64,000 bases of DNA, taken from NCBI RefSeq assembly GCF_004010195.1, contig NC_057749.1:7089416-7153415 (forward strand), in the 5' to 3' direction. The position numbers and the translations under genes are program-made. Source of the DNA: Chiloscyllium plagiosum (Eukaryota). Positions within the stretch are counted from its first letter, which is position 1. Every line of letters starts with the position of its first letter. Under the pieces are notes generated by a model. The model was not told the DNA's origin, ran no database searches, and saw only the letters and a program-made list of their open reading frames with translations. This document shows, one piece after another, positions 1-64,000 of the stretch.

Positions 1-329
1 GAGCTCAGAAAGCTCACTGACATCTAAACATTTTGTCTGTCTCCCTGTTTGTTACGCATTTCAGGTTTTTCTTTGGTTGCTTTTCACAATAGGGTGGTCA
101 GAAGTCTTTCATCGCAACTCACAAACGTTTCAGAAAGTAGATTCCTGTTGCTGAATCTGTTTGTAGTCAATGTACACGCAATGACTGCCTTCGGTGTTTG
201 AAGTAGATTTCAAAGGGGTCATTTTGTTGTGAGAATACAAGACAGAAATTAAGTGCCATGGTAAAGCAGAGGAATCGTACATCTGCCTTCATCTGATCAC
301 ATTTTATTTGCTCAAGGAGTATTGGCAGC

Positions 330-645
330 TTTGGCTGGGCCTGCATTTATTGCCCATCTCTAATTATTGAAACGGCAGTTAAGATTCAGCCACATTTTGC
401 TGTGGGTCTGGAATCACACAAAGACCAGACTTCCTTCCTTGAAGGATATTAATGAATCAGAGGGGCTTGTAATGACAATCAGCAGGGTGTCCATGGTCAT
501 CATTAAGCTCGCCTCTAACTCCAGATTTATATTGAATTCCAATTTCACTCTCTGTCTTGTTGGGTTCCGAATGCATGTACCCAGGAGGTTAGCCTTTAAT
601 CCAGGTACATGACCACTCCACCTCACACAATCGATAGCTGCTTCC
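330..645 (-). mobile_element. tRNA-derived shark SINE (family 2, tail shared with CR1 family 2), decayed
   Basis: Reverse complement carries ...gaattcaat..aaatctgga...ccagacccacagcaa...gatgggcaataaatgc, shared with copies at 665, 14525, 17950, 20010 and 42725. Confidence 0.7.
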
Positions 646-664
646 TTCTCCACACACAATTCCC

Positions 665-865
665 AATGTAAAACCCATCTTGCTCTCTGAAAAGGGACGA
701 CTGATACACCGCCCTTTACCTGGTCTGGTGATCATGTGACACCAGACCCACAGCAATTTGGTTAACTCTTCACTGCAGTTAGCACGCCACTCAGTTCAGG
801 GGCAATTGGAAATAAGCAACAGATTCTGGCCTCACCAGTAATGCCTGTGTCAAACAGAATTAAGA
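665..865 (+). mobile_element. SINE family 2, 3' half
   Basis: aaaacccatct...ccagacccacagcaat...ccactcagttcaggggcaatt. Confidence 0.65.
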
Positions 866-1303
866 ATGTGGATGCAGAAGGTCTTATCCTGAACTAATCA
901 GGAGGGCTCTCCCTAGTATTCAGACCAACAATTCCCACTCCAATGCCACCAGCTAAAGTACCTTTAACTAAGATTTCATCTGCAGTGTCATTTGTGGGAC
1001 CCACAGCTTATAAGTTGCCAAATTGTTTGCAAGTTACACCAAGTTCACTTCATTTCAAACAGTGGTCAAGGAGCACTTTTAAGATGCCGAGAGGAAGCAA
1101 TCACATGAAACTTGAGTTATTTCTTTCTAATGAGAAGCAGGAAAGAAGATGAGGAACTGTGCTGTGCAATAAAAAGGAGACAAGCGATGCTGCACAAGAC
1201 AGAGGGAGTTTTGAAGCCAGAGAGCATCATGAGTGAATGTCAAAAGAAAAAAAGCATCATTGTGTGCCAAAGATTTTGTTCCTCCCTTTTTCCCCCCAGA
1301 ATC

Positions 1304-1620
1304 ACGGTGGCTCAATGGTTAGCACTGCTGCCCTACAGCACCAGGGTTCGATTCCCGCCTCAGGTGACTGTGTGGAGTTTGCACATTCTCCCCGTGTCTG
1401 CGTGGGTTTCCTCCGGGTGCTCCAGTTTCCTCCCACAATCCAAAAGATGTGCAGGTTAGGTGAATTAGCCATGCTAAATTGCCCATAGTGTTAGGTGCAT
1501 TAGTCAGGGGTAAATATAGGGTGGGGGAATGGGTCTGAGTGGGTTGCTCTTCATAGGGTCGATATGGACTTGTTGGGCCAAATGGCCTGTTTCCATACTG
1601 TAAGGAATCTAATCTAATCA
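1304..1620 (+). mobile_element. HE1-type V-SINE, near full length
   Basis: tRNA-like head (gtggctcaatggttagc, ggttcgattccc), V-domain tgtggagtttgcacattctccccgtgtctgcgtgggtttcctccgggtgctcc, tail ending in aatct repeats. Confidence 0.9.
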
Positions 1621-1994
1621 ACCTGTTCAGAGATGTCATTACATATGCCTGAAGCAAGACTTGAACCCAGACCTCAAAGATATGGGCATGATCACTGCAG
1701 CACAACAGCCCTTCCAACTCCCTACATTCGCAATCAGTTAAGTTATTTTTGCAAATTGCCATCACTTTGGTTTTCAATGCATGACTTACAGAAGCGCAAC
1801 TTGCTTTCAAGATGCCCCTTAAAACCTCTCTCTTCAATCAAGCTTTTGGCCAAGCCTTTGCCTTAATACTTTCTTGTCTGGCTTGTCATCTAGTGGGATT
1901 AAGCTTGTTAACAATTCTCCAGTGAGCTGACTATGAGGTGAGTGCACAAAAGCGACAGATCCATTAAAAAATAGAAATATTTTCTCCGGATTGT

Positions 1995-2555
1995 TTCGAT
2001 TCATACAGCATGGAAACAGACCCTTCATTCCAAGCAATCCATGCCGACCATAATCCCAAACTAAAGTGGTCCCATCCACCTCTGCTTGGCCCGTATCCCT
2101 CCAAACATTTCCTGTTCATGTACTTAACTGAATGTCTTTCAAACTTTGTAATTGTACCTGCATCCACCACTTCCTCTGGAAGTTCATTCACACAAACCAC
2201 TCTCTGTGTGTAAAAGAAATTTCCCCTCATGTTCTTTTTAAATCTTTCTTCTCTCACCTTAAAAATACGCCCCCTAGTTTTGAAATCCCCCATCTTAGGG
2301 AACAGACACCTGCCACTCATCTCATCTATCATGATTTTATAGACCTCTCTAAAGTCACCTCTCAACCAACTATGCTCAAATGAAAAAAATTCCCAGACTA
2401 TCCAAACTCTCCTTATAACTTAAACCCTCTATTCCTAGCAACAGCTTGGCAAATCTCTTCTGAACCCTCTCCAGCTTAATAATATCTTTCCTATAACAGG
2501 GAGAACTGGACGCAGTAGTCCAGTAGAAGCCTCACCAACATCCTGTACAACTTGT
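1995..2555 (-). mobile_element. HER1/CR1 LINE 3' fragment
   Basis: Minus ORF translates to CR1 ORF2 C-terminus (RGDFREVYKIM...FFYTQRVV..NELPEEVVDAG). Confidence 0.9.
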
Positions 2556-2857
2556 ATCATGAAAAACGCTCCAAATTCTTCCAAGAAATCCATCTCAGAC
2601 ACTTTCTAAGTTTTCCCTGTAAAGCATCTTGGGCAGTTTCATTGTGTTATGCGTTTTTGTTGTATTGGTGTTGTGCCTTTAACATTTTAAAGCATCCCAA
2701 GATGCTTTGCAATAGCAATGATGAAGCAAGTGTTGAAATGTAGCCACAGAATCAGGATGCAAAAAGAGAGGCAGACTTTTCAGAGGAGGAGGAGAGAGCA
2801 GATTGTAGTGTTCTGGGTTGAGGCAGTGAAAGGCACAGCCTCAATGGTAAAGGAATG

Positions 2858-3765
2858 AAGGTGACCTTATAGAGGTTTATAAAATCATGAGGGGTATAGA
2901 TAAGGTGAATGGTAGATGTCTTTTCCCTAGGTTGGGGGGAGTTCAAGACTAGGGGACATATTTTTAAGATGAGAGGAGAGAGATTTACAAAAGACATGCC
3001 GGGCAATTTCTTTGTGTGGTGAATGAACTTCCTGACGAAGTGGTGGATGCGGGCACAGTTAGAACATTTACAATAAAAGACATCTGGACAAGTACATGAA
3101 TAGGAAAGATTTGGAGGGATATGGGCAGGAGCAGGCAGGTGGGACTAGTTTAGTTTGGGGATTATGTTCAGCATGAACTGGTTGTATTGAAAGGTCTGTT
3201 TCCGTGCCATATGACTCTATAAGGTTGAGCTATAGTAAAAAGGCTGAATAGGCTGGATCTGTTTTCCTTGGAGCATTGGAGGCTGAGGTGTAACCTTATA
3301 GAGGTTTATAAAATCATGAGAGGCATGGATCTTGTAAGTAGCAGGGAGTCCAAAACTAGAGAGGCATAGGTTTAGGGTGAGAGGAGAAAGGTATAAAAGA
3401 GACCTAAGGGACAACATTTTCACTCAGGGGGTGGTACGTGTATGGAATGAGCTGCCAGAGGAAGTGATGGAGGATGATACAAATACATTTAAAAAGCATC
3501 CGAATGGGTGTATGAATAGGAAGGGTTTAGAGGGATATGGGCCAAATGCTGGCAAACGGGGCTAGATTAATTTAGGAAATCTGGTTTTCATGGATGAGTT
3601 GGACCAAAGGGTCTGTTTCCCTGCTGTACACCTCTAGGCCTCTATGACTCTAAATGGGACTAGATTAATCTGGGTTATTTGTTCGGCATGGATGAGTTGG
3701 ACCAAAAGGTCTGTTTCCACGCTGTTCAGCTCTGTGACTCTTTGTCTCTCTGACTCTATAAGTAC
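2858..3765 (+). mobile_element. Stack of HER1/CR1 3' ends (two long, one short)
   Basis: Three tgactct tails at ~3220, ~3650 and ~3760; ORF RGERYKRDLRDNIFTQGVVRVWNELPEEV. Confidence 0.9.
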
Positions 3766-4737
3766 TGAGATTTCAGGCAGTTTTTGACCTGGAGGAGCAT
3801 GGATCAATGGGGCCCAGGATGGATTTCAAAACAAGGCTGGTCATTTGAAAATAAGATGTGGGGTAGAAATTACTGGATTGTGAATTAGCAAACACAGGGA
3901 TGCAGCAAATATATCTTATCGTGAAGTTTGTATAGGGAGTCTAGCATCAGCTTTCAACATTTAGTTTGCTTTTTAACACTGGCAGAGCTAAGACATGCAT
4001 GATGAATAGTTTACCAATGATGGTTGTCCCCAGGGTGTTGTGCTACAGCTTGCTAGACCACACAAAATATGAATACAGTGATATTATATTCCTGCACAAT
4101 ACAGTGTGAGCACATAACTCGGCAGCACTTCCAACCTGAGTCCTATTTCAGTGACAGAACCACTAGAAATTTTACTGCCATAATGTTTGATGACTTTTTC
4201 TCTCCCTGCAGAATTTATACTGTATTGTCCTGTGAATTTATGAGTTAAGAAAAAGCTAATTTCTCCTGAGTTCTTCGGTTCGCTACCTGACAGCCTGACA
4301 AAGAGCTAAGCTGCATGTGAATTGCCCCCCTGTGTCCTCAGTTTAGATAAATGCAAACTATTTTTGATGGGACGTACAATCTTGCTGTGCCCTTCAGGGT
4401 ATAATTTGCCCAATAATGTCATGTTTTAAGATACAACTACTTGGCATGCACAAGGACTGAAGATGCAGCTAGATTTCAATTTCTTGGCATACTCTTACCT
4501 CTTTTCATTGGCTCACACCCACTCCCTTTTGCCATACTTCCAACAACAACCTGCATTTTGACAGCATTGCTCACGTGGCCAAATCTTGAAAATCACGACC
4601 ATGGGAGTGAGAACGAAACAAAATTTGACATTGAGCCAATGAGTTTAGAGGCGCCAGGGGAATTTAGTTGGGCATGAACATGGTAAGTGGGGACCCTTTT
4701 AACTTCCTACCCCTGGCCTATGTGACCCCTTTAGGCA

Positions 4738-4865
4738 AAAGTGAGGACTGCAGATGCTGGAGATCAGAGTCTAGATTAGAGTGGTGCTGGAAAGGCATAT
4801 CAGGTCAGGCAGCATCTGAGGAGCAGGAAAATCGAAGTTTCGGGCAAAAGTCCTTCATCAAGAAT
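4738..4865 (-). mobile_element. Penelope-like terminal-repeat fragment, family A, decayed hammerhead core
   Basis: RC ttgatgaaggacttttgcccgaaacttcgattttcctgctcctcagatgctgcc. Confidence 0.8.
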
Positions 4866-5384
4866 AATTAAGGCTCTTGAACTGAACAGCTCCTGTTGAG
4901 TTTAATTCCCTGATCCCTGCAGAGAGGTTTGGCTGGAGGGGTGCTCGTATTTAAATTGCCTAACTAACCGGTCTGAGAGCCCAACAACATCCTTACTCCA
5001 CCTCCCCACCTCACCGCAACCCCAAGACTTGACCACCAATCCCCTGTGGCCTGGCTCCCTCAGAGGTCCTGAGCACTGGGTGCATGGATTACCAGCAGCT
5101 GTCACCTTTCCTGCTGGCGCTGCTAAGCAATGCCAATCTGTCACCCTCTGATTGGCTGGCAGCTTATGGCAAGCAAGATTTCCACTATCCCACAAGTGGC
5201 CACTGTTGCCCTGACAGGAAGTGGGCCTTTGCAAAAGGAGAAAACATGGGACTTGTGCTGCCTCGCTGACCAAGAAGAGAGACCCCTGTTCCAAAAGCCT
5301 GACACAAAAGATTTGGCTTTGAGAATGGGAGAACAAGAGGGAGACAAAATTATACACCTCAACATAAAGACGTACTAACACATA

Positions 5385-5550
5385 AGCAACAGAAACATAA
5401 AAAATAGGATCAGGAGTAGGCCATTTGGCCCTTTTGAGGCTGCTCCATCATTCCATATGAGATGGCTGATCATTCAAATCATTATCCTGTTCTCCTCATA
5501 ATCTTTGATTCCTTTAGCCTGAAGAATTACATCTGAGCCCTTCTTGAAAA
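5385..5550 (-). mobile_element. CR1 3' tail (older subfamily)
   Basis: aggagtaggccatttggccc...ctgctccatcattc...gatggctgat, similar to 50250. Confidence 0.65.
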
Positions 5551-6704
5551 CAGAAGTTATTTAGTGCATCTTATTATGCGCAAGCTGAAAAAGTACTGTC
5601 GGGTCTAATCCAATCTTCCAGCTTCCTTAAAGGTATGTTTAAGTTTTTTCAAACACAATGAAAGTTTCTGCCTCCACTATTTTTTCTGGCAGTGAGTTGT
5701 GGACTCCCACCTGGCTGAAAATAAATTACTCCTGAATTCCCCACTAATCTTTCCATGAATTCATCCTGTGAATCAACTGTCTTGGTGACAATATTAAACA
5801 TATTAAATACTTTCCCATGTACCTTGGCTGTACCTTTTAGGATTTTCAATGCATCAGTAAGGTTAAACATGCTCTCCTTGAGCAGTGGCTGCTGGTTACA
5901 TTCTTGGGCTGTGATTGGCTTCAGAACTGAGACTGATTTTTCCTCCCTATGACCTCCAGCCATGCAACGCTTTCTAGTCAGGGGTCACTGATGAATATCT
6001 CACGGTCATGACCACTGGCTGGCTTTTCCCGTGAATAGTTACTCCAGAGATAATGAGGCCAATTGAATTGGCCATTCACAGCTCTCTGGTGGCTAAATCA
6101 ACACCCCCTGACTATTGAATGGAAACCATTCTGTTATGTGTGATCTCAACACAGCAGATTATCCATTGATTTTAGAGTTACACAACAGCAACAACATACT
6201 GTGTATGCACCATGATCTTTCACCCTTTTATACTGAAGCTAAGACAAATTAAAGAGCAAAGGGCCAAGGGCAGAGATTGGCAGGTTGAGGACAAAAACTG
6301 TGCTGTTGGTTTTCAATTTGTATGCAGTCCTGAAGATCCTCAGAATGACACACGTTAAGAAGACTCATTCCTAGACAGCACAACATTGGGTGTACCACCA
6401 ATTTATACTACAATATACCAAGTTTTGCCACAAAGTACTAGCCTGTACCAGTGTACCCTGGTTGGGACACAGGGTTGTGCCACAGTAGTTTAATCAAAGG
6501 CAAAATGTGTCATGGCCTGAAAATGTACGGTACCAAAGAACCTGTTTGTATCTGGTGTGCAATCTGTGCCATAGTGTGCCAAACTGTGCCATTGTGCCAG
6601 GCCTATGCCATCAGGTACCGTCCCATGGCTATCCCACTTCTGATCTGGAGCTATAATAAGAGGGAAGTAGAAAGAGGTCAAGTGGGATCACAGTGCCACT
6701 GATG

Positions 6705-6905
6705 ACGAGCTTAGTTGGCTGAACAGCTGATTTGTGATGTCAGAGTGACACCATCAGCAGAGGGTCAATTCCTGTACCATGAAGGCCCTGCCCTTTCAAC
6801 GGTGCCCCTTGCCTGAGGTTTGGTGACCTTCAAGTTGAAAATATCATCAGCCATTCCTCTCTAGTGAGAGAGTAGCCAGTTGATCCTCTGGGACTATGGC
6901 AAGTT
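6705..6905 (+). mobile_element. tRNA-derived SINE (family 4)
   Basis: gcttagttggctg head ... tgagagagtagcc...gactatggc tail; homologous to 38735, 55505 and 63030. Confidence 0.65.
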
Positions 6906-7115
6906 CTATTGTATTGATTGGCCGGAGGTAGACAATTATATAGTTCCAACTTTGAGTTGAGGGTGTGTGGGAAGAAGACAAATTTAAACATATTATCAAT
7001 TGACACAAAGGAACAATCTTTTATGTTTATTGCCTTGTAACCACTAGCTCTATTGATTTGTTAAAATTGCTGATCCCCACCTTACTGGTTGCCCTGTGGA
7101 GTTAATCTGCAATAA

Positions 7116-7281
7116 TAGAGGAACCTCGATTATCTGAATGACACGGGCAGGGACTATTTTTGTCGGATAATCCAATGTTCGGTAATTAAATTCCAGATAA
7201 CACAGTTCAGCCAAGAGTTGGGACCTTGTGATCTTGCTGGATAATCTGAAATTCGGATAATCAATACTTGAGGTTCCTCTG
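7116..7281. mobile_element. Tc1/mariner (pogo/Tigger-like) MITE
   Basis: Terminal inverted repeats agaggaacctcgattatctgaa ... ttcggataatc(aatactt)gaggttcctctg; internal ggataatc subrepeats. Confidence 0.75.
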
Positions 7282-7289
7282 AACATAAA

Positions 7290-7393
7290 AACAAAATACT
7301 GTGAAAGTTGGAAATCTGAAACAAACACAGAGCATCTGTGGAGAGAGAAATAAGAGTCAATATTTCGAGTCTGGTGTGAGTCTTCTTCAGAAT
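7290..7393 (-). mobile_element. PLE fragment family B, decayed hammerhead
   Basis: RC ttctgaagaagactcacaccagactcgaaatattgactc...ctccacagatgct. Confidence 0.65.
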
Positions 7394-7604
7394 GGGTCTA
7401 AACTGGATTGATTTTTCCTGAGTCTAGGCAGTGCAAACATTGAATACTTAATGCAGTTTGGTAGATGCTGGGAGCAGGATTCAGGCCTCCAATTGTCTGG
7501 CTTTGTATGAGGAGGCCTGAACTTGTAGAAGCAACAGCATGTGCAATTCTATTTCAGCAGCTTCAGTCAACTCAGCCAGGAAAGATTCAATTCTACTAAT
7601 TGTG

Positions 7605-8258
7605 AGAGTGGAGTCACTGAGCACAGAAACAGACCCTTCAGTCCAATTTGTCCATGTCAACCAGGTATCCGAAACTGAACTAGTCCCATTTGCCTGTGCT
7701 TGGCCCATGTCCCTCTAAACCTTTCCTGTTCGTGTACCTGTCCAAATGTCTTTCAAATGTTGTAACTGTACCTACATCTACAACTTCCTCTGGCAGCTCA
7801 TTCCACATATGAACCACCCTCTGTCTGAAAACATTGCCCCTCGGGTCCCTTTTAAATCTTTCCCCTCTCACTTTAAACCTATGCCCTCCAGTTTTGGACA
7901 CCCCTACCCTCAGGAAAATACCTTATGCATGCCCCTCATGATTTTATAAAACTTTATAAGGTCCCCCTACATTCCAGGGAAAGAAGTCCCAGCCTATTCT
8001 TATCGGAACTTTAAAGCTCAAAACCTCCAGTCCTGGTAACCAGCAACCACCACTTCCTCTGGCAGCTCATTCCACACACACATCACCCTATGTTTGAAAA
8101 GGTTGCCCCTCAGGTTCTCTTTAAATCTTTCCCCTTTTACCTTAAAGCTATGTCCTTTAGTTTAGGACTCCACTACCCTGGGGAAAAGACCTTGACTATT
8201 CACCCTATCCATGCCCCTCATGATTTTATAAACCTCTATAAGGTCACCCCTCAGCCAC
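7605..8258 (-). mobile_element. HER1/CR1 3' fragments (two overlapping-region copies)
   Basis: GHRFKVRGERFKRDPRGNVFRQRVVHMWNELPEEV; same region repeats at 8045-8258. Confidence 0.9.
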
Positions 8259-8474
8259 TGAGGAGGTTGTACCATGATGCCTCTCAGTACCAACATAATA
8301 AATTAACTTTAGTTTCTTTCCTTCCACTTTCATTGATTTTTGGTTTTGTTGTGTTTAAACAGGCAACATATGTCTCAGTCCCTTAAAACATGACCTAACT
8401 CTGTCTCAGATTCACACTGATTGAGCGAGTCCCAGGTCTGTAACTATAATAGTTATAGAAACACTTTCACTTAC

Positions 8475-8527
8475 CTTCATATAAAAGTCGAGATCATCCG
8501 ACCAACGTTTTCGGTGGAAATTAACCA
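8475..8527 (-). other. Candidate 53-nt internal exon (xVNFHRKRWSDDLDFYMK)
   Basis: tttaacccttgttag| acceptor, AAG|gtaagt donor, a single open frame, several CpGs; no homology recognised. Confidence 0.35.
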
Positions 8528-8654
8528 CTAACAAGGGTTAAACTCCATGCCAGGTCTTTGAAGCTACTGACAAGAATACGGTTGCTGACCATGGTGCTGA
8601 ATTCACCATGGAAGGGCTGTTCCAGGCTATCTACCTGCCTATCTCCCTGCTTTC

Positions 8655-8800
8655 CTCTCTGAAGGTGGGTCACTGGACTCGAAATGTCCAGTCCATTTCT
8701 CTCTCCACAAATGCTGCCAGACCTGCTGAATTTCTCCAGCAACTTCCACTCCTGCTTGTTTCAGATTTCCAGCATCTGCAGTTCTTTGTTTTATTTAGCT
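8655..8800 (+). mobile_element. PLE fragment family B, decayed hammerhead
   Basis: ctgaaggtgggtcactggactcgaaatgtc...ctctccacaaatgctgccagacctgctga. Confidence 0.75.
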
Positions 8801-8999
8801 GTTTCTCTGATGTTTAAGTGAGAAAAGAGGATACTTCCCATGAGCCGAGCATAAAGTTTTTTGGAAAAAAATTAACATGAGGGTTTAACTTCAGGGTTGA
8901 CTTATAGACACAATATTTGAAAATCTAAGGTTTAGAAGAGCCAAAAGCCAAGTGGTCAACACCTTGACTATTACATGAGTAGATACGATATAAGGGTAA

Positions 9000-9110
9000 C
9001 TTGGGGTGTAGTGCCAAAATTGCTGCTCTGAGGCAGGAGGTCCAGGGTTTAAGTTCCACTTGCTCCAGAAGTGTGTCATAATATCTTTGACCAGGTTGAA
9101 TAGAAGACAT
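9000..9110 (+). mobile_element. tRNA-derived SINE (family 3) fragment
   Basis: ggggtgtagtg...gggtttaagttccacttgctccaga...; related pieces near 1625, 31275-31520, 41975 and 49010. Confidence 0.5.
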
Positions 9111-9311
9111 CCACATGGTATGCACTAGTTTTCATATTGTAAGAAACAAAATCACAGGAACAGTACAAATAAAAGATGTGCTTTTGCAACATTTTGTTGA
9201 TTAATTAAAAAAATACAACTGTCCAATAAGAGGTGGAGTCATAGTCACACAGCACAGAAAGAGTCCCTTCAGCCAACTCATCCATGCTAAACTGAACTAG
9301 CGCAGTTTCTC

Positions 9312-10139
9312 TACTGAAATTACTGCACAGAGGCTGGTTCCCACCACCAAGTCACCCTTTGTTTTATGCACGTACACTGGTTGTGACCAGCCAGCTCAGA
9401 GTCAGTCCCTGAACTGAGCAGATTCTAATCTTTTACTTCTCTTTTCTGTCAGTGATTTTAATAAACAGGCAATTCAACACATTGAATAATGCTGTAATAC
9501 AAGTTTCATCCAAAGGTTCAAATTTATTGAGAGTGTTCCATATATCATGCCCTGGTTTCAACACTAGTCCATCACTGGACAGCCTCAACCAACCAGCCAC
9601 AGGGTAAGACTCTAAATCTGTTTCAGTGGTCTCCTGGTTACTTTTTTTTTTAGTTAACACACTGGCTAAATAATTCAGCCAATTCAGGAATCAGGTTTGG
9701 TTTCCTGGTGACTTTTTTTTTGTATTTTATCACAAGGCCCCTGTCCAAACAAAAGAAAAAGTGAAGACACATACAGCAACAAAGAAAACCAGAGTGCAAG
9801 GGCTGAGCCCTGCCACAAAAGTCAACATTATCCTTTTCTCAAAGAGAAAGGAGAAAAGAGGAACACAGTCTGTAACCAGCCAGTGAAACAACAATCCCCT
9901 ATGAGAACTGATGTACACCTGAAACACATTGACTGTGTGGATCAGGCAGTTTAAAAATCAGTCCTCACTAAAAAAAGGAATACCGGTTAACAAACTGGCT
10001 AAATAATTCAGCCAGTTCAGAAATCGGGTTTGGTCTCCTGGTTACTTTGGTCAGCCAAGGCTTTCCTGATTGGCCCAGGTTAATGACTCCAACCAAGAAC
10101 CTCATAGTCAACAAGGTCTACCTGGTTCCAATCACTACA
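9312..10139 (-). mobile_element. Short solo-LTR-like element interrupted by an insert, itself nested in a CR1 3' end (9235-10770)
   Basis: 9312-9435 plus 10047-10139 match the uninterrupted copy 18933-19143; RC starts tgtagtgat; CR1 sequence resumes at 10140. Confidence 0.65.
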
Positions 10140-10770
10140 TCTACATTTGGCGCATATCCCTCTAAATCTTTCTTATTCACGTACCTGTCCAAATATCTTT
10201 TAAATACTGTAATTGTACTCATCCCTTCCATTTCCTCTGGCAGCTTGTTCCAAATATGCACGACGCTCTATGTGAAAAAGTTGCTCCTCAGTTCTCTTTT
10301 AAATCTTTCCCCTCTCACCATAAACCTATACCCTCTAGTTTTGGACCTCTCTACACTGGGGGAAAAAAACCCTTGACTATTCACCTTATCTATGTCCTTC
10401 GTGATTTTATAAAAATATATAAGGTCACCTCTCAGCCAACAATGTTCCAGGGAAGAAGTCCCAGGCTATTCAGCCTTTCACTCTAACTGTCTGGTCTGAG
10501 TAACATCATTATATATTGTTTTTGCATCCTTTCCTGTTTAATAACATCCTTCCTATAGCAGGGTGAACAGAATTGTCTGCAGTAATCCAAATGTGGCCTT
10601 GCCACTGCTTCGTACAGCTGTAGCATTATGTCCCAACTCCAATGTTCTAGATGATGGAGACAAGCATGCCAAATGCCTTCTTCACCACCCTGTCCATTTG
10701 TGATGCCACTTTCAAGGAACTATCTGCCTGCACCCCTGGTTCTTTCCGTTTGACAACACTCCCCAGAATG
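10140..10770 (-). mobile_element. HER1/CR1 LINE 3' fragment
   Basis: catatccctctaaatc...ccaaatgccttcttcaccaccctgtcc. Confidence 0.85.
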
Positions 10771-11596
10771 AATTAGGAGGCTCTGAGATTAAACCTTCAG
10801 AAATACACAAACTACCACAGTTGACAGCCAAAAAGGAATTGGGCTTGAAAGTGATGGCCTCAACAGTCAAATAGCCAATCCACACTCACATCGACAGCAA
10901 GGGTTGATTTTCTTTTTTGCTGATGGTGACAGAGTTTCACCCACCAAGAATGGTTGTTGGATGTTTCAGCATGAAATCACAAACAGCGTTGCGGCTACAA
11001 TTCTTAATCCTGCTCCATCAGATGGAAAGGTGTGGAGAACAGGGTGGGGCTGTTAGGGAGGGATGGAGGGAGAGGTGGTGCACTTAGTGACAGTACAGCT
11101 CCTTTGTCAGATTCTTGCTTGTGCATGTCATTTCTGCAGGGATATTTCACTGGCATTGAAAGGACTGTTCCATCGAATACTGGAATCAGCTTTCTGAACG
11201 AGGCATGGAAAGAAAAGCACCATTCACAATTATTATCATTTTCTTTCTTCAGGTTTGAACACTATACCATGAGCTGACGTGGTTCAAAGATAAATAACAA
11301 TGACGGGAGGCTTATTTGCACAAGTTCACTCTAGAGCACATTCAAAGTGCAGCCCGGCCACCCGGTACTCAGCAGAGCTGAACTAAGTCTCGGCTCACAG
11401 AACAACCTTATGAAAATGCACACTAAAAAAGATATATGCTAATATATGCTAATAGATTCGAAAAGCAGAGAACAGAAGTGCCTGAGGGTCGTTTGATTGG
11501 CAGCCCTGCTCTTTGTATATTATTATATGGCTCTTCATTTCCATCCTCTATTTACATGCAAGTGACTTGTTTCAATCAGTGGTCCTACAATTCTCT

Positions 11597-11833
11597 TCAT
11601 AACGTACAGCAGAATTCAACACTGAAGGAAATTGTCTTCAGCACTTCCTCCCATTCTTCCTCCTCAATAACCATCCATCTAGTGACCTGACAGGATGAAC
11701 TTTCCTTTTTTAAGACGCTCTTTGTCTTTTGAACATCCTTGATTTCCATGGTTGACTGCGTGTCTTCAGCTGTCTTGCAAGGGGTAGAATCTTCTGCTTC
11801 TGAAGTTGGTAAGCTCGGATATGGGGAGGACAT
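11597..11833 (-). CDS. Orphan 78-aa ORF in unique sequence (uncertain)
   Basis: Not repeat-derived; ends ...EEEEWEEVLKTISFSVEFCCTL; weak ATG context; no recognised homolog. Confidence 0.2.
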   Translation of the reverse strand: MSSPYPSLPTSEAEDSTPCKTAEDTQSTMEIKDVQKTKSVLKKESSSCQVTRWMVIEEEEWEEVLKTISFSVEFCCTL

Positions 11834-12344
11834 TCAGTTAGATGGGATGGTGGTGGACTTAAACTCTGGCACCTCTGACAGAATTAGGTTCTGCCCAGGG
11901 ACACACGTGGTTGACCTCCCCAACCCACTGCCAGTTTAGGCCCTTGGTTGACCAGTTGAGGGTCACTTGGGGGCTTCACCCCACCACCAACTGGATTGAC
12001 CCAGTCACAAAGTGGGCATGCAGGGTGCACAACAGGCAGTTTAGTGAATGGCAAGTTTGGTGGGGTCCACTGACCAATCAGTGAGCAAGAGGATTGAACA
12101 CAGGGCGCAGGGTGTGCACTGGAAGTTACCACCGGCTCCTGCCTTCGCCCTAATCCAACAAATCATCAATGAAGATACCTCCTTGGTGTTCCTCCAGGGG
12201 TTGTTCTTTTAACAGCAGCCATGGGCTCCTCCATAGAGCTGCTGAGTGCAAGAGGTGCCACTCGCTGCGTAACTAACTGCTTTCACTGTATAGTCAGTTA
12301 ACTGCATAGACTATAACGAAAATTGTGTGAACATCGGTGGGTAG

Positions 12345-13105
12345 AATCATAAGATCTCTAAAGTGCAGAAAAAGGCCATTTGGCCCATAGAGTCTGCCCC
12401 AACCCTCTGAAAAGCATCCCACCTAGACCCACCCCATCTTCATAGTTCCGTACCTATCACAACTAACCCATCTAAACCTGCACAACTCTGAACACCATGG
12501 GCCTGTTTAGCATGGCCAATCCACCTAACCTGTACATCTTTTCCCCGGAGCATCTGAGGCTGAGGGGTGACCTTATAGAGGTTTATAAAATCATAAGGGG
12601 CATGGATAGGATAAATAGGCAAAGTCTTTTCCCTGGGGTGGAAGAGTCCTGAACTAGAGGGCATAGGTTTAGGGTGAGAGGGGAAAGATGCAAAAGAGAC
12701 CTAAGCGGCAACTTTTTCAGGCAGAGGGTGGTACATGTATGGACTGAGCTGCCAGAGGAAGTGGTGGAGGCTGGTACAATTACAACATTGAAAAGGCACC
12801 TGGATGGGTATAGGAATAGGAATGTCTTGGAGGGATATAGGCTGGGTGCTGGCAGGCGGTACTGGATTGGGTTGGGACATCTGGTCGGCATGGATGGGTT
12901 GGACCAAAGGGTCTGTTTCAGTGCTATACATCTCTATGACTCTATGACTCTATCTTTGGACTGTGGGAGGCAACTGGAACACCCAGAGGACAGACACACA
13001 GACACACAGGGAGAATGTGTAAACTCCACTCAGATAGACACCTGAATGGGATTAAACCTAGGTCCTTAGCGCTGTGAGACAGCAGTGCTAACCACTGAAC
13101 GACCT
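12345..13105 (-). mobile_element. HE1 V-SINE split by a plus-strand CR1 insertion
   Basis: SINE reads ...tgtacatctt | ...ctttggactgtggga on either side of the insert. Confidence 0.85.
12542..12951 (+). mobile_element. HER1/CR1 3' fragment, well preserved
   Basis: RGERCKRDLSGNFFRQRVVHVWTELPEEVVEAG; ctatgact tail; atcttt at both junctions. Confidence 0.9.
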
Positions 13106-13199
13106 TGTTGCCATAGATTGGAATGAGAAGTTGTGAATCCATTGCCCTAGTCTTGAGTTAAATAAGATCATATGAAGAAGTTCCTTCAGCCAAGTAATC

Positions 13200-13590
13200 T
13201 TCAAGAGAGTTCTGCATAGGTAGGTTAGAAAAGTTGGGGAGGAAATTGAGAGGAGATTTGATACAGTTATTCAAAATGCATTCTCCCAAATGGGTCTGTG
13301 TCGAGTATAAATTGCTTAGCAATGGTGGGAGGATCCAGAACAAGAGAGCACAGATTTAAACTAACTGCCTAAAGTAGCAATGGAGATACAAGGAGAATTT
13401 TATCTCACACAACGAGTAACTTGGGATCTGCAATGTACTGCCTGAGACTGTGGTGCAGACAGGTTCAATTGAGTCATTCACAGGGAAATTGGCCTATTAT
13501 CTGAAAAGGAAGAACACGCATGGTTATAGGGAGAACGCGAGGGATCGGGTTAAATGAATTCATCCTTTAGCGAGCCAGGATAGAAATGAT
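13200..13590 (+). mobile_element. Old CR1 3' fragment
   Basis: aggagatttgatacagttattcaaaat...ctgcctgagactgtggtg. Confidence 0.7.
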
Positions 13591-14847
13591 GGAATAATTA
13601 AACATTGGAACTTGCAACTAAGACCTGGCTTTACTCTAGGGAATAACATTCTTGTCACCTTCCGGTGTTCCCAAAAATCCCAAGAAGCAAGCAAAAGTTA
13701 CTTACTTACATATTCAACACACCTGCAATTTCATTCGGGAGCTAAAGCCTAAAAAGAAGGTTGCATGTGGATCTGTAACTCGTTGAAAAGAATGGCTATG
13801 TCATTTCTGAATTGTGGTGACAGGAAAGTACATGAGGAGTAGAAAATCTCAAACTCTCTTCTTGACAAAGCTATGGAAAATGAGACCAAACTGATGAGCA
13901 CTACACAAAGATAGGAAATGCTGGAGAACCTCGATAGCCTAGTAGAGTTAAAGAACAGACCATGATTCAAGTGAATGATGCAGTAGGCTTGAGGGGCTGA
14001 ATGGTCTCATCCAATTCTAATGTCCCGAACTGAGCTAAGCTAGCAGAGTAGAAAGCATTGCTGCAGGGGATTTAAACTCCCACTAAAGGAAGTTCGATTG
14101 AATTCTGTGTAGATCTGAAGTGAAGCAGCACTTGCAGCTGAAACCACTCAGCCAAGGTAGTGCCAGTGGAGTGAATCTGATTAAAAAATAGATTCGAAGA
14201 AAATCTACAGCTTCTTTGAACTTCAGCCTCAGTGAAGTGTTCTGGGACATCTTACTGTGCTAAAGACACTGAATCCATGCAAAATGTTGCATTGTATTGA
14301 TCCCTCTGCTTATAAGAAATGGCTAATGTTTCTTTAAGGCAACACGAGAGGCCAAACTAAACAAGAGCTGAACTATTCAGGAATCCGAGAATGCTTGAAT
14401 CACTGTGTTTAGATAAACACTGGCCTTGAGCAATGCAGAAGCTCGCAAAGATGAGTAATGTCACGAGCAGTCAAGTGAAGACTGGATCTTCCTGTGAGCA
14501 GTACAATTACATCGAACTTTTCTTTTAATTCATTCATGTGGATGTGAGTATCACTGGCTAGACTGGCATTTACTGCCCTGGAACTGAACGGCTCACTAAA
14601 CTATTCCAGGGGGCTTCTGAGAATCAACTCCGTTGCTGTCGGCCTGCAGTCACATGTGGACCAGACCAGACAAAGAGTCATGGATTCCCTTCTCCAAAGG
14701 AAATCAGTGAACAAATTAGTTACTTCCAACAATTGACATTTTTTTCCAGATTTTTATTGAATTCAGATTTCCACATCCGCCATGATAGGATTCATACCCA
14801 CTTCTCAGCTCTGATGAAGAGTCATTTAATCTTAAAATATTGGCTTG

Positions 14848-14888
<41 letters not shown>

Positions 14889-14939
14889 CTGTCTGAACCA
14901 CTGTGATTTCCAGCATTTGTTATTTTCCCCAGATTATTA

Positions 14940-15144
14940 CATTCAGTAGCATTTGTGGAGAGAAATCAGAGTTAACGTTTCGAGTCTAGTGACCCTTCCT
15001 CAGACCACAAGTTCTGAGGAAGGGTCACTGGTCCTGAAATGTCAACTCTGATTTCTCTCCACAGATACTTCTAGACCTGCTGAGGTTTTTCAACAATTTC
15101 TGTTTCTCTTTCTGATTTACAGCATCCGCAGTTCTTTCGGTATT
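14940..15144. mobile_element. PLE family B head-to-head inverted pair with TSD
   Basis: ttttccccagattatta at 14923-14939 and 15145-15161; arms 14948-15004 (-) and 15012-15068 (+). Confidence 0.85.
14968..15006 (-). ncRNA. Minimal hammerhead ribozyme core (family B)
   Basis: CUGAGGA-A-GGGUC-acua-GACUC-GAAA-CG-UU-aacuc. Confidence 0.7.
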
Positions 15145-15186
15145 TTTTCCCCAGATTATTAATTAACCTGGGTCTCTAGATTACTA

Positions 15187-15381
15187 GTGTTGAATGTGTG
15201 TTGCTGGAAAAGCACAGCAGGTCAGGCAGCATCCGAGGAGCAGGAAAATTGATGTTTCGGGCCGGAGCCCTTCATCAGGAACGTCGATTCTCCTGCTCCT
15301 CGGATGCTGCCTGACCTGCTGTGCTTTTCCAGCAACACACTCACAACTCTGATCTCCAGCAACTGCAGACCTCACTGTCCC
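15187..15381. mobile_element. PLE family A inverted pair
   Basis: Minus arm has cctgatgaagggctccggcccgaaacatc; plus arm starts aacgtcgattc; gattacta at both flanks. Confidence 0.85.
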
Positions 15382-15809
15382 TCCGGATTACTAACCAAGT
15401 GACATTACCATTACATCACAGCATCCCGTTTTGCAAAAGAAAATTCAACCTGTTATTTCCCTGTTGAAACATTTTCCTCACCCTTCTTATACCCAGTGGA
15501 TAAATATTGTTATGAGTAATTTGAATATAGGGTCAAAGCAGGACTTTAGAGCCAGAAAGATTTTGACAATTGAAGACAGAGGAGCACAAACAAATGAGGT
15601 ATGGGAGGGATGAAGATATTTGGAGAAGAGACATAGCATGCGGCTGCAAGTGAAGACTTCAAAATCAAAAAGCAACTGTGAACCTGAAGGAGGATGCAAG
15701 TTAATCAGAGAGAAAGTTAAGGAGCAGCAAAAATAGAGTTAAAATAACAATAGCAAAGAAGAATGAAAGATACAAAGGGCAAGAGATGCAACGTGAGAAT
15801 GCAGCAAGG

Positions 15810-16300
15810 AACAAAAAGACATTTTAATTAGTCACGGCTTTCAATGCAAGAGTGAGGAGATTACAATGGAGCTGTAGACGACATTAGTTAGTCCACAGCT
15901 CGAGTACTATGTGCGGTTCTGGTCACCACACTGTATGAAGGCTGTGATAGCACTGGAGCGGGTGCAGAGGTGATAAACCAGGATGTTGCCTGGACTGGAG
16001 GGATTCAGTTATGAAGACAGACTAGACAGGCTGGGGTTGTTCTCCTTCGAACAGAGAAAGCTGACTGAGGTGCACAAGCTTATGAGTGACATGGGTAGAG
16101 TAGATAGGGAGAAACTTCCCTTAGCAGAGGGGTCTGTAACCAGGCGGCACAGTTTTATGGTAAGGAGTAAGACGTTTAGAGGGGATGTGAGGAAAAATTA
16201 CATCCAGATCTGGAACTCATACTGTAACGGGATTAGAGGCAGCAAATTTCTCAAGGCATTGATGACGTATTTAGATGAGCACTTGGAAAGCCATGGCACA
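15810..16300 (+). mobile_element. CR1 ORF2 C-terminal fragment
   Basis: MLPGLEGFSYEDRLDRLGLFSFEQRKL. Confidence 0.85.
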
Positions 16301-17282
16301 TGGGTACTTCATTGTTCTCCACAGATGCTGCCAGACCTGCTGAGTGTCTCCAGCAATTTCTGTTTGGCTTTCAGAATTCCAACGTCCACAGTTCCAGTAA
16401 TGCACTGAACTACTAGGTACAGAGTAGGGTACCTATTTAGACAGATTCCACTTTCCAGCATTTGGCCATAGCCCTGAAGGTTATGACATTTCAAGTGCTC
16501 ATCCACGGACTTTTTAAAGGCCATGCAGTGTTTGCATTTCAATAGACTACCCTCACCTCATCAAACTCCACATCTTGCCTTGAGCAAGTGTCATCTTTGC
16601 TCTGATGAACCAACAGGCAATTGGAAAATCTAGCCTATTGCTTGGAGTCAGCACTTTGATTGTTGAGGGCGGGGTGATGTGAGGCAAAATGGAGACGGGT
16701 CTTTACCTCCAATGATTGAAACAATGACCAAAACATTTTCTTGAAATGGGCAAGGCTCTGTCAGGAGGTTAAAGCTGTAAATCTTGTACCTATACCAGAT
16801 TAAGTCCACTGTAGGAACCAGTGGGGGCTCCAGTAAAACCGCTGATGCATTCACTGAGATGATTTCCACTGTCACTGATCAGAGCGAGGAATAGTGAGAT
16901 GGTTTTGTGAATTGCATTCGAGGTACTGCGGGTGTGAAGGTGAGAAGTGAACAAAATAAAACATTTATACAATAAAAAGGCTGATTTCCCGAGGAATATT
17001 TCATAGATTTTTCCACCTTCTAATTCGAATTCTAAGGTCAGAATACTGGCACTAGACAGAGGAGAAAATATTGTTTGAACTTGCTGTGAGTGACTTTAAA
17101 GACATTTAGAATTTCACCATATATAGCCTGTCAGAACTCAAGCTGAATTTTTTTCTCTTTTTTTTGTGTTCTGTCTATAAGCATTATTCAGGTACATCAC
17201 CTCTCTGAACCTGCAGGCTTTTGAGTGCTTTCATATTTCACACTAGAGGATTGGTCCAAAGCTTAGCCACACAACAATGATT

Positions 17283-17381
17283 GTTGCCATAGGGACGGGG
17301 AAGAGTTTTCATCTGTTGCTATGGTTCTCTGTGGCTTCCTGCAAGGGGCATCTGCTCGCAAACTAAGGTTGCCATGGAGAT
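17283..17381. promoter_or_regulatory. Cluster of RFX X-box-like motifs
   Basis: gttgccatagggac 17283-17296, gttgctatggttct 17315-17328, gttgccatggagat 17368-17381 in unique DNA. Confidence 0.4.
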
Positions 17382-17857
17382 GTGAAGCACACAAATTTAT
17401 TTTTGAATCAGTACCAATAAAGCCACGTAAACAGCATAATTTGGAAAATCAGACTCTAGGGGAGAGCTTATTGTGGGCGACATCTTAGAAAGGACGGCGT
17501 TAAAGGAGGCCATTCAGCCCACTACATTTGTGAGGGTCAAGTGGTAAGATGGGAGCTTCAAATATTCCTTTGTCCCTGAATTAAGCCGCTGACTCCCATG
17601 GGGGCTGGAATACAAAGGTGTGGAAGTCACTACTCCAGCTGGATAAAACTCCATTGAGACAGCATCTGGAATAATGTATTTCATTCTGGCCAAACACCTC
17701 AGACTGACCCTAGCACAGTTGCTATGCAGCTGCACCAGAGTAATATCAGGTCTCTAAGAGCTGAAATTTGCGAACAAAGATTGACTGATACTCATAAGGG
17801 TTTTAAAGGATAGAAGACAAGGCAAGGTAATCAAGTTACAACTCCCTTTAGTTTGAA

Positions 17858-18555
17858 ATGGTGTAGTGGTCATATACATTGAACTGGCAATGTAACAGCC
17901 CAAGCTACTTCTGTGGGCCTATGGGTTTAAATCACATTGCCCCACCAAGGTGGTGGTGGCCTTGTGGTATTGTTGCTGGACTGTTAATCCAGCGACCCAG
18001 GTCATGTTCTTGGGGACGTGGGTTTGAATCCTGCTATGGTGGAATTTGAATTCAACAAAAATCTGGAATTAAGAGTCTGATGATGTCCATGAATTGATTA
18101 TTGGAAAGACCCACCTGATTTACTAATGCCCTTTAGGTTAGGAAACTGTCATTTTGACCTACATCTGACCCACAGCAATGTGGTGACTCTTATCTGCCCT
18201 CTGGGCAGTTAGGGGTTGGCCTAGCCAGCGATGCCCTCATCCCATTAAAGAATGTTTAAAAAGACAACTACTAGAATTTGAATTAGATCAATAAATTTGG
18301 AATTAAAAGCTAATCTCAGTGATTGTGACCACAGACGGATGACTCTTTGTTATTACTGTGCACGAGTTCACTAATATCCATTAGAAAATAAAATCTGGTC
18401 TTCATATATGGTAGGTCTACATCTGACTCCAGAACCATAGGTTGACTCTTAACTGTTCTTTGAAATGGCTGAGAGAGCCACTCAGTTCAAGGCCATTAGG
18501 CATGGGTAACAAATATTGAATTGCTCAGTGACACCCACATCCCACAGAAGAATAA
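17858..18555 (+). mobile_element. SINE family 2 with a second family-2 copy (~17948-18262) nested inside
   Basis: Head at 17858-17940, complete copy, then body and tail resume at 18270. Confidence 0.7.
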
Positions 18556-18852
18556 AGGAGAAATAGATACAGTTCAGCATGATCTAAGTGAATGGCTGAA
18601 TAGGTTATGCCTGTCCCAATGGACTCACCAACTTTAAGTAGCTCAATGAGCAGCTCCCTTAAAGGAGGAGGTTCAAGCCTCAGTCTAAATGGCCAATCAA
18701 CTCTCTGATCAACAAAAATTTTTGAACACTTTGGTTTCTATTCACCAACTTTGTACCTTCAGAGTATTTGTCGTTCAAGTGAATAGCTGAGCGAGCTTGA
18801 AAGAAGAGGTTGATTTGAGAGGTGGCTTACTGGCAAGACTAAGCATGCAGCT

Positions 18853-19931
18853 ATAGGAGAATATTGCCCTCCATTCCCCGATGGAATTAACATAAGATGG
18901 AGAAATAAAATTGGAAGATGAAAGAAAGATACCTATTGAAATAACGGCACAGAGGCCTGTGTCCTGTCACCAAGTCACCCTTTATTTACCAGTTAGCTCA
19001 GAGCCAGTAACTAGAGTGAGGAGACTCTCTGAATCCATTGTTTATATCTGTCAGCCAGGGCTCCCTGACTGGCCCATGTTAATAACCCTAATCAAGGATT
19101 TCATACTCAATGAGATCAACCTGGTCCGCATTGCCATCACTGCAGTTATTATATCGACGAACCTCAAAGGTGTGAGATATTGGGATGATATGTCCTCTGA
19201 CCTTTAATTCCATGGACACAGCAAATGATATTCTATTGTGAATTCACCTTCACCTTCATTATCTGGGCTATTCAGTGGATAACTGTGCAGAATTAATTCC
19301 TCCTGGTTATAGTAAAATTAAGGCCAGGCAGAGAAAGATAACACCTCATCCAGTTTCAGAGAAGTATCACGACACTCAATGTACATTTCAGCTCACTGTC
19401 TGCCAGTAATTCCCGAGAGAATGTTCATGACCAAAAAAAACCTAATAAATCCAAAATATTAAAAGGAGAGAAGTACAGGTCAATAACCATAAGACAAATA
19501 TATTAAAACAATGGGCTCTTCACAACCTTGCCATTGGCACTGTCCTCGAGCTGAAGGAAGATTTGCTTGACATTTTCAAGCCAGACAATAGTTAGACATA
19601 ATATAAACAAAAACCAACAACAGGCTGAACGCTCATCTCAGTAGGGTCAGTTTGAAACATTAGTCTCTGTAGCTCGCCCAGGCCTTACATGTCTGTGTTT
19701 TCTGAACATAGAAACTGGTAAGGCCACCCATCCAGCCTGTTCCAGTATTCTGTCAGATCAAGGGATCACTCTAGGGACTGGCTCTGACCTAACTGGTAAA
19801 TAAAGGGTGACTTGGTAACATGACACAGGCATCTGTGCAGTTATTTCAGTAGCTATCTTTCTTTCATCTTCCAAATTTTTTCTCCATTTTATGTTAATTC
19901 CATTGGGGAATGGAGGGAAATATTCTCCTAT
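18853..19931. repeat. ~166-bp inverted repeat (18853-19019 / 19766-19931)
   Basis: ataggagaatatt(g/t)ccctccattcccc...ctagagtga present in both orientations. Confidence 0.9.
18933..19143 (-). mobile_element. Short solo-LTR-like element
   Basis: RC tgcagtgat...aataaagggtgacttgg...ttcaata; same family as 9312. Confidence 0.6.
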
Positions 19932-20009
19932 GATCTGTATCTAATTGAGAAAGAGAGATGGAGTTCAACCAGTCTTTGTGTGAGTAAGCAATTCCTGATC
20001 TTTTGTTTC

Positions 20010-20375
20010 TGGAATGTGGGCATTATTGACCATGCCAGCAACTGTTGCTTATCCCTAATTGCCCCTGAACTGAGTGGCTCGGTAGGACCATTACAGAAGG
20101 CTGTTAAAAGTCACTACGTTGCTATGGCTCGGGAGTTTCATGCAAACTAGACCTGGTCAGGATATCAGGTTCCCCTCCAAAAAACACATCAATGAACCAG
20201 CTGGGATTTTATACCAAAAGATAACATTTGTCAAAGTCACCATTACATTCCAGATTCTATTAGTCAAATGCAAATTCCACCAGTTTCCATGGTGCAATTT
20301 GAAAACTTGCACTCAGAGTTCTGAACCCATTCCGCTGAATTATTATTCCAGTAACAATATCATGATGCCACCATC
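20010..20375 (-). mobile_element. SINE family 2, decayed
   Basis: atgtgggc...ccctaattgcccctgaactgagtggc...aaattccaccag. Confidence 0.65.
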
Positions 20376-20389
20376 TCCTCCATCATCCT

Positions 20390-20727
20390 TGAATGGTCTC
20401 GCTGTAAGGTGTCTTTTCCCAAATGTGGGGAATTTCAAGATGAGGAGGCATATTTTCATGTAAAAGGAGAAAGATTTAAAAAAGACATGAGGGGTGACTT
20501 TTTTAACAGTGAGTGGTTCGTGTTTGGAATGAACATCCAGAGGAAATGGAGGATGTTGGTATAGTTGCAATGTTTAAGTGGTATTTGGATAAGTTTGTGA
20601 ATAAAAAATGTTTGGAGTGATTTGGGCCAAGCGCAAGTCCAGTTTAGTTTGGGATTATGGTCGGCATGGACTGGTTGGACCGAAGGGTCTATTTCTGTGC
20701 TGTGTGACTCTATGACTTTATGACTCG
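20390..20727 (+). mobile_element. HER1/CR1 3' fragment
   Basis: ggtgtcttttccc...tgactctatgactttatgactc tail. Confidence 0.85.
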
Positions 20728-21355
20728 AATTCTAAGCTCATGGCCTTTGATCTGGAGTTTTCCACCTGAAGAAGCAATTTATCTCAATCCACCAGACTGA
20801 ATGCTTTAATCATCTTACACACCTCAATTGCATTACCCTTCATCTTCTGAACTCAAGGGTATACAAGCCTAGTCTGTAACTTGTCCTTGTAATTGAATGC
20901 TTTTAGCTCAGCTATGATACAAAATTGGAAGCACAATGGGATTTTAGCCTCAAGAGTAATTGTGTGTGAGATGATCTTATGGAAGTATGTAAAACTTGAA
21001 TTAATATTTAACAAGATAAAGCAGCAAAATCTTTAAATTTTAGGCAGATAATGGATCAAAAAGTCACCTTACAGGCAACTAATATCAGCATGTTCTTTCG
21101 CAGAGGATGATCAACATATTGAATAGATTCCCAGCTTTAGTGGAGACTAACAGCATGAAAACATTAAAGCACCAAATAGATACAACAATGTAGAGAGTTT
21201 AGGGTCATTCTGGATGAATGGGCTAAAATAGGATGACTATCTTTCCTTAATTGTAATTATCTTTTCTTTTGGATTGCAATAGAGTATACTATAGTAAATT
21301 AATTCCAAATGCATGACTTCATCATCTTTCTCGACGTAAAGGGGAACATGTTTCT

Positions 21356-21430
21356 GAAGATTTCCATCTTACCGTCATCAGGACAAATGCAAGAATGCCA
21401 ATTTTCATGATATCTCAACAATTTACATAA
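21356..21430 (-). mobile_element. PLE family C arm with decayed hammerhead
   Basis: RC ggcattcttgcatttgtcCTGATGAcggtaagatgGAAAtcttc; inverted partner at 23735-23790. Confidence 0.55.
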
Positions 21431-21706
21431 TTAGATTTGACTTAATGATGGCTGAACAATCGCGAGTGTGCTGTTATGTACACTAACAATCAATTTATTA
21501 TATCTGTTAACCTCGTAACATGGCTCACTTAAGAAGTGACGCATGCTCACAAACAGGGATCTGCTCTCTGCAACCAAAAATAATATGTTCAGGCTTCATA
21601 ACTTTTGTGAATTACACAGAAACGTAGGCAGCCTATAGTTCCCTGTCACTTCCTCCATGTCAAGGCCTTGACCAATCAGAGTCTGTTCTCCAACAAATCA
21701 ATGTCA

Positions 21707-23697
21707 AAGAACAAATAACAAAGAAATTTACAGCTCCGGAACAGCCTTTCAGCCCTCAAAGCCTGAGCCGATCCAAATCTACTGTCTAAACCTGTCGCCT
21801 ACTTCCTAAGCATCTGTATCCCTCTACTCCCCACCTACTCATGCATTTATCCAGACGCATCTTAAAGGGATCTACCATGCCTGCCTCAACTACCTCTGCT
21901 GGCAACGCGTTCCAGATGCCCACCACCCTCTGTGTGAAGTACTTGCCGCGTGTATCCCCCTTAAACCTTCCACCTCTCACCTTGAAGGTGTGACCTCTCA
22001 TCATTGAATCCTTCACCCTGGGAAAAAGCTTGTCTCTATCCACTCTGTCTATACTCTTCAAGATTTTGTAGACCTCATTCAGGTCCCTCCTCAATGTCCT
22101 TTTCTCTAATGAAAATAAACCTAACCTACTCAACCTTTCTTCAGAGCTAGCACCTGCCATACCAGGCAACATCCTCATAAACCTTCTCTGCACCCCCTCC
22201 AAAGCGTCCACATCCTTTTGGTAATGTGGCAACCAGAACTATATACAGTATTCTCAAATGTGGCCGGACCAATGTCTTGTACAATGTTAACATAACTTTC
22301 CAGCTCTTATACTCAATACCCCATCCAACGAAGGCAAGCATACTATATGCCCTCTTGACCACTCTATCCACCTGTGCAGCAACCTTCAGGGTACAATGGA
22401 CCTGCACTCCCAGATCTCTCTGCCCATCAACTTTTCCCAAGGGTCTTCCGTTCATTGTATCATTCGCTCTAGAATTAGTCTTGCCTAAATACATCATCTC
22501 ACATTTGTCCGGATTGAAATCCATCTGCCACTTTTCCGCCCAACTCTCCAGTCTATCTATATCCTCCTGTATTCTTTGGCAGTCCCTTCTGCTTTCTGCT
22601 ACTCCACCAATCTTTGTGTCATCTGCAAACTTGCTGGTCATACCAACAGTGCCCTCTTCCAGATCATTTATGTATACATTACAAACAACAGTGACCCCAA
22701 CACTGACCCCTGTGGAACACCACTGGTCACCTTTCTCCATTTCAAGAAACTCCCTTGTGGGTGGCACGGTGGCACAGTGGTTAGCATTGCTGCCTCACAG
22801 CGCCAGAGACCCGGGTTCAATTCCTGCCTCAGGCGACAGACTGTGTGGAGTTGCACATTCTCCCCGTGTCTGCGTGGGTTTCCTCCGGGTGCTCCGGTTT
22901 CCTCCCACTGTCCAAAAATGTGCAGGTCAGGTGAATTGGCCATGCTAAATTGCCCGTAGTGTTAGGTGCAGGAGTAAATGTAGAGGAATGGGTCTGGGTG
23001 GGTTGCGCTTCGGCAGGTCGGTGTGGACTTGTTGGGCCAAAGGGCCTGTTTTCACCCTGTAAGTAATCTAATCTAATCAATTACTACTCCCTGCCTCCTG
23101 TTGCTCAACCAGTTCTTTATCCACCTAGCTAGAACACCCTGCATACCATATGACTTCACTTTCTCCATTAGTCTATCATGGGGAACTTTATCAAATGCCT
23201 TACCAAAGACTATGTATATGACATCAACAGCCCTTCCTTCATCTATCAACTTGGTCACTTCCTCAAAGAACTCTATTAAGTTGGTAAGGCACGATCTGCC
23301 CCGCACAAAACCATATTGCCTATCACTGATAAGTCCATTCTTTTATAAATATATATATATATATATATATACATATATCCTATCCCTCAGTACCTTCTCC
23401 AGCAACTTTCCCACCACTGACGTCAGGCTCACTGGTCTGTAGTTACCCAGAATATTCCTACTACCCTTTTTGTACAACATGAGCAACCCTCCAGTCCTCT
23501 GGCACCTCACCTGTGTTTAAGGATGCCACAAAGATATCTGTCAGGGCCCCAACTATTTCCTCTCTCACCTCCCTCAGTAACCTGGGATAGATCCCATCCG
23601 GTCCTGGGGATTTGTCCACCTTAATAACCTCTAGCCTACCTGACACATCTTCCCTACTTATGTCAACTTGATCCAGACTAATCAAACTTCTATCTCT
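21707..23697 (-). pseudogene. 5'-truncated CR1/HER1 LINE with frameshifted reverse transcriptase
   Basis: KSPGPDGIYPRLLRE, RGRSCLTNLIEFFEEVT..KAFDKVPH, SGVPQGSVLG, YINDL..KFADDTK, FTQRVVGIWNALP; 7-bp TSD aatgtca at 21700-21706 and 23698-23704. Confidence 0.95.
22760..23078 (+). mobile_element. HE1 V-SINE inserted in the CR1 RT region
   Basis: Near-consensus head, V-domain and aatct tail. Confidence 0.95.
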
Positions 23698-23734
23698 AAT
23701 GTCATCTCTTCTTGTAGTGTAGACGGTAATTGAC

Positions 23735-23790
23735 AGAAATTTGTCATTCTCATATTTGTCCTGATGAGTGCAGGATAGAAAGCTTCAGCA
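23735..23790 (+). mobile_element. PLE family C arm with hammerhead-like core
   Basis: tttgtcCTGATGAgtgcaggataGAAAgcttc. Confidence 0.55.
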
Positions 23791-24049
23791 ATACGGTTGC
23801 TCTGATATAACACGGGATTCATTAGCACAAATTCACTGTTGTAAGATTGATAAATTGGGGACACTATTTCTAAAGCATGAACCTTTAAAACGTGTGTTGG
23901 TTGCAATGCAATTATGTCACCAACACTTTAAGTGCTGTGCTAAAGTGCTACTTTTCTATAAAACGGGGTTGCAGAAGAATGCAACCAACGCGTTACAGAA
24001 CAATTACCTCCATGTCTTTCTTTTCAGTTGTGTTCAATGTTATTTATTT

Positions 24050-24262
24050 ATCCATTCATTCATGGCATTTGATGATTGCTAACAAGACCAGCATTTATTG
24101 TCCATTTCTAACTGTCCTTGAGAAGGTGGTATGGGCTGACATTTTGAGTTGCTGCAGGCTGTGTGTCATCCAGAAATACCCTCAGTGCTGTCAGGGAGAA
24201 CACACTAGGGGTCATTGACTCAGCAACAGTGAAGGAACAATGATAAAATTCCAGGTCAGGGT
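24050..24262 (-). mobile_element. CR1 family 2 3' tail
   Basis: ccagcatttattgtcc...cttgagaaggtggt...cagtgaaggaac; plus-strand copy at ~24930-25225. Confidence 0.7.
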
Positions 24263-24604
24263 TACGTCAAAAATATTGGGTTATTTGGCCACCAAAGCAC
24301 TTCAGAAAACCAGAGACAGAAAATCATCCCATCTGTTGGCTTTTTGCAGTGATCTGCAGCTTTACTGAATAACTGGAATCCCGACTGGTGTTGTGGGAGA
24401 GGTGTACTAATGAAACTGGTGGTGAGTTGAGGAATACAATGGTGAACTGCTCAACAGCCTCGAGGCCAGCAGATCAGCTCAGAATCACGTGGTCCATAGA
24501 AGCATTACATCAGAAACTGACAGAGGAAAACAGAGGCTGCGTCAATGTTCAGATCACGACTGCTCTCTCTGACAGACCACTGCATAAGGCGCTGAACACT
24601 TTGA

Positions 24605-24810
24605 AAGAATGACTTGCATTTTTATGGCACTTTTCACAACCAGCAGACAGTGCCAAATGTTTTCTGGTTAATTAAATATCTTTGAAATGCTGCCCTTTCC
24701 GAGAATGTAGGAAACATGGTCGCCAGTTTGCACATAGCACTGACCAGATTATGCATTCAATTTTGTTGGGATTGAGGGATGAATATTGACCAGGGCTGGA
24801 GATAAACCAT
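24605..24810 (-). mobile_element. Deu-domain SINE (SacSINE1-like) 3' part
   Basis: gacttgcattt...aatgtaggaaac...gagggatgaatattgacc. Confidence 0.65.
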
Positions 24811-24915
24811 TCTGAAGAAAGGCCAATGGACCTGAAACATTAACTCTGCTTTCTTTCCATGGATGCTGCCAGACCTGTTGAGTTTCTCCTGCCATTTCTG
24901 GTTTTTGTTCCAGAC
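24810..24915 (+). mobile_element. PLE family B fragment with hammerhead core
   Basis: ttCTGAAGAaaggccaatggacctGAAAcattaactc. Confidence 0.7.
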
Positions 24916-25407
24916 ATAAGCTCCTGGTCACGTTGGAAATCCTATTTGCCAAACCTGCAAACTCTAGCACAGAGAAGGGCAATTGCAGGACCATTGCAGT
25001 ACCACCACTTTCACGTTCCCCTCCGAGCCACTGACTTCAAATTATATAATAGCTCCTTCAGTGTTGCTGGAACAAAATCCCAGGACTCCCTCCCTCATGG
25101 CGTTGGTGGTCTACTCATACTACTGCAGTGGGTGAAGAAGGTAGCTCACCACCACCTTCTCAAGGGCAATTTGGGATGAGCAACAAATGCTGATGTAGCC
25201 AGCGAAGCCCATCTCCTGTGAAAGAATAATAAGACAAACAAACATCGACCTGAGTAGGCAGTCACCTGAAAGACTGTGCAACACCCCCCCTCCATGCTGC
25301 ACTATAATGCTAGCCTGATGTTGTTGCTGAGAACCTGGAGGAGCCATATTGCGTGACCATTAAGAGTCTCATCAATCAAACTGCACGGCTGCTTTTTTTT
25401 TTGCTGA

Positions 25408-26058
25408 TGTTACAGACTAAGCCAGTACACTCAAAACATTCTTAATCAGGCAGTCCAGACCATAACTTTGCAATTTGTTTCGGTAAGTGTACAGTGAAAA
25501 TTACCCGGAGTAATTTAGTTAGGTTGACTACTAGATTTTAAAACAGGCAAAATTTTATTCACAAAATTACACAATGAAACACAAAGAACAGACTAAAGAA
25601 CACCACAGAACTCAGTTTATCCAAACTAGACTCAATTATGTTGTTCCGAATATACACAACAGTCCTTCTAAGCAAATTCCCTTTAAAACCCAGTATAAAT
25701 GGAAACACATGCTTACAGGTTGAAGTTGAAGGGCAGAGAGAGAGTGAGAGAGAGAGAGACTTTCCACACAGTTCCCTGTTGACTCCTTACCAATTCAGAC
25801 TGAACTAAAACTGCTCAGCTCAGCTGACCACTCCCCTTTCATTGTACAGGTCACTTCTAAAACATGACCACTTTGGCCTGAAGTCTCATCTGTTTACATA
25901 TCAACAAAAGACCTCTCAAAATCTTTCTCATCTCTATACCAACTCAGATTGATCGAAGCCTGGCCTGGTTTATTATCCCTCTGAAAGAAAATCAAGGACA
26001 GAGTCTCCTTGAGCCAAGGAACAGCTTTTAGGAAAAGAAAGGGACTAACTTTGTGACA
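25408..26058 (-). mobile_element. Solo LTR (651 bp), probably Gypsy-type
   Basis: tgttaca...tgtgaca termini, 4-bp TSD ctga (25404-25407, 26059-26062), aataaa on minus strand. Confidence 0.8.
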
Positions 26059-26169
26059 CTGAAAAGAAATGCATCTCCAATCCTCTACTTGGACTGTGAG
26101 CACAATGGCAAAGAATCAGGCCATTGAAAGATCTGCAGCCCTATTCTCTGCCAAAGTACCTGGGGGGGT

Positions 26170-26507
26170 TCATAGAATCACAGAATAGAATCCCGACAGG
26201 GTGGAATCAGGCCCTTCAGCCCAAAATGTCCACACTGACCCTTCGAAGAGTATCCCACCCAGGCCTATTCCCCTACATTTACCCCTGACTAATGCACCTA
26301 ACCCACACATCCCCAAACACGATGGGCAATTTAGCATGGCCAATTCACCTAACCTGCACATCTTTGGATTGTGGGAGAAAGCCAGAGCAAACCCACACAG
26401 ACCCCAGGGAGAATGTGCGAACTCCGCACAGATAGTCGACTGAGGCTGTAATCTAACCCGGATCCCTGGTGCTATGAGGCAGCAGTGCTAACAACTGAGC
26501 CACCGTT
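26170..26507 (-). mobile_element. HE1 V-SINE
   Basis: RC of head (gcagcagtgctaacaactgagccaccg) and body. Confidence 0.9.
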
Positions 26508-27171
26508 GATCAGAGTTCATCCAAATAGCTGGAATGGGCAGGAAGAAAAGTGAAGAAAAATGGGCTGGGAGGAAAGGAATATGGTTGAAAAAAATTCTTG
26601 AATCCTGACAGAAATGTAACAAACTAGATTGACTCGAAAACTAAATTTCTTCAATTACACTTCTAATTGGCCTGAAGCAGAGCAGTAATCTATTCCAATC
26701 TATCTCTTCCCCATGGTTATATTTTTCGTGTGATTCCTACAATAAATTCTTATCATATCCCAGTGGCTGATACAGAGACAAGATAAATAGGCAGGGGGAT
26801 TTGTGTAAGACAGAGATTTTTTCTAATTCCAGTCCCGTGGCAGATATGGAAATGTAATATTCTGTCTCATACTTCACATTGGGGCTAGCTCCATGAATCC
26901 TGCATCTGTCGGTTGCCATCGTTTACTGTGTGTGTGGTAAACTTTTGTTTCAAGTTTGGGTTCTGATGTTCTTCAAAATAAATCACACTGAGAAACAAAA
27001 CAGAACCTCAAAGACCAGCATCAACAAAGCGTTCAGGACTGTACTGAATGATTGTTGCATGTCTTTGAGAATGTGGTTTGACTGCTTGCCTATCCGCAAG
27101 GGAATCATCCCAGAAGTCTGGCATTTCCCAAACTCTTCAGATGATGAATAATGGGGTCTTGAGCTTGCCCA

Positions 27172-27601
27172 AACAGGCTGAACAGGCTGGGGTTACTTTC
27201 GCTGGAGCGTCGGAGACTGAGGGGTGACCTTACAGACATTTATAAAATCATAAGGGACATGGATAGGATATATAGACAAAGCCTTTTTCCCTGGGGTGGG
27301 GGAGTCCAGAACGAGAGCGCATAGGTTTAGGGTGAGAGGAGAAAGATATAAAAGAGACCTAAGGGGCAATTTTTTCACACAGAGGGTGGTATGTCTATGG
27401 AATGAGCTGCCAGAGGAAGTGGTGGAGGCTGGTACAATTGCAGCATTTAAAAGGCATCTGGATGGGGACATGAATAGGAAGAGTTTAGAGGGATATGGGC
27501 CAAATGCTGCAAATGGGAATGGATGAATTTAGAATATCTGGTCGACGTGGATGAGTTGGGCTGAAGGGTCTGTTTCTGTGCTGTACTTCTCTATGATTCT
27601 A
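27172..27601 (+). mobile_element. HER1/CR1 3' fragment
   Basis: GESRTRAHRFRVRGERYKRDLRGNFFTQRVV. Confidence 0.9.
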
Positions 27602-28414
27602 TTCAGCCACATCATATTCTGCCATCACTATAACTCTGACTTGGTTGGGGAGGTGCGAGGTGTGGGGGGGGGGCGGGAGCGCGGAGTTAGCACATTCATT
27701 CTGGCTTTCACAAATAGGACTAAATAACAAAAGAACATGAGGAAGGATCATGGGCAAACTGTTATAGGGGTCTGACTGTAGTGGGCGATGGAGACAAATA
27801 TGGCCAAACTGCAAGGGACATCTGGACTGCATCAGGAACAACTCACTGCATCTTTGAACAAATTTTCGGGCATTAAGTTGGGATTCTCATTGGGCAGCAG
27901 CCAATTGCCTATTAAAGGGAACTGTCACTCATTGTTTAATGATCTTACTAGCTGCATATCTCAGCTCAATAATATGCAGCTTCCCATCCTTGAGATTCTT
28001 GATCAGTCGGGGAATCAAGTGTTGTCGGCTAAAGTCAGAAAGTGGGCTTTAGGAATGACAGGTCAGCCATGATCCTTTGGAATTGGGAAGCAGGCTTGAG
28101 GGGCTGAATGGCCTACACGTTTTCCTATTGCTTATGGTCTTATTTATCCTACCTTCCACCAGGAGCTCAAGGTTGGCAGCAGACCTCAGTCAAATCAGGG
28201 ACATGTTCTTCAGTCAGGGGATCCCAGCACAGTAAGTCAAGGGGAGCCTCGGATGCCAGTCCAAGGGTTTGGACGCAGTCAATCTGCTATACTGGGGACA
28301 GTCAGAGTCAGGATCCTCTCCTCAAAAGGGGTGAACAGCTAAATGAGAGGCGGCCAAACCTTCTGTAAGCTGTTTTCCTCATGGAATGAGATGGGCAGCG
28401 ATGAGGCAAGATAG

Positions 28415-29085
28415 AAATGTACATATGTGCATATATGTCCTGGCATGTATATGAGCATGACTGTATGTGTGTGTACTTGTATATATATGTGAGCATGCGA
28501 GTTTGTGTGTGTGAATGTATGTGTGTATGTGCGTACGTGTGTGTGAATGTGAGTGTATGTGTGTGCATTTATGCCAGTGTGCAAGTGAGTGAGTATGTCA
28601 GTGACTGAGTGTATGTGTGTCTGATATGTGTGTGTATGGGTGAATTAATGTGTTTGAGTGAGTTAGTGTGTGTATTTGCATGTATGTCAGTGTGTGTGTG
28701 TATATGTGTGAGTGAGTGCGTGAGTCAGTGAGTGAATGTGTGAGTGTGAGTGTGTACATGTGTATATGAGTGAATATGCGTGTGCATGTCAGCGTGCATG
28801 TATTTGTGTGAGGTAGTGGGTGTCAGTGAGTGAATGAGTGAGTGTATGTGTCAGTGTGTGAGTGAGTAAGCATGTGTGTGTTTGTGTTTGTGTGTATGTA
28901 TATGTGTGTGAGTCAGTGAGTGAATGAGCGAGTGTGATTATGTATGTGTGAGTGTGTGTGCGTGTATGTGTGTGCACGCGCGTCTGTATGAGTGAGTCTG
29001 TGTGTTTGTGTGTGTGAGAGTCAGTGAATGAATGAATGAGTGAGTGTGTGTGTATGTGTATGTGCAAGTGTACAGATGTGTTTAT
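28415..29085 (+). repeat. Degenerate (TG)/(TGAG) microsatellite blocks
   Basis: Direct inspection. Confidence 0.95.
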
Positions 29086-29367
29086 AAGACATGAAGCAGC
29101 ACAGCTGTTAGAGCTGTTGCTGGTGGTGAAATATTCCAAGGAAGTAAGCAGTTGGGCAACTTCGGACCAGATTAACATGGTATCATGGCCCCTCTGCTGG
29201 TCCTGTGGCATGGGTGGGGGAGATGTGTTCCATGTTGACCCCAATCCCCATCCAACAGGACCTCCACCTCCCATGCTGTCAGGTGGGACACCAATTTTTC
29301 TCTCTCTGCCATCTCTAGGAGGAATGTCAGGTACCATGCAGGGCAGCTCCACACTGTCAGTGCTTAC

Positions 29368-29444
29368 CCGGGGGCACCACAGGCTTTTAAAGATGGCGTG
29401 GTCATCAGGGTTGCCAGTCAGTATCCTGGCAATGGCAAGTTGGC
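29368..29444 (-). other. Candidate 77-nt exon (xQLAIARILTGNPDDHAIFKSLWCPR)
   Basis: ccactcaccattctcag| acceptor, CGG|gtaagc donor, one open frame. Confidence 0.35.
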
Positions 29445-29824
29445 CTGAGAATGGTGAGTGGTAGGATGTGGCTAGAATTGGCAGACAGAAACAGCGGAGA
29501 GACGGGATCGGTAGTTGATGCGGCGAGCTGGTAAAACACAGCGTTAAAACATGATCAGTCTCACGGTGAGAAACTATCCAAAACACAACTGATGCAACTG
29601 ATACTGAAGAAAAAATGTAAGATTTCACTCCAAGTATCCAGTCTCTCATTCATATAAACATTCATGGAATTAGACAAACACACTAACAAATACTCTTTGT
29701 TACACACTCAGAGTCATTCTCTTTTACACACACCCACTGAATTATTCTCCAACACACACATTTTCAGAAACACTTACTCATGTCCTCATGCATTCAAAGT
29801 TATGCACATGCTCCAAAGCATTCA

Positions 29825-30063
29825 CACACAGAATTACTCAAATCACATAAACACAGAACTACACACAGACAATTACTCTCAGATACAGAATTACTCTCGC
29901 ACACAGAATTACTCAAATCACATAAACACAGAACTACACACAGACAATTACTCTGACATACAGAATTACTCTCACACACAGAATTACTCAAATCACATAA
30001 ACACAGAAGTACACACAGACAATTACTCTCACATACAGAATTACTCTTACACACAGAATTACT
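29825..30063 (+). repeat. 75-bp tandem repeat, ~3.2 copies
   Basis: Units start 29825, 29900 and 29975; built from acagaattactc subunits. Confidence 0.9.
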
Positions 30064-30521
30064 TGTTGGGAGTACAACTAGCGAACACTGGCAGATTTGC
30101 TTGCAGGCTGGGCTGGGAAGTGGGGCTCACTCACTCGAAGGTACTGACTGGTAGGGGAGAGATACTGCTGAGAACCAACTCTACCCTTGCTGCTCAGCCT
30201 GTACTCTCCCTTTCTTAACTTGCAACTTGCCAGCCCTCAACAATCTTTGGCTGGAGGTGGCTGGGAGGGTAGGGGGTTTGTCGCAGCAGCAGCAGGTACG
30301 GACTCCTCATTGGTGCTGCCATTCAATTGAGCTGCTGGCCTCAAATCAGCTGGCAGCTCTCAGCATATGGGACTCTCCCCACCTCATCCCACTGTGGGTC
30401 TGTGAAAATTGGCACACGCTGGGGCAGACCATCTTGAGAAGGGAAAAGGTAAAGCTCCTGCCAGCTCTCCCAGGCAGCGGTCACAACTCTGGCCGCCTTG
30501 ACAAGATTCAACCAGAAGTTG

Positions 30522-31258
30522 CACACACACACAGACACACACACACAGGCACAGACACACACACACACACACACACACAGGCACAGGCGCACACAGACAC
30601 ACACAGNNNNNNNNNNNNNNNNNNNNNNNNNNNNNNNNNNNNNNNNNNNNNNNNNNNNNNNNNNNNNNNNNNNNNNNNNNNNNNNNNNNNNNNNNNNNNN
30701 NNNNNNNNNNNNNNNNNNNNNNNNNNNNNNNNNNNNNNNNNNNNNNNNNNNNNNNNNNNNNNNNNNNNNNNNNNNNNNNNNNNNNNNNNNNNNNNNNNNN
30801 NNNNNNNNNNNNNNNNNNNNNNNNNNNNNNNNNNNNNNNNNNNNNNNNNNNNNNNNNNNNNNNNNNNNNNNNNNNNNNNNNNNNNNNNNNNNNNNNNNNN
30901 NNNNNNNNNNNNNNNNNNNNNNNNNNNNNNNNNNNNNNNNNNNNNNNNNNNNNNNNNACAGACCCACACGGACACACACACAGACACACATACACGCTCA
31001 CACACACACACTCACACACACATAGACACACTCACACACACATAGACACACTCACACACACATGCACACACACACGCACGCACACACAGACAGACACAGA
31101 CACACACACACACATGCACACACAGTCACAAACACACAGATGCACACACAAATGCACAGAAACTCACACGTGCACACAGACACACACGCACACGCACACA
31201 CACAGACACAAACACACACGTGCACACACAAACACACACAGACACACAGACAAACACC
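30522..31258 (+). repeat. (CA)-rich microsatellite spanning an assembly gap (N 30607-30957)
   Basis: Direct inspection. Confidence 0.95.
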
Positions 31259-31354
31259 TAATCATTAACTAACACATCCAAGGAGGTTAGATATTTCCCA
31301 ACCAATTTGTTCAGCGATGTTATTACACAGCTCTGGAGCAGGTGGGACTTGAAC

Positions 31355-31479
31355 TTTTATCTCTCCACTCTGGAGGCTCCCTGCCTTCAGTCCTGATGAA
31401 GGGCTTTTGCCTGAAAAGTCGATTTTCCTGCTCCTCGGATGCTGCCTGACCTGCTGTGCTTTTCCATCACCACTCTAAT
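31355..31479 (+). mobile_element. PLE family A fragment with hammerhead core
   Basis: agtcCTGATGAagggcttttgcctGAAAagtcgatt; cttgaac at both flanks; nested in SINE family 3. Confidence 0.8.
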
Positions 31480-31964
31480 CTTGAACCGAGGTACGTAAGG
31501 ACATGACCACTGCCCAACTCATGAGTGTAGGTCATCATCCTTACACAGCCCAGCTTTAAGGATCTTGAGGACCAATGATCAGAATGGACAGGATTACACA
31601 CTGGAATTCTCAGTCCGCTAAGTTGCACTTTTTTCAGTCAAGACATTTTTAGGCCACAGTATTGACTGCCACAAGCTCACTACATCTTTGAAAATCGATT
31701 AATTAATAATGTGATTGATGGGGAGCATAGAATTAATTAATTGAGTGAATGGTCTTCAGAAGTAGTTGAAATAATGCCCTTGTTTCTCTGAGATTTGAGT
31801 TTGAATTCATGTATATCAATGAGCTGCAAATAGTTTTGCTTTGCTCATCACCTTACATTATGGTTTCTGGTTAACAATTTCTTGCTACTGTTCACAACCA
31901 CCCCATGTCGAACATCCTCTCAATTTCAACTATCTATGTTGGATCTTCCCCCAACCTTCCCTGT

Positions 31965-33200
31965 GAGAAAGACTAGTTTTCCATCAGCAATGGACATTTT
32001 GTGAAATGCAGTCACAGTTTAATGTAGGAAAACCAGCAGCTGATTTGAATATAGCAGGCGCCCACAAAATAGTCATGTTGTTTGCGTGTTTTCTGTAAAG
32101 TTGGTCGAGGGATAAACATTGGCCAAGCCGTCTGGGAGAACACGCTGTTAAAAAGCAAATTATTTCAGATGCTGGAAGTCTGAAACAAACACAGAGAGTG
32201 GTGGAGAAACTCAGCGGGAAAACTCATCTGTGCGGAGAGATAAACAGAGCAGACATTTCAAGTTTGACATGGTCTTCTCCAGAACTGAGTTCTCCAGCAT
32301 TTTCTCTGCATTTATTTCAGAACACATTCCTCTTCAAAACAATTCCAGGCAGCTGGAGTGTTGGTTTAAAATCTCAACTGGAAGGTGATTCCTCTGACAG
32401 TGCGGCACTCTCTCAGTATCTCAGACAGTGCAGCAATCCCTCAGTATCTCTGACAGTGCAGCACCCCCTCAGCATCTCTGATAGTGCAGCATGCACACAG
32501 CATTTCAGACAGTGCAGCACTCCCTCAGCATCTCTGATAGTGCAGCACTCTCTCAATACAGTGCAGCAATCCCTCAGTATCTCTGACAGTGCAGCACTCC
32601 CTCAGTCTCTCTAACATTACAGTACTCTCTCAATACAGTGTTGCACTGTCTCAGTATCTCAGACAGTGCAGCACTCCCTCAGTATCTCTGACAGTGCAGC
32701 ACTCCCTCAGTCTCTCTAACAGTACAGCACTCTCTCAATACAGTGTTGCACTGTCTCAGTATCTCAGACAGTGCAGCACTCCCTCAGTCTCTCTGACAGT
32801 GCAGCTCTCTCAATACAGTGTTGCACTCTCTCAGTATCTCAGACGGTGCAGCAATCCCTCAGTATTCAGATAGTGCAGCAGTCACTCAGCATCTCTGACA
32901 ATACACCACTCCCTCAGCACCTCTGACAATGCAGCACTCCCTCAGTATCTCAGACAGTGCAGTACTCTCTCAAGACGGTGCAGCACTCCCTCAGTACCTC
33001 AGACAGTGCAGCACTCCCTCAGTATTTCCATCAATGCAGCACTCTTTCAGCATCTTCAGTGGTGTAGCACTCCCCCAATACCTTGACAGTGCAGCATCCT
33101 AGAGCACTGTACCTCAGACAGTTCAGCCCTCCCTTAGCGCAGGAGTGCACTGGAGTATTGGTCATGATCTTTGTACTTGAGCCGTGGAGTGACATACTTA
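31965..33200 (-). mobile_element. Deu-domain SINE hosting a PLE insert (32150-32320) and an internal minisatellite
   Basis: aatgtaggaaa..gagggataaacattggcca before, gtgcactggagt after. Confidence 0.65.
32391..33140 (+). repeat. 28-bp minisatellite tctctgacagtgcagcactccctcagta
   Basis: Roughly 27 units, with 21-bp variants and a 105-bp higher-order period (ctaac at 32611 and 32716). Confidence 0.95.
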
Positions 33201-34704
33201 TACTTCAATGACCTCCAAATAATTAAAGCCAGACAAAATTTTGATTTTCGGATATATACACTCTCAACAAATGAGAGGTTTATTCTTCAAAGCAAGTGTA
33301 AGTTCTCTACTGGCTAGTGCATGACCCAGAGTGGTTTGATCAGCAGCAGACAAATGAGGAACGCGCTGGGAATAGTTAAAAAATCTGACTCCTATCATAG
33401 CGTACTTTTATCAGATTTACATAGAGGTTATTCTGTTGTACTGCATTATCACACAACACAGTTCTGTTTGAGCAGTTTCAAGGCCTCAGGCTTGCCTTTC
33501 CAATGCAGTTGAAACAGATGACCTTTGCACCCAAACCATCTCATGTTATATTCTCCGTCGCTGACAAAATTTGTTACTGTTGGCTTTTCCAATTGTGTCC
33601 TGGATCACTATGTACAACAGACTTCAGTTTGGGAGGGGAGGACTGCGGGGGTGGTGGGGGGAGAAAAGGGAGCATTTTGAAGCATTTCACTTCAAATCAG
33701 GCAGCTAATACTGGACCTCATCTTCATCGCATTCCTCAGCTTTATCTGATTTGTCTATTTTCATCTGCGTCCTTGTTGCTCAAGGCATCTTCACCTCGGC
33801 ATAAACAATGATTAAATTTGCACACATAAGACCTGCCTGCTCCAGTAATATATAGAGGCATCAAATCACAATCTGCAGGAGGTTCAAAGCAATATTAGAC
33901 TGTGGGAAATTGTACTGAAGGAGCTGCTGCTCTGAGTCTGATCAGTGACCCGATACTGAGGCCCAGCAGAATGACAATCTTATTATTATTTACAACCGGC
34001 CGGAGATATTCAGACAGAAAGCTTTTCAATTACCAACATGCAAAGCCCACTTAATAATAAACACTCACAGCTCTTCATTTTATGCTTTCTTTCCTCTCCA
34101 TCTCTCCCAAAGGCACTCAGTAATTCCACCGGGAAGTCTGGGCCGCACGGTCCATCTTCACACTGTGTGGATCCCGGGCCGATACCCCGATGGATGATGG
34201 TTGCAACTGCTTTTGAAAGGGATCACTGTCATGATCAAACACATTGGCCATATTTCGGTCTCCCTCGTCCAGGACCATTGATGTGGACTATAGCACATGT
34301 GCCAAATGTGTAACAGGGGTGACACACATTGGGTGAAATGATTGCTGAGGGATGACTGAGTGCATTGACTCTCTGATGCCCTGCATCAAGGAGCAACCTA
34401 TGCCAATCTTGACAACCCACTCACCGAGTCCTCGGTATTGGCTAAACCTTGCGGTGGGACAGGAAACCCATATAATCGCAAGGGAGCAGGTAAGTTACCA
34501 TCTGCTACAAGCTCCAAACTGACTAGGACCATCAGAGATTGGTGTGTGTTATAGGACAATTAAGCAGTGTCCTCCAAGCACGGCATGGCAGCCTGCCAGC
34601 CCAGCGTGTGCGTCTTCTGGTGGTACGTGGTGGTCTCTCGGTCAGGCATGGTCTCAGCATGGTCTCCTGATCTCAAAGTGATTCTAGAGCCATCTCATAG
34701 CCTA

Positions 34705-35826
34705 GACCCGGTGCAGACTGGAGCCACGGCCCAGTGGGGTCTGGAGCCAAGACGCAGTGCGGTCTGGAGCCACGGCCCAGTGTGGTCTAGAGCCAAGACC
34801 CAGTGCAGTCTGGAGCCACAGCCCCAGTGCGGTCTGGAGCCAAGACCCAGTGTGGCTGGAGCCATGGCCCAGTGCGGTCTAGAGCCAAGACCCAGTGCAG
34901 TCTGCAGCCATGACCCAGTGTGTCTGAAGCCAAGACCCAGTGCGGTCTGGAGCCACAGCCCAGTGCGGTGTAGAGCCAAGACCCAGTGCGGTCTGGAGCC
35001 ACAGCCCAGTGCAGTCTGGAGCCAAGACCCAGTGCGGTCTGGAGTCATGGCCCAGTGTGGTCTGGAGCCACGACCCAGTGCGGTCTAGAGCCAAGACCCA
35101 GTGCAGTCTGCAGCCATGGCCCAGTGTGGTCTGGAGCCAAGACCCAGTGTGGTCTGGAGCCAAGACCCAGTGTGGTCTGGAGCCAAGACCCAGTGCAGTC
35201 TGCAGCCACGGCCCAGTGCGGTCTGGAGCCAAGACCCAGCGCGGTCTGGAGCCAAGACCCAGCGCGGTCTGGAGCCAAGACCCAGTGCGGTCTGGAGCCA
35301 AGACCCAGTGTGGTCTGGAGCCAAGACCCAGTGCGATCTAGAGCCAAGACCCAGTGTGGTCTGGAGCCAAGACCCAGTGCGATCTAGAGCCAAGACCCAG
35401 TGCAGTCTGGAGCCAAGACCCAGTGCGGTCTGGAGCCACGACCCAGTGCGGTCTGGAGCCAAGACCCAGTGCGGTCTGCAGCCACGGCCCAGTGTGGTCT
35501 GGAGCCAAGACTCAGTGCGGTCTGGAGCCACAGCCCAGTGCGATCTAGAGCCAAGACCCAGTGTGGTCTGGAACCACAACCCAGTGCGATCTGGAGCCAA
35601 GACCCAGTGCAGTCTGGAGCCAAGACTCAGTGCGGTCTGGAGCCACAGCCCAATGCGGTCTGGAGCCACGGCCGTGTGTGGTCTAGAGCCAAGACCCAGT
35701 GCGGTCTGGAGCCACAGCCCAGTCCGGTCTGGAGCCACAGCCCAGTGCGGTCTAGAGCCACAGCCCAGTGCGGTCTAGAGCCAAGACCCAGTGCGGTCTG
35801 GAGCCACGGCTCAGTGTGGTCTAGAG
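34705..35826 (+). repeat. 23-bp minisatellite cccagtgcggtctggagccaaga
   Basis: About 48 units; source of all the repetitive ORFs at 34.5-35.9 kb. Confidence 0.97.
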
Positions 35827-35829
35827 GCC

Positions 35830-36040
35830 AGGTGCCAATGTGGACTTGGTTGGAAGACAATGGTTCAAACTATTTTGTTTCTGCAACAGTGGACTTTTCA
35901 TTTATCTATTTTCTAAGATCTTGTAACTGAAGAAGCTGAACCTTGGTATTTTTGTACCTAAGAATGATGCTATAAGTGGTGATGTGTAAACTTTTCACTG
36001 TAGTCATTTGAGTATATGTGACAATAACGCTAATTCTAAT
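35830..36040 (+). mobile_element. Rex/Babar-like 3' tail
   Basis: cttttcactgta...tgtgacaataa end resembles tails at ~46700 and ~60770. Confidence 0.5.
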
Positions 36041-36136
36041 TGGGCTGTGGCTCCAGACGGCATGGGGTCTTGGCTCCGGACTGCACTGGTCCATTGCTCC
36101 AGACCACACTGGGCCATGACTCCAGACCGCACTGGG
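36041..36136 (-). repeat. Inverted ~4-unit copy of the 23-bp minisatellite
   Basis: RC cccagtgcggtctggagtcatggcccagtgtggtctggagc... Confidence 0.9.
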
Positions 36137-36144
36137 AGTAGCTT

Positions 36145-36895
36145 GGAGTGAAACTGTCCAGATTTTCAGTCTGTTGTTCCATGGATGACCTCCTGTCCAA
36201 TGTAAGCTCAGAAGTGGGTATGTTCACTGACGACTGCACAATGTTCAGTATCATTTGCAACACCTTAGATACAGAAGCAGTCTGTGATTAAATGAAGCAA
36301 GACCTGGATAAGGTCCAGGCTTTTAAAAACAATGTTATTCAGGACATGGACTTTGTAGGCTGGGCTGGCATTTAATGCCCATCCCTAGTTGCCCTTGACA
36401 CGGTGGGGGTGAGCTGCCATCTTGAACCACCGCAGTCCATGTAGTGTCATTGTACCCTTTTTGCTGTTCGGGAGAGTGTTTCATGACTTTGACCCAGCGA
36501 TGGTGAAGGAACAGTGCTATATTTCCAAGTCAGGATGAAGTGTAGCTTGGAGGGGAACTTGCAGGTCATTGTGTTCCCATGTCCATGCTGCCTTTGAATT
36601 TCTAGATTAAAGTGCCAGTGGGTTTGGAAAGTATTGTCAAGGGTAGCTCAGTGAGCTACTGGGGTGCATTTGTAGATGGTACTGAGTGTCAGTAGTTGAG
36701 GGAGTGAATATTTGTAGAAGTGATGCCAATCAGGTGGGGGGGCTAGGTCCTGGATGGTGAAAAGCTTCCTGAGTGTTGTTGGAGCTGCATCGATCCAGAC
36801 AGGTGGGGAGTATTCCCTCACACTCCCGACTTGTGCCTCATAGATAGCGGACAGCCTTTGGCCAGTTACTCACCGCAGTATGCCCAGTCTCTGGG
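36145..36895. mobile_element. CR1 family 2: plus-strand RT piece (to ~36320) abutting minus-strand 3' end
   Basis: DDLLSNVSSEVGMFTDDCTMF (decayed FADD motif); tail gcccatccctagttgcccttga. Confidence 0.75.
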
Positions 36896-37344
36896 ATAAG
36901 CTGCAGACTGAAAGGTGATGTCGCCAGTTATTAGAATTCACTTCCACATTATTTGCAGATCTGGCTTCGGGTACAATGGTCCTGTCAATTCAAACTGGAT
37001 CGCCAAATTAAATTTCATCTGTCCAAGGTATCCGTGACAATAATGCAAACTAGTTATCCAGATAACCATGTGCAGCTGAATGAAAGTTCAATTTCTGCAC
37101 CCAAAGCATTTATTTGTCTACTTCTTGCTTAAGTGCTAAGGGAACGAGTTAAGTTCTTTTGCAGTTTTAATTAATAGGATTTCCCTATCTGAGTCCCAAT
37201 GTTTCACCATAATTAAATTTATATTTCATGGTTGCAGTTAAGATAGGACAAATAATACAACTAGAGAGCAGCAGAAAGGAATGGTCCTCATAATCTCCCA
37301 TTGGCTCTCTCTCGCTGCTTCCCTGTAGCCCCTTCATTATTTTG

Positions 37345-38171
37345 ATTAGATTCCCTACAGTGTGGAAACAGGCCCTTTGGCCCAACAAGTCCACACCAAC
37401 CCTCTGAAGAGTAACCTACCCAGACCAATTCCCAACCCTATATTTACCCCTGACTAATGTCCCTATCACTATGGGCAATTTATCATAGGCAATTCACCTG
37501 ACCAACCCCACCGCCCCATGGCTAAACATTTCAACTCCCTCTCTCAATCTGCCGAGGACATGCAGGTCCTGGGCCTCCTCCATCACTATTCCCGCACCAC
37601 CCAAAGCCTGGAGGAAGAATGTCCTATCTTCCACATTGGAATCCTTCAACCCGAGGATATCAATGTGGACTCCACCAGTTCCCTCATTTCCCCTCCCTCC
37701 GTCCCAACCTTCCAGCTCAGAACCGCCCTCATGACCTGTTCATCTTCCTTCCCACCTATCCACTCCGCGCTATCACCTTCACCCCCACTTCCATCAACCC
37801 ATTGCACTCTCAGCTACCTTCTCCCCAGCCCCACACCCCCCTCCTATTTATCTCTCCACCCCTGAGGCTCCCAGCCTCATTCCTGATGGAGGGCTCCTGC
37901 CTGAAACGTCAATTTTCCTGCTCCGCGGATGCTGCCTGACCTACTGTGCATTTCCAGCAACACACTCTCAACTTGGATCTCCAGCATCTGCAGACCTCAC
38001 TGTCTCCTAATTCACCTGGCCTGCACATCTTTGGACTGTGGGAGGAAACCGGAGCACCTGAAGGAAACCCACGCAGACACGGGGAGAATGTACAAGCCCC
38101 ACATAGTCACCCAAGGCAGGAATCGAACCCAGGTCCCTGGCACTATAAGGCAGCAGTGCGAACCACTGAGC
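37345..38171 (-). mobile_element. HE1 V-SINE split by a Penelope insertion
   Basis: SINE 37345-37500 and 38009-38171. Confidence 0.9.
37501..38008 (+). mobile_element. Penelope-like element 3' end: GIY-YIG endonuclease C-terminus plus terminal repeat with hammerhead
   Basis: AKHFNSLSQSAEDMQVLGLLH...LEEECPIFHIGILQPEDINVD resembles PLE EN ends; core cctgatggagggctcctgcctgaaacgtc; 10-bp TSD aattcacctg (37491-37500, 38009-38018). Confidence 0.85.
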
Positions 38172-38384
38172 AATCTATAAGTGATTGCCCTATAAGTGAT
38201 TTTGGCTCTTTTATATCATCCTTGAATAGAAGTTAGCTTAGTGAGTGTTTTGGTTACCGCAGACACTTGTGCTTCCTTCACCTCTTTCACTTGGATTAAC
38301 TAACAATGATGACTACACGGTAGATCAATCCATCTATCCACATCCATGCCATATAGAGCTCACTTGGTAGAACAGTGACCTCCA

Positions 38385-38705
38385 TACAATTTGGGCTGAC
38401 TCTCCAGTGCAGTGCTGAGTAAGTGCTACACTGTCAGAAGTGTTGTTTTATAAATGGCACCCTGTCTGCAGACATTTAAAAGCTCCCATGGTGCCAATTG
38501 AATGCAGAGCAAGACTGATGCTTATCACTGATAGGATTTTACCCCTGGCACTGTCTTGCTTTTTAAACCAGCCTTTAATCAGACAGTCTGCCACCTCTTC
38601 CTACACTGCAACACTTCAACATTACAAAAAGTAACTCATTGGCTGCAACATGTTGCGTGGTGCCCTCAGGTCACGAGAGGTGGCACTAAAATGAAAGCTT
38701 TTTCC
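38385..38705 (+). mobile_element. Deu-domain SINE (SacSINE1-like)
   Basis: ggctgactctccagtgcagtgctgagtaagtgctacactgtcaga...aaaagtaactcattggctg. Confidence 0.7.
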
Positions 38706-38734
38706 TTTTCATTTAAATTAAGCAAGTGTACTGT

Positions 38735-38932
38735 TGTCCTAGTCCTGCTCCCTCATTGGCGAGAGGGACAGAGACATGAGTTTCACCCGAGGGTCACCAC
38801 ACTTCAAGTGAGGGAGAGGCTGAGAAGATGGAAGCAGCCTGGTGACCTCAGCCAGTGTAGGAAGCGAACCTAAACTGTTGGCATCAATTTACATTGCAAA
38901 CCAGCCATCCAGCCAACTGAGCGAACTGACTC
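38735..38932 (-). mobile_element. SINE family 4
   Basis: caaaccagccatccagccaactgagc head. Confidence 0.7.
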
Positions 38933-38959
38933 CGGTTAAAGAAAACGTGTCATTGTAAC

Positions 38960-39390
38960 TGAAGCAGTTATGAGGAGGTTCGCGTGACTGGGTTCTTGGA
39001 TGAAGAGGTTGCTTTCTGAGCAGGTTGGGTCGAGATTCATCGGAGTTTTGAAGAACGAGAGGTGATCGTACTGCAATATATAAGATGCAGAGGAGGCCTG
39101 ATACGGCAGCTGCAGAGAGGTTGTGGGGGCTAGAGTATGGAATTAGGGGCCACAGTTTAATTACAAGGAGATCTCCATGAAATAATGAGAAAATTGTCTC
39201 TCAAAGACTCGTTAGTCTGTGGAATTACATTTCCCAGAGAGTAGCAGACGCTGTGTCATTGAATATATTCAAGGCTAATTATCCAGATCAACATGGGAGT
39301 CAACAGTTATGAGGAATTGAGATCATTGTCAAGTGCCAGAGCAGACTCAGAGGCAATATATGGCCTACTCCTGCTCCTATTTCTCATGTC
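38960..39390 (+). mobile_element. Old CR1 3' fragment
   Basis: gagaggtgatc...tggcctactcctgctcctatttc. Confidence 0.75.
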
Positions 39391-39889
39391 ATACACATTG
39401 ACGCCACATGTTAAAGACAAACTCTCTGATGGGAGGATCATAATATCCAACTATACCATGGAGCCACTCTGACCCCTTCCCACACTCTAGGGTCCTGGGT
39501 CATGATATACAGTTGTTCATCACCTTTTACCATCCACAGTGATCACTTCAAGTAAATGCTTGACAAATAGTGGGCCTATGGTTGTAAAAATAGGACCAAA
39601 CAAAAGCACAAATTCTTTTTAGTTGAACAACCCTAATTGAATGGATAAGTCACCTCATATAAGTCATCTAAATTATAAACATGCAGAAAATTGAAATGTG
39701 TCTCTAAGACAGATAAATTCATATTTCATCATTTATCCATGCAACAAATGTTGGCCCAGCCAGCAATATCCACATCTGTTGAATTAAAGTAACACACCAT
39801 GGTGAGGTATGAACCAACATCCCCAGAATACTAGCTTGGGGTTCTGAATAACTAATCCAGTGACATCACCACTACATCATCGCTCTTGG

Positions 39890-40124
39890 GTCTGAAACAA
39901 ACATAGAGAATGCTGGAGAAACTCAGCAGTCTGCCAGCATCCACAGAGAGAGAAACAGAGTTAATGTTTTGTGTCCTGTCTAAATTGTTTTCAGAATCCT
40001 AATAACATTAGTGGAAGGAAGTCAGCTCGGTGATTCTCAGTAAGCTCACAGCAGAGTCCAGGAGACGAATCTTTAATTCTTGAATTTAAATTCCAGGTTA
40101 CCAGTCCAATGACACTATAACCAC

Positions 40125-40156
<32 letters not shown>

Positions 40157-40232
40157 CAGCAGGTTTGGCAGCATCTGTGCAGAGAGAAACAGAGTTGATA
40201 TTTTTGAGTCAGGTATGAGTCTTCTTTTGAAT
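39890..40232 (-). mobile_element. Two decayed PLE family B fragments and (GT)n
   Basis: gaaactcagcag...cagcatc...gagagaaacagagtt at ~39920 and ~40151. Confidence 0.65.
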
Positions 40233-40409
40233 TAGTGACAATCTTTATCATTCAAAATTCATTCAGTGAGTTCAACTCAATCTCCACCATCTGCTATCGT
40301 TGGATTTGAACCCTTGTAGCCTGGGCCCACAGTATTTGCTTCTTCCTCTGGATTACCAGTGCAGTGACATTATCATGAAGCATTGAATGCCCCTGGCCTC
40401 TGTCTAACT

Positions 40410-40620
40410 CAGGCCAAAGCTCTGGACCTGCCTCCAAAACCTCCCACTCCCTAGACATTTCCCTCCTTTACAATATTCCTTAAAACCAACCTCTTTGACC
40501 AAACCTTAGTGTCTCCTTCCTTTTATTGGTGTCACCTTTTATCAGATTACACCCCTTCGAGTACCTTGGAATATTTTAACACATTAAAAGTGCTCTCAAA
40601 GATGTAATTTGTTTTCTTTT
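40410..40620 (+). mobile_element. L2-like 3' tail
   Basis: ccttaaaaccaacctctttgaccaa...cattaaaagtgct. Confidence 0.55.
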
Positions 40621-41116
40621 CATACATGAAATAAGACCGACCGAATGACCTTTCTCATCCGTAAATATCTTGAGACGGACCACATTTAATTCAAACCAAG
40701 ACTTTATCACTGAAACGAATCCCCTTGGTACATTTTGTAAATGTTTATTCTGCTTCAAGACTAAAAGATATAGTTACATTGAATGGAAATGGTGGCTTCA
40801 TGTGACATCTTAACACCTCAATCGAGCCACGTCCTTTGTTATTCAACATGCAAGCTGCCTTGCAGATTCGGTCTGATGAAGCAAGGCAGGTTTTTAAGCA
40901 ACCTTCACTGACTTCCTTTTCTGTAAAATACGGCGCTTAGATTAAGGCAAAAGAGGTGGGTAGGGGAGAAAAATAAACCTGAAAATGATTCAATTCATTG
41001 AGCCATTAGTGTGAATGAGGATAATGGGAGTCCATGGAAATAAAGTGCTTATCTGTGAGGTGCAGCAACTGATAACTGGCACCCAGGGTGTAAGTATACA
41101 AACAGAAACTTTTTGC

Positions 41117-41555
41117 TTTCCCCTGGCAACCAGGTTGGAAGCGATGCGTCACCAACTATCATTATATGTGCATTAAGTGCAGATGAGTTGCCATGGCAAC
41201 AATCCTCAGTACTCCTTCACCAGGGAGACCAAAATGTCACAGCTGTAGCTGATGTCTGGCACTCGGATAAGAGTATCTCATGAAAATCGCCTGCTCACTG
41301 AACAAATTCCTGCTCGCTCTATTCTTCCTCCTTCCATTCCACAGCGAACATGACAACCCGACCTGACAAATGGCTCTGTTTGGGATTTTCTAACTCTCTC
41401 TCCTTACCCGCATGGCTTTCCCGTTCCCGGTCAGCTGCAGGCAGAATCACTTCATTGAGAGAAAATCCCGTTGCATTGTGCTTCTTTGGCAACAATTTGC
41501 CAAGTTGGAAAGAACGAGTGGCTAATTGCTAAGCATGCCTCCCTCTGATAGCAAC
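41117..41555. promoter_or_regulatory. Candidate enhancer/promoter with perfect RFX X-box
   Basis: gttgccatggcaac 41187-41200 plus ggcaac/agcaac half-sites at ~41125, ~41488 and ~41550; repeat-free. Confidence 0.45.
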
Positions 41556-42184
41556 AGTCTGTCACACTTTTAGGTGCAATATTCAGCAGTTTAAGAGAAC
41601 TTTAGAATTCAATTTGATGCTGTTTTCCCTTCGTTGTATTATTAAGGCAGTATTGATTTCCCTGTGTTTGTAGACCTACTGATATTTGAAAATGTCAGAA
41701 AGGATAAAGGCTAGAAAAAGTTCAGAAAAATTACATTCTTTTCATTTGATTTCTTGGTATATAAAACACTGACAAGTTTTATGCCGAAAGGGTGGATTGT
41801 TAACACTATCAGAATCGGAGCAGAGATGGGAGATTTTGAAGTTCGAATTGAGAATGAATTTTGCCCGTATTTCAGGTGCCAACAGGACACCACCTATACC
41901 AATTTATGGGTGCAAGGTTCTGCACCTTGACTGTGTTGGAGGCTTCGATTCATCAGGTTGGTCCGTGGGTCCCTTATGGTGCAGTGGTAGTGTCCCCACC
42001 TCTGAACCAGGAGACCTGGCTTCACACTCCCACCTGCTCCTACAGTAACACTTCTGAGGTGGTGGATTAGAAAGTATCCATAGAGAATTGGGAAGCCGAT
42101 GGTTAATAGGTTCATGACCAGGCATTGAGTTAGATAAAGAGATTGAAGGTTTAGGAGGAATGCAAAGGAGGATTTTATCACCTA

Positions 42185-42534
42185 AAAGGGGCATGGATAG
42201 GATAAATAGACAAAGTCTCTTCCCTGGTGTGGGGGAGTACAGAACTAGAGGGCATAGGTTTAGGGTGAGAGGGGAAAAATATAAAAGAGACCTAAGGGGC
42301 AACTTTTTCACACAGAGGGTAGTACGTGTATGGAGTGAGCTGCCAGAGGAAATGGTGGAGGCTAGTACAATTGCAACATTTAAGAGGCATTTAGATGGGT
42401 ATGTGAAGAGGAAGGGGTTGGAGGGATATGGGCCGGGTACTGGCAGGTGGGACTAGATTGGGTTGGGATAACTGGTCGGCATGGACGGGTTGGACCAAAG
42501 GGTCAGTTTTCATGCTATACATCTCTATGACTCC
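42185..42534 (+). mobile_element. HER1/CR1 3' fragment
   Basis: GMDRINRQSLFPGVGEYRTRGHRFRVRGE. Confidence 0.9.
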
Positions 42535-42721
42535 AAAAGCACCCTAGAGGCTTTTAACATTTGAAAGGTATTAGAATTGAAGTGTGCAAACTAATAATCT
42601 GGAAAGTGGGATTAGGATGGATGGCTATTTGTGGGTCTGTACAGATATAAAGGATGTGTTGGCCTCATTCTGTGCAGTACGTTGCTTTATCCATGATAAA
42701 CTTGGCTTCATCTCTATGTTT

Positions 42722-43045
42722 TTAAAATTCCTTCACAGGATAAGAGCTAGGCCAGCATTCGCTGCCCATCCCAGAGTCCAATTAAGAGCCCATTACTGTG
42801 GGTCTGGAGTCACATGTAGGCCAGACCAAGTGAGGATGGCAGTTTCTTTCCCTCAAGAACATTAGTGAACCAGGTGAGTTTTTCCCCAACAATGACCACA
42901 GTCATCGTCAAACTCCTAATTCCAGATTTTTATTGAATTCAAATTCAATTTGCCATACCAGGGTTCAAACCAGGGCCCCCAGAACATCACCTGGATCTCT
43001 GAATTAATAGCCTGGTGATAATACCACTCGGCTGTCACCTCTCCA
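42722..43045 (-). mobile_element. SINE family 2
   Basis: ctgtgggtctggagtcacatgtaggccagacc...ttccagatttttattgaattcaaattc. Confidence 0.8.
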
Positions 43046-43185
43046 ACATTTCTGTCATTCATGAAAAGGAGACTGAGTCCTGTTGAAGGGTTGGCATCAA
43101 GTCAATGGAAGCACGCCAACACAGTTCTCCACACCTAACTTGCCAATCTCATGTGCTGTGGTATAAGGCCCACCCTTGGAGATAA

Positions 43186-43385
43186 CGTGAGGACTGCAGA
43201 TGCTGGGGATCAGAGTTGAAGAGTGTGGTGCTGAAAAAACACAGCTGGTCAGGCAGCATCCGAGGAGCAGGAGAATTGACGTTTCGAGTATAAGAGATGA
43301 AGGATTTATACTCGAAACGTCGACTCTCCTGCTCCCCGGATGCTGCCTGACCGGCTGTGCTTTCCCAGCACCACACTCTTCAACT
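43186..43385. mobile_element. PLE family A inverted pair
   Basis: Arms meet at ...gtttcgagtataag/agatgaaggatttatactcgaaacgtc; caccct..gagat at both flanks. Confidence 0.85.
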
Positions 43386-43699
43386 GCACCCTCAGAGATG
43401 CCATTCACAGCCTGTGGCACGGGTGTCGGATTTGCCTTTGAACTTCTAGCCATTATAGGTGAACCATGCATTATTTAGCCCCGAGGGAAATCAAAGACCT
43501 AGCCAATGAAGCTGTTCCATTGTTGATTTCATGCAACGCTAAGACTCAAGGGGAAACTCCAAATCTACCATCTGTCCAGATGGGGCAAATCCTACAATAA
43601 ATTGCAGGAATGAAATCAAGGCACAGCCAATGAGCAGACAAGTGTTGGTTTATTTTAAGACCAATTTTGGCATTGAGATGGTTCCAGTATAAATTGAGA

Positions 43700-43962
43700 T
43701 GGGAATGCAAAGCGAAATTGCTGGAGAAACTCAGCAGGTCTGGCAGCATCTCTGGAGAGAAAGCAAAGTTAGCATTTCAGGTCAACTTGACTCAGATTAG
43801 GTAGATTGGCCATGGAAAATATAGGGTTATGGGAATAGAGTGGACTGGGGGGGGGGGGGGGGGGTGGGCAGCAGATCTGGGTGGGATGGTCTGCGGAGAG
43901 TCAGTGCAGACTTGATGGGCTGAATGGCCTCTTACCACACTGTTGGGATTGGCTGATTCTAA
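43700..43962. mobile_element. PLE family B piece (-) followed by HE1 SINE 3' half (+) with G18 run
   Basis: gctggagaaactcagcaggtctggcagcatc; gattggccatggaaaat...tgaatggcct. Confidence 0.7.
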
Positions 43963-44119
43963 GATGAGGGCAAACTGCAGTGCCTGTAATATTGATGCTT
44001 GACAGCAAGGCAACGAGCTTCTGTTCTTCCGTGTGGAAGTTAGCTAGCAGATATAGGTACAAAACTTGCGCTGACATCTGCAGATTAGTTCACGAGCAGA
44101 GAATCAATCAAACCTCATC

Positions 44120-45250
44120 AGTGACCGACTCGAACAGGCTGGGTGAGTGGGCAAATGCATGGCAGATATGGATGAATGTGAGGTTATCCACTTTGGTAGC
44201 AAAAATAGGAAGTTAGATAGGGTGGCATGGTGGCTCAGTGGCTCAGTGGTTAGCACTGCTGCCTCACAGCACCTGGGTCCCAGGTTCGATTCCAGCCTCA
44301 TGCGACTGTCTGTGTGGAGTTTGCTCCCACAGTCCAAAGATGTGCAGGTCACGTGAATTGGCCGTGCTAAATTGCCCATAGGTTAGTTGCGTTAGTCAGA
44401 GGGAAATGGGTCTGGGTGGGTTACTCTTCGGAGGGTCGGTGTGGACTTGTTGGGCCGAAAGGCCTGTTTCCACACTGTAGGGAATCTAATCAATTATTAT
44501 CTGAATGGCTGTAAATCGAACGAGGGGAATGTTCAATGAGTCCTGAGTGTCCACATGCACCAGTTACTGCAAGTGAGCATGCAGGTGCAGTTAACAGAAA
44601 AGAAGGCAAACAGTATGTTAGCCTTTGTAGGGAGAGGGTTCAAGGACAGGAACAAAGATGTCTTGCTGCAGTTATACAGGGAATTGGTGAGGCCACACCT
44701 GGAATATTGTGTGCAGTTTTGGTCTCCTTATCTGAGGAAGGATATTCTTGCTACAGAGGGAATGCAGTGCAAGTTGACCAACTGATTCCTGGGATGGCAA
44801 GAATGACATATGAGGAGAGGTTGAATCGGTTAGGATTGTATTGACTGGAGTTGAGAAGAATGAGAGGTGATCTCACAGGAACCTACACAATTCTAACATG
44901 ACCAGACAGGTTAGAAGCAGGAAGGATGTTCCTCGTGGTGAGAAAGCCCAGAAGCAGGGGTCATTGTTTCAGGATAAGGGGTAAACTTTTCAGAACTTAG
45001 ATGAGGAGAAGTTTCTTGACCCAGAGAGTGGGGACCCTGTGGAATTCACTACCACAGGAAGTGGTTGAGGCCAAAACATTGAATGTTTTCACAAAGTGGT
45101 CAGGTATAGTTCTTAGGGCTAAATGGATCGAGGGAGGGTGGGATTTTAAAGTATTGAGCTCAATGATCAGCTTTGATTATAATGAAAGGTGTAGGAGGCT
45201 GGGGAGTCTAATGACCTACTGCTGCACTGATCTGCTATGTTTCTGTAATT
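44120..45250 (+). mobile_element. CR1 ORF2 3' fragment with nested HE1 SINE (44221-44491)
   Basis: KKANSMLAFVGRG...LVRPHLEYCVQFWSPYLRKDI; FLTQRVGTLWNSLPQEVVEA. Confidence 0.9.
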
Positions 45251-46039
45251 TCTGTGACTGTTTCAGCCAGCTGTACTCACGTGTGCCTTTTCATTTGAGT
45301 GAAGATGATATCCCAGCAACAGGAATGACTGGAATTAAGAAGGCTTTTGTAATTTAGGGTTTATAATAGCTTTATATGGCATGTGCTGGCATTTCTTGGC
45401 AGGATAAGGAGAGGTGTTGTATTGGCAGGTTGCATTGCCCAAGATAACACTCTTATCTCACAACTAACTTCGGGTACACCACAGTCAAATACATAATAAA
45501 ACGCAGTCTATAAGGTCTTTAATCTGCTGACAATTTGGGCTAATTTATAAGGTGATGTAAGTGCTGTGGAGGCCACAAGCAAAAACAAAAGGACTGTCCA
45601 GTTCAATATAGTGTATGAAGGTGTCGCTGAATATTCTTGTCAATTCCACCTTCTTCTCCCCTGTAAACAGCTGAAGAGCAGAGCAGGAGTTATTGGTCAC
45701 TGGCCTCGTGCTCCTTATTGACGTGTTAATCTCAGAACTATTTTCTGGAAGTGGACCACACTGAAATAGCTGAATTGTTGTTTATGCCCAATGACGAAGG
45801 GGCACGGACTACAATGCTGACTGATACGTCCCATGAGTGCTGCACATTCGGCTTGTCTTTTGTCTGTGGCCTAGGCTTATGGAGTAACCCCACTTAAAGC
45901 TGAGAAAGATGGACATTCGTTCATTTGATTCAAACCTGCCCTTTCACCTGACTGCAGTGTTATTCAAAAGGACCTGATTCACCACCACAGCTGTGAATGT
46001 GGACCTACTGGAACACTTGCACATATGGTTTTTCTGGGT

Positions 46040-46710
46040 CATTCGTTCCAAGCTCCTACAGAAACTCAGTCGAGTACACAGCTCAGACCATCACGAAAGC
46101 CAACCTCCCCATCCGTGGGCTCCATCTATGTTTCTTGCTGTCACTGAAAAGCTGCCAACATCATCAAGCGCTCCTGCCCGAAACGTCAATTTTCCTGCTC
46201 CTCGGATGCTGCCTGACCTGCTCTATGTTTCTTGCTGTCACTGAAAAGCTGCCAACATCATCAAAGATGAAGCGCTCCTGCCCGAAACGTCAATTTTCCT
46301 GCTCCTCGGATGCTGCCTGACCTGCTATGCATTTCCAGCACCACTCTAATCTTGACTCTAATCTCCAGCATCTGCAGTCCTCACTTTGGCCTAACATCAT
46401 CAAAGACCCCTCTCACCCCAGTAATACACTCTTTCAACCTCTTCCATCAGGCAATAGGTACAGAAGCTTGAACACATGCTTCTTCCCTGATGCTTTTAGA
46501 CTTCCAAATAAACCTCTCTAATTTCAAATCTAACGTTGATCATGCTTTTGTGCATCTCCTGTGCAGCTGTAACTCTGTGTGCCTTGCTCTGTCTGAACAC
46601 CCTGTGATCTGCACGTCCTTATATCTTACCATCTGCCTGTACTGCTCACAAAACAAAACCTTTCACTGTACTTAGGTACAGGTGACAATAATAAATCAAA
46701 TCAAATGAAA
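46040..46710 (+). mobile_element. Rex/Babar LINE 3' end interrupted by PLE family A insertion
   Basis: NIIKDPSHPSNTLFQPLPSGNRYRSL; aaatc-repeat tail; aacatcatcaaaga duplicated 46254-46267 / 46393-46406. Confidence 0.8.
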
Positions 46711-47384
46711 GATCTTCATAGTCAATATAATAACATAAAACAACAAGTTTCATACTGTTTGTATATTAGTGAAGCAGTCTGTTTCTCTGGATGTTGTGGA
46801 ATTTCTGCAGAATTTGAGTAACCCAGATATCCTCCATCATATATAATGTTCCATGAAAGCAATATTACAGTGTGCTGCAGAATACCACTTGCATTCTATT
46901 AAAACATAGGGGTCACTATTTTCAAATGAGCAATCTTTCAGTTTAGATAGAAATGACAACGATTTGTTTCCTCGCAACAAGTTATTAATCTATGGAATTC
47001 TCTAATCCAGATAAATCATTGAATACGTTCAAGGTTGTGTTGGGCAGATTCTGAATGACTAGGCAGTCAAGGTGATGGGCAGGAAAGTGGAGGTAAAGCC
47101 TCAATGAAGCTACCCATAACCCGATAGAATGATGGGCATATTGGAGGGCCGAATGGTCTCCTCCTGCTCATTTCTCCTAGCTGTAGTTACCTAATAGCAA
47201 CAGATCAGATTTTGTAGTGCCACTGCAGCAGTGCATTCAGCACACACACTGCAGATAGTTAGAGATACCCAAAGCTTCCAGAGTGCTGTGCACCAATCTG
47301 AAGTTGAGCCAAGCTAACTAATCCTATTTCCAAACATTTGTTGCTCGAGACCAAACAACAACAAACTGAAAAAGTGTGGGATAT

Positions 47385-47514
47385 TAAAACAAAAATCTGT
47401 GAATACTAGAAATCTGAAACTAAAACAAGTTGCTGAGAAACTCAGCAGGTCTGGCAGTATTCATGTAACTGGAACAGACTTAATGTTTCAAGTTCAATGA
47501 CCCTTCTTCAGGAC
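47385..47514 (-). mobile_element. PLE family B fragment with hammerhead core
   Basis: RC tcCTGAAGAagggtcattgaacttGAAAcatt. Confidence 0.7.
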
Positions 47515-47573
47515 TGCACATATGCGATAATTGCGTTGCTGATTTCAAATTAATTACTACATAAAATCGTCTC

Positions 47574-47796
47574 CAGTCACTTCCCCCCGTTCCTGCGGGG
47601 GATACGTACCAGTACCTACCGTGGAATCCAGAAACCGCAGATAGGAGTGAACCCATTCCTTTCATTGGGAAATTTACCTTCCCGGCAGTCCCCTGTTCCC
47701 TGGTTCCAGAAGATTCCCTACAGTATGTTCGGGGTGTGGTAAACCACGGGTAACTGAAACTGTGGAAAATGATTCCGCAAACACAGTGGTCACCCT
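47574..47796. mobile_element. Tigger/MER2-like DNA transposon remnant
   Basis: cagtc..cccc..cgggggatacgt.cca...gaaaccgcagatag and gggtaactgaaactgtggaaa resemble Tigger ends. Confidence 0.6.
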
Positions 47797-48529
47797 TTAC
47801 CTGCTTTTGCAGGAGTATGGCATCTTCTGTTAACTTGTAAATACTTAATGAAGGGGGCTCAGTCCATTCTAAACATAAAGCAGATCCATTTTTTAAACCT
47901 AAACCTTTTTAAAAATCTGATGAATTCATGTTGAAGTCTGTGCTGATTTAGAATAATATCGCACACTTTTTAAATGATCACTTTTTAAAATGATTTATCT
48001 AACCAAAATTATCATACTTTTAAAAGATGTTTAAATTTTTAATTTTGAAAAAATGTTTAAATTTTAATTTTGTAAAATTATATTTAAATGATTAATCTTG
48101 TAAACTTTATTATCTACAAAAGAAATGTAATTATTCCTTTTACTGCAACAGCGGGGTTTTTTTGTGTCCGTTTTTTCGCAGTGCAGTGTTGACATGCCAT
48201 AATCACAACCGGCTGCCATATTCACCCCCACGACTCTCCACACACACACACACACACACACAGGAGAGGGTAATCCCTCCAGACAGCCAAAATTCTCACA
48301 GCAGTGGCTTCTTGTGGAAATATGGCGAATACAGCAATCATCAAGGGAGTGAGTGCGAAGTCTGAGCAAAGCTTTCAATCCTGGTCAGTTTCAAGTAACT
48401 CTTCCAATTGAAATGGACAGAAAAGTTATCTTGTGCGCAATGATACTATTGCATGTTGTTTATCTGGACTAGCCTCTTGTCCTTTCTAAGGTCACCACCT
48501 CTACGTATTTCCGCCACATAATGAGGGAC

Positions 48530-48950
48530 AACATTAGGCCACTCTGATCTTTCAGGCTTACTCTGACATTCAATGACATAATCTGACTTTAACCTCAACT
48601 CTATACTCCTGCTCATCCCTGATAATCTTTCTTTAAGAACCTATCTACTTCCGCGTTAAAAATACTTTAAGTTTCCACTGCCTTTTGACAAAGAGGATTC
48701 CAAAAGCTCAACCCTCAGAGAGGAAAAAAAGGTTTTCTCAATTCAGTCTTAAATGAGCGACTGCTTATTTTTTAATCAATGATCCCTAACTCATTCCATA
48801 AATGAAACATCTTTCTACATCCACCTGGTCAAGTCTCCTTAGGATTGTATATGTTTCAATGAAGCCCATCTCTGACTCTTCTAAGCCTAGACCTAGCCTG
48901 TTTAATTAATAAAATCCACTGATTCTAGGAATTAGTCCAGTAAACCAACT
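48530..48950 (-). mobile_element. Old CR1 3' fragment
   Basis: gattccaaa...accctcagagaggaaaa...tatgtttcaat. Confidence 0.7.
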
Positions 48951-49249
48951 TATTTCAATGCCATGAATTCAACTGAAATCAAATAGTCTATTTCGCAAAG
49001 CCCAACACACACCAATTTAGATATCATTAATTCATCGATTCAACTATGTTTCATCATATCTCTGCAGCAAGTGGGTTTTGAACCTGGACTTCCTGCCCAG
49101 GAGGTAGGGGCACTACCCATTGTGCCACCTGAGCATGCACACACCACTTAGTTTTTTATATAATGAGCATGCATTGGAAATTTGCAGGCAGGCCATGTCA
49201 ATAGTCAGTTCATTGATCTAATAAATGGCAAAGTATGACTCCCATTAAG

Positions 49250-49550
49250 TGGGGTGGCTCAGTGGTTAGCACTGCTGTCTTACAGTGCCAGTGACCTGGG
49301 TTCAATTCCACCCTCAGGTGACTGTCTGCGTAGAGTTTGCACATTCTCCCAGTTTTTGTGTGGGTTTCCATCAGGTGGTCTGGCTTCCTCTCACAGTCCA
49401 AAGATGAGTGGGCTAGGTGGATTAGCCATGGGAAATTCAGGGTTACAGGGACAGGGTAAGAGGTGGATCTGGGTGGGATGCAGTTTAGAGGGTCAGTGTG
49501 GACTCGATGGGCTGAATGGCCTGCTTCCACACTGTATGATGATACAATGA
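49250..49550 (+). mobile_element. HE1 V-SINE
   Basis: gtggctcagtggttagcactgctg head, V-domain. Confidence 0.9.
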
Positions 49551-50249
49551 CTCAGTTATCCATTGGCTTAGCCTGATCCACCTAATCTGATCATGATGAT
49601 TTGAAAACCAGGGTAATCAAAGATGCAGCATGGATGCAATTCTAAAGGTTCATTTGGAGACAGTGTACTCACATACTGATGAGAGTGATGAACACTGGAT
49701 GCTGCTGGAGTTCTTGTCATGTACAGCTATCAGCGTATCATTCTATTGGTTTCTCTCCCTTCAGTGGATATAACCTGCCCTTGAATGCAGCTGAGCTATT
49801 TACCTTATAATGCCTCGTGTTTGAGTGTTCCCCCTTCTAACTGTTTTCTGTGTTTCTCTTCAATTCCCAGTTGGATATATTAGTGATTGCTGCATTTTGC
49901 CTGTTTGTTGTTTATTTTATACATCTCAGAGCAATGCAGAGATGACACTAGTTTCTAAGTGTGTAGCAGGTTTATTTACCAGAGTCTGAAAATACTTCTG
50001 CAATCACAAAATGTCAAGTCTACAATGACACTTCCAACTCAGCTGTAGCTTCGAGCAGCTTCTCTGTCTACTCAAGCTCTGAATCCACATCCAGGCTTCA
50101 TCAATCGAACACAATGAACATAAATTGATTATCAGATTCACGTAACTGAGCACAGAGCAATCAAACAATTCCATGACCGTGATAAATTTATGTTCGTAAC
50201 CCCTAGCTCTGGGCTCCCCAGAAATTGAAACATTGATTAGGTTAAAGAA

Positions 50250-50670
50250 CACAGGAAACAGGAGCAGGAGGAGGCTATTTGGCCCATCGAGCCTGCTCCA
50301 CCATTCAGTAAGATCATGGCTGATCCTTGCGTGGTCTCAGCTCCACTTATCCGTGCTCTCACCGTAACCCTTAATTCCTTTACTGCTCAAAAATCTATCT
50401 GTGTCTTAAAAACATTCAAAAGGTCGCCTCAACTGCTTCACTGGACAAAGAATTCCACAGATGCACAATCCTTTGGGTCAGGAAGTTCTTCCTCAATTCA
50501 ATCCTAAATTTGCTCCACCTTATTTTGAGGTCATTTCGCCTAGTTCTATTTTTACCTGTCAGTGGAAACAACCTCCCTGATTATACCTTGTCTATTCCCT
50601 TCATAATTATATATGTGTTTCTAAAACATCTCTCTCATTCTTCTAAGTTCCAATGAGTATAGTCCCAATT
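50250..50670 (-). mobile_element. CR1 3' fragment
   Basis: gagcctgctccaccattcagtaagatcatggctgatc. Confidence 0.8.
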
Positions 50671-51467
50671 GACCTTGACATTCTTGGGTCATTCAGGGGA
50701 AAGAAAACACAGCCATACACAAGCCTGCCATTGCTGACCTCTGACCTGTCAGAAAATGCCTATGTGTGGGCCTTGGGCTGAACTGGATGGACCTGAGGTG
50801 TCTTTGGTTGGAAACATCTAGTCTCACGATGGTATCTGAGAAAAAGAGGTCCCATCAAACCTGTGGCCTTTGTCCTCAATGCCAATTGTCAGGGGAGGAA
50901 ATCTGAGCAAACAGACATCACTGCTTTTGATCTATGCACAAGTAATTCCCATCTTTTTCTGACACTGCTGAATGGAAGTATCTTTCAAGTGACAATCTCA
51001 ATTACTGTGCTGCATCGACGGCAGCCAAGTCCACTTGTATCAATGTGGTACAGTCAACCACACTGAGTACTTGCCAAGTGTTAATATTTTGTTGTATGCG
51101 CATTGAAGTGGATGGATCCACTTGCTGGGAAAAGAGAGAAGACCTGATCCTGTTGAATCTTTGTCAAGTGACTCTTTCTGTGATGTGAATAGTGATTGAG
51201 ATTCCAAAACCATTTTCTACATTTTAACCGCCGTATTCAGTCCTGTTAGCAACATTTTAAACAGAGCCTTGCAGACAGAGAGGGAAAAGTGATTTTCTCC
51301 GGTCTGATTAGCTGTACAACTCAGCTTTGGTAACAATCAAAGGGGCTTGTGAATTTCAGAGCATTAATGGTACATTGTTGAAGGTTGGATAACCAACAGC
51401 ACACACCTCAAAGCACTGAAGAAGTGCGATCTTTGCAAGATTTTTCAGGCTCAGTGGCAAGATGAAT

Positions 51468-51810
51468 GGGGTGGCATGGTGGCTCAGTGCTGCTTCACAG
51501 CGTCAGAGACCCAATTTCGAGTCCAGCCTTGGGCAACTGTCTGTGGGGAGTTTGCACATTCTCCCCGTGTCTGAATGGGTTTCTTCTGGATGTTCCAGTT
51601 TCCTCTTGCAGTCCAAAGATGGTCAGGTTAGGTGGATTGGCCATGTTACATTGCCTATAGTGTCCAGGGATGTGTAGGCTAGGTGGGTTAGCCTTAGGAA
51701 ATGCCGGGTTACAGGGATAGGGTAGGAGGTGGGTCTGGGTGGGATGCTCTTTGGAGGGTCGGTGCAGACTCAATGGGCCAAATGATCTGCTTCCACACAG
51801 CAGGGATGCT
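51468..51810 (+). mobile_element. HE1 V-SINE
   Basis: Head, V-domain and tail. Confidence 0.9.
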
Positions 51811-51869
51811 ATTTAAGGGGACCAATTGTAGTCTCTTCTCCCAAGCCTAGTTGTCTGAGGTGTCAGTCA

Positions 51870-52568
51870 CTCTTGGTAGTATGGATGAGCAGAGAAATCT
51901 CGGTGTCCATGTGCATAGATCCCTGAAAGTTGCCACCCACGCTGTTAGGGTTGTTAAGAAAGCATACGGTATGTTAGTTTTTATTGGAAGAGGGATTGTG
52001 TTTTGGACCCATTAGGTCATGCTGCAGCTGTACAAAACTCTGGTGCGGCCGCACTTGGAGTATTGCGTAGAGTTCAGGTCGCCACATTATGGAAAGGACA
52101 TGCAAGTATTGGAAAGGGTGCAGGGGAGATTTACCAGGATGTTACCTGGTATGGAGGAAAGGTCTTATGAGGAAAGGCTGAGGGACTTGAGGCTATTTTT
52201 ATTAGAGAGAAGGTTAAGAGTTTGACAAGATGATCAGAGGATTAGATAGGGTGGACAGCGAGAGCCTTTTTCCTTGGATGGTGATGGCTAGTACGAGGGG
52301 ACATAGCTTGAAACTGAGAGGTGATAGATATAGGACAGATGTCAGAGGTAGTTTTTTTACTCAGAGAGTAGTAGGGCATGGAATGCACTGCCTGCAACAG
52401 TAGTGGACTCACCAGCTTTAAGGGTATTTAAATGGTCATTGGATAAACATATTGATGATAATGGAATAGTGTAGATTAGATGGACTTTAGATAAGCTTCA
52501 CAGGTTGGCACAACATTGAGGGCAGAAAGGCCTGTATTGTACTATAATGTTCTATGTTCTATGTTCTA
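51870..52568 (+). mobile_element. CR1 ORF2 3' fragment
   Basis: LYKTLVRPHLEYCVEFRSPHYGKD; ttctatg-repeat tail. Confidence 0.9.
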
Positions 52569-52740
52569 AAACTGTCTCCATTGAGTGGGACATGTTATTT
52601 GTATGTCTCAACTAGACAGACAAAGCAACTGCTCTACTTGGAATTCAGTTGTGGTAGGGAACCCCCAAGCAGACATTGGAAATGCCCTCGGGATGTCTTC
52701 AAAGCATCTTTGAGGTGGTCAGACCTGCCCACAGACTCAC

Positions 52741-52760
52741 CGGGAGCCCCCAGCTTGTGA
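52741..52760 (-). other. Candidate 20-nt micro-exon
   Basis: tgtctctgtttggtgctttccccattacag| acceptor and CCG|gtgagt donor. Confidence 0.3.
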
Positions 52761-53169
52761 CTGTAATGGGGAAAGCACCAAACAGAGACAAGGTCCTGGC
52801 AATAAGTCATAGCACAGGCAAGCCATCAGAGGGGGGCACACAAAAGTGCAAACAACGCACCTGCTCAATTCTTCAAGCACCAATTGATGTGGCAGAGGCT
52901 GCAGGTTGTGCCCAAGACATCAGCTGTTTTGGAAGCTCAAGGAACTGGGCTGGAAGGAAGCTATCCTAGACCCTGAGGAACCAACTGAATAGGTTCACCG
53001 TCTTACAATTGGAAAAAGTGATAACACTGGCATATGAAATGCAATGATCCAACTTGCTCTTTTTTTATGCTTCAAAATGGACCTTCAGTATGACAGGTAC
53101 ATTCACATCCATGGTTTTTACTATTTTGTCCCTCTGCGTGTCATGTTGAGGAGAAGAATGAATGGAAAA

Positions 53170-53720
53170 ATGAATTTGTAGCACGCTTTATCTTGCACTC
53201 TTGAAGTTTATCCAAGTTTTTTTTTTAAACAACGAGTTAAGTTCTGTCGCAGGCAAAAATAAAAGCGTGCAGTAAGATCCAACAAACAGCAAGTGGGAGA
53301 TTAACGACCAGTTAATTCATTCTTGGTTGAGCTTGAGAATGCTGGTGAGAGCAGCTCCCTGTAGGGCTATGGGATCTTTCATGTCCATTTGCACAGGATT
53401 ATGTTCTCAAACTGGCGTGAAGCTTACTGCCACAATCTGTGACTCACCGGCGAGTGCCACCCATTGAATCAAACTGAAGAAAGGAAGTTAAAAAAGGAAA
53501 GGAGATTTGCATTTAGATTGCATCTCACTGCATCCCCAGGATGTCCCAATGTGTTTTGCAACCAATGAATACCTTTCGAAATGCAGTCAATATTTAATGC
53601 ATGCAAAGCACAGAATCAAATTTGCTCCTAAATGGAAAACAAGGAAACATCAGGACCACCAGTAACAATTGTGAACGCTGAATGGTGAATGTTCGTCCAT
53701 AGAACTCCTCACCCTTCTTT
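53170..53720 (-). mobile_element. Two decayed Deu-domain SINEs
   Basis: ctatgggatctttcatgtcca; ttgcatttagattgc...caggatgtcccaa...ccaatgaa. Confidence 0.55.
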
Positions 53721-53724
53721 GAAT

Positions 53725-54200
53725 ACCTTACAGTCACGGAGGTCACAAAAAATAATGGCCCTTCACTCCCTTGTGTCCGTGCTGGTCAAAAACATGCACC
53801 TAGTTATTCTAATCCCATTTTTCCTGTACTTGGCTCATATCTTTGTATGCCTTCTGCATCTCTAAACATTTCTTAATGTTGTGGGGGTTTCTGTCTCTCC
53901 CACCCTGACAGACAGGCAGTTCCAGATTCTCACCAACCTCTCAGTGAAAAAGATTTTCCTCACAAATCCTCCAAACATCCAGCCCATTGCCTTAAATCTA
54001 ACCTCTTGGCTATTGATCCATCCATAAAGGGAAAAAAGTCTCTTGATATCTATCCTGTCCAGGCTTCCTCATAATTTTATACATCTCAATCATCTCCTCT
54101 GCTTCAAGGAAAACCAACCTTGTCTATCTAATCTCTTTTCATTAGTAAAACCCTCCAGCCCGGTGATATCCTGGTAAATCTCATCTTCTACATCCATTAA
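53725..54200 (-). mobile_element. CR1 3' fragment
   Basis: gttccagattctcaccaacctctcagtgaaaaag. Confidence 0.8.
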
Positions 54201-54365
54201 TACTTAAATGTGCCACTCATCCTGGCTCAAAGAAACAAAGCTTAGACAGCCATTACATATGCCTCCTACCTTCTTTGCCTGCACCCACAAACCCAAGATA
54301 TTTGAACATATACTTGACAACACACTCTGTGTTTTGGTTTTTTACAGACTTGTCAAGGTGAAGGC

Positions 54366-54401
54366 AATTCTGATGAAGGGCTTTTGCCCGAAACGTCGAT
54401 T
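54366..54401 (+). ncRNA. Minimal hammerhead ribozyme (family A), intact core
   Basis: aauu-CUGAUGA-A-GGGC-uuuu-GCCC-GAAA-CG-UC-gauu. Confidence 0.75.
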
Positions 54402-54496
54402 TTCCTGCTCCTCGGATGCTGCCTGATCTGCTGTGCGTTTCCAGAACCGCTCTAATCTTGACTCTAATCTTCAGGGTCTGCAGCCCTTACTTTCTC
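54369..54496 (+). mobile_element. 128-bp PLE family A insertion with perfect 15-bp TSD
   Basis: caaggtgaaggcaat at 54354-54368 and 54497-54511. Confidence 0.9.
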
Positions 54497-55169
54497 CAAG
54501 GTGAAGGCAATGTCAAGGACTGTCATCAGAATTAGACTTCCAAGTTATACTATTTATTATCCATTAATATTGAATACTACTACACATAGTAATCACACAT
54601 ATATTAGGCTGCTGCTTATAGTTACATTCGATGAGGACTAATCTGAACTATTCGTGTGTCTGCATCCATGGTTAGGTTGACATAGTCCTCGACTCTAAAG
54701 TGTAGAGTGCAGTCTAGTACTGTTCCTTCTAAGGCGATGAAACTCCACTTGCCTTGCTACTTATACGCAATGATGTGCAATTCCTTTATACCATCACAAG
54801 GTCGCTCCAGGGTCTGAATACTCTGATACAACACTGGAGTCATTCAACGTCATTATCAGTGCAGTCAAAATGGTAAGGCATCATCCCCATGTCTCTTTCC
54901 CTGGGTTGCTAACAACGCTATGCTCACAGAGCGTGAGGTTTGAAGATTGTGCCATTCAAGGTCACAAACCTCCACTCTCCTCAGAGTTGGGTAGGTCTGA
55001 CAGGGTTGGACAGGTGAACGAGCACAGCTCAGCAGGGCATCTGATTTCTGTTGTAGGATGGAGGTTGAGCTTGTGGTGGACATCAGCGCTATATCAGAGT
55101 TCTTAGGCTTGCCGCCTGTATCTGGAGCATGGTAATATTTGAGCATAACTCTAGACAAGTGGCAAATAA

Positions 55170-55505
55170 TGGGGTGGCAAAATGGCTGACACTGCTGCCT
55201 CACAGCGCCAGTTACCCAGGTTTGAGTCCACTCTTGGGTGACTGTCTGTGTGGAGTTTGCACATTCCCCTTGTGTCTGTGTGGGTTTCCTCCGGGTGCTG
55301 CAGTTTCCCCCCACAGTCCAAAGCTGTGCAGGTCAGATGATTGGCCATGCTAAATTGCCTATAGTGTCCAGGGATATGCAGGCTAAGTGGATTGGCTATG
55401 GGAAGTGCAAAGATTAGAGGGATGAGGGAGGTGGGCCACTCTCCAGTGTGTCGGTGTGGACTCAATGGGCCGAATGGCCTGATTCCACACTGTAGGGGTT
55501 CTATG
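55170..55505 (+). mobile_element. HE1 V-SINE
   Basis: Head, V-domain and tail. Confidence 0.9.
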
Positions 55506-55720
55506 AAAGTTACCATAGTCCTACGAGATCATGGGGCTGCCCTCTCATTATAGAGAGGAGGTGGCTAAATCTGCGCGTCACCACCCCACAGTGAGGGGAG
55601 AGATAGAAAAGGAGAATCCTTCATGATAACCTCGGCCGGTGTGGGAACTGAATCCATGTCACTAGAGTTACTTTACATTACAAACCAGCCATTCAGCTAA
55701 CTGAGCTAGCTGACCCCCAA
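55506..55720 (-). mobile_element. SINE family 4
   Basis: ccatagtcctac tail ... caaaccagccattcagctaactgagcta head. Confidence 0.7.
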
Positions 55721-55869
55721 ATGCACACAGCTGATCCACCTCCTTGAAACAGTTTGAAATATTGTTACAAAATTAAACAATTCTACATGCCAATCTTTCC
55801 CAATTCACTCTCTAAGTTCTGACCTGAACTTTAACACAATTTGAATAAAATATCCAAGCTGAAACCTTT

Positions 55870-56290
55870 TATTAATACCACACCTGAGGTCAAGTGTATA
55901 GTTTTGATCTCCTGACTGAAGGAAGGATGAATTTTTATTGGGAGTAGTTCAGAGAAGGTTCATTAGACTGATTCCCGGGATAAGGGATTCGTTTATTACT
56001 TGTTGAAGTTCCGATGTGACCTTATTGAGAAGCCTAAGATTCTGAGGGGGTCTGACAGGGTGGATGCTGAGAGAATGTTTGCCCTCATGAAGAACTGGCA
56101 GACACAGCTTCAAAATACAGAGTCTCCCATTAGAGATGGTATAACGTGATACTTCTTTCAGAAGGTCTGTTGTGTGTGGAAATCCCTGCCCCGAAGAGCA
56201 GTGGAGGCTGGATCACTGAACATCTTCAAGGCTGAGTTTGAACGACGTTGGATCATAAGGGTCAATGACCAAAAGTATTGGGGAAATGAG
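55870..56290 (+). mobile_element. Old CR1 3' fragment
   Basis: gttcagagaaggttcattagactgattcc...gcagtggaggctgg. Confidence 0.8.
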
Positions 56291-56304
56291 GTAGTCAGTG
56301 AATA

Positions 56305-56690
56305 AAGGAGAGAGATAGAGAGAGAGCTAGAGAGAGAGGTAGAGCTAGAGAGAGAGAGAAAGAGAGAGGTAGAGAGAGAGAGAGAGACAGGATGGGAGAG
56401 AGAGCAGGAGAGAGGGCGGGAGAGAAAGACGCTGAGTGAGATAGAGAGATAAATTCAGAGGTAGAGAAAGGCAGTGAACAAGAGAGTCAGTGAGTGGAGG
56501 GAGAGAGAGAGATAAAGATAGAGATGGAGAGAGAAAGATAGAGAGGGAGAGAGAGAAAGAGAAGGGCAATGAATGAGAGAGTCAGTGGAGGGGGGGAAGA
56601 CCGAGTGATAGAGAGAAATAGAGTGAGAGAGTGAGAGAGTCAGTGAGTGAGAGAGTCAGTGAATGAGAGAAAGAGATGGCTAAGAGAAAG
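56305..56690 (+). repeat. Degenerate (GA)n tract
   Basis: Direct inspection; similar tracts at 59960-60001 and 60230-60360. Confidence 0.95.
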
Positions 56691-57455
56691 GAATAAGACA
56701 CCTGAAGAGTGAAGAACAGGTAAGAGAAGTGGTCAGTGACAGGATAGCTGATTGGGAGAGAGGGATGGCAAGTCAAGTTGATAGAAAGGCACCAAGGGGA
56801 AAGGTACGGAAGGGATGAGTGGGAGAAGTGGAGAGTGAGGAGATGGCAGAGTAAGGGAACAGTGAGCAAGTTGACCACTCGAATGTCAAGTGAGGGTTAT
56901 GTGGTGAAGACCACTGACAAACATATACTTCACACACAATTAATCTGCAGAATTCTGAGAAAAAATATCACTTTTGCTTTTATTGTTTTCGATCATGTTT
57001 CCTCATACTTGCATTTCTTGCCACTGGGTCCTGTGATGTTCTGTAAACCGTCGTGCAAAACATTGTGAAAGCAGAAGGCCCGGCGGTAAGTGTATAAACT
57101 AACCTCATTATATTCATGATATAACAAATGAAGCAGCTTAAAATGGGTCCTTACTGTATTGGCTTGCTGCTGGTTCCCTTTGGTTACACAGTGAAGTGTC
57201 TTGTGGTATTTTCTGACATTAAAGCCGCTTATATAAATACGAGTTAGAATTGCTGTTAAGTTAGTCAAGAGCCTTGCCTCTTGTAAGGACTCATCGTGAG
57301 TTTAGAAACAGGGGTCTTCAAATGCCTTAAGGCACTTCTGCCTCTTCTAAGATACGGATAGAAAATCCTGCAAGGGAAGGGTACTCCACAGTTCCAAATA
57401 TGTAATTCTGCTCTTAAGGAACTTTACAAAGCCAAAGCACAGCCTTGCCTAACAA

Positions 57456-57640
57456 GGTCAGAAGTCACACCACACCAGGTTACAGTCCAACAGGTTTATT
57501 TGAAATCACAAGCTTTCGGAGAGCTGCTCCTTCATCAGGTGAATGTTTGTGATTTTAAATAAACCTGTTGGACTATAACCTGGTGTTGTGTGACTTCTGG
57601 CTTTGTCCACCACAGTCCAACACTGGCACCTCCACACCAT
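57456..57640. mobile_element. PLE family D palindromic insertion
   Basis: Arms cagaagtcacac...caggtttatttgaaatcaca / tgtgattttaaataaacctg...gtgtgacttctg; taacaa at both flanks. Confidence 0.8.
57506..57542 (-). ncRNA. Minimal hammerhead ribozyme (family D), intact core
   Basis: ucac-CUGAUGA-A-GGAG-cagcu-CUCC-GAAA-GC-UU-guga. Confidence 0.7.
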
Positions 57641-58819
57641 CGCATAACAATGGGTGTGAATTGACTCTAATCATCATGGAGTCATACCACTTTGACAGAA
57701 TTAACCTGAATGGAGGGCAAAATAGTTGGTTGTGGTCACATTAACACAATGAGTACATTTTCTTATTAATATAAAGTCCTTCAAATACAATGGGTATTTT
57801 TCCTTAATGTAAAATACTTATCATGATATCACCGTAAAATTATCCTGCATGTTTTTTTTCATTCCCACTCGGTTCTCATTGTGCTCAAAATCAAAGTTTA
57901 TCTCATCGGTTGTTTCATCCCATTAACTGAATACTTCATTTTATGGTAAGGCACCACGTTTTATTCCAGATAGCAGCTGAAATCGGACAGACCTGAATTA
58001 TCCTCAGCCATCGTTCTGAGCTACAAATTTTTTTTTTTAAAAGATAACACTGCAAAAAAAAAAAGCACTTTCTGTCTCTGAACAATTTCCACTCCATTCG
58101 AAAACCCACACACACACACAAAAAAAAATCACGCAACAGAAAATTATTTTGATATTCGCTGCTGATAAGTAAATAAAATGAGAGCAGCAGGTTATTCACT
58201 GTGTACAGGGGCTGGCTATCCTTGAAAATTGAATGTTCTTGCCCTCTACTGATAAAATTTAGATAGCGCTGTGTCTGAAGAGATACCAAAGACTGCTGTA
58301 ACTCAGATCTGTCATTCCACTTTACATTACACTAAACAAAATGGATTATAACCTCTTATTAAGATTTAATTTTCTTCTTTTATGGCTGTTTCTTTTGTGA
58401 AGCTTGAGTTTCTTTTTTGGCCATCTTGCTGGCCTGCCCCTCAGGATTTATGTGTGACTTATATTTAAAAAAAAAAATTCATGCATTTGTTTTGGCATTT
58501 GTGGTGGGCCTTCCACCAGGCAGCTCTCAGCCACCCATGTGCTGCTCCAAGGACCTGTCCTTCATCAATGCTGCAACAACAACATGCATTTATGGAGCGC
58601 CTTGAATGAGAGAAATTGTTTCAAAGTGATTCACATGAGTATTGGTCAATCCAGATTCAATAGTGATCCACATAGGAGGGTATTTGCACAGAAGACTAAA
58701 GGCTTGGTCACTGAAATGGATTTGGAGGAGCTTCATAAATGTAGAGAAGTTAAGGATTGCAGGTACCTAAGGCATAGCAATCAAAGATGGAACAGTGAAC
58801 ACTTCCAGGGGATATGTGA

Positions 58820-59275
58820 TGGCGTTAGAGGAATATTATTCTAGGGACGAGGAATGCCAGTTGTGGAGAGGTTAGAACTAGTTTTTTTCTCAGAACAGAG
58901 AAGGTTGAGAGGAGATTTAATTGAGGGTTGCAAAATTACGTTGGGGTCTGGAGAGATAGGGAGAAGCAGTTCTTACTGGTGGGTGGATTGAATAGAAGAG
59001 GTCACAGATTTAAGGAAACTGGCTAAAAACAAGCAATGAAGGCACAAGGAAGTCTTTTTCACATTGTGAGTGGTTCGGGTCTGAGTTGCATTGCCCAAGA
59101 GTGTGGTGGAGGCTGGTTCACTCAAGGTGAATGGGAAGGAGCTAGTTACTTTGAAAGGAGGAATGGACGTGGTTACACTGAGTAAATGGGGAGCAGCTCC
59201 TGGTGAATTGTTCCTTTGGAGAGGAAGCAGAGATGCAGTGGGCTGAATGGCCTCTCTTCTGGGCTTTAACTCTGC
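58820..59275 (+). mobile_element. CR1 3' fragment
   Basis: cagagaaggttgagaggagatttaattgag...gtggtggaggctggttca. Confidence 0.8.
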
Positions 59276-59285
59276 TGTGATGCTC

Positions 59286-59470
59286 GTTGAAAAGTATGGC
59301 GTTGGAAAATCATAGCAGGTCAGACAGAATCCGAGCAGCAGGAGTATCGACGTTTTGGGCATAAGCCTTTCATCAGGAATGCTCCTCAGATGTTGGCTGA
59401 CCTGCTGTCCTGTTCCAGCGCCACACATTTCGACTCTGATCTCCAGCATCCGCAGTCTCACTTTCTCCTA
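59286..59470. mobile_element. PLE family A inverted pair, decayed core
   Basis: RC cctgatgaaaggcttatgcccaaaacgtcgat; gatgct at both flanks. Confidence 0.8.
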
Positions 59471-60519
59471 GATGCTGTCATCCTATACAAGTTGGGGATG
59501 TGCAAGACTCCAGTGCTGAAGGAACTGTAGAGCTGACAGAGGTTACAGAGGGTTTACAGTGGAAGGAAAAAGCTTTCCTTGATGCAGTGTGCTCCTCATT
59601 TCAAAACAGCTTAACTTGGATTATGCTAATTTGATTGAAGTCATGCAAAAAGGCACCCTCATGTTGTTTTATTAAATTGCTTCATTCATAGTACTGGATA
59701 ATTACATTTCTTTTCGAGCGAAAAATGACTTCAAATGAACAGGAATAGACTCTGCATCATTTCTGGTATTTACACAGAAGCTGAATAAGATGCCATCTCT
59801 ATCTGGAACATCTGGTTCAGCTCATAATGGGTTCTTCAAAGGGGGGCTTTGCCTGCGCTGAAGCAAAAGTGTCCTCTGGCATTAGCAACTCGCCGCTTCT
59901 CATTGTCAATTGCTGCCAGTCCTCCTCACACATGTTTTGAACTGGGGGTGGGGGTGGGGGGACAGAGAGAGAGAGATGGAGAGAGAGAGAGAGAGAGAGA
60001 GCTTCTGTGCCAAAGGGAGGGTTATAAAGAAATCGAGTAATCTACGTAGAGAAGGATGGTGCCCAAATTATGCTGAACAGAAACAAAAACAAAATGTTCC
60101 TGGTTTGAGTGAGATACTGTGTCAATCTGAAAGGAGGTGGGGTAGGGGTGGTGGGGGAGGTGGAATTCTACAAATTGATGGCTCCCAGGGCTGGTGATTG
60201 ATGTTCTCAATAGGGAAACGACCAGACTATAGAGAGTGAAAGAGAAAGACAGAGAGAGGCAGAGGTAGAGATAGAGAGCAAGTGAGAGACAGCAAGAGAT
60301 AGAGAGAAAGAGAGATAGTGAGACAGAAAGAGGGATAGAGACATAGAGAGAGAGAAGGAAAAATGACTGCATTTATATAGTGCATAATCAGCAGACAACC
60401 AAAGGCACTTTCCAGCTAAAGAAATCCCAATTTCATGTGCAATCCCTTTGCAGTGCAGAAAAATCAGCAAACCAATGTGCGCATAGCAATCTCCCTCAAA
60501 CAGCAATGTGATAATTAAC

Positions 60520-60780
60520 TTGAACACACGCACCAACAGGTTCAAGAGCAGCTTCTTCCCTGTTGTTATTAGACTGCTGAATGGAACTCTCTAACTTCAA
60601 ATAATGTTGAACCTGCTTTGTGCAACTCCAGTACAGTGTAACCTTGTATGCCTTGCTCTGTCTAAGCACCCTCTGATCTGGATGTCCTTATTTGCTCTGA
60701 TCTACCTTACTACTGCTCACAAAACAAAGCTTTTCCCTGTACCTAGGTAGATGTGACTACAATAAATGAAATCAAATCAA
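60520..60780 (+). mobile_element. Rex/Babar 3' tail, inserted next to a Deu-SINE remnant (60360-60515, -)
   Basis: accaacaggttcaagagcagcttcttccct...aaatcaaatcaa. Confidence 0.75.
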
Positions 60781-61589
60781 CCTGAGGGCTGCCTGTAGAT
60801 GGTAATTTTCTGCTTTCACCAAATGTTTCCCAAGGTGACCCCACTTCGAGGTTTGGACATTGTGGTGACCCCCTCAATGAGACTGGTGGGAGCTTGGAGG
60901 TTAAGAGTGTTGGCTCTGTGAAAGTTGTTGTAAATCAGCCACTGTTACCTTAACACTCACGAACGCAAGCGTTCAGCTTACGAATCTACTTGGGATGCCA
61001 ATCCCCTTGCCCCGCACAGGATATCGGTGACATCTGTGATTTTCATATTTTAATAGGAACCAGTGAATTGCAATGCTGAGGAGTGTCTGCCACAATTCTG
61101 AAATTCCATTGACCTGAAACTGAATTTAAATTAGTCAGCACCCAGAAACCCATAGCCATGAATGGCAGCCCACTCATATACACAGCCAAGAACACCATCT
61201 TTACAGCGTTAGAGGAACAGAAATCACAGGACTTGTTCTCAAGATCAATAAAAATATCAGATTTTTGTGTTTTAGAAAGAAACATGGTAAGTTGGCATGT
61301 TCAGTGACCATGAAACAGTGATCTTGATGACAGCTGATGTCTCAATGTTTGTAAAAGCCTCTCTCTCAGTGTAATCATATGTGAAAATGTCGAGTCAGTG
61401 GTCAGCATTCTAATCAGACGCTGAAGAGAGACTTCAAGCTGTGTGAGTTTGAGACCTTGGTTACTGGAGCAAACTTGGATTCATGCAGCTTCTCTCTACA
61501 CTTTTAAACACTCCAAAAGGATGTTTGAAGTTTAATCGCGGCTGTATTTTTCATATTAACTCGTCGTACGTGGGTGTCTCTGGCTGGCT

Positions 61590-61835
61590 AGGATGGAGGG
61601 GAACCTGCAGGTGGTGGTATTCCCCTGTAACTGCAGGGAGAAAGTGAGGACTACAGATGCTGGAGAGCCAGAATCGAAAAGGGTGGTGTTGGAAAAACAC
61701 AGCAGGTTAGGCAGCATCCGAGGAGGGGGAGAGTCGACGATTCGGGCAGAAGCCCTTAACTGCTGCCCTTGTCCTTTCAAATAGAAGTGGTCGTGGGTTT
61801 GGAAGGTGCTGTCTGCACTGCATCTAGTAGACAGT
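61590..61835 (-). mobile_element. CR1 family 2 piece with nested PLE family A (61635-61757)
   Basis: taactgc duplicated around the insert. Confidence 0.75.
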
Positions 61836-63029
61836 TCACACTGAGTGAAGGGATTGGATACTTGTGAAAAAAGTGGCAGCAAATTTGTGCAGAGCAAGCT
61901 CTCCTAAACAGCAATGATAGTCCATTTTATTGATTTGGTTGATAGATAAATATTGACAGGGAGATAAATATAAAATCACACATTATTTTATTGATCTCAA
62001 GAACAAGTGGAGTGTTTCACTGTTTTCTGCTCCGTTAGAATGATGTTCTTGGCTCCACTGTGTATAGGGTGGGCTGACATCCTGTGCTTTTTCTTTCAAA
62101 AAGGTGCTGTGGCGTCTTTGTGTTCACTCAAGAGGTGAGAACTAAGAACACAGCGAAACCACTGATCCCCTCGAACCATTCAATGAGATCTTGGATGATC
62201 TGTGACCTGATTCTGAATATCTGCCTTCACCCCATATCCCTGAAAAGCTCTGGTTATCAAAAATCTATTAATCTCTCATTTAACATTAACAATTGATTGA
62301 CTACCGGCAGTGGTCGTTGGGGAAGGGAGTTTCAAATTGCAGCCAACCCTTCTGTACAGACATATTTCCTAACTTTCCTCCAATTTTAAGGCTATGACTG
62401 TCTTCTTAATGATAATGGTCCAGTAATCAATTGCTCGTCAGGGACTGATTAACTCAATGAGCTCATTTCCTTAAAACAGTAAAACACATGATAAGTTATG
62501 AAGCAGACACAATAACCAACCATAGCTTGCAGAAGCACAACAGACTGACTGTCAGGCAGACTCTCAACATTGAATACACACAGCATTCAAGGTGAACTCT
62601 CTTAAAGGCAAGGTACACGTATGTCCCCTTGTCGAAACCCTAACCGAGCAGTTAGAGTAATCTCTATCTGTCTTCTTTACCCCTTTTACTGGAGTGGAGC
62701 TGTGGTTTAATGTCTCACTTGAAATATTTCACTTTTCACAGTGAGGCACTCACTCAGTTCTGTGCTGGAGTTCAGTTCAGACTCTGGGTTCAAACCTCTA
62801 TGCGAGGTAAAAGTACTGCCCTTGCATTTGGATAACCCTTATTCACATATGATAATAATTGCGAAGTTGATCAGTTCTGTCTCTGTACATCAGTAATAAA
62901 GGGCATCATTTAATGGCTTTCCTCAGGCCGTTTTTGGAAGCAGGAGCAATATGCAACATGCAGGAGGGTGCTGGAGGAGGGCACTGGCTCCTTCCTGCCT
63001 CTATCCCAAATTCTGGGGTGGGATCATTT

Positions 63030-63215
63030 CCTTGCCTGGCTCAAATTGAAGCCAACAGCATGGGAACCATTTCCATGCTGGCTAAGGTTATCATGAAGGA
63101 TTCTACTTTTCAATCTCTGCCCTGCGTGGTGACTGTCAGGTTACACAACCACCAGTTGACTGCCTTGAATGAAACAGCAGCCCTATGGTCTGGTAAGACT
63201 ATTGTCACTTTACCT
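63030..63215 (+). mobile_element. SINE family 4
   Basis: gccaacagcatggg...cagccctatggtctggtaagactat. Confidence 0.7.
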
Positions 63216-63349
63216 TCACAATGTGCAACTGATCAATCATGCACTTGAGCAAAATTTTATGAAGACAAGGTGGAATCTTTCTGTCAGTGAAATATCCAAA
63301 TTTGGCCTCAGGCTGGAAGTGGCTGTCAATTGCAGTCCAGGCCAGGTTG

Positions 63350-63748
63350 ACTCAGAGTCACAGAGGCATAGAGATGTACAGCATAGAAACAGACCCTTCA
63401 GTCCAACTCATCCATGCCGACCAGATATCCTAAATTAATCCAGTCCCATTTGTCAGCATTTGGCCCCTATCCCTCTAAACCATTCCGATTCATGTACCCA
63501 TCCAGATGCCTTCTAAATGCTGTAATTGTACCAGCCTCCACCACTTCCTCTGGCAGCTCATTCCACACATGCACCATCCTCTGCCTGAAAAGATTGCCCC
63601 TTAGGTCCCTTTTATATTATTCCCCTCTCACCCTAAGCCTATGCGCTCCAGCTCTGGACTCTCCCAACCCAAGGTAAAGACCTTGCCTATTTACATGCCC
63701 GTCATGATTTTATAAACTTGTTTAAGGTCACCCCTCAGCCTCCGATGA
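63350..63748 (-). mobile_element. HER1/CR1 3' fragment
   Basis: ccagcctccaccacttcctctggcagctcattcca. Confidence 0.9.
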
Positions 63749-64000
63749 CTTCTCTTACACCATTACCTACTTCTCAGCTCATTACATTGAAAACCACGAG
63801 TAGCTTGGCAAATCTTGTGGAGAAGGCAAGTAAGGTTTTTATGGGCTCCATTGTACATTTGCAAAGTCAAAGGCCCTGGTGCCATACTTTAAGGGTAACT
63901 CATCTGGCAGTCATTCCCTGGCATGGCAGGACCATCATTCAGTCTTGCAAAAGATGCCTACAGACAATCTGGCCCTTCCAACCGAGCTCTGGTCAGTCTG

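Follow-up and report, generated by a model that had tools for sequence, protein, structure and literature searches.

The short repeats of the 64-kb window, the whole stretch of DNA analysed here, have the canonical anatomy of Penelope-like elements (PLEs) and carry the minimal hammerhead published for these elements, as described in the accessible portions of the sources (PMC4209133; PMC8557442). They are in all probability dead-on-arrival retrotransposition products of at least three endonuclease-bearing PLE lineages, namely family A with its subfamilies, family B, and family D. A BLAST census of the window found 19 insertion loci, ten of family A, eight of family B, and one of family D, which corresponds to about one per 3.4 kb. 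The original prediction of about 20 insertions, one per 3 kb, is hence borne out in number. Of the four families it proposed, A, B, and D hold, and C does not, as it has no helix II.

Family A cores were searched with the pattern CTGATGAAGGGC-N4-GCCCGAAAC, allowing up to three mismatches, which gave seven matches in the window and none in 100 shuffles. Offsets of all stubs are counted relative to CUGA. The minus-strand stub at 4733..4867 (offsets -6 to +126) and the plus-strand stub at 31356..31474 (-37 to +81, with the short 3′ end) each have a core with two mismatches (4837-4861 and 31393-31417, respectively), and so does the fold-back pair at 59297..59465 (59352-59376, minus). Another fold-back pair, at 15191..15368, holds an exact core in its hairpin loop (15254-15278, minus). 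The plus-strand copy at 37503..38004 comprises the end of a nuclease ORF, the 3′UTR, a mutated core (37883-37907, plus), and the 3′ end; it sits inside another repeat and has a 10-bp target-site duplication. The plus-strand stub at 54370..54497 begins at CUGA and has an exact core (54370-54397; pattern match 54370-54394) and a 15-bp target-site duplication. The last pattern match (46264-46288, plus) falls on the plus-strand stub at 46266..46385, whose core is truncated at +2 and which has a 14-bp target-site duplication. BLAST with natural reference copies as queries also retrieved the fold-back pair at 43192..43384 (arms truncated within the core, at +11 and +2), the plus-strand stub at 46163..46222 (truncated in the core, +3 to +62), which is located within a 104-bp local duplication (46125-46326), and the minus-strand stub at 61640..61757 (core truncated at +6). 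Pattern search and BLAST together thus recovered the predicted family A cores and the core-truncated copies.

The family B loci include decayed stubs at 7331..7392 (minus, -2 to +55), 24810..24904 (plus, -2 to +92, decayed core), and 47383..47516 (minus, -5 to +132, decayed core), a stub with a mutated core at 8658..8799 (plus, -1 to +137), and two 3′ pieces, one at 16316..16394 (plus, +42 to +120) without hammerhead and one at 43709..43778 (minus, +22 to +92). The fold-back pair at 14948..15137 has a core in each arm (14948-15004 on the minus strand, 14996-15137 on the plus strand). Because a 17-bp target-site duplication (14923 and 15145) encloses both arms, the whole pair is one insertion event. 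Most of the family B sites expected beforehand were found by BLAST; those at 14811 and 32250 gave no match at E≤1e-6 and are, by eye, heavily decayed at best. Family D, expected at 57506, is present as a fold-back pair at 57454..57604 (arms 57454-57546, minus, and 57548-57604, plus) with a complete minimal hammerhead at 57510-57538 on the minus strand. Only two window copies, 54370-54397 and 57510-57538, pass a strict descriptor requiring three helices and both core boxes, and eight pass a looser one; the remaining copies are mutated, chiefly at CpG sites. Rfam hammerhead models found nothing in the window, neither at the gathering score nor at E≤10, a silence that we attribute to the motif having no stem III hairpin. 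In weak Rfam matches, the fold-back copies resemble microRNA-like hairpins.

Families A, B, and D have one module in common. It consists of helix I (a strand of 3-4 bp), CUGANGA, an extra A, helix II (4-5 bp), GAAA, a 4-nt palindrome, and H. Both core boxes occur in type I order in all three families, and the extra A that had been noticed after CUGANGA is a single unpaired A preceding a G10.1-C11.1 pair in each. The palindrome at 15.2-16.2 and H17 read ACGU-C in A, ACGU-U in B, and AGCU-A in D, and there is no stem III hairpin. Downstream of the module come about 55 nt and then alternative 3′ ends at two sites, separated by 35-37 nt. The predicted layout, a minimal type I hammerhead in which an extra A is present and stem III is palindromic without a loop, agrees with the one in the available text of PMC4209133. 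Folding prediction gives helix II in monomers only.

The stems differ between families and the catalytic nucleotides are kept, as had been proposed. Specifically, pair 10.1-11.1 is G-C in all three lineages, pair 10.3-11.3 is G-C in A and B and A-U in D, pair 10.4-11.4 is C-G in A, U-A in B, and G-C in D, and pair 15.2-16.2 is C-G in A and B and G-C in D. The helix I pairs are different in each lineage with pairing retained. Helices I and II thus show compensatory changes around a constant core, across only three independent lineages and with correspondingly thin statistics. We then compared 40 family A copies that had not been selected by the motif. Deviation from the majority is 2.8% at non-CpG core positions, 5% in helix II, and 18.5% in the flanks; the core is more conserved than its surroundings. 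Single copies nevertheless decay: the core boxes are lost in 15 of 48 sampled A copies, 2 of 4 B copies, and 6 of 40 D copies.

The family A hammerhead lies about 165 nt past the stop codon that closes an ORF with a GIY-YIG-like nuclease at its end. At one locus (L042), the ORF reads ...YCIRCSRCSLHYIGETGRLLAERFREH..., followed by the stop, a 165-nt 3′UTR, and the hammerhead. Around the stretch coding for reverse transcriptase, the sequence covered at L042 and at a second locus, L043, consists of the flanking pieces. The genome contains no fewer than 64,994 candidate matches to the nuclease ORF end. Among 30 such loci that were fetched, 12 have a strict and 11 a relaxed A core within 800 nt downstream, and seven have none; the core is mostly 380-440 nt downstream of the ORF-end match. 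The A ORF end matches the Pfam GIY-YIG family PF01541 with E=3.1e-4 and a score of 21.4 bits, just short of the cut-off at 22.6, and shows YIGETG and CxxC motifs, which we take to be typical of PLEs. Family D lies downstream of ORF remnants homologous to those of A: the region upstream of D resembles pieces of the A ORF (tblastn E=3e-14, 44% identity over 72 aa), and at locus L097 a GIY-YIG-like ORF end precedes a D-type 3′UTR (E=2e-7 against the A ORF; no match in Pfam). No linked ORF was found for family B among the sampled loci; B has a downstream box in common with A. The proposed Penelope origin is therefore supported for A by the fixed distance to a PLE-type ORF end, together with the tail, partial tandem, and inverted 5′ copies described below, for D by the homologous ORF remnants, and for B by the shared box.

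These sequences are abundant in the genome. Exact matches number 12,078 for family A (26,334 with a shorter A pattern), 22,803 for family D, and 43 for family B, which is old and CpG-decayed, and the reversed-pattern controls gave no match in any genome search. The strict descriptor found 67 matches in 335,619 bp of window and fetched loci, most of the loci having been selected by the motif, versus none in the reversed sequence.

The insertions carry structural hallmarks of PLEs. In A, the two 3′ ends fall near +81 and +126, and B and D have theirs at corresponding positions. Locus L096 holds a partial tandem, in which 3′UTR, hammerhead, and tail abut the ORF start of the next unit, and 1,986 junctions of this type occur in the genome. 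Inverted 5′ copies are present at four loci (L090, L094, L095, and L008) and in the fold-backs of the window, and target-site duplications measure 10-17 bp, with one of 17 bp enclosing an entire fold-back. Heavy 5′ truncation, partial tandems (pLTR), neighbouring inverted 5′ copies, and a tail of 30-40 bp that may be absent are described for endonuclease-bearing PLEs in the consulted portion of Craig et al. (2021; PMC8557442). All of them are seen here, and we found no anatomical difference from those units; the one feature not mentioned in that portion is the pile of 5′ ends at the hammerhead edge. Likewise, the Poseidon PLE of the green anole, PAc, has a hammerhead followed by two 3′ ends within about 80-130 nt, as well as a multi-unit organisation, according to the available part of its report (PMC11167929). 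Its 3′ ends are 30-40 nt apart, fitting internal initiation of reverse transcription at two sites (the 'tail'). In PAc, the AUG within CUGAUGA opens the ORF, whereas in family A the ORF starts 40 nt past the tail (L096).

The module itself is that of the minimal hammerheads that metazoan PLEs carry in their terminal repeats (Cervera and de la Pena, 2014; PMC4209133). In the accessible text of that study, as here, the motifs are type I, with a short helix I, a G10.1-C11.1 pair that a single unpaired nucleotide separates from A9, and a palindromic 15.2-16.2 without a stem III hairpin. They likewise form several covarying families per genome and occur mostly as single motifs in truncated PLEs, with some close pairs on opposite strands. 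Two differences are seen: helix II has 4-5 bp here versus 7-8 bp in the Schistosoma families, and the host here is a cartilaginous fish, which that accessible text does not name.

About one third to one half of the copies start exactly 4 nt upstream of CUGANGA. Among 68 incidental A copies, 27 begin between -8 and +3; the native ATTC at -4 to -1 is retained in 20,361 of the 26,334 exact A cores, and the native bases at -9 to -5 in 12,401. We considered a block to reverse transcriptase at this edge and rejected it. The partial units found upstream in 20 ORF-bearing copies have start points scattered between -126 and +97, with seven of them running through -4 and none beginning within -8 to +3. 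We tentatively suggest that the units of about 85 or 130 nt could be made from a sub-genomic template RNA starting 4 nt before CUGANGA. Such an RNA might arise by transcription from an initiator-like motif (TTATTCC or TCATTCC in A, TCAGTTC in B) whose A falls precisely on -4, or by 5′-to-3′ trimming of PLE RNA to the folded hammerhead or to bound PLE protein.

By published PLE biology, the reverse transcriptase would start within the RNA at the two 3′ sites, copy toward the 5′ end, and usually halt early, yielding 5′-truncated stubs. An inverted 5′-truncated copy would often be added to give the fold-backs, and the product would integrate with target-site duplications of 10-17 bp. Selection would maintain the hammerhead in the master elements and not in the stubs. 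Stem III would form only when the palindromes of two motifs pair, and a transcript holding two units is then predicted to be cut 3′ of H17, which is C in A, U in B, and A in D. Dimeric self-cleavage and a role in processing multi-unit RNA may be expected of the module.

A different possibility, which we regard as rather unlikely, is that the module is kept for a role other than cleavage, as a PLE protein-binding RNA element or as a mark of where the 5′ border of the template lies, with cutting marginal or absent in vivo. It would fit the copies that begin exactly at the 5′ edge of the module and the poor cleavage of minimal PLE hammerheads in vitro, even as dimers, reported in the available text of PMC4209133. 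In the anole, according to the consulted part of PMC11167929, the PLE protein-binding motif lies in the approximately 172 nt after the hammerhead and catalytic mutants insert normally in vitro. Not one of the 68 incidental A copies has its start at the predicted cut site (+26 to +30), and 1,298 RNA reads of run X22, a weak test from a poly-A single-cell library of which about 2% was read, show no pile of molecule ends anywhere, the cut site included. These reads cover both strands about equally. What weighs against a purely non-catalytic role is that the core, G10.1-C11.1, a non-G H17, and the palindromic 15.2-16.2 are kept in three lineages despite compensatory stem changes, a pattern that, judged by sequence, looks like the signature of a working hammerhead rather than of a mere protein-binding site.

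The original prediction read the short units as a retrozyme-like amplification, that is, a non-autonomous class of its own whose transcripts would be cleaved by the hammerhead, made circular, and copied back, so that it amplifies independently of ORF-bearing elements. The SINE-sized units it described are half right, since a large class, one third to one half of the copies, forms discrete units from the 5′ edge of the hammerhead to the 3′ end. A preprint, in its accessible part, also ties vertebrate non-LTR retrozymes to PLE terminal repeats, with one chondrichthyan positive (10.64898/2026.07.22.740005). Non-LTR retrozymes resemble the copies here in being short and non-coding, in bearing hammerheads, and in their relation to PLE terminal repeats, as far as the portions available describe them (PMC7229834; 10.64898/2026.07.22.740005). 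In the same portions, they form head-to-tail arrays and have canonical type I hammerheads and circular RNA; the copies here are instead scattered singly or paired head to head, and their hammerheads are of the minimal PLE type rather than canonical loop-loop type I. The window has no head-to-tail arrays of units, its sole tandem being the 104-bp local duplication that includes flank, and the same-strand repeated matches in 335 kb include none either. Given the lack of arrays and of any copy starting at the cut, the retrozyme-like reading is not supported. Subfamily variants are moreover common to short and long copies, as one would predict for by-products generated by every autonomous subfamily. 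We therefore consider a separate retrozyme-like class very improbable. The arrangement had also been thought undescribed for sharks. Our literature search found no paper that names shark PLE hammerheads; related reports exist, one of which had published a PLE expansion in a shark (10.1101/443036), the other being the preprint (10.64898/2026.07.22.740005).

That the motifs are chance matches of a loose descriptor in repetitive DNA has next to no likelihood; the shuffled, reversed-pattern, and reversed-sequence controls, all empty, refute it for A, B, and D. Family C is such a case. Its two copies (21300..21440, minus, and 23690..23830, plus), proposed as hammerheads at 21356 (minus) and 23761 (plus), have CUGAUGA and GAAA and lack helix II, and were rejected. 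They match only each other (78.6% over 56 nt), and family C is outside the PLE families.

Taken as PLE products, the repeats illustrate, in very high copy number and in a large vertebrate genome, an arrangement that has been in print since 2014, with self-cleavage as a prediction from sequence, and by itself this matters little. The scale helps annotation, as tens of thousands of motif-perfect copies exist. The pile of 5′ ends offers a cheap handle on what the PLE template RNA looks like and on what, if anything, the hammerhead does for it.

BLAST searches with natural reference copies as queries recovered 19 insertion loci in the 64-kb window (7089416-7153415 of the contig, including 351 N, in an assembly of 3.56 Gb). 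Ten loci belong to family A, three of them being fold-back pairs, in which two stubs lie head to head. Family B has eight loci with one fold-back pair, and the single family D locus is a fold-back. The original prediction of about 20 hammerhead-bearing insertions in four families thus holds for families A, B, and D, but not for family C. The latter possesses both core boxes and lacks helix II, and its two copies match nothing but each other; hence, we rejected it as a ribozyme family and regard it as a chance look-alike. The family B sites proposed at 14811 and 32250 were likewise not recovered in the window with the reference copies. With up to three mismatches, the family A core pattern had seven matches in the window versus none in 100 shuffles. 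The strict hammerhead descriptor was satisfied by only two window copies and the loose one by eight; the remaining copies are decayed, chiefly at CpG sites. Rfam gave no hammerhead family match in the window, neither at the gathering score nor at E ≤ 10. At 46125-46326, a local tandem duplication of 104 bp copied a family A stub truncated in its core along with 44 nt of flank; it postdates the family A insertion. Besides the PLE stubs, the main repeat in the window is a CR1/L2-like LINE, present as about ten copies of its 3' end, including 1304-1615, 2004-2368, 12368-13104, and 21786-22948, and with an RVT_1 domain at 22147-22794 on the minus strand. A 23-bp minisatellite of 49 copies (34699-35826) and a 28/105-bp satellite (32392-33096) account for the GC-rich block at 32-36 kb.

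We then inspected the cores. Base pairs were counted by script for each family; a MAFFT alignment of the three families was out of register. Families A, B, and D share CUGANGA, an extra A, the G10.1-C11.1 pair, GAAA, a palindromic 15.2-16.2, and a non-G H17, the nucleotide preceding the predicted cut. As predicted, the stems vary around these constant catalytic nucleotides. At 10.4-11.4, family A has C-G, family B U-A, and family D G-C. At 10.3-11.3, A and B have G-C where D has A-U, and at 15.2-16.2 they have C-G where D has G-C. The helix I pairs are different in each family. These core features are those that Cervera and de la Pena (PMC4209133) give for minimal hammerheads. That paper and a review (PMC6765202) describe the minimal hammerhead as acting as a dimer, and dimeric action is predicted for A, B, and D by analogy. 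The core is better conserved than its surroundings, with non-CpG core positions deviating from the majority in 2.8% of cases versus 18.5% for the flanks, in 40 family A copies chosen without the motif. The flank variation in these copies is largely between subfamilies, which indicates that selection acts on master copies rather than on stubs.

The Penelope origin of the repeats was correctly proposed. It is supported by an ORF link, unit junctions, inverted 5' copies, and target-site duplications. The window family A copy at 37503-38004 extends upstream into an ORF end, and a genome-wide search gave at least 64,994 candidate matches to this ORF end. Among 30 of these loci, 12 have a strict A core and 11 a relaxed core within 800 nt downstream, mostly at a distance of 380-440 nt, and 7 have no core. 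In one locus (L042), the ORF terminates in a YIGETG/CxxC nuclease segment; after its stop codon come 165 nt of 3'UTR and then the hammerhead. With Pfam GIY-YIG, the nuclease segment reaches 21.4 bits (E = 3.1e-4), short of the 22.6-bit cut-off. Pfam found no domain in the window ORF 37458-37865 or in the 352-aa frame of L040, and a genome scan with PF01541, in which 150 of 14,403 candidates were scored, gave one weak match. The locus L096 displays a unit junction: 3'UTR, hammerhead, short end, and a 35-nt tail come in this order, and 40 nt beyond the tail lies the ATG of the unit that comes next. The genome contains 1,986 such junctions, and a composite in L004 and L046 proved to be this normal junction as well. 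In L090, L094, and L095, an inverted 5'-truncated copy adjoins a 5'-truncated element. The region upstream of family D is homologous to the family A ORF (E = 3e-14). Downstream of a decayed GIY-YIG-like ORF end at L097:82-414, which has 30% identity to that of family A (E = 2e-7), come a CA-rich stretch and then ~400 nt of family D-type 3'UTR, so the 3'UTR of family D seems unusually long. Family B has a downstream box in common with family A, and no ORF linkage was found in the family B loci sampled. In its 5' part, the family A ORF contains a GTAAGT...TTCCAG stretch of ~70 nt, which precedes the internal ATCATGG by roughly 90-160 nt (L091, L093, L100, and L101). It looks like a retained short intron. 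PLEs have been reported to retain introns.

The unit anatomy was derived from genome copies aligned per family. The genome samples are modest and partly motif-chosen, comprising flanks of the loci under study and small additional stretches. All three families have a constant 3' side that ends at either of two sites 35-37 nt from each other, and a 5' side truncated at variable points. Head-to-head pairs are frequent. A whole family B fold-back in the window is bounded by one 17-bp target-site duplication, hence the pair represents one insertion event; single stubs in the window have target-site duplications of 10-15 bp. A family A insertion, flanked by a 10-bp target-site duplication, splits a SINE-like repeat (37342-37502 and 38010-38171). 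The anatomy agrees with PLE insertions as described in PMC8557442, and the two 3' ends with internal RT initiation at two sites, as set out in PMC11167929.

Short copies pile up at the 5' border of the ribozyme. With positions counted from CUGA of the core box, 27 of 68 incidental family A copies begin between -8 and +3 (mode -4), and none of the 68 begins in the predicted cut region, +26 to +30, which speaks against cutting having a part in the formation of these copies. The native ATTC is present in 20,361 of the 26,334 exact A cores genome-wide, and only 12,401 retain native sequence from -9 to -5. Reads and contigs of several organisms diverge at -4 into unlike flanks. The depth rises there 7- to 24-fold, which overstates the short-copy share because the upstream 3'UTR varies by subfamily and reads were required to be 90% alike. 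In 20 junction-holding copies, the upstream partial unit starts between -126 and +97; none starts at the border and seven pass through it. Position -4 is thereby rejected as the start of full-length RNA for long copies, and the ribozyme border is not an RT block. The pile-up of short copies hints at a separate short template RNA. In families A and B, position -4 is the A of what we take to be an initiator-like motif. The original prediction had the short units amplified in a retrozyme-like manner. The evidence is against it: head-to-tail arrays are absent from the window and from the same-strand repeats of a 335-kb sample, and short and long copies have subfamily variants in common. The 1,298 RNA reads of run X22 cover both strands about equally, which fits passive transcription of dispersed copies. 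No pile of RNA ends was reported among them, a weak test with a poly-A single-cell library. Run X23 yielded no aligned reads, and none of the listed records containing the stretch is annotated as RNA.

PMC4209133 records PLE hammerheads from fishes, coelacanth, amphibians, and reptiles, and a PLE expansion in a shark genome has been published (10.1101/443036). No paper naming shark PLE hammerheads was found in the main texts searched; supplements may list them. The original observation is mostly right, and families A, B, and D are a further case of the already known PLE hammerhead arrangement. Weak microRNA-precursor-like Rfam matches (E 0.9-9) at 43246-43352, 15224-15312, and 57491-57567 arise because these sites are fold-back stubs of PLEs. 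Such stubs could be mis-annotated as hairpin RNAs.
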